From assembly GCA_020432765.1 (NCBI GenBank), contig JAGRDI010000025.1, positions 1 to 37,914 of the forward strand: 37,914 nt of DNA, read 5' to 3'. Source of the stretch: Anaerolineales bacterium. GTDB taxonomy: Bacteria > Chloroflexota > Anaerolineae > Promineifilales > Promineifilaceae. The notes below the pieces were generated by a model. That model was not told the DNA's origin. It ran no database searches and saw nothing but the letters and a program-made list of their open reading frames with translations. Position numbers and translations under genes: made by a program. Shown here in pieces: positions 1-37,914 of this stretch; position 1 is the first letter of the stretch; the number at the start of each line of letters is the position of its first letter.

Positions 1-8
1 AACTTAAT

Positions 9-35
9 TTGTAACCATCCAACAAACGGTATAAT
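9..35 (+). promoter_or_regulatory. Candidate sigma70-like promoter upstream of ettA (-35 TTGTAA 9-14, -10 TATAAT 30-35)
   Basis: The TATAAT hexamer is perfect, but the spacer is only 15 nt and the -35 is weak. The -10 ends 8 nt before the ATG at 44, which would imply a leaderless or near-leaderless mRNA. The real promoter may lie upstream of the window. Confidence 0.25.
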
Positions 36-43
36 AGGGACTT

Positions 44-1729
44 ATGAGTGACGACAAAAAAGTAATCTATTCGATGATGGGCGTTGGCAAAGTTGTACCG
101 CCCAATAAACAAATTTTACGCGATATTTCGCTTTCCTATTTTTATGGCGCGAAAATCGGCGTGCTGGGTCTCAATGGTGCCGGCAAAAGTACGCTTTTAC
201 GCATTATGGCAGGTGTAGACGAGGATTTCCTGGGTGAAACGGCCGTTTCACCCGGCTTCACAATCGGTTACCTTGAACAAGAACCCCAACTTGACGAAAG
301 CAAAACAGTGCGTGAAATCGTTGAAGAAGGCGCACAAGACGTGGTCGATGCATTAACCCAATTTGATACGCTAAACGCCAGGTTTGCCGAACCCATGACC
401 CCTGAAGAAATGGATGCATTGATTGAAAAACAAGGCAAACTGCAAGACAAGCTCGATCATATGAATGCCTGGGACCTTGACAGCCGCCTCGAATTAGCAA
501 TGGACGCCTTGCGCACGCCGCCGGGAGAGGTTCCCGTTTCCGTCCTATCCGGAGGTGAACGCAGACGTGTGGCATTGGTGCGCTTACTGCTCAAATCCCC
601 TGATATCTTGCTGCTCGATGAACCCACCAACCACCTTGACGCCGAATCGGTCGCCTGGCTGGAACGACACCTGCAAGGATATGCCGGCACCGTCATCGCC
701 GTTACCCACGATCGTTATTTCCTCGACAATGTCGCCGGTTGGATTCTAGAACTCGACCGCGGTTATGGCATCCCTTGGAAAGGGAACTATTCATCATGGC
801 TCGCACAAAAACAACAGCGTCTGGCCGAGGAGAAGAAACAAGAACAAGCGCGTATGCAAACGCTAGAACGCGAATTGGATTGGATCAACATGTCGCCCAA
901 AGGACAGCGTGCTAAATCCAAAGCACGTATTAAATCCTATAACAAGCTGCTGCAAGAAGGACGTGACAAATCCATCGACGATTTGGAAATCTACATTCCA
1001 CCAGGACACCGACTGGGCGATATCGTCATCGAAGCCAACCATATCAGCAAGAGTTATGGCGAAAATTTACTTTATGAAGATTTAAGCTTCAACTTACCTC
1101 CGGGTGCAATTCTAGGCATCATTGGTCCGAATGGTGCCGGCAAAACCACCTTATTCCGCATGATCGTCGGACAGGAAGAGCCAGATGCCGGCACATTGCA
1201 GGTTGGACAATCAGTTAAACTGGCCTATGTCGATCAAAGCCGCGATACGCTTGATGCAAATAAAACTGTTTGGCAAGAGATTTCAGATGGGGAAGACAAT
1301 TTGCAGTTAGGCACACGCAAGGTTAATTCAAGAGCGTATGTCGGCCGTTTCAATTTCAGCGGCTCTGACCAACAAAAGAAGGTCGGCATACTTTCTGGCG
1401 GCGAGCGTAACCGCGTCCATCTAGCCAAAATGCTCAAATCCGGTGCCAATTTGCTGCTGCTCGATGAGCCGACCAACGATCTAGACGTCAACACCCTGCG
1501 TGCTTTAGAGGAAGCTTTAGAGAATTTTGGCGGATCGGCCGTCATCATCTCGCATGATCGTTGGTTCCTGGATCGCGTGGCCACCCACATTTTGGCTTTT
1601 GAAGGTGATAGTCAGGGATTTTGGTATCCCGGCAATTACAGCGAATATGAGGAAGATCGCCGCCGTCGACTCGGGGCCATCGCCGACCGGCCGCATCGCA
1701 TCACCTACCGCAAATTGCGCCGCGACTAA
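44..1729 (+). CDS. ettA: ABC-F family ATPase, energy-dependent translational throttle EttA
   Basis: 561-aa ORF with two ABC cassettes and no TM domain. Walker A GLNGAGKST and GPNGAGKTT, signatures LSGGERRR and LSGGERNR. The N-terminus VIYSMMGVGKVVPPNKQILRDISLSYFYGAKIGVLGLNGAGKS is typical of EttA/YjjK. Confidence 0.93.
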   Translation: MSDDKKVIYSMMGVGKVVPPNKQILRDISLSYFYGAKIGVLGLNGAGKSTLLRIMAGVDEDFLGETAVSPGFTIGYLEQEPQLDESKTVREIVEEGAQDVVDALTQFDTLNARFAEPMTPEEMDALIEKQGKLQDKLDHMNAWDLDSRLELAMDALRTPPGEVPVSVLSGGERRRVALVRLLLKSPDILLLDEPTNHLDAESVAWLERHLQGYAGTVIAVTHDRYFLDNVAGWILELDRGYGIPWKGNYSSWLAQKQQRLAEEKKQEQARMQTLERELDWINMSPKGQRAKSKARIKSYNKLLQEGRDKSIDDLEIYIPPGHRLGDIVIEANHISKSYGENLLYEDLSFNLPPGAILGIIGPNGAGKTTLFRMIVGQEEPDAGTLQVGQSVKLAYVDQSRDTLDANKTVWQEISDGEDNLQLGTRKVNSRAYVGRFNFSGSDQQKKVGILSGGERNRVHLAKMLKSGANLLLLDEPTNDLDVNTLRALEEALENFGGSAVIISHDRWFLDRVATHILAFEGDSQGFWYPGNYSEYEEDRRRRLGAIADRPHRITYRKLRRD

Positions 1730-1889
1730 AACAAGTAAAGCCATGGCAGTGAAATCAAGCAACCCCTATCGCAAACAATTCCCTTTTAATCACTTTTGGC
1801 TTGTTTCTTGTCGGTAATGATATTTGGTTACGAAAAAAGGCTTCAACAAATACTTCGAGAAACTCAGCACAAGTTTAGGAAGGAACTAA

Positions 1890-2885
1890 TTGAGCGAAAA
1901 ACTTTATCCACTTTTATTTGAACCTGTATTGAAAGATTATATCTGGGGCGGACGCACTTTTGAACAACTCGGCCGCACATTGCCGGCAGAAGGTGTGATT
2001 GCGGAAAGCTGGGAAATCGCCGGACATGATGACGGCACGACACGGGTTGTTAACGGCCGTTTCGCCGACAAACTGCTCACAGAAGTCCACGCTGAATTAG
2101 GAGTAGACCTGATCGGCACAAGCAATGCCTGGGCACAAGATCGTGGCAAATTCCCCCTCCTGATCAAACTACTCGATGCCAACAAGCCGCTTTCCGTACA
2201 GGTACATCCTCAAGATGAATATGCACTGGCCAACGAAGGTAATGAGTTGGGCAAAACCGAAATGTGGGTTGTGCTGGACGCCAAACCAGGCGCTAAATTG
2301 CAATTAGGTGTGAAGGCAGGCACGACGGCAGCAGCCTTTAGGACAGGCATCGAGAACGGCCGTTTAGAACCCTATTTACATTACATCCCCGTGCAAGCAG
2401 GTGACCACGTATGTGTACCCGCCGGCACGCTGCACGCCATAATGGACGGCATCCTCATCGCCGAAATTCAACAAAACTCCAATACCACCTACCGTGTTTA
2501 TGATTGGAATCGTTTGGGTCACGACGGCCAGCCACGGCCGTTACATATCAACAAAGCATTGGATGTGATCAATTTTGAGCAAGTTGAACCCGCGATTTGC
2601 CCTGCTACGCTCATCAGCAACGAAAAGGGAGTACAACGCGAACTGCTGTGCCAAAATGAATACTTCGTCACTGAACGGGTCACTTTACAAGCGGGAGCCA
2701 CATTTGATGGCAATTGTGATGGCACGACGTTCGAAATTTGGGGTGTTCTTAACGGCGCAGTCACCATCAATGCACAAAAACTAGCGGCGGTTCAATTCAC
2801 GCTGCTGCCGGCTAAATTAGGGCTTTTTAGGGTGACGGCCGTAGACAAAACAACTTTGCTGCGCACATATGTCTCAGAACAATAA
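1890..2885 (+). CDS. manA: Class I mannose-6-phosphate isomerase (cupin fold)
   Basis: 331-aa ORF with a TTG start preceded by AGGAAGGA. It carries LYPLLFEPVLKDYIWGG, LSVQVHP, GKTEMW and PAGTLHA, which are typical of bacterial type I PMI. Confidence 0.85.
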   Translation: MSEKLYPLLFEPVLKDYIWGGRTFEQLGRTLPAEGVIAESWEIAGHDDGTTRVVNGRFADKLLTEVHAELGVDLIGTSNAWAQDRGKFPLLIKLLDANKPLSVQVHPQDEYALANEGNELGKTEMWVVLDAKPGAKLQLGVKAGTTAAAFRTGIENGRLEPYLHYIPVQAGDHVCVPAGTLHAIMDGILIAEIQQNSNTTYRVYDWNRLGHDGQPRPLHINKALDVINFEQVEPAICPATLISNEKGVQRELLCQNEYFVTERVTLQAGATFDGNCDGTTFEIWGVLNGAVTINAQKLAAVQFTLLPAKLGLFRVTAVDKTTLLRTYVSEQ

Positions 2886-2941
2886 TATGGGGATAGGTCA
2901 GAAACCCAACAGTTGATCGGATGCTTTTTTTGCGCGATTTA

Positions 2942-2970
2942 TGCCAATCGTCCAGTAAGAACGATTGGCA
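2942..2970. terminator. Perfect 10-bp hairpin between convergent manA and the FG-GAP gene (possible U-tract-poor terminator)
   Basis: TGCCAATCGT (2942-2951) pairs with ACGATTGGCA (2961-2970) around a 9-nt loop. No clear T-run follows on either strand. Confidence 0.35.
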
Positions 2971-2987
2971 AAATCAACTGAACGCTT

Positions 2988-5462
2988 TTATTGATGCACA
3001 ACCAACGGGAAATATATCTTATACATGCCTTGAGGTACAGGTGTTACCGTCGGTGTCACATTGGGTGCAGGTGTTGAAGTAACTGTGGGGACAGCCGTTG
3101 AAGTAACAGTGGGTGTAGGCGTCGGCTCAGTTGGACAATCCTGTGATAGATTTTCATATAACAGAACCTGGTTGTGCGTCCAACCAATAGAAATAATATC
3201 GAGATCACCATCATTATCAATATCGACCGTCTGCGCGCCATCATGATGTTCATCACCAGTATACACAGTATGTGAACGCCAAGAACTGCCGAAGCCATCC
3301 ACGTTTTCATAAACCAACATTTGAGCCGCTTCTGGGTTTTCAATGTTGTGTTCGCCAACAATGACATCTAAATCATTATCCCGATCCATATCAGCAACAT
3401 CCAGGCTCATTGCAGCAATATTAGGGGCAATAATATGTTCGGCCCAAGTATCGGTGGCAATCTGCGGCTGCGCATACCAGGCTAATTTGCCGGGCTGGTT
3501 GACCGGTTCATAACCAACGACAGCATCCAAACGGCCGTCTTGATTAACATCTGCCAATCTGTTGCGATCTGGACTTTCTGTAGTATTGAAAACCGTAAAG
3601 GCTGTCCAGGGACCAGAACTTTGTGCTTCTGGCGAGGCATCATTGCGCAACCAAACCGTACCTAATAACAAATCGATATCGCCATCCCGATCAATATCGG
3701 CAGCACTCAAATCTTCATTTTGAGTCGCAGCTGAGATCGATTGCCATGTCCAAGATGAGGCCTCTGGGTCGGAAGGCAGCGTAAGCATCTGCACACTTTG
3801 TTGTGTCGAATGATGCCACGAAAGCCCCACTTCAGTTGCCGCACCAGCTTGAAACGCAGCTGCTGCGGCACCTTGCAAGAAGGTACCATCACCACTGGTG
3901 ATATTGGTGAGAATCGTGAAATTCCCGCTGCCATCATTTTGTCCCCAGGCAAAATTGCTGTTATCAGAGGAACCTTCTCCCTGAGTACCCAAAATGTCGA
4001 TGTCACCATCTTGATCAAAGTCATACAACGCAGCCATATTATTCAGCGGTGTGCCAATTGTATGACGTATCCAATCGCCGCCAGAAATGCCCGGATTTTG
4101 ATACCACCAACCACCACTGACCACATCGGCCAGATCATCCCCATTCAAATCTGCCGACAAGACAAAAATCGCACGCCACGGCCGTTCTGCATCGATGACA
4201 TGACGCTGCCATTGGTCAAGCCCTGTATCACAGGTAATCAATTCATTGATCCAAATATCCAGGCGCGGGGTTTCCCAATTAAATGGTTTGCCAAGAATAT
4301 CCAGGTCGCCATCCCCATCCAGGTCTCCGAGACGCGATTCATGGTTACCATAGCCGGTAGCGACATCGCTGACAGTGAAATTACCATTACCATCACCCAA
4401 TAAAATCCAGAAACCAGCATCAGGATTTTCGTTATCAAGACGCATTTCGGCTAAGAAAATATCCAGGTTGCCATCCAAATCGACATCACCTAGCCGCAGC
4501 GAATGACCGTGATCAATATCAAAATCGAATAAATCATGGCTAATCCAACTGCTGCCATCCCATTCATACCATTTATACGGACCACTCGCATCACCCGGAC
4601 CAAAAACAATCTCAGGCAGGCCACCAGCGATCAATTGTCCGACAGCAACACGCGCAAAGCGTTGACTGTCGTCAATAATATGGGCAGTGTAATTTGTGCC
4701 GCCGGTATGTTCGAACCAACGTCCGCCACCAATGATGTCGATTTTGTTGTCACCATTTAGGTCTGCCTGGGCGAACCCTTCCAACTCAGGTGTACCGCTC
4801 CAAGTGTAAATGGGGGTGTATGACCAGGGCTGTGTTGTGTGTGGGTCTGCCGGAATTTCAGCCAAGAAAAGGGTGAATGCCTCCTGATTCCAGAAAACGA
4901 GTTCAGCCTGGTTATCGCCATCAAAGTCCCCAAACATCTGATCATGATGTTTGAGTGCGCCACTATCTTTTATCAGACGACGGGTCCAATTAATATCGGG
5001 GTCAAATGTTGGATACGGATTTTCCCACCACCAAACCTGGTTCGAACTGCCGTCACCTCCCATGACAATGTCCAGATCACCATCGTCATCAATGTCGTAG
5101 TAATCACCGCCAGCCTCAAGGGTGAGTGGATGAGATTCGATGGTGTACCTTTGCCAGCCCGTTTCATTGCGTTGGTACCAAACGAGGGTAGGGTCGGGAA
5201 AATAACGGTTGCCGATGACAAAATCCTGCAAGCCATCTTTGTCAATGTCCAGAATGAGGGTAGAAGATTGTTGTACACTGGTACCCGGTAGGGGTAGATC
5301 ACCGTTTGCCGTTGAAAGGTGGGTCCATGTAAGGGTTGTGGGGTGGTTAGCTTGAGGAGATACGGCCGTTTCTAAAGCCGAACCTCCTCCTGAAAAACTT
5401 GTTACAAAAACAAGCAATATAATACTTAATCCAATCAGCAATAATTTCATAAAATCGTTCAT
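2988..5462 (-). CDS. Secreted FG-GAP/VCBS-repeat (integrin-alpha-like beta-propeller) protein with a C-terminal Pro/Thr linker and short hydrophobic tail
   Basis: 824-aa ORF with AAGGTG 6 nt upstream of the ATG and an N-terminal hydrophobic signal/anchor (MKLLLIGLSIILLVFVTSF). It has many D-x-D/N-x-D-G-x-x-D Ca-binding style repeats (DIDKDGLQD, DIDDDGDLD, DFDGDNQAE, DLNGDNKID, DVDLDGNLD, DLDGDGDLD, DFDQDGDID, DIDRDGDID, DVNQDGRLD, DMDRDNDLD, DIDNDGDLD). The C-terminus is a PT-rich stretch followed by MYKIYFPLVVHQ. Confidence 0.85.
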   Translation of the reverse strand: MNDFMKLLLIGLSIILLVFVTSFSGGGSALETAVSPQANHPTTLTWTHLSTANGDLPLPGTSVQQSSTLILDIDKDGLQDFVIGNRYFPDPTLVWYQRNETGWQRYTIESHPLTLEAGGDYYDIDDDGDLDIVMGGDGSSNQVWWWENPYPTFDPDINWTRRLIKDSGALKHHDQMFGDFDGDNQAELVFWNQEAFTLFLAEIPADPHTTQPWSYTPIYTWSGTPELEGFAQADLNGDNKIDIIGGGRWFEHTGGTNYTAHIIDDSQRFARVAVGQLIAGGLPEIVFGPGDASGPYKWYEWDGSSWISHDLFDFDIDHGHSLRLGDVDLDGNLDIFLAEMRLDNENPDAGFWILLGDGNGNFTVSDVATGYGNHESRLGDLDGDGDLDILGKPFNWETPRLDIWINELITCDTGLDQWQRHVIDAERPWRAIFVLSADLNGDDLADVVSGGWWYQNPGISGGDWIRHTIGTPLNNMAALYDFDQDGDIDILGTQGEGSSDNSNFAWGQNDGSGNFTILTNITSGDGTFLQGAAAAAFQAGAATEVGLSWHHSTQQSVQMLTLPSDPEASSWTWQSISAATQNEDLSAADIDRDGDIDLLLGTVWLRNDASPEAQSSGPWTAFTVFNTTESPDRNRLADVNQDGRLDAVVGYEPVNQPGKLAWYAQPQIATDTWAEHIIAPNIAAMSLDVADMDRDNDLDVIVGEHNIENPEAAQMLVYENVDGFGSSWRSHTVYTGDEHHDGAQTVDIDNDGDLDIISIGWTHNQVLLYENLSQDCPTEPTPTPTVTSTAVPTVTSTPAPNVTPTVTPVPQGMYKIYFPLVVHQ

Positions 5463-5611
5463 ATTTCACCTTGTGTTTTTGATTGTCTTATTGCACGATT
5501 TTCCACCTAAAAAATCATGTTTCGTAAAAATTGTAAAATTACCATTTACCGTTTAACGTTTCGCGTCTACAATCTGCCATTCTTACAAGCTGATTAGGGA
5601 ACAAACAAGCT

Positions 5612-5995
5612 ATGAGCAACACATTTCATTTTCCTGTGCAAATCTATTATGAAGATACCGATTTTTCGGGTCTTGTTTACCATGCGAACTATCTAAAATT
5701 TTTTGAACGTGCCCGTGAGCATGCCATCGGTCGTGAAAAATTACTGCATTTATGGGATGCCGGCATCGGATTTGTCGTCTATAAAATTGAGTTGACTTAT
5801 AGTGAAGGAGCTAAATTTGGCGACATCCTTGACATTCGTTCAACTTTTGAACTTGACGGCAGCTATCGATTAAATTTTCACCAAGAGGCATGGCTGCCAG
5901 ATGGTAAAAAAGCAGCTACCAAAGGATTAATCCAACTGGTCTGTATTGATGGCAACGGCCGTCTTGTTCCCATCCCTACTGACAGCCTACCTTAG
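5612..5995 (+). CDS. Hotdog-fold acyl-CoA thioesterase, YbgC/4-hydroxybenzoyl-CoA thioesterase family
   Basis: 127 aa. The N-terminus FHFPVQIYYEDTDFSGLVYHANYLKFFERAR carries the catalytic Asp (DTD) and the family-typical YHANYL motif. Confidence 0.85.
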   Translation: MSNTFHFPVQIYYEDTDFSGLVYHANYLKFFERAREHAIGREKLLHLWDAGIGFVVYKIELTYSEGAKFGDILDIRSTFELDGSYRLNFHQEAWLPDGKKAATKGLIQLVCIDGNGRLVPIPTDSLP

Positions 5996-6020
5996 GCTGC
6001 TGCGTGTGGTTTAGCAAAAC

Positions 6021-6053
6021 AAAAACCGCCGACAAAATTATCGGCGGTTTTTA
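6021..6053. terminator. Bidirectional rho-independent terminator between convergent thioesterase and DUF1269 genes
   Basis: The stem ACCGCCGA (6025-6032) pairs with TCGGCGGT (6041-6048). It is flanked by an A-run on the left and TTTTT on the right, so each strand reads stem plus U-tract. Confidence 0.8.
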
Positions 6054-6081
6054 CTTCATTGAATAACTTAACTACGAATTT

Positions 6082-6594
6082 TTAGGCTTCAGCAGCAACT
6101 TCTTCTTCATCATGAGCACTGAATGCATCGCGCAATTTTTGCTCTTGCTCATCAGAAAGTGATGTACGCAGAACTGTTGCATCAAAATGTTCAAGCTCTG
6201 GTAAAACTTTGTCAGCAGTTACAGATTGGACCAACAGGAACAAAGCAGACCCGCCAGGTTCAATTGAAGCACCAACTTCTTTGATAAAGTTATCATCAAT
6301 ACCAATGTCAGTATATTTGCCGGCGATCGCACCCGTTACAGCACCAATAGCCAAACCCAACCAGGGAGCAAAGAAAAACAAACCAATCAACATACCCCAG
6401 AAAGCACCACCTAAAGCACCGGCACCAACCAGACTCGTTGCCTGCTTAACTTTTACTTTTCCGTCCGCATCCCGCGTCACGACAGCCGCATCTTCTAATT
6501 GAATTGTATGTTCCTTTTGCATCCGCAAAAGTGCATCACGCATCTCAGCAGCGCCTGTCGCGCTTTTGAACGTGAAAACTATCATTTCACTCAT
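6082..6594 (-). CDS. DUF1269-family membrane protein with a glycine-zipper TM segment
   Basis: 170 aa with an AAGGAGAA SD. The soluble N-terminal domain (IVFTFKSATGAAEMRDALLRMQKEHTIQLEDAAVVTRDADGKVKVKQ) is followed by the Gly-rich TM segment GAGALGGAFWGMLIGLFFFAPWLGLAIGAVTGAIAG. Confidence 0.7.
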   Translation of the reverse strand: MSEMIVFTFKSATGAAEMRDALLRMQKEHTIQLEDAAVVTRDADGKVKVKQATSLVGAGALGGAFWGMLIGLFFFAPWLGLAIGAVTGAIAGKYTDIGIDDNFIKEVGASIEPGGSALFLLVQSVTADKVLPELEHFDATVLRTSLSDEQEQKLRDAFSAHDEEEVAAEA

Positions 6595-6641
6595 CGTATT
6601 CTCCTTAAGGATAATTTTGGTTTTTAAACTACACGTATCTA

Positions 6642-6670
6642 TTTTTACAAAATTTTCTTGATTTTAGCAA
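6642..6670 (-). promoter_or_regulatory. Candidate sigma70-like promoter for the DUF1269 gene
   Basis: The minus strand reads TTGCTA (6670-6665), a 17-nt spacer, then TAAAAA(T) (6647-6641), about 50 nt upstream of the ATG at 6594. Confidence 0.35.
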
Positions 6671-6754
6671 TAAATGGTGATCAAAATGAGCGATCTTTCA
6701 AATTCCATTTAGCAACAGATCAAGAATCGCCGGCTTTACCTAATCGGCTTACAC

Positions 6755-6790
6755 AAAAAAAGGCTGCCGGTTTTTGTCGGCAGCCTTTTA
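6755..6790 (-). terminator. Rho-independent terminator downstream of the 6813..8093 gene
   Basis: The stem AGGCTGCCG (6761-6769) pairs with CGGCAGCCT (6778-6786). On the minus strand it is followed by TTTTTT (complement of 6755-6760). Confidence 0.75.
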
Positions 6791-6812
6791 ATAAACTTAA
6801 GGTTTAGTTAAC

Positions 6813-8093
6813 TCAATCAGGCCAACCTACTTCTAGCGCATGGCACATGCCACGACCAAGCCAACCATACTCAGTACCAGGTGCCGGGTTTACAATTTTC
6901 ATCACAACCGGTTCGGCGCCGGGACCACTATAATACAACACTTGTACATAAACAGATGGATAAGCAATATCGATACCTCTAATCCAACCACTGTCCTGCC
7001 AGCCATCGAGTGCATACCACTCAGCATAGACAGCACCACCAACCTCTTGTACAACGTAGAGGCCACGCATCGCTTCATCACCGGTTATGTCAAAGTTAAT
7101 ACGTAAACATGCATCTTCGCGCGGTGGCTTCGCTGTTGGCGACGGTGTTGCCGTTATCACCGGTGTCGGAGGACTTTGCGTCACAGTTGGCGGCATGTCC
7201 GTTGGTGTTATTGTTGGCGGTGGCACTTCCGTTGGCGTTTCTGTGGGCGGCACACCTATGGGTGTTTCTGTCGGCGGCACATCCGTTGGTGTCGCTGTCG
7301 GCCCTTCCGGGGTATCCGTTGGCGTCGCTGTCGGTCCTTCCGGTGTATCTGTTGGCGTTGCTGTCGGACCTTCCGGCGTATCTGTTGGCGTTGCTGTCGG
7401 TCCTTCCGGCGTATCTGTCGCGGTTGGGGTTGCCGTGGGTCCTTCTTCTGTTGGTGTAGCCGTTGGTGCTTCCGGCGTATCAGTTGGTGTTTCTGTTGGC
7501 GGTACGGCCGTTTCTGTGGCTGTAACAGTCGGTGTCGGTTGTACAATCTCAGGACATATCAGGTCTATTAAGCCGACGCTATCTTCAGCGAAAAAGACCA
7601 AATCGCCACTTTCTGGTGCGATGAACTCACCATAAACAACCATACCCTGATCAACAACTTGTACAGGAACATCGTTTATATACCAAGTATTGCGGCGATC
7701 GTCTATGTCGTCATCAATTTGCACATATTCAACGAGGCAACCAGCTTCGATATCACCAAAATCGATCGCCCCATCATATATAGTATATCCTAAAATTTCA
7801 ACATCGTTGATGCTCCAAACACGTTCACCAGCCGTTGCTTCATAGGTTGGAGGTGGTTCGATGGTATATTCAATCCAACCAGCATGTTTAACTAAAAATT
7901 CATAGCCGGGTTCAACAGTAAACGTGCCAGGGCCTTCGCCAAGCCATGTGATATCAGGCAATACATCAACCTGATGCGGAACTTCAAGTGTCAAATCGCC
8001 TACCACATCTTGTGATTGGAATGTGTTTACCCAACCAGCAATGGCTAGCATAATGATTCCAAATGCAAAAATGCCCCCTAATCTTTTAATCAT
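6813..8093 (-). CDS. Membrane-anchored or secreted hypothetical protein with a long Pro/Thr-rich tandem-repeat linker between two unassigned domains
   Basis: 426 aa with a TAGGAGG SD and an N-terminal TM/signal (GGIFAFGIIMLAIAGWV). The central ~140 aa is a PT-rich region with GPTATPTDTPE repeats. The Trp/Tyr-rich C-terminal ~100 aa shows no motif I recognise. Confidence 0.7.
   Translation of the reverse strand: MIKRLGGIFAFGIIMLAIAGWVNTFQSQDVVGDLTLEVPHQVDVLPDITWLGEGPGTFTVEPGYEFLVKHAGWIEYTIEPPPTYEATAGERVWSINDVEILGYTIYDGAIDFGDIEAGCLVEYVQIDDDIDDRRNTWYINDVPVQVVDQGMVVYGEFIAPESGDLVFFAEDSVGLIDLICPEIVQPTPTVTATETAVPPTETPTDTPEAPTATPTEEGPTATPTATDTPEGPTATPTDTPEGPTATPTDTPEGPTATPTDTPEGPTATPTDVPPTETPIGVPPTETPTEVPPPTITPTDMPPTVTQSPPTPVITATPSPTAKPPREDACLRINFDITGDEAMRGLYVVQEVGGAVYAEWYALDGWQDSGWIRGIDIAYPSVYVQVLYYSGPGAEPVVMKIVNPAPGTEYGWLGRGMCHALEVGWPD
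7291..7422. repeat. Four tandem copies of a 33-bp unit inside the PT-linker coding region
   Basis: Units at 7291-7323, 7324-7356, 7357-7389 and 7390-7422 follow the pattern GT(C/T)GCTGTCGG(N)CCTTCCGG(N)GTATC(C/T)GTTGGC and differ at only a few positions. On the minus strand they encode repeats of GPTATPTDTPE. Confidence 0.9.
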
Positions 8094-8158
8094 CGTAACC
8101 TCCTACGAAATCGCATATCGACCAAGTGTGAACGCCCTGACCAATATTTTTACTGAGT

Positions 8159-8680
8159 TTAGCGTAACCTGAAAGCCATTATAACTGCGATAATACCCCC
8201 AAGTATAGCAAATATGCCGATAACAGTTGGTAATGCCAATGTTGCAATAAATATATTGGCAAGCAGAAAAATACCAAAAAGCATACTAATTACACCCAAG
8301 ATACCAGCTCCCCAACCCGCGCCTTTGAAGGCTTGGACTATTCTGACAATCCCAACAATTAAACCTTGAAATCCCAAAATAATAATCAACACAGATCCGA
8401 CAACAAACGGACTCCAAAGAGGATGATCCAATACAACAAAGCCTGCAAGAATACCCAGAATACCAATGAACAGCTTCCAGCCCCACATTGTTTTGTCAAG
8501 AAAAATACTTACAATGGAGAAGATACCGCTGATTAACCAATAAATACCCAAAACTTGCACCAATACAACAGTTGTCATACCTGTATTGGTCAGTAGTAAG
8601 GCACCAATAATTATGGCAAAAATACCTTCAAGTAGGACAAGCCACCAGGGAATCCCTGATTCTTCAATTTTTGCTGCCAT
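8159..8680 (-). CDS. HdeD/DUF308-family integral membrane protein
   Basis: 173 aa with an AGGAGGAAATTT SD. It has six predicted TM helices with the repeated pattern typical of DUF308 (WWLVLLEGIFAIIIGALLL..., GIYWLISGIFSIV). Confidence 0.7.
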   Translation of the reverse strand: MAAKIEESGIPWWLVLLEGIFAIIIGALLLTNTGMTTVVLVQVLGIYWLISGIFSIVSIFLDKTMWGWKLFIGILGILAGFVVLDHPLWSPFVVGSVLIIILGFQGLIVGIVRIVQAFKGAGWGAGILGVISMLFGIFLLANIFIATLALPTVIGIFAILGGIIAVIMAFRLR

Positions 8681-8804
8681 AAATTTCCTCCTAGATCGTC
8701 TACTATGTGAAAAAAGCGAAAATTTTCATAGACATAACACTAAGTTTAACATAATCCATAAAAAAAGCCAGACCCAAAAATATTCAAGGAAGAGGGAAAT
8801 GATT

Positions 8805-8833
8805 TTGACAGGCAATGATGCCCGTGTTATACT
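8805..8833 (+). promoter_or_regulatory. Near-consensus sigma70 promoter for the tRNA cluster
   Basis: TTGACA (8805-8810), a 17-nt spacer, then TATACT (8828-8833). It sits about 44 nt upstream of the first tRNA. Confidence 0.7.
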
Positions 8834-8876
8834 TTTCGCCGCTCATTAAAATGGAAGTAGCAGACCCTTCCGATAT

Positions 8877-8964
<88 letters not shown>

Positions 8965-9002
8965 TCGTAGGTTTCTCTGCTGTAAATTGAGCATCTTTTT
9001 CT

Positions 9003-9092
9003 GGGGAGGTGCCAGAGTGGACGATTGGGGCCGCCTGCTAAGCGGTTAACGGTCTTAAAAGCCGTTCAAGGGTTCGAATCCCTTCCTCCCCG
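9003..9092 (+). tRNA. tRNA-Ser (anticodon GCT)
   Basis: Acceptor GGGGAGG/CCTCCCC, anticodon loop CTGCTAA, long variable arm AACGGTCTTAAAAGCCGTT and T-loop GGTTCGAATCC. Confidence 0.92.
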
Positions 9093-9167
9093 CCTTTATC
9101 GCCTAACAAATTAAAAAAACTTGCTACAGTTGGTAAGTTAGTATAAGGTTATAGGGTCATTATATAT

Positions 9168-9241
9168 GCGCCCGTAGCTCAGTGGATTAGAGCATTCGGC
9201 TACGAACCGAAGGGTCGGGGGTTCGACTCCCTCCGGGCGTA
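9168..9241 (+). tRNA. tRNA-Arg (anticodon ACG)
   Basis: GCGCCCGTAGCTCAGTGGATTAGAGC D-arm, anticodon arm TTCGG-CTACGAA-CCGAA and T-loop GGTTCGACTCC. Total length is 74 nt. Confidence 0.92.
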
Positions 9242-9261
9242 CTATAATCAACTTTGAAACG

Positions 9262-9296
9262 ATGCCCCACTTATAAAAGTGGGGCATTTGCTTTAC
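9262..9296 (+). terminator. Rho-independent terminator after the tRNA cluster
   Basis: The stem ATGCCCCAC (9262-9270) pairs with GTGGGGCAT (9280-9288) and is followed by TTGCTTT. Confidence 0.7.
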
Positions 9297-9353
9297 ATAT
9301 CTGCGTAATCTTTGATCACCTTTTTGACTCTGAATTGCCTTAAGGAATAATCT

Positions 9354-9695
9354 ATGAAAACACCAGCAGGAAAAGAATGCCGTTTTTATTACCAGGATTT
9401 TTTCCGCGGCCGCTCCGAACAAGAATGCCGCTTGATCAAAAACAATCCCGCATCTGCTGAATGGAAAGTCAAAGATTGTACGGATTGTCCAGTGCCAGAT
9501 ATTTTGCTTGCCAACAGTAGCCCCGACCTCGTCTTAGAAGCAACTATCAAAAAGGGGTTCATGGGTTTAAACCGCCATGTACAGGTACACGCTTCATGCA
9601 GCCGTCATTTGATTGAAGTACCTAAACCTGAGGTTGGTTGTTCAAAATGTGCCTCAGAAAAACCAGGGCTGAAAGAGTTATTTGGTGACGAATGA
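9354..9695 (+). CDS. Small Cys-rich hypothetical protein (possible metal-binding)
   Basis: 113 aa with an AAGGA SD 8 nt upstream. It has seven Cys residues, including CTDC and CSKC pairs. Its stop overlaps the next start (ATGA at 9692-9695). Confidence 0.55.
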   Translation: MKTPAGKECRFYYQDFFRGRSEQECRLIKNNPASAEWKVKDCTDCPVPDILLANSSPDLVLEATIKKGFMGLNRHVQVHASCSRHLIEVPKPEVGCSKCASEKPGLKELFGDE

Positions 9696-10423
9696 TCGAA
9701 GCGATTCTTTTTGATTTAGACGATACTTTATTGGGGAATGACATTGATAAGTTTATTCCCCATTATTTTGGATTATTGGGTCAATATGCAGCAGAACGGA
9801 TTGAACCACAGGAGTTCTTTCAGATTCTGCAGATCGGTACAGATGCGATGATTAGTAATCAGGACACGGCCGTTTCCAACCGCGATGTATTTTGGTCAAC
9901 ATTCGAACACCTCAGCAACCAAGACCCCGCAGAGATGGAATCATTTTTCAACATCTTTTATGCAACCCAATTTAACCAACTAGAAAAGTTTACCACCTGT
10001 CTGCCAACAGCCAATCCATTGATCAAGGCCTGCTTTGCCAAAGGTCTAAAAGTCGTCATAGCGACAAATCCCCTTTTTCCCCGTTCTGCAATAGAAGCAC
10101 GGTTACGCTGGGCACAAATACCGATAACTGAATTCGATTACAATTTGATAACAACCTACACAAACATGCATGCCGCCAAACCAAATCAGTCCTATTATCT
10201 AGAAATCCTCGACAAAATCGATTGTGTACTTGAAAAAGCATTAATGGTTGGTGACGACTGGGCCAACGATATCGAGCCTGCCACCGCCATTGGCTTGCAT
10301 ACCTACGGAATTGAGTGGCCGCAAAAAGCGAATCAAGATTTATCTCTACCGACTGCCAGCGGAACTTTAGCGGCATTATACGCACGAGTTCAGGCCGGTT
10401 GGCTTGAATCATTAGGCGTTTAA
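9692..10423 (+). CDS. HAD-superfamily hydrolase (subfamily IA-like)
   Basis: 243 aa with motif I ILFDLDDTLL, motif II VIATN and motif IV VGDDWANDI. Confidence 0.8.
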   Translation: MIEAILFDLDDTLLGNDIDKFIPHYFGLLGQYAAERIEPQEFFQILQIGTDAMISNQDTAVSNRDVFWSTFEHLSNQDPAEMESFFNIFYATQFNQLEKFTTCLPTANPLIKACFAKGLKVVIATNPLFPRSAIEARLRWAQIPITEFDYNLITTYTNMHAAKPNQSYYLEILDKIDCVLEKALMVGDDWANDIEPATAIGLHTYGIEWPQKANQDLSLPTASGTLAALYARVQAGWLESLGV

Positions 10424-10430
10424 GACGCTT

Positions 10431-10901
10431 ATGCAATTTCCCGCCCCCCGCGCTGAATTATTGATGGCCTTGGCAACATTCGCACAAACGCTGCAAGATA
10501 CCCTCACACAGCTAGATTTAGATTGGCGGCAACGGCCGTTACCAGATGAATGGTCACTCACCGAAGTGCTGTGTCATCTACGGGATGTGGAGCGTGAAGT
10601 CCACCATATCCGCTTTCGCGCCATTTTAACGCAGGATGTGCCATTTATGCCCGGCGCAGTCACCGATGAATGGGTGCAGCTGCGCAATTATGCTGCACAA
10701 GATGGCCCAGAAGCATTAAACAGCTTTCTCATCGCCCGCCAGAAAAACATTCTGCTTTTGACCGAATTGGAGGAAGAAGCATGGCAGCGCTACGGCCGTC
10801 ACGCCTTTTTCGGTCCTACGACTCTACACGAACTGGTTGATTTCATGACCAAACATGATGCGGCTCACTTGGAACAAATTCAGAAATTGATGGCAGCATA
10901 G
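10431..10901 (+). CDS. DinB-family (DinB_2) four-helix-bundle protein
   Basis: 156 aa. The His triad context is LCHLRDVEREVH ... HDAAHLEQI, and WSLTEVLCHL is typical of the DinB superfamily. Confidence 0.7.
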   Translation: MQFPAPRAELLMALATFAQTLQDTLTQLDLDWRQRPLPDEWSLTEVLCHLRDVEREVHHIRFRAILTQDVPFMPGAVTDEWVQLRNYAAQDGPEALNSFLIARQKNILLLTELEEEAWQRYGRHAFFGPTTLHELVDFMTKHDAAHLEQIQKLMAA

Positions 10902-10953
10902 CAAAGTGGCAAGGGTAAGACTCCTTGACTCCGCCAGCCCGCAACTTTGCAGC

Positions 10954-11655
10954 CTATTCTTTAAGCAGCGCCAGGCAATGTGGCCAAGGGTCATCGTCTT
11001 GTAACAAGGCATGCAGCGCCGGGCTGTCAGCATATACTCCGTGATAACGTGCGGGCAGTTGCGCGGCAATCTGCACCATTATCAAATGCGTATAAGCTGC
11101 CAAATCGCGTGAACGCACGCGCCGCCCTAAATTTGGCAACCTGAATGGTGCGCCGACATGTGCCTCCATTTGGGTGCGCTTCCAGCTACGCACATTGCCA
11201 AAAAGCACATTCGAATTGACTAAACCAACCGGTATAATGGGCACATTGCTGCGGCTGGCCAAAAAAGCGGCGCCATCTTTTGCCGGCTGCATTGTACCGT
11301 CTTTGCTGCGTGTACCTTCCGGTGCCAATCCAAAGACGACTCCTGATTTAATCATATCCAACGCTTGCTTGAGAGCACGACGATCAACATCACCGCGATT
11401 AATATAAATAGCCCCCAAATATTGCATGAGCGGGCCAAAAAGCCTATGCGCTTGCCATTTTTCACCAGCAAAAAAGCGCCATTTAGTAAGCGGAAAAACA
11501 AGCAACAAAATAGGCGTGTCAGCCGAACTCATATGGTTGACGACCACAATATAGGGGCCGTTTGCTGGGATGTTTTCCTTGCCAGTCACTGTAAGTGTAG
11601 AAATGGCGGCTTGGATAATTTTAAAGATGATTTTGGCTATGCGATATCTTAACAT
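10954..11655 (-). CDS. plsC: 1-acyl-sn-glycerol-3-phosphate acyltransferase
   Basis: 233 aa with the HX4D motif NHMSSAD, block III APEGTRS and an N-terminal hydrophobic segment. Confidence 0.85.
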   Translation of the reverse strand: MLRYRIAKIIFKIIQAAISTLTVTGKENIPANGPYIVVVNHMSSADTPILLLVFPLTKWRFFAGEKWQAHRLFGPLMQYLGAIYINRGDVDRRALKQALDMIKSGVVFGLAPEGTRSKDGTMQPAKDGAAFLASRSNVPIIPVGLVNSNVLFGNVRSWKRTQMEAHVGAPFRLPNLGRRVRSRDLAAYTHLIMVQIAAQLPARYHGVYADSPALHALLQDDDPWPHCLALLKE

Positions 11656-11656
11656 G

Positions 11657-12682
11657 TTAGCTGCCGATCTTTTTTCCTAGTACATTGATTTGGGTTGTAA
11701 CGGCCGTTCCTCCCGGTGGCAAAGCGTCAAAAACAAATGGGTAGACAGCCCCAGGAGCCAATTCAATCATCAAATCTTGCGTTTGGAACCCGGTTAATAT
11801 CCCATTTTGATCATAAAAAGTGATGACTAAATGTAATGCGGATGTACTATCTGCACCGCTATTCTGAATTTGACCCGAACCTTGTACACGGCCGTTTTTA
11901 GCCGTCCATTCTAAATCTGTTATTGTCAAATCCAAATAATATGAACCTGACCCATTCACGCTAAGTCCCTCGACAACCGTGACAACCGGGCTAACATTTT
12001 CTGGTAGTTCAGCAGCTAACACTGCAAATACGGCCGTTTCTTGTGTAGGAACAACGGCCATTTCCAACCAAGTCGTATAACTCTGTATAGTTTGACCATT
12101 GGGTGTCTTCAAATCAACGAGTAACGCAACATCTTCAACAGCCAACTCCCCCACATTTTTAACCGCTCCTACGATCCAGGTCGTGCCAACTGGATTAGGA
12201 TAAAGCTGGACATCCACGACTTCTAATTGGAATGGAACGGCCGTGCCGACAACTTCAATATCCAACAAGCCCGGCTCAATGGTTGGTAACAGTAATGCTT
12301 GTCCCACTAATAGAATATTAGGATCCAACCCAGGATTGAGCGTCGTGATTGTCTCTATTGTTGTGCCTTGACGCGCCGCAATGGCAGCAACTGTGTCACC
12401 CTCTTGAACCATATAGATCAAAGGCGTTGGTGATACAGTCACTGTGGGAAACGGAGTTGCTGTGGCAGCTTGTTGAAAGTTCGACACAGTCGGCGGTGGT
12501 GGGGTTGTCAATTCAATTCCAATTTGTAATGTCGCTGTTGGCGGCAAAGTTGGTGGTAATACTGTTTGCGTATTATCAGGAGGAGATTGACAGCCATTTA
12601 AACCAATAATCAGTGCCACTATCGTAAAAATTTGAGTGATGCTTAACCCATCGACACGCATATTTTTTTTGCTTCTCACCAT
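11657..12682 (-). CDS. LysM-domain secreted lipoprotein-like protein
   Basis: 341 aa. It has a signal with a lipobox-like LNGC, a PT-rich linker, a LysM domain (YMVQEGDTVAAIAARQGTTIETITTLNPGLDPNILLVGQALLLP) and a beta-rich C-terminal region. Its stop lies 1 nt from the plsC start, so the two are probably co-transcribed. Confidence 0.75.
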   Translation of the reverse strand: MVRSKKNMRVDGLSITQIFTIVALIIGLNGCQSPPDNTQTVLPPTLPPTATLQIGIELTTPPPPTVSNFQQAATATPFPTVTVSPTPLIYMVQEGDTVAAIAARQGTTIETITTLNPGLDPNILLVGQALLLPTIEPGLLDIEVVGTAVPFQLEVVDVQLYPNPVGTTWIVGAVKNVGELAVEDVALLVDLKTPNGQTIQSYTTWLEMAVVPTQETAVFAVLAAELPENVSPVVTVVEGLSVNGSGSYYLDLTITDLEWTAKNGRVQGSGQIQNSGADSTSALHLVITFYDQNGILTGFQTQDLMIELAPGAVYPFVFDALPPGGTAVTTQINVLGKKIGS

Positions 12683-12715
12683 CTACACCACATTGACGAA
12701 GGAGTATAGCCGTTT

Positions 12716-15160
12716 TTGTTGATTGCGCGAAAAACATGTTACACTCTGGCATACTGTCCTATGTTTAGACGATTTTTACCGCATAAATGGCGTACCAATA
12801 TTTGGCTCTTACGTTTCCTGGATGGAACTGCTTTGTTCATCATGCTTCTGGTTGCCATCTGGTTAGCAACGCAGCGCCTGGGCACAGCGGAGCTTATTCT
12901 TTTACTACTTCTCTATATCATCACCATTAATTTCAGTTTACCGGGTGTGCAAGGGGTTGTTGGCCTGGTGCCCATTGTTTCTGTTACCAGTTTGTTAATT
13001 ATGGATTTGGAAACGGCCGTTGCGTTGGCAGTCGTCAGTGTCGTCTTGGCTGAATTTGCGCGTCCATTATGGGAACCAATTTGGCAAAATATTGAAGTAC
13101 GCCGCCCAAGTTGGAAAGAGCGTGGTTCAACAGCCTTGGTCTACCTGGCTGCGATCACAAGCGCAGGTTTTGTTTATCGCGAATTAAGTGGCCAAATTGC
13201 CTTGAGTGCTATAAACAATGCCGACCTGGCAAAATTTGGGGCATTAGCAATAACGTATAGCAGCGTTTATTATATGCTGGCCTTACTCTTTTGGCTTTTA
13301 CGCAAACGGCCGCTGCGAAAATTTCTGCAAGACCATACCTTCGCCATCCTGGCTGTGACGCTGCTTTCACAACCATTTGCCTTATTTGGTGGGTTGGTAT
13401 TTATCCTGGGCGGTCTGCCGATTTTTGTCATTTTTTGTCTCAGTGTCCTCTTCATTAGTTTATTGTTATGGTTATTTTGGCAGCGCAACTTTGTCATGCA
13501 GTTACGCTTAACCCAATTTTCAATCTTAAACAACGTTGGGGCATCATTACGCGAAACTTTAGAACTGCCTCAAGTGCTCATACGCACACTAAAAACAATC
13601 GAGAGTTTGATTCCCGCCGAGCAATATATTATTGCATTAGTGGACGAAAACAATCAATGGCAACGGCCGTATATCACTGACTCCGGCACAATCGACATCA
13701 ACTCGTTCATACCTAATGATCTCATGCGCTGGGTTGCAGCCGAAGGGCGCGTTTTAGAACTTAATTCCCAAAATATGCATTTCGCAGAGCGGCATCAAAT
13801 CATGCTGCCCAATCCCAATCCTGACGCCTGGTTAGGTGTCCCCCTGCGCAGCACCGAGCATACCATCGGGGTATTAGGTGTTCAACGCATGCCGCCGCAG
13901 GGTTCTTTTAGCCGTTGGAGCCGCGAAGTTTTATTGGCTGTCGGCGGACAAGCCAGCGCTGCCATCCAAAATGCACGTCTTTACAGTGAAACCGTGCGCC
14001 TTTACAACTTAACCGACGAAGCGCTAGCCCAACGACTTAAGCAGTTAAATGCACTCCTAAATACGATGCAAGAAGGGGTGTTGATGGTCGACACAAACGG
14101 CCGTATTGTGCTTGTCAACACCTTCGCCGCCCAATTATTAGGCAAACCCGCCCGCAGCCTACTCAATCAACCTCTTGACGACAGTAAAGCGTCAGCGGCA
14201 TTAGGTTATGCTCCTGTTGAACTGGCTGACCTACTGCAATTGTTATGTCAAAAGCAAATACCTGAAAGTTTACGCATTACATTTGAAACCAATTTTTCAT
14301 ATGATGACAAACTTGTGCGCTTTTTAGAGCGCAGCGAAGAAGCGGTCATTGCCAAGGAAGGACAAATCATCGGCTGGCTGATGCTCTTTCGCGATGTCAC
14401 TGAAGAATATGAACTGGCCGAACAACGCACTGACCTAACCCGAATGATCGTACATGATCTGCGCAATCCAGTGACGACATTCATCAGCAATATGTATCTG
14501 GTCGATTCGCTGCTGCCTGTTGACGAGCCGCCACAAATGGACACCCATCAAGTCAGGGCAGTTCAAACGGCCGTTGCCAATGCCCGCCAAAGCAGTTACG
14601 ACATGCTCGACATGGTTGATTCACTCATGGATATCAATCGCATGGAAGCTGGTCAGGTCACAATTGAGGTAGATGGCATCAACCTGGTGCGAATAGGCGA
14701 AAAAGTCGTCAGCCGTTTACAGGTCTTAGCCGCCCAACGCCACATCACACTTGAATTCACTGCCGAGTCTGACCTTCCAGCTGTTTGGGCAGATGAAGAT
14801 ATGATTCGGCGTGTATTGGTCAATATCATTGACAATGCAATCAAATTTACTCCAGAAGGCGGCCACGTATCTTGCGAGATCGTCACCGAGCCGGCGCGAG
14901 AATCAACCCATGAGCCAGGTGCACGCTGCATTATCAATGACAGTGGTCCAGGAATTCCTGCCGAAGATAAAGACAAAATATTTGACCGCTATATGCGTAC
15001 TAATCAGGGTGGCGCGCGTGTCAGAGGCACCGGTCTGGGCTTGACTTTTTGTAAACTGGCGGTTGTGGCACATAACGGCCGTATCTGGGTAGAAGACGCG
15101 CCAGGCGGGGGCAGCCAATTTGTCTTTACACTGCCCGGCATCCCGATTTTGTTCGATTGA
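12716..15160 (+). CDS. Orphan sensor histidine kinase: polytopic membrane domain, then GAF, PAS, HisKA and HATPase_c
   Basis: 814-aa ORF from a TTG at 12716; the ATG at 12761 is an alternative start. About 7-8 TM helices occupy the first ~270 aa. GAF-like LGVPLRSTEHTIGVLGV, PAS MQEGVLMVDTNGRIVLVN, H-box VHDLRNP, N-box IDNAIKFTPEGG, G1 DSGPGIP, G2 GTGLGL. No response regulator is adjacent. Confidence 0.85.
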   Translation: MLIARKTCYTLAYCPMFRRFLPHKWRTNIWLLRFLDGTALFIMLLVAIWLATQRLGTAELILLLLLYIITINFSLPGVQGVVGLVPIVSVTSLLIMDLETAVALAVVSVVLAEFARPLWEPIWQNIEVRRPSWKERGSTALVYLAAITSAGFVYRELSGQIALSAINNADLAKFGALAITYSSVYYMLALLFWLLRKRPLRKFLQDHTFAILAVTLLSQPFALFGGLVFILGGLPIFVIFCLSVLFISLLLWLFWQRNFVMQLRLTQFSILNNVGASLRETLELPQVLIRTLKTIESLIPAEQYIIALVDENNQWQRPYITDSGTIDINSFIPNDLMRWVAAEGRVLELNSQNMHFAERHQIMLPNPNPDAWLGVPLRSTEHTIGVLGVQRMPPQGSFSRWSREVLLAVGGQASAAIQNARLYSETVRLYNLTDEALAQRLKQLNALLNTMQEGVLMVDTNGRIVLVNTFAAQLLGKPARSLLNQPLDDSKASAALGYAPVELADLLQLLCQKQIPESLRITFETNFSYDDKLVRFLERSEEAVIAKEGQIIGWLMLFRDVTEEYELAEQRTDLTRMIVHDLRNPVTTFISNMYLVDSLLPVDEPPQMDTHQVRAVQTAVANARQSSYDMLDMVDSLMDINRMEAGQVTIEVDGINLVRIGEKVVSRLQVLAAQRHITLEFTAESDLPAVWADEDMIRRVLVNIIDNAIKFTPEGGHVSCEIVTEPARESTHEPGARCIINDSGPGIPAEDKDKIFDRYMRTNQGGARVRGTGLGLTFCKLAVVAHNGRIWVEDAPGGGSQFVFTLPGIPILFD

Positions 15161-15250
15161 TTTTTAACTTACTACGAAGACCCCAAGGATTTGCAGCAGC
15201 ATAATGCCAAATCAATACAAACCAAACCCTTAGGGACTAAAAGGAAAAAT

Positions 15251-16644
15251 ATGACTAACAACCCATTTCTCACAATTGACCAACAAATTGTAGGTGATAT
15301 TTACACCAACAATGAACTAATGGAAAATCTCACAATCCTTTGTGACGATTTTGGATCACGCTTCGGCGGGACACCTGGAGAACGTCAAGCGGCGGAGTTT
15401 ATGCGCGACAAACTGGTCGCTTATGGTCTCAGCAATGTACACCTTGAACCCATCGATTATATCGGTTGGCGGCGTGGCGCAGTCACATTAGAGATAACCA
15501 ACCCTATCCAAAAAACGATTCCCTGCATCACCTTACCCCATTCGCCAGCGACTCAGTTGGAATGCGTTTTAGTTGACATGGGCGATGGTGCACCCGAAGA
15601 TTTTGAGAACCGCGCTGCTGAAATTGCCGGGAAAATTGTGCTGACCAACAGCAAAACTGATCCAGGCGATGGCAAACGCTGGGTACATCGTAATGAAAAA
15701 TACGGCCGTTCTATCCTAGCAGGTGCCACCGGATTCATTTTCGTTAATCATTATCCCGGTTTTGGCCCCGCAACTGGTGGCATTGCGCCCGACAATGGTG
15801 GTGCCGCACATGTACCAGGCATTTCGATCAGCTACGAAGACGGTGCTTTTCTACAACGATTGATAAAACGCAAAGGGGAAGTCTCCATACGTCTCACCAG
15901 TGAGGATGTGATTGAACCAATGGTTTCTTGGAATGTCATCGCGGAACTACCCGGTAATGTAGAACCCGACCAAATCATCATGTTAGGCTGTCATTATGAT
16001 GGCCATGACATCTCCCAAGGAGCAGCCGACCCTGCTTCGGGCACGGTTGCGCTGCTAGAAGCCGCGCGCACATTAGCAAAATATGCACCTGATCTACCTT
16101 TTACCGTGCGTTTTGTTTTATGGGGTGTTGAAGAAATCGGTTTATTTGGTTCCACACAGTATGTTGATAAACATCGCGACGAACTCGATCAAATCCGTTT
16201 TTATTTGAATATGGATATGGCGGGTGCCATCGATCCAAAAGATATTGTCCTCAACGAATGGCCGGATTTGGCATTGATTTTCGAGGAATGGCGCACAGAA
16301 ATGGCTTAGAGTTTGATATTGGGCAGTCAGTCAGCGCACATTCAGACCATTTCCCATTTTTAATGGCAGGTGTACCAACTGGCGGCATTGGCAGCGTTAA
16401 GCCGAAACTAGGAGGTCGTGGTTATGGCCATACGAAATATGACACACTCGACAAAGTGAATATTCGCAGTTTACGTGAGGCTGCGGTTTTGGCAGCCAGA
16501 CTGGCGCTGCGCATGGCTGGTAAAGAAATCTGGCCAGCAGCCAAACGCGATCAGAAGGCTGTGGCAGCACTGTTCGATAAACCTGAATATCGTGAAGAAG
16601 CGGCGCTGTTTGCACGCGTGAAAGCTTTTTTATCAGATCAGTAG
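15251..16644 (+). pseudogene. M28-family (PA-domain) aminopeptidase interrupted by a single frameshift (ORFs 15191/15251..16309 and 16258..16644)
   Basis: The first ORF carries the M28 N-terminal and PA regions and the metal ligands (HYDGHD, GAADPASG, GVEEIGLFGS, LNMDMAG). The second ORF, offset by one frame, carries the C-terminal HSDHFPF motif. The two overlap at 16258-16309. The likely real start is the ATG at 15251, after AAAAGGAAAAAT. Confidence 0.8.
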
Positions 16645-16668
16645 GCGAGCAATCAGATTGTTCGCAGT

Positions 16669-16701
16669 TCAGCTAGTCAACCGATTTTACTGATTAGCTG
16701 A
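16669..16701 (+). terminator. Hairpin downstream of the M28 peptidase (possible terminator without a U-tract)
   Basis: TCAGCTAGTCA (16669-16679) pairs with TGATTAGCTGA (16691-16701): 11 bp including one G-T pair, with an 11-nt loop. No T-run follows. Confidence 0.3.
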
Positions 16702-16733
16702 CTGCAGGCAAACTGATCCATTCTATAACGAGT

Positions 16734-17366
16734 TTGTTTATGACATTTCCAAATACGGCCGTACTCGCCCCACTTCTCAAAGAATTATCCCAAATGCACC
16801 GACATCTGTGCCCGCGCCAGGTTTTGGGCATTCGCATGGGACTTTTTGGTTTGCGCCAAATGGGACTGATTGAATCGGATTACCAACCGCGTTACCAGAA
16901 CAAACGCAAACAATTGCTGTGTATCATGGAGTCTGATGGCTGCGGTGCAGATGGCGTGGCTGTGGCTACTGACTGTTTTGTAGGCAATCGCACCTTGCGC
17001 GTATTAGATTACGGCAAGATGGCCTGTACGCTGGTCGATACACACACTGAAAAAATGCTGCGCATCATTCCACATCCTAACGCCCGACAACTCGCACACC
17101 AATATGCACCTAATTCTGCCAGCCGCTGGCATACCTATCTGGATGGATATCAAATCATTCCAGACCATTTATTATTAATCACGCAAGATGTAATTTTAAC
17201 CCAATCGATATCCGAAATTCTCAGTCGGCCAGGAATTCGCGTAAATTGTGCGCAGTGTGGTGAGGAAATTGTGAATCAGAGAGAAGTGATTGTCAACGGC
17301 CGTATGCTTTGCCGTTCATGTGCTGGAGATAGTTATTTCAAAAAAGCAGAATGGAATGCGGAGTAA
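16734..17366 (+). CDS. FmdE/FwdE-domain protein with a C-terminal zinc ribbon
   Basis: 210 aa from a TTG at 16734, with an alternative ATG at 16740. It has the HRHLCPRQVLGIRMG motif, a DGCGADGV segment and a C-terminal CAQCGEE...CRSC ribbon, matching the FmdE family layout. Confidence 0.7.
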   Translation: MFMTFPNTAVLAPLLKELSQMHRHLCPRQVLGIRMGLFGLRQMGLIESDYQPRYQNKRKQLLCIMESDGCGADGVAVATDCFVGNRTLRVLDYGKMACTLVDTHTEKMLRIIPHPNARQLAHQYAPNSASRWHTYLDGYQIIPDHLLLITQDVILTQSISEILSRPGIRVNCAQCGEEIVNQREVIVNGRMLCRSCAGDSYFKKAEWNAE

Positions 17367-17385
17367 ACTTGTCTTTCCGCATTCC
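17353..17385. terminator. Perfect 10-bp hairpin at the convergent FmdE/PspC junction, overlapping the FmdE stop codon
   Basis: GGAATGCGGA (17353-17362) pairs with TCCGCATTCC (17376-17385) around a 13-nt loop that contains the TAA. It is followed by the 10-nt palindrome AATTCGAATT (17388-17397). Confidence 0.4.
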
Positions 17386-17403
17386 ATAATTCGAATTCCG
17401 TAT

Positions 17404-17598
17404 TTATTTACGTGGCATAATAATCCACAATAGAAGATAGGGTAAAATTCCGGGCAACCCACCAGGGAGCATGAGGATCAAGAATAGCAGGCGGAACCAG
17501 AATGGATTAATGCCAAAGAAAGCACCTAAGCCGCCACAAACACCTGCAAATATCCCATTTTGACGCTGCAATCGTTTTTCTTTTGTTACTTGTGTCAT
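17404..17598 (-). CDS. PspC-domain small membrane protein
   Basis: 64 aa: MTQVTKEKRLQRQNGIFAGVCGGLGAFFGINPFWFRLLFLILMLPGGLPGILPYLLLWIIMPRK, a typical PspC domain. A strong SD (AAGGAGGATAATTAAA) precedes the ATG at 17598. The longer 125-aa ORF call is rejected. Confidence 0.8.
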   Translation of the reverse strand: MTQVTKEKRLQRQNGIFAGVCGGLGAFFGINPFWFRLLFLILMLPGGLPGILPYLLLWIIMPRK

Positions 17599-17710
17599 TT
17601 TAATTATCCTCCTTGATAATGATTTGTTTTTTGTCGATTCATATGCCATTACGCAAGAAAACAAGCGGAGTTGCCCGGTGTAAATCAGTTTACAAAATTG
17701 ATTGCGCCTA

Positions 17711-18421
17711 TTATTTTGTGGCTGCGAGGATGGTATAGAGGCTGAGGTCACCTTCTTTGCCGTCACTGCGGAATTGGTCAATTATGTGCAGGTTGGCCGC
17801 TTGGGCTAACACAGCCGTTTCCTCCACATCGATCTGACATACATAACGCAAACCAAAACCATCGCGCTGCCAGGTTAGTAAATAATCGTTCGGCTCAACG
17901 TCATTGGAGGCCAGACCAACCAGTGACCAATCACGCACTTTGCGACGTTGACGGGGGCTGTCCATAAATTGCCAGTTTGACAGAAAAATACGGCCGTTTG
18001 CATCCAAATGCGCGGCCAACTCTTGCAATAAGCGCAAACGCTTGGCATAGCCCGGAATATGCTGCATGGCTGCCAAACAAACGACGATGTCAAAATTGCC
18101 AAGCCCATCTAAACAACCCGGACGGCTAATATCACGCTGGATAAATTCACCTCTGGTATTGGCATTGGCTTTTGCCAAAAGATCAGTCGTAAAATCAACG
18201 CCTACATATTTTTGCAACGGCCGCTTTTCTCGGGCAAAACGGCCGAAACGCCCCTCACCACAACCCACATCCAATAAGCGCGGGCCGGCTGTTGGAAAGT
18301 ATTCTAATAGACGATGAAATCCAGGCTGCGGCGTGCGCCGACTATCAGCAAATGAATCCGCAATTTCTGCATAAAATGTTTGGTTTAGCTGAATGAGTAT
18401 TTGGGTAGTTTCCGGGGTCAC
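17711..18421 (-). CDS. Class I SAM-dependent methyltransferase (Methyltransf_11/25 type, Trm9-like N-terminal motif)
   Basis: 236 aa with SAM motif I LLDVGCGEGRFG, a post-I acidic residue in VGVDF and motif IV-like VVCLAAMQH. The N-terminal FADSRRTPQP resembles the FSxTRxKPWP motif of Trm9-type tRNA methyltransferases. Confidence 0.75.
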   Translation of the reverse strand: MTPETTQILIQLNQTFYAEIADSFADSRRTPQPGFHRLLEYFPTAGPRLLDVGCGEGRFGRFAREKRPLQKYVGVDFTTDLLAKANANTRGEFIQRDISRPGCLDGLGNFDIVVCLAAMQHIPGYAKRLRLLQELAAHLDANGRIFLSNWQFMDSPRQRRKVRDWSLVGLASNDVEPNDYLLTWQRDGFGLRYVCQIDVEETAVLAQAANLHIIDQFRSDGKEGDLSLYTILAATK

Positions 18422-18445
18422 GTTTACGTTTACCTTCGCTTGTTT

Positions 18446-19111
18446 TTACCGTGAATTGAAATGTATTAATTTTTGTCGCAATGCGGCTAAAATATCTACT
18501 GCCTCTGCAATTAGCTTTTTGTTTTCTGGTTTGTTAGGCCACAGACTTGCACCTGATGGATGCGGCAGTGGCACTACCCAACGGCCGTTACCATCTTTAG
18601 ACGCATCATAACCACGCAGCCATTCACCTTGTGAAAAATCAAAATTGACAGGATTGGTGAGTGTTGGTGCTGGAAAATAAACGGCCGTACCAATCAGATC
18701 ATTTAACTTCAACTTCGCTGGAAACAACAGCTTAATTGCCAAACCGCCAACTAAAATCATCACACGCGGCTTTACCAGGCTAATCTCGCGTTCGAGAAAC
18801 GGCCGACACAACTTTTGCTCGACTTTACTAGGGACGCGATCCCCTTTGCCATTTTTTCCTTTGCCCGGAAAACATTTGGTAACGGCCGTCATATATTGTG
18901 TCGCACGAAAATCAGCCTCATCCCAACCAGCAGCTTCAAGCCATTGAAATAAGCGTCGTCCGCTGCTGGCATTAAACGGCCGTTTCGCCTCAACTTCCGT
19001 TACCCCCGGCGCCTGCCCGATTAACATCACATCGGCCGTTGCAACGCCGCTAAACACCGCTCCCGGCACAATCTGATAGCCCGCCGTATAACACACCTGA
19101 CAAGCCCGCAT
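18446..19111 (-). CDS. Uracil-DNA glycosylase superfamily protein (family 4-like)
   Basis: 221 aa with motif A GQAPG, followed by FNASSGRRL, and motif B HPSGAS near the C-terminus. Confidence 0.75.
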   Translation of the reverse strand: MRACQVCYTAGYQIVPGAVFSGVATADVMLIGQAPGVTEVEAKRPFNASSGRRLFQWLEAAGWDEADFRATQYMTAVTKCFPGKGKNGKGDRVPSKVEQKLCRPFLEREISLVKPRVMILVGGLAIKLLFPAKLKLNDLIGTAVYFPAPTLTNPVNFDFSQGEWLRGYDASKDGNGRWVVPLPHPSGASLWPNKPENKKLIAEAVDILAALRQKLIHFNSR

Positions 19112-19133
19112 TTCTTGATGTAACTCGAACTGA

Positions 19134-21686
19134 TTAATCAGAAGGAAATTCCTCCGCAGTTAAGCCAAATAGATGTGCGCCAACACTGCCGGACTCAGCT
19201 TCGATCTGTTGGCTGAATTCGTCAACGAGATCACGTTTGACCGCTTTGCCAATCAGATTACGCTCAAAATCTTTGACAAAATAGACCAGCCGCGGTACCT
19301 GCGCGGGCGGTAACCGATGTTGACAATAGGTCGTGATCGCTTTACGCTGCATGCTGTCAGCAACCTTAAGACGTACAAAAGCCACCGGTATATTTGCAGT
19401 TATGATAACGACCACCTCATCAACCTCTGGTAGTTCATATATAACTTCTTCAATGTCACGCGGGAAAATTGGTTCATCAGAATCGGCGGCATGTCCCATA
19501 TCTTGGCGGCGGCTAATAATTTGGAAGAAACCATCCGTATCCATGCGTCCAATATCGTAAGTGCGTAACCAACCAGATTCATCAAGGACACGCGCTGTTG
19601 TCTCATCATCTTCCCAATAACCTTGCATCACTTGCGGCCCGCGAATTACCAATTCACCAATTTGTCCGGCTGGCAACGGCCGTCCTGTGTTCAAATCCAC
19701 AATACGCGCCTCTGTATTAGGCAGCGGCAAACCAATTGAACCAACCTTGTCACGACCATCTAACGGCGAAAGGTGGGTCACGGGGGCTGCCTCACTTAAG
19801 CCATACCCTTCGACAAGCTTGCCCTTGGTTAGTTTTTCGAATGCCTCTTCAATCTCAATTGGCATAGGCGCAGCGCCACACAAACAAACCTTGATTGAAC
19901 GTACATTAAATTTGCGTACATTGGGAAAATTATTGATCTTCATATACATCACAGGCACACCCGGAAAAAAAGTAGGCTTATGATCGCGAATCGCTCTCAA
20001 AATCTGTTCTGTATCAAACGTAGACTGCAAAATCAGGGTCGCCCCTTGACTGATTGGCACATTCATACCCACTGTCATGCCATAGACATGGCTGAACGGA
20101 ACAACACATAACGCTTTTTCTGCACCATCCTCGGCATCTGTTAACCAGGCACGCACTTGTAATGTATTGGCTATCAAATTGCGGTGGCTGAGTTTGACTG
20201 GTTTAGGCGCGTCAATTGTTCCACCGGTGAACTGGATAACGGCCGTTTCTTCGGCATCAGGCTTAAAAGGCGGCACAATATTTGTTTGGGTACGCAAAAA
20301 CCGTGTCCAAACATACTCCCGATGACCATCTGGTGCGGATAACATACGATGGCCTTCGCGGCGTTCACGGAACAAAGCAAAATGCAGCCATTTGTACCAG
20401 GGCAAATAATCTTTGAAACTCGTGAAAATAATCTGCTTGACACCAGTTGCATTGCGCACCTGCCTGGCCTTATCACCCAAGAAAGTCAATGCTACTATGA
20501 CCTCTGCACCAACTTGATTCACTTCCCGGATCAAATCGGCCTCCGCAGCAAATGGATTCACCATCACCGCAATACCACCTGCAAACAGCGTGCCGTAATA
20601 AGCAACCACCATTTGGGGGACATTGGGCAGCAGCAACACCACCCGTGTGCCAGGCGTGACACCTAAAGCAATTAAGCCATTAGCGAACCGAATCGCGGCA
20701 TCATACAGTTTGGCATAACTTAATTTACGTTTTTCAAAGAGAACGGCCGTTTGTTTCGGAAACCGCCGCCGCGCACGTTCTAATAACCGTGTTAGTGGCT
20801 GCTGCGGTACATGGATCGTCGGAGGCACGGTCGATTCATAATACGCCAGCCACGGCCGTTCACGCATCAAACTACTATGCACGCCACTACCCGACTGATT
20901 CCAGCGTGAAAAACGTTCTTCCGGCGCATTTTGTTCAACAAAGCGTTTAATCGCACGGTTAACCGCATCACGCCGTTCGACCATGACCATATGCGCCGAC
21001 ACATCTACACGAATAATTTCGGAGTTTCCAGCAGGGACTAACTCGGTCACACGCTCATAAGCAGCTTGCGGCAAAACCCGGTCTCTGTTGCCGATAATCA
21101 CCATAACCGGCATTTTTAATACTGGAAACAAATCCCAGCCGCGCCAACCATGCAGGCCATCTAAATACATGCGTTTCATTGCGGGAAGTGAGGCATCAAC
21201 CCATCCCTTTACAATGGGCTGCACGGCCGCCAATAAATCGCCCGGCAAACGAAAAGCTAATTTATAGTAGTTGGCAATATTGTACTCGCCAGCACCTGAT
21301 ATCAAGATCAGATAGCCAACTCGATCGGGGTAGGCGTGTGCAAATTCTGTCGCCAAAGCCACGCCAAAAGAATGGCCAATCAAGACAACCTTTTCATATA
21401 CGCCCAACTGGTCGAGGACAGCTTTGAGATCAGCCACCAACCGGGGCAGATCATATCCTTTGATTGGTGCGGAAGATTGTCCATGACCACGCATGTCAGG
21501 GGCAATAACATGATTATATTGGGTGAAAGCATCAAATTGATATTGCCATTGGCGTGCATTACCACCAAAGCCATGCAGCAAGACAAGAGTTTGTGACGGC
21601 CGTTGTGGAGCAACATCAATATAGCTCAGGTAAATACCTGGCTCTAACTCCATCTCCTTGCGATACAGTTCCAAATCAAGCTGCAT
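19134..21686 (-). CDS. Fusion protein: N-terminal alpha/beta-hydrolase plus C-terminal AMP-dependent acyl-CoA synthetase/ligase (ANL superfamily)
   Basis: 850 aa. Residues ~1-255 form an alpha/beta hydrolase (HGFGGN oxyanion region, nucleophile elbow GHSFG, candidate Asp in GNRDRV and His in SAHMV). Residues ~285-850 are FadD-like (FTGGTIDAPKPVKLSHRNL, EGYGLSEA, GELVIRGPQVMQGYW, YDIGRMD, GKAVKR). Confidence 0.85.
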   Translation of the reverse strand: MQLDLELYRKEMELEPGIYLSYIDVAPQRPSQTLVLLHGFGGNARQWQYQFDAFTQYNHVIAPDMRGHGQSSAPIKGYDLPRLVADLKAVLDQLGVYEKVVLIGHSFGVALATEFAHAYPDRVGYLILISGAGEYNIANYYKLAFRLPGDLLAAVQPIVKGWVDASLPAMKRMYLDGLHGWRGWDLFPVLKMPVMVIIGNRDRVLPQAAYERVTELVPAGNSEIIRVDVSAHMVMVERRDAVNRAIKRFVEQNAPEERFSRWNQSGSGVHSSLMRERPWLAYYESTVPPTIHVPQQPLTRLLERARRRFPKQTAVLFEKRKLSYAKLYDAAIRFANGLIALGVTPGTRVVLLLPNVPQMVVAYYGTLFAGGIAVMVNPFAAEADLIREVNQVGAEVIVALTFLGDKARQVRNATGVKQIIFTSFKDYLPWYKWLHFALFRERREGHRMLSAPDGHREYVWTRFLRTQTNIVPPFKPDAEETAVIQFTGGTIDAPKPVKLSHRNLIANTLQVRAWLTDAEDGAEKALCVVPFSHVYGMTVGMNVPISQGATLILQSTFDTEQILRAIRDHKPTFFPGVPVMYMKINNFPNVRKFNVRSIKVCLCGAAPMPIEIEEAFEKLTKGKLVEGYGLSEAAPVTHLSPLDGRDKVGSIGLPLPNTEARIVDLNTGRPLPAGQIGELVIRGPQVMQGYWEDDETTARVLDESGWLRTYDIGRMDTDGFFQIISRRQDMGHAADSDEPIFPRDIEEVIYELPEVDEVVVIITANIPVAFVRLKVADSMQRKAITTYCQHRLPPAQVPRLVYFVKDFERNLIGKAVKRDLVDEFSQQIEAESGSVGAHLFGLTAEEFPSD

Positions 21687-21692
21687 GCAAAT

Positions 21693-22715
21693 TTATTCCG
21701 TTAACTTGAGTGTGCTATTGAGTACGCGACTTTCTGGACTTTGACTTTGCAGCCACACGACTAATGCATGCACAGCCAAATGAATGCCATGTGTCGGACG
21801 TGGAAAACCAACTTCAGCCAAACTGATCACAAAATCTCCCTGCCGACGTTGGCGCATTTCCAAGCAAACACGCTGGTGAAAAGGCTCTTCGCGCACATAA
21901 GTCTCCACAAGCAGCTTGCCGGGACGTGTCGATTGGTACAGGTCCAAAAATTTTATATTGACAGCATCCAATTCCAGTGTCTGTGCTGTAAATCTACTCG
22001 CAATTGTCTCTAAACTATCTGGTGATGTCATGACCACATGGGGCATGGGCAGTTCCTCCAAAATTGCATATGAATCGGGTGCCAGAGCCGTATTGCGCAC
22101 CCATTTATAGTAATGACAAAGCCGCCCTTCTTGCAGCCCTTTCGTTTCATATTTGGTGCGCAAACGGGTCTCATCCTGGTTTACAAATGTGGTTGACAAC
22201 CGGCTGTCAAAGTAAGGTGTGCGTTCCAAACAAGCTGTAATCACCTCAGCATAGTCAGCGTGGTCTGTAGCAATATCCAACAAACCGCCATCCTGCATGC
22301 GTGTAGCTAAAAGGTGTAAAAAAGTGTCGCTGATCAATCGCCGTTGCTGATGACCGGCTTTTGGCCATGGATCAGGGAAGTTTATGTAAACTTCTGCTAG
22401 ACTTTGCGGCAGACATTGCAGCCAAAGGACGGCTTTAGAATCTCCTTGCAGCACTTGTGTATTGGTTAACTGTGCAAGACGTACTTTTTTGGCACCTTTG
22501 CGCAGCGATGGCAACGAAATTTCGATACCTAAAATATTGGTAGACGGCCGTTTCTGCGCCAAATCCACTAAAAATTGACCACCACCAAATCCAATTTCAA
22601 CCAAAAGCGGTGCCTCGCGACCAAAAACAGCAGTCCAATCCGTCGGCCACGGCATGCGTGCATAATGCAAAATATCTTCACCCATCCCCGAATTATAAAA
22701 CTCGCCGCACATCAC
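21693..22715 (-). CDS. trmB: tRNA (guanine46-N7)-methyltransferase TrmB with a ~130-aa C-terminal extension
   Basis: 340-aa ORF with a GTG at 22715 and an ATG at 22712. TrmB motifs are VEIGFGGGQFLVDLA, ILGIEI and INFPDPWPK. Residues ~209-340 have no motif I recognise. Confidence 0.8.
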   Translation of the reverse strand: MMCGEFYNSGMGEDILHYARMPWPTDWTAVFGREAPLLVEIGFGGGQFLVDLAQKRPSTNILGIEISLPSLRKGAKKVRLAQLTNTQVLQGDSKAVLWLQCLPQSLAEVYINFPDPWPKAGHQQRRLISDTFLHLLATRMQDGGLLDIATDHADYAEVITACLERTPYFDSRLSTTFVNQDETRLRTKYETKGLQEGRLCHYYKWVRNTALAPDSYAILEELPMPHVVMTSPDSLETIASRFTAQTLELDAVNIKFLDLYQSTRPGKLLVETYVREEPFHQRVCLEMRQRRQGDFVISLAEVGFPRPTHGIHLAVHALVVWLQSQSPESRVLNSTLKLTE

Positions 22716-22852
22716 GCAAGCCTAAGCTTGCTTTGCCCCACCGAATCAGCCACAATACATTCAGTCCGCGTGGGTGGACTTCACACTTGTAACAAGCGGG
22801 TTCAACCGCTGTGAAACTATGAAACAAAATACACCAATCAAAAGGAACCAAC

Positions 22853-23749
22853 ATGCAGAGAAAAACCATTCGCATCATCGGCGTCCCTATGGATCTCGGC
22901 CAAAGTCGACGCGGCGTCGATATGGGTCCCAGCGCACTACGCTATGCTAATTTACAAGGGCGTCTTGAACGCCTGGGCCATACCGTTTTAGACGAAGGCA
23001 ATTTACCAGTTCCCAACCCAGAAGAAGACATTGCGGAAGGGCAAGGTAGACGTTTGAAAACAGTAACGGCCGTTTGCCAAAACATCTACGAATTAGCCAC
23101 GCAATGCATCGAACACGGTGACTTCGCCCTATTTATGGGTGGCGACCATTCGATCAGCATCGGCACTGTAGCAGCCGCCTCACAACCCATTGGTCAATTA
23201 GGTGTTATCTGGGTTGATGCGCATGCCGACTTTAACACTCATGAATCCTCACCCTCCAAGAATATTCATGGCATGCCAGTTGCAGCACTTGTTGGCGATG
23301 GCAATGAATCCCTGATTAATGTTGGTTATCCTGGTCCCAAGATTCAGCCATCACAAATCGTCCAAATTGGCATTCGCGATCTTGACAAAAGTGAACGCAC
23401 ACGCCTTATTCATTCCGGCATCAATGTTTACACCATGCGGCATGTCGATGAACTTGGCATGGCGGCTATTGCACGCCAGGCGCTTGACCGCTTAAGACAT
23501 GTGGATCGCATCCATGTCAGCCTCGACATGGACAGCCTCGACCCGGACGAAGCGCCCGGTGTCGGCACCCCTGTTCCGGGCGGCCTAAGCTACCGCGAAG
23601 CCCATTTGCTCATGGAAATCTTGGGAGATAGTAAACGGGTACAATCGCTCGACATCGTCGAAATTAACCCGATCCTCGACGACATGAACAAAACGGCCGA
23701 ATTGGCTGTTGAACTTGCCGCTTCTCTATTGGGGCAGAGAATACTTTAG
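22853..23749 (+). CDS. rocF: Arginase
   Basis: 298 aa with ureohydrolase Mn-binding motifs GGDHS, DAHADFN and SLDMDSLDP. The N-terminus [27 protein letters not shown] is typical of arginase. Confidence 0.9.
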
Positions 23750-23773
23750 AAGGTTACTACTACGCATATGAGA

Positions 23774-23819
23774 GGAACAAATTGCATACAGCACTGAATT
23801 CGTTCCCTTCCAATTTTTT
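23774..23819 (+). terminator. Imperfect hairpin plus T-run downstream of arginase
   Basis: GGAACAAATT (23774-23783) pairs with AATTCGTTCC (23797-23806) with one A-C mismatch. The T-run TTTTTT is at 23814-23819. Confidence 0.35.
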
Positions 23820-23823
23820 GTAG

Positions 23824-24465
23824 CTACTGGTTGAGTTCTATAAAGTCAGCCGCAACCCACCCGGTTAATCCTGCTTGAGTTTGAACTTCTTGCCACTCAA
23901 GCTCATCCGCAACCTCACGACCGGGCAGCACAAGCACAACTGTACCGTCGATCAAATATTCGAGTTGGTCGGATTCAACTGTTGGTGCCGAGCGCAGCCA
24001 TATGCCGACCTCACTATTGACAGTTGCAGATAATGGCTCCGGCGTATTTGTCGCTGTAGGCAGTGGCGTCGCTGTGGCAGTTGGTATGGGTGAAGTCGGA
24101 CTAGGTTCGGATGTGGGTAAAATATTAGGCGTGGCTGTGGCTGCCTGAGTGACAACGGCCGTAACCGAAGGCAGTGGCGTGGCGGTAGATGGTGGTGTAT
24201 TCAGTGAAGTTTGCGATCCGATTCCCATCACACCTAACAATATCAAGGAAAGCACCAACATAAATATACTGCGAATCACATAGACCTGAGACGCGATCTT
24301 AGCCTCAACCCGCCCTACATCATAAGATTTCTGCGACGCACCACGACGCGAAGCAAAAGCCTTCCAAGCAAAATATATCGTCAGGAGTACACAAATTCCG
24401 GCCAATATCGGAATGACAATGGTAAATATTATCGTCACAACATCTCCTCCAAAACCATTCCCCAT
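23824..24465 (-). CDS. Membrane-anchored bacterial SH3-domain protein with a PT-rich linker
   Basis: 213 aa with two N-terminal TM segments and a PT-rich linker. The C-terminal SH3_3-like domain is GIWLRSAPTVESDQLEYLIDGTVVLVLPG...EWQEVQTQAGLTGWVAADFIE. It lies 4 nt downstream of the mazG/yabN stop. Confidence 0.7.
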   Translation of the reverse strand: MGNGFGGDVVTIIFTIVIPILAGICVLLTIYFAWKAFASRRGASQKSYDVGRVEAKIASQVYVIRSIFMLVLSLILLGVMGIGSQTSLNTPPSTATPLPSVTAVVTQAATATPNILPTSEPSPTSPIPTATATPLPTATNTPEPLSATVNSEVGIWLRSAPTVESDQLEYLIDGTVVLVLPGREVADELEWQEVQTQAGLTGWVAADFIELNQ

Positions 24466-24469
24466 AATT

Positions 24470-25945
24470 TTAACTAATCCCCTCTACTTTAACAGGCGCG
24501 TCGTCATTGGCAAGTAATTCTTTGGCTTCTCTCCATAAAAGATCAATCACAGGCAAGTCCAAATCGTTCCAATCCAACTTGCGTGTCTCCACCATTTGCT
24601 CCACCAAATTAAAACGCTTTGAAAAGCAGGAGTTGGCTTCACGCAAAGCTGTTTCAGCATCAAGCTTCAACCAGCGGCCCAAATTGACAAGTACAAACAA
24701 GATATCTCCGAGTTCAGACATTTTCTCTTCCGACGATTTCGCGTCTTTAAGCTCATCTATCTCTTCCTGTAATTTGTTCCAAACCCCACTAATATCTGGC
24801 CAATCAAAATTGACCTCACTGACTTTATCCTGTATCTTTTGCGAACGTGCCAGTGCCGGTAAGGCACTGGGAATATTGTCCAATATCGAATCTGGTTTAT
24901 CAACTTTTTCGCGCATTTTAAGCAGTTCCCAATTACGCAGCACTTCGGCTGTATCCGCTACTTCCCAGTCTCCCCAAACATGCGGATGCCGCCGTTTGAG
25001 CTTTGTCTCGATACCAGCAATGACTTCGGTCAGCGTGAAATCGCCCCTCTCAGAGGCGATTTGTGCCTGGAAAAGCAGATGATATAGCAGATCACCCAAT
25101 TCCTCGCGCAAGTTATCAACATCATCATTATCTAAAGCTGTTACTACTTCATATGCTTCTTCGAGGAAACCAGAACGCATACTTTGGGGGGTTTGCTCTT
25201 GATCCCATGGGCAACCATTTGGCCCTCTTAAAACAGCCACAGTTTCCGCCAAAGCAGGTAAAGTTGACGCCTGCGACAAAGGTGGCACATATAAACTGGT
25301 TAGATGATCAATTTGAGGACTGCGGTCGATTTCGTAGAGGTGCAGCTGCTCGATAGTTTGGTTATTTTCACCAGCAGCATGAATGAGCGTAACCAGATGT
25401 TCGTCGGGATAAACGGCCGTTAACAACAATTTCACCTCACCAGCCACCAAACGATTGTAAACCTGTGCCAATAAAAGCGGCGCATTGCTGTTGACCGGGG
25501 GATAAAGAAATTCACTTAGGACAAGCGCATCAAAAATTTGTAAACCATCCAGCGCATCAATGCCAACGGCCGTTAACGCCGGCTCCACAAAACTCAGTCC
25601 TGCAACAATACGCATTGGCAAATTGATTTTTTTTGCAGCAGCCACCAGCCTGGTTACAGTCGCTTCACCCACAAACGGATGACCCGGCACAGCATAGACC
25701 ACATCTTCTGATTGTCCTAACTGCAACAATTCAGCCACAATTTGATCATAGACATCACCAAATTTTTCTGCGCTGTCATAAAGATGGTCAAAACTGTGTA
25801 AGACCGCGCCATTCGGCAAATCATCAACTGCGGGGTGACGTTTAGTGCGCAAATAAATTGTCTCGACAGTCGTTAGTGTCTGCCATGCCTCACGAGTTAG
25901 TAAACGGCCGTTGCCCGGCCCCAAGCCAACAATAGTAATCCCCAT
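24470..25945 (-). CDS. mazG: YabN-type fusion: tetrapyrrole (SAM) methylase-like domain plus MazG nucleoside-triphosphate pyrophosphohydrolase
   Basis: The N-terminus MGITIVGLGPG is the TP_methylase start. The C-terminal half has tandem MazG repeats (EEAYEVVTA...ELGDLLYHLLF and EEIDELKDA...ELGDILFVLVNL). I chose the ATG at 25945. The ORF-track GTG at 25975 would translate through a terminator hairpin. Confidence 0.8.
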   Translation of the reverse strand: MGITIVGLGPGNGRLLTREAWQTLTTVETIYLRTKRHPAVDDLPNGAVLHSFDHLYDSAEKFGDVYDQIVAELLQLGQSEDVVYAVPGHPFVGEATVTRLVAAAKKINLPMRIVAGLSFVEPALTAVGIDALDGLQIFDALVLSEFLYPPVNSNAPLLLAQVYNRLVAGEVKLLLTAVYPDEHLVTLIHAAGENNQTIEQLHLYEIDRSPQIDHLTSLYVPPLSQASTLPALAETVAVLRGPNGCPWDQEQTPQSMRSGFLEEAYEVVTALDNDDVDNLREELGDLLYHLLFQAQIASERGDFTLTEVIAGIETKLKRRHPHVWGDWEVADTAEVLRNWELLKMREKVDKPDSILDNIPSALPALARSQKIQDKVSEVNFDWPDISGVWNKLQEEIDELKDAKSSEEKMSELGDILFVLVNLGRWLKLDAETALREANSCFSKRFNLVEQMVETRKLDWNDLDLPVIDLLWREAKELLANDDAPVKVEGIS

Positions 25946-25960
25946 GATATTTGTCCTAAC

Positions 25961-25986
25961 GAAAAAGGCGAGCACAAAGACTCGCC
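25961..25986 (-). terminator. Rho-independent terminator after rpsI
   Basis: The minus strand reads GGCGAG-TCTTTGTG-CTCGCC followed by TTTTTC, 34 nt downstream of the rpsI stop. The stem is only 6 bp. Confidence 0.5.
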
Positions 25987-26019
25987 AATAAAAATCGTCA
26001 ATCTATAACTGTCAATCGT

Positions 26020-26430
26020 TTAACGCTTGGTATAAGTCGGTGCCTTACGCGCACGTTTGAGGCCAGGTTTCTTACGTTCCTTCACACGTGAATCGCGCGT
26101 CATGTGACCATGCGTGCGTAAAACGCCGCGCAAATCCTCATCATATTTGACAAGCGCACGGGCAATACCAAGACGCACAGCACCGGTTTGACCAGTCGTG
26201 CCACCGCCATGAATATGCACAGTTACATCAACCTTGCCTTCCAGTTCAGTATCAGTTAACGGCCCCATTAAAATGCGATAATCACCAAAGCGCGGGAAAA
26301 AATCTTTGACTTCTCGATCATTCACAGTGAAACTACCAGTCGCTTCTGCATCTGGGTAAATACGCACACGCGCAGATGCACGTTTACGACGACCAATTCC
26401 CTCGTAATAACGACGTTTTTCTTCAACCAT
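26020..26430 (-). CDS. rpsI: 30S ribosomal protein S9
   Basis: 136 aa with GGGTTGQTGAVRLGIARAL and the C-terminal KAPTYTKR. Confidence 0.95.
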   Translation of the reverse strand: MVEEKRRYYEGIGRRKRASARVRIYPDAEATGSFTVNDREVKDFFPRFGDYRILMGPLTDTELEGKVDVTVHIHGGGTTGQTGAVRLGIARALVKYDEDLRGVLRTHGHMTRDSRVKERKKPGLKRARKAPTYTKR

Positions 26431-26442
26431 AATTCAATTCTC

Positions 26443-26871
26443 CTAGAGCTCCAACAGTTCCGGTTGCTGTGCATGATGCGGATGTTCACTGCCGGCATAC
26501 GCCTTCATTTTGCTCAACATCTTGCGTCCCAATGGGCCTTTAGGCAGCATACCCTTCACCGCCGCTTCGATTGGACGTGTTGGGTATCTTTCCAACTGAT
26601 CACGCAAGGAAATAGTTGTCAACCCACCCGGATAACCGGAATGGCGATAGTACATTTTCTGATCCATGCGATGTCCTGTCACTGCGATCTTTTCCGCATT
26701 AATAATAATCACATAATCGCCGCAATCTACAGATGGACTGTATATCGGTTTGTGTTTACCACGTAAAATAATGGCTACTTTAGAAGCCAAACGGCCAAGC
26801 GTTTGCCCTTCAGCATCCACAACATACCATTTGTGTTCTACTTCGGCCGGTTTTGTAACAAAAGTTTTCAT
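26443..26871 (-). CDS. rplM: 50S ribosomal protein L13
   Basis: 142 aa with [38 protein letters not shown]. Confidence 0.95.
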
Positions 26872-26873
26872 AA

Positions 26874-27656
26874 TTACTCCGTCTCTCGTTCTTCATAAAC
26901 CACAGAAACCAGACTCAACCCCTGTGGTGGCGCTGCTGAGCCAGAACGCCTACGATCACATGCATACAGTGCATCTGCAAAATCAGTGACTGACCAAGAG
27001 CCATCACCAACTGCAGCCAGGCTGCCAACCAGACTGCGTACCATCCGATAGAGGAAAGCATTCGCTTCGACAAAAAACAGAATAAATTCTTGTTGTCGAT
27101 AAAAATAAGCCTGGTAGATTTCACGAACTGTATTAATTCCTTGTGGCGGTGTGCCAAAGGTCGCAAAATCTCGTGTGCCCACTAACAAAGCTGCTGCCTG
27201 GTTCATATTATCCAGATCTAGCTGCCGCTGCACATACCAACTGTAACGACGACGTAAAGGGCTGCGTACTGCTGCATTATAAATGCTGTATTTATATGCC
27301 CTGCGCCGCGCATCATAACGTGGGTGAAATGAAGGCGCTGCTTCCTCAATTTTTAAGATCCCAATATCGTTTGGTAAATTAGCATTCAGTGCATTTCTTA
27401 ACGCATCCACACCGTGTTGCCATGCTATTGTAAAACTGATCATCTGACCCATTGCATGCACACCGCTGTCAGTACGTCCGGCACCGGTAACTGTCACCGG
27501 ACTGCGCGTCAAATCAGTTAATACTCGTTCTAATTCGCCCTGGATTGTTGGTTGTTCAATGCGTTGGCGTTGAAATCCAAAATAATCTGTACCATCATAC
27601 TCGACCAGGGCACGAAAACGCAAACGATCTAGCGGCTGCGCCTGTTGGAAGGACAA
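26874..27656 (-). CDS. truA: tRNA pseudouridine(38-40) synthase TruA
   Basis: 260 aa with [12 protein letters not shown] and the catalytic [11 protein letters not shown]. It ends 2 nt upstream of rplM. Confidence 0.93.
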
Positions 27657-27659
27657 AAA

Positions 27660-28088
27660 TTATTCCTCATCCACCAACATCAATACGGCCATCTCGGCAT
27701 TGTCGCCAGGACGTTTCCCGATTTTAACTAAACGCGTATAGCCTCCATTACGGTCAGCATAACGCGGTGCAATGTCGTTAAATAACTTTTGGACGACATC
27801 AACTTCTTCAAAATAACCACCTTCATCTTCAACTGTACGGCTCTTAGGCAGACGTGCTGCTGCTAAACGCCGTGCATGAACTTCATTGGCGGTGTTTGCT
27901 TCACCTTTAACCAGGCCACGTTTGGCCAGAGTAATCATTTTTTCGGCCGCGGGGCGAATCGTGCGTGCCTTGGCTTCTGTTGTGACGATTTTCTCATAAC
28001 AAATCAAATCGGCAATCAGATTTTTGCGTAAGGCGGTGCGATGGGCTGTGTCACGATTTAGCCTACGGCCACTTACTCTATGTCGCAT
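27660..28088 (-). CDS. rplQ: 50S ribosomal protein L17
   Basis: 142 aa with MRHRVSGRRLNRDTAHRTALRKNL and GGYTRLVKIGKRPGD. Confidence 0.95.
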   Translation of the reverse strand: MRHRVSGRRLNRDTAHRTALRKNLIADLICYEKIVTTEAKARTIRPAAEKMITLAKRGLVKGEANTANEVHARRLAAARLPKSRTVEDEGGYFEEVDVVQKLFNDIAPRYADRNGGYTRLVKIGKRPGDNAEMAVLMLVDEE

Positions 28089-28176
28089 CGGTATTCCTCG
28101 TTCTATCTTTATCTACGATCCGGAGCGGTGTTTAATCCATGCCACGCCGGTTATTGTTGTTCAGCAACGGCCGTGT

Positions 28177-29136
28177 CTAAACCGTTCGCTCATCCTCATC
28201 GTTGAGGAACCCTTTCATACGCAGCTGTGCTTTCAGCTCATCAAGGGATTTCTCACCAAAGTTACGGATAGCCAGCATCGTCTCTTCACCTCGGTCAAGC
28301 ATTTCCAGCATCTCTCCAACCTTGGTAATACCTGTACGCTTTAGGGAATTGAAAACGCGCACACTCAGATCTAGCTGCTCAATTGGCGTATCATAGATCT
28401 CATTCGGTATCGCCTCTTCTTCTTCCTCTACCTCTTCTGGCATGAACGTTTCTTCGCTCACACCCGCCAAGGGACGGAATTGCCCAACCAGAATTTGGGC
28501 AGACATTGCCAAAGCATCTTCGGGCTTTATGCTGCCGTCTGTCCAGATCTCCATGACAATGCGGTCATAATCAGCCATCTGGCCCACGCGTGTCTTCTCA
28601 ACATCGTAAGAAACGCGACGGATAGGGCTAAAGATAGCGTCAACCGGCAGCTCACCAATCGGCAAACGACCGCGCTCCTCGGCCGGAGAATATCCCCGTC
28701 CTGTTTCAGCCGTCATTTCGATTTCCAAGAATGCTTCATCAGCGTCTACTGTGAAAAGGTACAAGTCCGGGTTAATTACTTCAACTTCTGGGGGCAGCTG
28801 AATGTCAGCGGCCGTTACCGTCCCAGCACCATGTACCTCTAGACGCAAACGCGCTTGATCCGTATTATGTAATTCCAAACGTAATTGTTTGATGTGCAGA
28901 ATGAGCTGCATCATATCCTCACGAACATGAGGAATCGCAGAAAATTCATGCGGCACATCGGTTACACGTATCGACGTAATCGCTGAACCAGGCAAGGATG
29001 ATATCAATACACGACGCAAAGAGTTCCCTAAAGTCGTGCCATAACCTCTTTCCAGCGGGCCGATGATAAACCTACCATATTCACGGGTCATCGCCGTGCC
29101 TTCAATTTTTGGTAGGATAAGATTATTTATAGTCAA
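28177..29136 (-). CDS. rpoA: DNA-directed RNA polymerase subunit alpha
   Basis: 319 aa with a TTG start after GGGAGG. It has [22 protein letters not shown]-type NTD motifs and a CTD helix-hairpin-helix ([22 protein letters not shown]). Confidence 0.95.
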   Translation of the reverse strand: [319 protein letters not shown]

Positions 29137-29229
29137 CGTTAAAACCTCCCATGCAATAATTCAATCGAATCTAGTCAGCGTGCCGAACAACATCAAACGA
29201 ATGATATTTGCCAGGCATATAACAAAATA

Positions 29230-29868
29230 TTATCGGGAGTAATACTCAACGATCAGCTGCTCGTTCAGTGAAACGTCGATATCTTCACGAGCAGGCAGAT
29301 GCAACACATTCACTGTTAAGTCGGCTGCACTCGCAGTCAACCAACGAGGTACACGTCTGTCATCCATTTCTTGCCGCAAGACCTTGAAATATGTACGCCG
29401 CGAGCTTTCCGAACGCACCGAAACAATATCCCCAGGTGAAACTAACGCCGAGGGAACATCAGTTTTACGGCCGTTCAACATTACATGCCCGTGTGATACC
29501 AACTGACGTGCTTGCGCACGCGAACTGGCCATGCCAGCGCGGTATACCACATTATCAAGACGACGTTCCAACAAAGTCAACAAATTTGTACCAGTCAACC
29601 CAACTTGTTGTGATGCGCGGCTGAAATAACGACTAAACTGGCGTTCCATAATGCCATAAATGCGCCGTGCCTTTTGCTTTTCACGCAACTGTAACAAATA
29701 GTCGGATGCACGATTTCGCCGGAACTGTTTCTCGCGTCCATGTTGTCCCGGTGGGTATGACCGCCGTTCAAAAGAACATTTCGGAGTCATACACCGCGAA
29801 CCCTTCAAAAAAAGCTTTTCGCCTTCACGGCGACAAAGCTTACATACAGGACCTGTATATCTTGCCAA
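29230..29868 (-). CDS. rpsD: 30S ribosomal protein S4
   Basis: 212 aa with a TTG start after GGAGG. It has [23 protein letters not shown] and an S4 RNA-binding domain ([27 protein letters not shown]). Confidence 0.95.
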
Positions 29869-29969
29869 TTTCCATAACCTCCATTTTCAGGATTTCTCGA
29901 GAGGTTTACAGGCTCGGCAACCTTTCGGTTTATAACCCTTCATCCCTCTCCAAATATAAACTAAAATTA

Positions 29970-30365
29970 TTATACGCGCCGTTTCTTTGGTGGCCGACAG
30001 CCATTATGTGGCACAGGTGTAATATCTGAAATCGCCTTCACCGTAATACCAGAGGCTTGGATTGCGCGAATAGCAGCCTCACGACCAGGGCCGGGACCAT
30101 TAATGATAACTTCAACTTCCTGCATACCATTATCTTGTGCAACACGTGCCGCGTTTTGGCCGGCAAGACGCGCAGCATAAGGTGTAGATTTACGTGAGCC
30201 CTTAAAACCCGCCGAGCCACCACTTCCCCAAGATATTGTATTGCCATTCTGATCCGTAATTGTCACGATGGTGTTATTGAAAGTCGCAAAAACGTGTACG
30301 ACTCCCCGTGAAACCATTTTTTTCGCTTTTTTGCGCGTCTGTGACTGTCTTCTTCTACGTGCCAT
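29970..30365 (-). CDS. rpsK: 30S ribosomal protein S11
   Basis: The start is reassigned to the ATG at 30365, preceded by TAGGAG ([16 protein letters not shown]...). It has [18 protein letters not shown] and the C-terminal [18 protein letters not shown]. Confidence 0.93.
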
Positions 30366-30411
30366 TGTCACTCCTACAATGTAAGACAAGTTTGCAAACT
30401 TGTCCTACTCA

Positions 30412-30792
30412 TTATTTACCCTTACGACGGCCACGTCCTGCAACCGTTTTCTTCGGTCCTTTACGTGTACGTGCATTGGTCTTTGTCCGTTGTCCATGCA
30501 CTGGCAAGTGCCGGCGGTGACGCAGTCCGCGATAGCAGCCAATCTCCGTCAATCGTTTGATGTTCAAAGAAACCTCACGTCGCAAGTCACCTTCAACGGT
30601 ATATTCCTCACCAATCGCTTGACGCAAACGTGTAATTTCTGCTTCCGACAAATCCCGCACACGCGTGTCAGGATCAACCTCAGCCGTGGCTAAAATCTTG
30701 CGGCTTGATGTCGGACCAATACCATAAATATAGGTTAAGCTTATCTCAACCCGTTTATTTCGCGGGATGTCAACTCCAGAAATACGAGCCAT
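30412..30792 (-). CDS. rpsM: 30S ribosomal protein S13
   Basis: 126 aa beginning [26 protein letters not shown]. Confidence 0.95.
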
Positions 30793-30844
30793 AATTCCTC
30801 CAACAGGTCACAGCAAATCAATGTCCGCTGTTCACTGATATTCT

Positions 30845-30958
30845 TTATCCTTGACGCTGCTTATGATTCGGATCTACACAAATCACACGCACAATGCCCC
30901 TGCGTTTTACAATCTTGCACTTTGGGCAACGACGTTTCACAGATGCTGATACTTTCAT
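30845..30958 (-). CDS. rpmJ: 50S ribosomal protein L36
   Basis: This gene is absent from the ORF track because it is too short. Manual translation of the minus strand gives [37 protein letters not shown] (37 aa), preceded by a GGAAGG SD. Confidence 0.92.
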
Positions 30959-31037
30959 AATTTACCTTCCACTAAATGTCGACCAACTTCACATTGACTC
31001 TTTCCAGAAAGCGAGAAACTGCTCGACATTTCTAAGA

Positions 31038-31610
31038 TCACTCCGCCTGCTGGACGACCTTGATCAATTCTTGCTGTACCTGTTCAACCGGCTGTTGGCC
31101 ATTTACTTCCACAAACAAGCCCCTTTCTTGGTAATAGTCCATTAAAGGTTTTGTCTGAGCCTCATAAATGTCCATACGGGTCCGAATAGTGCCTTCATTA
31201 TCGTCTGCACGGCCTTCAATTTCAGCGCGTTTCAATAGACGTTCTACCAATACATCCTGATTTACATGAATCGACGGGACGACACTAATGCGTCCACCTA
31301 TTTCTGCTAACAGGTTATCAAGGGCAACTGCTTGTACCAGATTACGCGGAAAGCCATCAAGAATAGCCCCGTTTTTGCAATCAGTTTGTGACAACCGGTC
31401 TTTTACCATGGCCACTGTGACTTCGTCGGGAACAAGTTGTCCCTTATCCATATAAGTATTTGCAAGCTTACCAAGGTCCGTCTGGTTCTTCAGATTATAT
31501 CTGAATAAGTCACCAGTGGAAATCTGGGGTAAACCCAACGCAGATTGCAACAGTTTTGCCTGTGTGCCTTTGCCGGCACCTGGTGCACCCATCAAAATCA
31601 CATACTTCAT
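31038..31610 (-). CDS. adk: Adenylate kinase (short-lid type)
   Basis: 190 aa with the P-loop GAPGAGKGTQA, ISTGDLFR and GFPR. There is no Cys4 lid. The start overlaps the secY stop by 1 nt (TGATG). Confidence 0.93.
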   Translation of the reverse strand: MKYVILMGAPGAGKGTQAKLLQSALGLPQISTGDLFRYNLKNQTDLGKLANTYMDKGQLVPDEVTVAMVKDRLSQTDCKNGAILDGFPRNLVQAVALDNLLAEIGGRISVVPSIHVNQDVLVERLLKRAEIEGRADDNEGTIRTRMDIYEAQTKPLMDYYQERGLFVEVNGQQPVEQVQQELIKVVQQAE

Positions 31611-32989
31611 CAGTCAATAAACCCTTCGTAATGACGCATAAGCAGTTGAGATTCTAGCTGACGCATGGTATCAATGACTACACCAACAACGATGATCAAG
31701 CCCGCACCAGTAACAACATATGCGCTTTGTTGAAGGCTAGGAATCCGCAATATTGCGCCGATAAACGCCATAATGCCTGGAGTAATAGCGATCAATCCCA
31801 AAAACACAGCGCCGACAAGTGTGATGCGACGTACCACCGAAGTAATGTAAGCTTCAGTGCGTTTACCCGGACGAATGCCTGGAATAAAACCGCCCTGACG
31901 CTGTAATGTCTGTGGTATGTTTTGCTGTTTCACCATCACATCAGTATAGAAGAAGGTGAATCCCACAACTAACAAGAAATAGAATCCCCAATACAAGAAG
32001 AACGAAAGCGGTGCCGTTCCTGGATCTTGTACGGAACCAAAACTACTAATGCTGCGTGCGATTTGGTTAAGTATATTACCATCTGTTGACAAATCACCAA
32101 CAAAGAATTGGGCAATGAGGGGTGGAAATGTCAAAATAGCCTGTGCAAAGATAATCGGGATCATACCAGCAGTGTTTACCTTCAAGGGTACGTATGTACT
32201 CTGTCCCTGGTAAACTTTTCGACCACGCACACGACGGCCGTATTGTACTGGTATTCTGCGCTGTCCTTCCTGAATCACGACAATAACAAATACTGTAAAA
32301 ACGGTCAGGACAATAAAAGCAAAAATAGTGAATATCCGCGAGGTCGTATCTGGAATCGCAAACAAGCTAGCCGTATTCGGCAAAATCCGCGAGACGATAC
32401 CACCGAAGATAATCAAAGAAATACCTTGTCCAATCCCGTCTTCCGTAATTAATTCGCCAACCCAAATAGCGAACATCGTACCACCTACCATGGCAACCAC
32501 AGTAGTTAAGGTTGATAAAATCTGATCCGGTTGCGTACCAAAATTAGGCAAAATTTGTTCTAAGCCACCTGGTAAACTGAAACCTATCAAGCGAATCTGA
32601 CCAATAGCCTGCAAAAAGGCTAATGGAACCGTTATATAATAGGTAATCCGGTTAATTTTATTGCGACCTGTCTCACCCTCAGATGCCAACTCTTCCAACT
32701 GTGGAATAATCGGCGTTAACAATTGGATGATAATAGATGCTGTGATGTAAGGATACACACCCATGGCCATCACAGAAAAGTTGCGCACAGCCCCACCAGA
32801 AAGCAGGTCAAGAAAATTGACCACAGCGTTGCCGCTATCCTGGGCGGTGAAGGCAAGCCAAGCAGTTAAGTTGACGCCAGGCACCGGAATATTCGCCACA
32901 AGGCGGTAGATCACCAGCATAAAAATGGTGAACAATATACGCCGTCGCAAATCTGGCAAAGCAAATGCTGCACGAATTGACTCAATCAT
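31610..32989 (-). CDS. secY: Preprotein translocase subunit SecY
   Basis: 459 aa with 10 TM helices. Motifs include LRRRILFTIFMLVIYRL, GVYPYITASIIIQLL and GGFIPGIRPGKRT. Confidence 0.95.
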   Translation of the reverse strand: MIESIRAAFALPDLRRRILFTIFMLVIYRLVANIPVPGVNLTAWLAFTAQDSGNAVVNFLDLLSGGAVRNFSVMAMGVYPYITASIIIQLLTPIIPQLEELASEGETGRNKINRITYYITVPLAFLQAIGQIRLIGFSLPGGLEQILPNFGTQPDQILSTLTTVVAMVGGTMFAIWVGELITEDGIGQGISLIIFGGIVSRILPNTASLFAIPDTTSRIFTIFAFIVLTVFTVFVIVVIQEGQRRIPVQYGRRVRGRKVYQGQSTYVPLKVNTAGMIPIIFAQAILTFPPLIAQFFVGDLSTDGNILNQIARSISSFGSVQDPGTAPLSFFLYWGFYFLLVVGFTFFYTDVMVKQQNIPQTLQRQGGFIPGIRPGKRTEAYITSVVRRITLVGAVFLGLIAITPGIMAFIGAILRIPSLQQSAYVVTGAGLIIVVGVVIDTMRQLESQLLMRHYEGFID

Positions 32990-33056
32990 TACTCTTTTCC
33001 CGTTCTAGAGCCGGCAAACCAGAGAATCACTACAGTCTGCCCATAAGCTCATGCTT

Positions 33057-33512
33057 TTAATTGTAAGGTAGTACTTCAACAGTACCACCAGCTGCCTCAA
33101 TTTTTTCACGGGCAGCGGTCGAAAAACGATGTGCCTTCACAGTTAAGGAGACATTGATCTCCCCATCTCCCAAGATCACAACGGGATCGGTCGGCTTTTT
33201 GATGAGTCCAATCTGGGACATAATTTCAGGAGTGACTTCAACATCTCCGAAATCAAATTCTGCCAGACGATTCAAATTTACTGGCTTGTAAGTTATTTTA
33301 CGAATATTTGTAAACCCACGCTTAAATGGCAAACGCCGAGCTAAAGGTAATTGACCACCTTCAAAATATGCGCCTTTTCCACCGCCGCTGCGTGCGCCTT
33401 GTCCTTTGGTACCACGTCCAGCCGTTTTACCTTGTCCGGTCGCAGTACCACGACCTACTCGCTTGCGCTTTTTCTTTGCACCAGGATTGGGGCGCAGATC
33501 GTGTAATTTCAT
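33057..33512 (-). CDS. rplO: 50S ribosomal protein L15
   Basis: 151 aa beginning [22 protein letters not shown], with a Gly/Lys-rich N-terminus. Confidence 0.95.
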
Positions 33513-33513
33513 C

Positions 33514-33696
33514 TTACTCTACCTCTTCAACAGTCACCAAATGACTGACCTTAAAAATCATGCCACGGATTACGGCCGTATCATCATGCTCCACAACTTG
33601 ATTCAGTTTACGGAACCCCAACGCCTTAATCGTTGCTTTTTGTTTCTCGTTATAACCAATTGTACTCTTCGAGTATTTAATGCGTAACTTAGCCAT
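33514..33696 (-). CDS. rpmD: 50S ribosomal protein L30
   Basis: The start is reassigned to the ATG at 33696 ([33 protein letters not shown]...). It overlaps the rpsE stop by 1 nt (TAATG). Confidence 0.9.
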
Positions 33697-34223
33697 TAGC
33701 CTCGACTCCAAAACGGCGTCACTTCGGCTTTGTCTTTGCCGCGATCTGCCGCGATTTGTTGGTAATCCTTCAACTGGCGTAAGCCGTCCATTGTTGCCAT
33801 CATGACATTAAGTGCATTTTGACTGCCCAAAGATTTTGAAAGAATATCTCTGTATCCAGCAGCCTCAATAACCGCACGAACGCCACCACCAGCGATAACG
33901 CCCGTTCCTGGCGATGCCGGCTTAAGCAGTACTTTAGCAGCACTGTAACGTCCAACAACTTGATGTGGTACCGTAGTACCAAACAAAGAAACTGGCTCCA
34001 TCGCTTTCCGCGCAGCTTCAATCGCCTTGCGAATCGCATCCGGCACAGAGCGAGCCTTACCAGTAGCAACACCAACACTACCTTTATTATCACCAACAAC
34101 CACAGTCACACGGAAAGCAAACCGGCGACCACCCTTAACTACTTTGGCAACACGTGTGATATCGATAATACGCTCATCGAGCTCATCACGTTGGTCACGA
34201 AAATTTTGTCGTCTTTGACCCAT
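33696..34223 (-). CDS. rpsE: 30S ribosomal protein S5
   Basis: 175 aa with [22 protein letters not shown] and [18 protein letters not shown]. Confidence 0.95.
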
Positions 34224-34238
34224 TACTCTCTCCTAGCC

Positions 34239-34601
34239 CTAGAACTTTAGCCCACCTTCGCGAGCGCCATCGGCCAATGCCTTCACACGACCATGATACA
34301 AATAACCACCACGGTCAAAAACGACCTCTTTGATACCTGCGTCCAGCGCACGCTGCGCTACACTCTTCCCTACGATGGTTGCCTGCTCTTTTTTGTTTTT
34401 GCCGTCTAAATCTGCAATAAGCTCTTTGTCCAAAGTTGAGGCAGATATAAGCGTATGCCCCGCAACGTCATCAATCACCTGCACATAAATGTGATCGGTA
34501 CTACGATATACATTCAAACGCGGCCGCTCTTGTGTGCCGGAAATTTTGCGGCGAATGCGGCGATGGCGTCTTTTACGTGCTTTTTCTGTTGTTACAGCCA
34601 T
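34239..34601 (-). CDS. rplR: 50S ribosomal protein L18
   Basis: 120 aa with [20 protein letters not shown] and [26 protein letters not shown]. Confidence 0.95.
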
Positions 34602-34613
34602 TTCATTTTACCT

Positions 34614-35156
34614 CTAAACCTTACCCGCCTTACCTGCTTTACGGCGTACATATTCACCATCATATTGGATGCCCTTGCCTTTATACGGTTCAGGGGGTCG
34701 TGTTTTGCGGATGCGTGCCGAGATTTCACCAACCTCTTGTTTGTCAATTCCAGACACTTTTATGGTTTTTCCGCGATCTTCTACCTCATATCCAAGGTTT
34801 TCCAAAGGTTCAAAATTAATTGGATGCGAGTAACCAACATTTAAAACGAGCACATCGCCATCCATTTGGGCACGATATCCCACACCTTCGATACGCAAAA
34901 TCTTAGTAAAACCGTCAGTAACACCCACTACCATATTATTTAGCAAAGCACGCGTCAATCCATGTAGAGAGCGATGCTCACGTGAATCGCTCGGGCGCTT
35001 AATGGAAATAACGCCATCATTGAGATCAATGGTCATATCAGGATGAAAGGTTTGCGATAAAGAACCTTTGGGACCTTTCACCGAAATTGTTGACGCTTCC
35101 ATTTCCAAACTAACGCCTTTGGGCAGACTTATGGGTTGTTTGCCTATACGTGACAT
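34614..35156 (-). CDS. rplF: 50S ribosomal protein L6
   Basis: 180 aa beginning MSRIGKQPISLPKGV, with the C-terminal PEPYKGKGIQY. Confidence 0.95.
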   Translation of the reverse strand: MSRIGKQPISLPKGVSLEMEASTISVKGPKGSLSQTFHPDMTIDLNDGVISIKRPSDSREHRSLHGLTRALLNNMVVGVTDGFTKILRIEGVGYRAQMDGDVLVLNVGYSHPINFEPLENLGYEVEDRGKTIKVSGIDKQEVGEISARIRKTRPPEPYKGKGIQYDGEYVRRKAGKAGKV

Positions 35157-35169
35157 TTCAGACCTCCGC

Positions 35170-35577
35170 CTACCAAATCCGGCAAATTACTTCGCCGCCA
35201 ACACCGAGGCGACGTGCTTTTTGTCCGGTCATAATCCCTTTAGATGTTGTCAGGATATTAATACCCAACCCACTTAATACCCAGGGAATTTCATTTTTTC
35301 CAACATACACACGGCGACCTGGTTTGCTCACACGTTCTAAGCCATTAATGATGGAACGGCGGTCACGTCGGCCTCCGACATATTTTAATTCTATCTGTAA
35401 CACGTCACGGGGCTGTTGGGACCGAATGCTATAATCTGCGATATAGCCTTCAACTTTCAGCACCTCGGCAACAGCCTCTTTCATATTGGAATACGGCATC
35501 GACACTGTTGAATGTTGCCGCCCAAGGGCATTGCGTACACGTGTCAACATATCTGCAATAGGATCACTCATTGACAT
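35170..35577 (-). CDS. rpsH: 30S ribosomal protein S8
   Basis: 135 aa with DPIADMLTRVRNA and the C-terminal GGEVICRIW. Confidence 0.95.
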   Translation of the reverse strand: MSMSDPIADMLTRVRNALGRQHSTVSMPYSNMKEAVAEVLKVEGYIADYSIRSQQPRDVLQIELKYVGGRRDRRSIINGLERVSKPGRRVYVGKNEIPWVLSGLGINILTTSKGIMTGQKARRLGVGGEVICRIW

Positions 35578-35589
35578 AATTATGCACCT

Positions 35590-35772
35590 TTACCAGCTTG
35601 ATTTTACAACACCGGGGACATTTCCCATCAGTGCCTGTTCACGAAAACAAATGCGACACAAACCAAAACGACGTATGTATCCACGGGGACGGCCGCATAC
35701 TTTGCAACGGTTGCGCACACGTACTCTATATTTCCGCTTCGTTTCACGTGCGATCATGGACTTTTTCGCCAT
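35590..35772 (-). CDS. rpsN: 30S ribosomal protein S14, zinc-binding type Z
   Basis: The start is reassigned to the ATG at 35772 after GAGGAG. It is 60 aa: [45 protein letters not shown]... with CxxC...CxxC. Confidence 0.93.
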
Positions 35773-35783
35773 AACTATCTCCT

Positions 35784-36338
35784 CTAACCTTCTGACTGCC
35801 AAAACGGCATACCCAGCATACTTAGTAAACGGCGACCTTCTTCATCGGTTTGTGCCGTCGTGACAATGGTAACTTCCATGCCGCGAATTTTGTCGATATT
35901 ATCATAGTTGATTTCAGGAAAAATCAATTGTTCACGCAAACCCAAGGTGTAATTTCCACGTCCATCAAAAGAGTCAGGAGAAATTCCCTGGAAATCACGT
36001 GTACGTGGTAACGCTACATGAATCAAACGGGTCAAGAATGCCCACATGCGTTCATTGCGTAAGGTTACCTTCATGCCAATTGAACGGCCTTCACGTAACT
36101 TAAAAGTAGCAATTGATTTCTTGGCCTTGGTTACAACCGGCTGTTGACCGGTAATAGCCATAAGGTCATTCATAGCAAATTGGATCGCTTTTGCGTTATC
36201 CAATGCTTCACCCAAACCAATATTGACCACAACTTTGGTGATACGTGGAGCTTGCATCACACTGTTATATTCAAACTCTTTGATCAATGCCGGTTGTATC
36301 TCGTTTTTATATTGTTCCAACAGCGGCGTAAAAGCCAT
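35784..36338 (-). CDS. rplE: 50S ribosomal protein L5
   Basis: The start is reassigned to the ATG at 36338 after CTGGAGG ([14 protein letters not shown]...). About 184 aa, with the typical L5 motifs VVNIGLGEA and [10 protein letters not shown]. Confidence 0.93.
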
Positions 36339-36425
36339 TTTTACCTCCAGGTTAAGTGGCAGGAATGCGATGGTTGGACATATCCAAACCATTCTGGGCT
36401 TCCTGGCTCACCCTTGGTTCTTATA

Positions 36426-36752
36426 TTAATCTAAATCAGCACCGCTTTTTTTAGCGTAGCGTATGCGACGGCCGTTTTCATCAAAACGAATGCCAATCCG
36501 AGTTAAAACATTGTTATCTTCGGGATCAACCAACATGACGTTTGACACGCTGAAAGGCGCTTCAAATTCAATGATACCGCCTTGAGCTTGTGATCGACCA
36601 CCCGTTTGCTGTGGTTTTTGATGCTTCTTAACGATATTCACACCCGAAACAACAACACGTCCTTTTGCCGGCATCACGCGCTGAACTTTACCACGAACGC
36701 CCTTATAGTTTCCGGCGATGACTTCAACTTCGTCATTTACTTTAATACGCAT
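36426..36752 (-). CDS. rplX: 50S ribosomal protein L24
   Basis: 108 aa with a KOW motif: MRIKVNDEVEVIAGNYKGVRGKV. Confidence 0.95.
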   Translation of the reverse strand: MRIKVNDEVEVIAGNYKGVRGKVQRVMPAKGRVVVSGVNIVKKHQKPQQTGGRSQAQGGIIEFEAPFSVSNVMLVDPEDNNVLTRIGIRFDENGRRIRYAKKSGADLD

Positions 36753-36761
36753 GATTACCTC

Positions 36762-37133
36762 TTACAATGCTTCCGGTGCAAGTGATAGAATACGGCCAAA
36801 TCCCTTCTGGCGTAATTCACGTGCAACTGGGCCAAAGATACGGGTGCCAACCGGATTATTATTGGTAGCATCCAATATTACAGCAGCATTATCATCAAAT
36901 CGGATATAGCTGCCATCATCGCGCTTGTATTCTTTCTTCGTGCGCACAATAACAGCCTTTACAATAGTGCTTTTTTTAACGTTTGAATTTGGCGCAGCTT
37001 TTTTGACAGTGGCGGTAACAACATCGCCTACAGACCCGTAACGGCGTTTCGAACCACCCATTACCTGAATGACCAAAATCTCACGTGCACCAGAATTATC
37101 GGCAATATTTAGACGACTTTCTTTCTGAATCAT
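36762..37133 (-). CDS. rplN: 50S ribosomal protein L14
   Basis: 123 aa beginning [28 protein letters not shown]. Confidence 0.95.
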
Positions 37134-37143
37134 GATGAGCCTC

Positions 37144-37395
37144 TTATTTTGCCCGGTCTAAAATTTCGGTAACGACAAATCGTTTTTGTCGACTGATGGG
37201 TTTAGACTCGATAATTTGCACACGATCACCCACGTGGCATTCATTGTTTTCATCATGCGCCTTATACTTCTTTGTACGGCGCATCACTTTACCATAAATC
37301 GGATGACGTTGGGTAGAAGCTACAGTAACGACGACGGTTTTATCCATTTTGTCACCAGTAACGATACCAACTAAACGTTTACGTTGCTCTCTCAT
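37144..37395 (-). CDS. rpsQ: 30S ribosomal protein S17
   Basis: 83 aa containing [21 protein letters not shown]....[22 protein letters not shown]. Confidence 0.95.
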
Positions 37396-37402
37396 CTCTC
37401 AC

Positions 37403-37831
37403 CTACCCTGCAATCTCGTAACTCGTGACCATCTGCGGTTTTGCTTTTGCGACCCGAGATTTGCGCGAGCGCGGCTGCTTTTTATTCAAATCTACCAAAG
37501 CGGTAGCCAGAGCGCTGCCGCTGTCATCGCTAAAGCGAACTTGCCAGGCACCTTCTTCATAAATGAAATGAGTATTAGCCTTCCATTCATTATTTGCCAA
37601 TGCTGAAGCAATTTCTGGTTGGGCAACGGCCGTTTCTGTGGCAAGTTGGCGCATTTTCAAAACAGTCTCAAGTTGAGCAATCTCGCGACGCACAATTCTG
37701 AGTCTGGCATAGTTATCTAGCTGAGCAGTGGCTTTTTGGAACCGCAAATTGAACATCTCTTCGCGTGCATTCTCCAGCAGCTCATCCAGTTTATCATCAC
37801 TCATTTCACGCAATTCAACAATATTAGCCAT
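37403..37831 (-). CDS. rpmC: 50S ribosomal protein L29 with an unusual ~78-aa C-terminal extension
   Basis: The first ~64 aa are canonical L29 ([53 protein letters not shown]). The frame stays open for 78 more codons, to 7 nt before the rpsQ start. The start overlaps the rplP stop by 1 nt. Confidence 0.85.
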
Positions 37832-37914
37832 TAGAGTGCATCCTCCCGTGAAACAATCTGCGTACGAATTGGCAATTTATAATCCGCCAGTCGCAACGCT
37901 TCGCGTGCCACATC
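37831..37914 (-). CDS. rplP: 50S ribosomal protein L16, C-terminal fragment truncated by the window edge
   Basis: Manual minus-strand translation gives ...[27 protein letters not shown], matching the L16 C-terminus. The TAA stop is at 37833-37831. Confidence 0.85.

Follow-up and report, generated by a model that had tools for sequence, protein, structure and literature searches.

The stretch of DNA analysed here (the window; 37,914 nucleotides) derives from a Promineifilaceae bacterium (Chloroflexota), a member of an uncultured family. From the ABC-F ATPase gene at 44-1729 to the L29 gene at 37403-37831, the 8-base palindrome ACGGCCGT recurs at about one copy per kb inside genes, in every reading frame (Table 1). 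There are 47 exact copies, compared with an expectation of 0.56 and a maximum of 3 among 100 dinucleotide-preserving shuffles. All 47 coordinates listed in the original prediction are exact matches, and its estimate of about 65 CGGCCG cores, 47 of them with A...T flanks, was reproduced by a recount (65 and 47).

The word also has a consistent surround. An extension to AACGGCCGTT, predicted for about a third of the copies, is present at 16 of the 47 sites (34%). Further flank preferences are palindromic and graded, with A at position −1 (60%) and T at +9 (64%), followed by G at −3 (47%) and C at +11 (51%), such that the preferred sequence extends to about 14 bp. The one-mismatch relatives that had been noticed are indeed found in the window (ACGGCCGC, four; GCGGCCGT, one; ACGGCCGA, three; TCGGCCGT, three), and GCGATCGC, the HIP1 word, occurs once, in agreement with the statement that it is not enriched.

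Table 1 Copies of ACGGCCGT in the window, with codon phase, encoded peptide and host gene.
Position	Phase	Peptide	Gene or region (strand)	Exact in word-rich relatives
239..246	0	TAV	ABC-F ATPase gene 44-1729 (+)	
2053..2060	1	NGR	phosphomannose isomerase gene (manA) 1890-2885 (+)	
2356..2363	1	NGR	phosphomannose isomerase gene 1890-2885 (+)	
2534..2541	2	PRPL	phosphomannose isomerase gene 1890-2885 (+)	
2835..2842	0	TAV	phosphomannose isomerase gene 1890-2885 (+)	
3531..3538	1	DGR	FG-GAP repeat protein gene 2988-5462 (-)	
4178..4185	2	ERPW	FG-GAP repeat protein gene 2988-5462 (-)	
5362..5369	0	TAV	FG-GAP repeat protein gene 2988-5462 (-)	
5955..5962	1	NGR	thioesterase gene 5612-5995 (+)	
7504..7511	0	TAV	hypothetical gene 6813-8093 (-)	
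9866..9873	0	TAV	HAD hydrolase gene 9692-10423 (+)	
10532..10539	2	QRPL	DinB_2 gene 10431-10901 (+)	
10792..10799	1	YGR	DinB_2 gene 10431-10901 (+)	
11700..11707	0	TAV	LysM protein gene 11657-12682 (-)	
11888..11895	1	NGR	LysM protein gene 11657-12682 (-)	
12030..12037	0	TAV	LysM protein gene 11657-12682 (-)	
12237..12244	0	TAV	LysM protein gene 11657-12682 (-)	
13013..13020	0	TAV	GAF/PAS histidine kinase gene 12716-15160 (+)	
13663..13670	2	QRPY	GAF/PAS histidine kinase gene 12716-15160 (+)	
14097..14104	1	NGR	GAF/PAS histidine kinase gene 12716-15160 (+)	
14567..14574	0	TAV	GAF/PAS histidine kinase gene 12716-15160 (+)	
15075..15082	1	NGR	GAF/PAS histidine kinase gene 12716-15160 (+)	
15702..15709	1	YGR	peptidase M28 gene 15191-16309 (+)	
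16755..16762	0	TAV	FmdE/zinc-finger gene 16734-17366 (+)	
17296..17303	1	NGR	FmdE/zinc-finger gene 16734-17366 (+)	
17990..17997	1	NGR	class-I SAM methyltransferase gene 17711-18421 (-)	
18581..18588	1	NGR	UDG-superfamily gene 18446-19111 (-)	
18681..18688	0	TAV	UDG-superfamily gene 18446-19111 (-)	
18882..18889	0	TAV	UDG-superfamily gene 18446-19111 (-)	
18976..18983	2	KRPF	UDG-superfamily gene 18446-19111 (-)	
19676..19683	2	GRPL	hydrolase/AMP-binding gene 19134-21686 (-)	
20239..20246	0	TAV	hydrolase/AMP-binding gene 19134-21686 (-)	
20743..20750	0	TAV	hydrolase/AMP-binding gene 19134-21686 (-)	
20852..20859	2	ERPW	hydrolase/AMP-binding gene 19134-21686 (-)	
21596..21603	2	QRPS	hydrolase/AMP-binding gene 19134-21686 (-)	
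22544..22551	2	KRPS	trmB 21693-22715 (-)	
23066..23073	0	TAV	arginase gene 22853-23749 (+)	
24155..24162	0	TAV	hypothetical gene 23824-24465 (-)	
25413..25420	0	TAV	yabN/mazG-type gene 24470-25975 (-)	37/45
25566..25573	0	TAV	yabN/mazG-type gene 24470-25975 (-)	35/46
25904..25911	1	NGR	yabN/mazG-type gene 24470-25975 (-)	43/47
28167..28174			rpoA-rplQ spacer, 2 nt past rpoA stop codon; sole non-coding copy	
29467..29474	1	NGR	rpsD 29230-29868 (-)	48/51
32234..32241	1	YGR	secY 31610-32989 (-)	39/52
33572..33579	0	TAV	small ORF 33514-33711 (-), rpmD position	
36468..36475	1	NGR	ribosomal-operon ORF 36426-36752 (-)	
37626..37633	0	TAV	L29 gene 37403-37831 (-)	

Enrichment acts on DNA

All copies but one were said to lie in coding regions and to use all three codon phases. 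Indeed, 46 of the 47 fall within CDSs, on both coding strands, with 21, 16 and 9 sites in phases 0, 1 and 2, and the four manA peptides offered as examples (NGR twice, PRPL and TAV) are all correct. The enrichment survives a codon-preserving control: synonymous-codon shuffling of 43 ORFs (the rpmD ORF was left out) yielded 3.3 copies (sd 1.7, maximum 9 in 500 shuffles) in place of the 45 observed, and shuffling codon order gave an expectation of 0.56. Likewise, Markov models of orders 1–3 predict 0.5–1.4 copies in the window (0.81 at order 2) rather than 47. A maximal-order (order 6) model predicts 42, but the word itself generates the 7-mers from which that expectation is built. The order-6 result therefore says no more than that, given the core, the two flanking bases are almost independent of each other, and it does not count against enrichment.

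The word approaches saturation of the synonymously accessible sites, being present at 45 of the 58 positions that the encoded peptides leave open to it (TAV, 20 of 23; [NYHD]GR, 16 of 21; xRP[FLSYCW], 9 of 14). The Asn codon of NGR is AAC in 12 of 12 cases, although AAT is the preferred Asn codon. The encoded tripeptides TAV and NGR are over-used 4–6 times, and the observed/expected ratio for TAV is 4.0 in word-rich genomes versus 0.65 in word-poor relatives. Pooled over the related loci, density is similar in non-ORF DNA (0.83 per kb) and in ORFs (0.90 per kb). Thus, the enrichment overrides codon preference and shifts amino-acid usage, and neither codon nor peptide usage accounts for it. The use of three phases, the near-saturation, the equal density outside ORFs and the synonymous shuffle together establish that the bias acts on DNA and not on peptides, as originally proposed.

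Conservation, loss and replacement in relatives

The distribution of ACGGCCGT is clade-wide. Among chromosomal loci compared from 80 related genomes, it is the top octamer in 49 and the top palindromic octamer in most, and the pooled loci (1.03 Mb) contain 930 copies versus 24 expected. CGGCCG is the sole strongly over-represented 6-mer palindrome, other palindromes being avoided, and in this the core resembles a site recognised by a Type II enzyme. Individual sites are conserved: at 80–85% nucleotide identity, 84% remain exact, compared with 26% for octamers in general and 22% for those matched in GC content, and at 65–75% identity the values are 54% for the word and 8.6% for other octamers. 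One-base variants in the related loci are concentrated at the two outer bases only.

At least four lineages have lost the word, several of them completely and with no substitute. Another of these lineages, L076, has a different palindrome, TGCCGGCA, in 19 copies in place of ACGGCCGT, and CGGCCG occurs there 3 times versus 16 expected. Flank variants differ between lineages in the manner of dialects, with ACGGCCGC in L061 and ACGGCCGA in L071. The losses and the replacement are in keeping with a sequence-specific protein that has disappeared or changed its target.

Phage DNA carries the word as well, at 1–1.9 copies per kb on bona fide phage contigs and up to 3.7 per kb on predicted viral contigs. 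Such a load fits a process that acts on any DNA replicating in the cell, and makes it less likely that CGGCCG is a target of restriction.

Candidate mechanisms

The original prediction put forward as alternatives a cognate m5C methyltransferase with a very-short-patch-type repair bias, or a function in site-specific recombination, the nucleoid or uptake. Our tentative best guess is that ACGGCCGT arises through a bias in repair that is tied to a modified CGGCCG core. A sequence-specific process acting on double-stranded DNA in the cell, with neither RNA nor protein as its target, would favour mutations that make the palindrome and disfavour those that break it. Its preferred target would be the CGGCCG core bounded by A/T, with a weak preference for A/T at the next base on either side. 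The word would build up to roughly 1–2 copies per kb in any DNA replicating there, phages included, and would decay once the driver was lost. This driver would most probably be a cytosine methyltransferase resident in the cell with CGGCCG (EagI-site) specificity, whose mark may bias a mismatch-correction or strand-choice step in the manner of the ratchet proposed for cyanobacterial HIPs (Elhai 2015). If correction is biased by methylation in this way, the word would be largely a product of molecular drive and not of site-by-site selection.

In favour of such a driver, 5mC and 4mC methylation specific for CGGCCG is known from environmental genome bins (Nanomotif supplement). Several points weigh against modification-linked drive. 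A search of the window, the 10 kb upstream of it and the chromosomal loci of the 80 relatives turned up no DNA methyltransferase, Vsr or nicking endonuclease, and the class-I SAM methyltransferase encoded in the window is of the small-molecule type and no DNA methylase. Nor are transition neighbours of the core under-represented, as detailed below. The A...T outer bases are left unexplained by Elhai's G-meC rule, the graded preference over about 14 bp is more suggestive of a DNA-binding dimer's footprint than of a 6-bp methylase site, and comparable conservation of HIP1 has been read as selection and not as biased repair (Xu et al., PMC5861425).

In the main rival, which we regard as possible but doubtful, selection maintains the word as a ‘self’ tag that the machinery of recombination or DNA uptake recognises; DNA bearing it would be better taken up, better shielded from degradation or more readily recombined, so that the word would spread and stay. 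A density near 1 per kb in every frame with knock-on effects on tripeptide usage, the strong positional conservation and the dialect-like flanks (including the different word of L076) are all consistent with a tag, and the host-like density on phages fits one that is protective or promotes recombination. There is also a precedent, as such a role has recently been proposed for HIP1, which promotes transformation, dependent on methylation, and may act like Chi (Kamoku and Nielsen 2024; Rodriguez-Cruz et al. 2026). However, ACGGCCGT reads as a perfect palindrome around a Type II-like core, unlike Chi and the known uptake sequences, all of which lack symmetry, and accumulation driven purely by uptake would not be expected to load phage genomes. 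The graded palindromic flanks and conserved sites could instead reflect an abundant dimeric nucleoid or chromosome-organising protein whose sites are kept by selection for chromosome structure, a role that Xu et al. (PMC5861425) put forward for HIP1. We consider this unlikely, given that spacing is near random (CV 0.84 versus 0.97 for the null, p = 0.15) and that complete, unreplaced loss in several lineages argues against an essential structural role. In addition, the thousands of exact 8-mers per genome that this explanation would entail are not typical of known site-specific nucleoid proteins.

Classical very-short-patch repair, in which a Vsr-type endonuclease and an m5C methylase would convert T:G to C:G within CGGCCG, is quite unlikely to be the source. 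It has a precedent in the over-representation of CCWGG in E. coli through Dcm and Vsr, and GGCC, a common m5C target, lies inside the core. Yet sequences one transition (deamination-type) away from the core show no depletion (CGGCTG, 1.18; CGGTCG, 0.85; TGGCCG, 1.07), and thus the T:G to C:G bias is not visible; a comparison of transition with transversion neighbours reveals no depletion in either word-rich or decayed genomes. The 40–60-fold enrichment is far above the known Vsr effect, and no Vsr-like ORF was found in the approximately 3.4 Mb of DNA examined. Finally, TAV and NGR account for 37 of the 47 sites, which might suggest that the excess is artefactual and stems from peptide motifs or codon usage, from a dispersed mobile repeat or from the assembly. 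We give this virtually no credence, as it is refuted by both codon shuffles, by the three phases on both strands, by the equal density in non-ORF DNA, by the unique contexts (the commonest 12-mer holding the word occurs only 6 times) and by identical sites in dozens of independently assembled genomes.

Comparison with known iterated words

As in E. coli CCWGG, a repair bias raising the frequency of a short palindromic methylase site could be at work, but the effect there is modest and the T-containing neighbour is depleted, unlike the strong enrichment and undepleted neighbours seen here. DUS of Neisseria and USS of Pasteurellaceae share with ACGGCCGT a density of about 1 per kb in genes and all frames, an effect on peptide usage, family-wide site conservation and outer bases that differ by lineage as dialects. 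In contrast, those elements are asymmetric 9–12-mers read by a competence protein, and the palindrome described here is abundant on phage genomes.

The closest parallels are cyanobacterial. Alternate HIPs there include GGCGCC in Calothrix PCC 7103, rCCGGy in Oscillatoria PCC 10802, GGGATCCC and TCGATCGA, each of which coincides with a methyltransferase of matching specificity (Elhai 2015). L076 likewise lacks the usual family word and has another GC-rich palindrome at similar density; the core of that palindrome, GCCGGC, is among the sequences covered by rCCGGy, the motif found in excess in Oscillatoria PCC 10802.

HIP1 and ACGGCCGT are both 8-bp GC-rich palindromes in which a single outer base pair encloses a 6-bp Type II-like core, have densities of about 0.5–2.5 per kb, and reach tens-fold observed/expected ratios under a second-order Markov model (16–317-fold for HIP1). 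Both occur in three reading frames and in non-coding DNA, are kept between genomes far above control octamers, carry palindromic extensions, and show sporadic loss with replacement by other palindromes; one-base variants of both gather at the first and last base (for HIP1, Elhai, PMC4390886). They differ in core (CGATCG in HIP1; CGGCCG, with no embedded GATC, here) and in outer bases, which are G/C in HIP1 and A/T in ACGGCCGT, making Elhai's G-meC rule inapplicable. Cognate CGATCG- and GATC-specific methyltransferases are known for HIP1, and none was found for ACGGCCGT in the DNA covered here. The original prediction of HIP1-like behaviour with a different word therefore holds for phases, positional conservation, outer-base variants, palindromic extension, sporadic loss and the one replacement, and a literature search found no earlier description of this palindrome. 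ACGGCCGT matches every testable property of cyanobacterial HIP elements and is a HIP-type word (highly iterated palindrome) of Promineifilaceae; the long-unexplained HIP1 phenomenon of cyanobacteria has a counterpart, with another word, in the phylum Chloroflexota.

Copy number and distribution of the octamer

The palindromic octamer ACGGCCGT, in which a CGGCCG core is flanked by A and T (hereafter the word), occurs 47 times in the 37.9 kb of the window, where 0.56–0.81 copies are expected. All 47 copies reported in the original prediction proved to be exact matches, and the estimate of about 65 CGGCCG cores agrees with our recount of 65, of which 47 are flanked by A...T. Dinucleotide-preserving shuffles (n = 100) yield a mean of 0.56 copies and a maximum of 3. 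The word ranks first among all octamers of the window, and the next-ranked octamers all overlap it. Roughly one-third of the copies had been thought to extend to the longer form AACGGCCGTT, as 16 of the 47 indeed do, whereas GCGATCGC, the HIP1 word of cyanobacteria, had been called not enriched and is present once; CGATCG occurs 5 times versus about 9 expected. A contig from the same organism that reaches 10 kb further upstream carries 17 further copies.

Also consistent with the original prediction is the location of the copies, 46 of which lie within coding sequences (CDSs), the small rpmD ORF included, and the exception at 28167 falls 2 nt past the rpoA stop codon. Three codon phases are used, in which 21 copies encode TAV, 16 encode [NYD]GR and 9 encode xRP[FLSYW]. 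Word density is lowest in the ribosomal-protein region (0.5 per kb, versus 1.9 per kb at 9.3–26 kb). Spacing is near random (mean 813 bp); a trend towards evenness is weak and non-significant (CV 0.84, null 0.97, p 0.15), and even spacing was rejected. On both sides of the word there is a weak symmetric preference for A at −1 (60%) and T at +9 (64%), and further out for G at −3 (47%) and C at +11 (51%). These weak preferences, along with the fact that the commonest word-containing 12-mer has six occurrences, exclude a dispersed repeat (REP or MITE) or a tandem repeat.

The genes of the window are ordinary. They include those for an ABC-F ATPase, phosphomannose isomerase, a histidine kinase, a UDG-superfamily protein, trmB, arginase and a yabN-type protein, as well as three tRNA genes and the rpsI to rpmC cluster of ribosomal-protein genes, secY, adk and rpoA. 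The split peptidase M28 domain is a frameshift, a pseudogene or an assembly error. The UDG-superfamily gene could encode a divergent base-excision enzyme relevant to the repair of cytosine deamination, and nothing ties this gene to the word. The long call for ribosomal protein L29 is repeated in four independent metagenome contigs.

Coordinates and identities of features in the window and on fetched contigs
Feature	Sequence	Positions	Strand	Remarks
tRNA cluster Ser-TGA, Ser-GCT, Arg-ACG	window	8877–9242	+	zero copies of the word
Peptidase M28 domain, split	window	15191–16309 and 16258–16644	+	overlapping ORFs; profile positions 1–109 and 137–191
UDG-superfamily gene	window	18446–19111	−	family 4-like; 69.9 bits, below the NCBIfam cut-off of 125; four word copies
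rpmD ORF	window	33514–33711	−	
Ribosomal protein L29 gene	window	37403–37831	−	142-residue call, roughly double the usual length
TGCCGGCA copies	window	178, 682, 1135, 1186, 1981, 5758, 26490, 31571, 36666		
Phage C5 cytosine methylase	L142	1906–3753	−	
Same methylase	L348	10001–11779		
Phage/mobile-element contig	L348			JGI 3300036045 Ga0310689_0000441
GTACACGGCCGT satellite contigs	L283, L308, L307, L281, L262, L267, L346			

A sequence-specific bias that acts on DNA

The claim that neither peptides nor codons cause the enrichment withstands shuffling of synonymous codons within genes, which preserves proteins and codon usage. Such shuffles yield 3.3 copies (sd 1.7, maximum 9 in 500) versus 45 observed, with 43 ORFs used and rpmD left out. 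The expectation is 0.56 copies when codon order is shuffled and 0.5–1.4 copies under Markov models of orders 1–3. Furthermore, pooled word density is equal in ORFs (0.90 per kb) and non-ORF DNA (0.83 per kb). Together, the two types of codon shuffle and the equal non-ORF density rule out a peptide or codon explanation. An order-6 Markov model predicts 42 copies versus the 47 observed, which indicates only that, once the core is fixed, the two flanks vary almost independently of each other; as a possible refutation this maximal-order test is uninformative, because the 7-mers themselves derive from the word.

Where the protein permits the word, its use is near saturation, reaching 20 of 23 TAV, 16 of 21 [NYHD]GR and 9 of 14 xRP[FLSYCW] peptides. 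Asn is encoded by AAC in all 12 NGR of the window, even though its AAT codon is the more frequent (277 versus 146), and the Val codon at TAV is GTT or GTA in 20 of 20. The tripeptides themselves exceed the expectation from composition (TAV, 23 versus 4.4; NGR, 12 versus 2.1), and for the same gene set the observed/expected (O/E) value of TAV is 4.0 in word-rich genomes versus 0.65 in word-poor relatives. The bias on the word thus outweighs codon preference and alters proteins, and in these bacteria, which are abundant in wastewater and soil, it shifts the use of codons and tripeptides. In word-poor orthologues the peptide at word sites differs in 67% of cases, as it does at random positions; word sites are thus created by synonymous and non-synonymous changes alike.

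Conservation, loss and retargeting of the word

Relatives were gathered by SecY, each GTDB species being represented by a single genome. They are all Chloroflexota (labels Promineifilaceae, “Ardenticatenaceae”, Leptofilum and Promineifilum), with identity declining from 97% to 71%. From these we compared 80 loci of 21 kb each, centred on the ribosomal-protein operon, the word-poorest region in the window. In most of them the word ranks first among palindromic octamers, and 49 of the 80 carry at least 5 copies per 10 kb (maximum 14.6). When these 49 word-rich loci are pooled with the window (1.03 Mb), 930 copies are found versus 24 expected. One-base variants have O/E values of 1.8–5.5 at the outer positions and 0.4–1.5 at the inner positions.

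Taken singly, the sites of the window are exact in 35–48 of 45–52 word-rich relatives. Among word-rich genomes at 80–85% nucleotide identity, the word is exactly kept in 84% of cases, compared with 26% of octamers overall and 22% of those matched for GC, and at 65–75% identity the word is kept in 54% versus 7–9% for control octamers; the genome pairs behind these figures are phylogenetically non-independent, and the effect is large. A sequence-specific bias at the level of DNA both creates and preserves the word, and we consider the chance that the pattern is an artefact to be negligible.

In a neighbour-joining tree of 19 proteins (3,480 positions), the word is present in almost every deep branch. 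Its loss or decay is seen in the high-GC clade of Promineifilum proper, in locus L047, in L076 and L079, and in L003, L004, L005 and L010, the last four being sisters of the window’s own subclade. In these lineages the ancestral word sites were inspected for an m5C decay signature and proved too heavily substituted to reveal one. The sequenced relatives thus reveal at least four independent losses and one switch, in which L076 carries 19 copies of another palindromic octamer, TGCCGGCA, in three phases (0.8 expected) and 3 of CGGCCG (16 expected). L003, L010 and L076 correspond to accessions CAVTPP010000003.1, CAWEDV010000001.1 and CAYQYJ010000021.1, and word-rich genomes include NZ_OZ244997.1, JADJXK010000002.1 and JACKBQ010000001.1. 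The repeated losses and the single retargeting constitute an independent data set for asking which genes co-vary with it, such as those for methyltransferases, repair nucleases or competence. In the window, TGCCGGCA occurs 9 times versus 1.1 expected, a count reached in none of 100 shuffles. Part of this excess may be a peptide effect, because the P-loop GAGK, in the ABC-F ATPase and in adenylate kinase, accounts for three of the copies.

Among hexamer palindromes, CGGCCG is the sole one strongly over-represented (pooled, 1938 versus 614), and most others are avoided (pooled: GGGCCC, 0.08; CCTAGG, 0.08; AGGCCT, 0.19; CCGCGG, 0.26), which suggests that restriction-modification systems in the family are diverse and changing. 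GGGCCC, CCCGGG, CCTAGG, ACTAGT and CTATAG are each absent from the window, where GGCGCC (3 versus 12 expected), GCGCGC (3 versus 11) and GGATCC (1 versus 7) are scarce; several relatives, among them L026, L035 and L042, avoid such palindromes even more strongly. Flank preferences around CGGCCG are lineage-specific and look like dialects of the word, with 22 copies of ACGGCCGC in L061, 14 of ACGGCCGA in L071 and CGGCCGTC in L013 and L072. Unrelated octamers repeated 10–22 times, such as AGGAATGA (L020), AGTGACGA (L031), AATTAGGA (L065) and CCCTGGCC (L041), with others in L061 and L043, probably belong to tandem or CRISPR-like arrays or to repeat proteins.

The word also extends to phages and mobile elements. 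Scans of IMG/VR recovered 29 word-dense loci (252 kb) with up to 3–3.7 copies per kb, in unique contexts and three phases, and with genes for ParA, an anti-repressor, RadC, an FtsK-like protein, a DnaC-like loader and PAPS reductase. One word-dense phage contig with terminase and portal genes has 41 copies in 21.8 kb, and a related phage has 16 in 15.3 kb. Contigs of phages or mobile elements (L348, L349, L106/L162, L146/L217 and L089) carry 1–3.7 copies per kb in all codon phases. Because host density beyond the ribosomal operons is about 2 per kb or more, we make no claim that phages exceed their hosts. The bias acts alike on chromosome and phage and is ancient in the family. That phages of these hosts do not avoid the word speaks against restriction being targeted to CGGCCG there, and the word could serve as a signature for binning and for assigning this family’s phages and plasmids to hosts.

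A metagenome scan for triple words returned mostly short contigs, many with an unrelated satellite-like repeat, and about ten word-dense coding contigs (58–65% GC, 2–3.8 copies per kb). The degenerate satellite-like repeat, GTACACGGCCGT, occupies short non-coding contigs with 13–18 word copies per kb and is a different phenomenon, in which this octamer merely happens to occur.

Candidate mechanisms and relation to known iterated palindromes

Pfam and NCBIfam profiles were run on the window genes for methyltransferases and Vsr, and motif regular expressions and phmmer, with approximate M.HhaI, M.HaeIII, Vsr and Dam queries, were applied to the 17,224 ORFs of all fetched DNA. No DNA methyltransferase was found in the window, fetched contig L081 or the 80 loci. 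The regular-expression and phmmer matches are solely phage-borne, comprising a C5 methylase (L142/L348) and a ParB-N6_N4 methylase (L207). The C5 methylase, which the word-dense phages described above encode, has 592–616 amino acids and about six tandem repeats in a variable region, each of about 35 residues (VDEALATQTT...LVxPPF), reminiscent of multispecific phage methylases. Its relatives number 7,520 matches in several phyla, some with Hint/intein domains (P0008, P0087 and P0123), and a Chloroflexi-labelled relative lies on a contig without the word. Being so large, and having a member on word-less DNA, this family is not restricted to DNA that bears the word.

Some 30 years after HIP1 became known, there is still debate over where it comes from and what it does, with biased repair, nucleoid structure and a transformation signal all proposed. 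In cyanobacteria, each over-represented palindrome coincides with a methyltransferase able to modify it, and a methyl-directed mismatch-repair ratchet was proposed to explain such words (Elhai, PMC4390886). By analogy, a repair bias tied to modification of the word core may drive the word, an explanation that we favour tentatively. The core resembles a Type II recognition site in form and stands out from the general avoidance of palindromes, the pattern of losses and switch fits change in a sequence-specific protein, and CGGCCG-specific 5mC and 4mC activities are reported from environmental genome bins in the Nanomotif supplement, which lists methylated CGGCCG in metagenome bins with no taxonomy given and never as ACGGCCGT. 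Against such a modification-linked bias, the A/T outer bases misfit the G-meC rule, the symmetry, graded over 14 bp, points to a dimer that binds DNA, and Vsr-type depletion of transition neighbours is lacking. The transition neighbours of CGGCCG are not depleted at the hexamer level (O/E 0.85–1.18, and likewise in decayed lineages). Where related genomes differ by single changes, the outer bases dominate and no clean deamination pattern is seen, and the fetched DNA contains no Vsr-like ORF. The undepleted neighbours, and the lack of such an ORF in the fetched DNA, speak against enrichment by Vsr, and classical very-short-patch repair is highly improbable.

The main rival to a modification-linked repair bias, possible but doubtful, holds that selection maintains the word as a tag that serves recombination, protection or uptake, an argument now made for HIP1. 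Carriage by phages fits a protective or recombination tag better than a pure uptake drive. Known uptake sequences (DUS/USS) are asymmetric 9–12-mers, often occur as inverted pairs at terminators and are read by a competence protein, whereas the word is a perfect palindrome with only 1 of 47 copies intergenic, and in this respect does not fit that class. That the word is instead a nucleoid site is unlikely. A broader and speculative form of the selected-tag idea is that HIP-type words are not peculiar to cyanobacteria and constitute an independently evolved, general genome-wide ‘self’ mark, in which case Promineifilaceae and their phages would keep ACGGCCGT by selection as a tag for a recombination, uptake or defence reader, a tag that lineages can lose or redirect to another palindrome (TGCCGGCA). 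If this were true, the repeated losses would be a natural experiment from which phylogenetic profiling could identify reader and writer proteins.

No published description of ACGGCCGT or CGGCCG as a hyperabundant palindrome was found in literature outside subscription journals. The word has every testable defining feature of the highly iterated palindromes (HIPs; Elhai 2015, PMC4390886; Xu 2018, PMC5861425). It is a GC-rich palindrome, the top octamer of the window, with a density inside the span of about 0.5–2.5 per kb that marks the class, it occupies all frames and non-coding DNA without being driven by peptides or codons, and its sites are conserved beyond control octamers. Its one-base deviants fall at the first or last base, the same pattern described for HIP1 (Elhai, PMC4390886), and its palindrome is partially extended, with symmetric flanks. 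The word is not HIP1 itself, because both the word and the phylum differ (Chloroflexota rather than cyanobacteria). A second HIP-like system, with another word in an unrelated phylum, makes the phenomenon more general.
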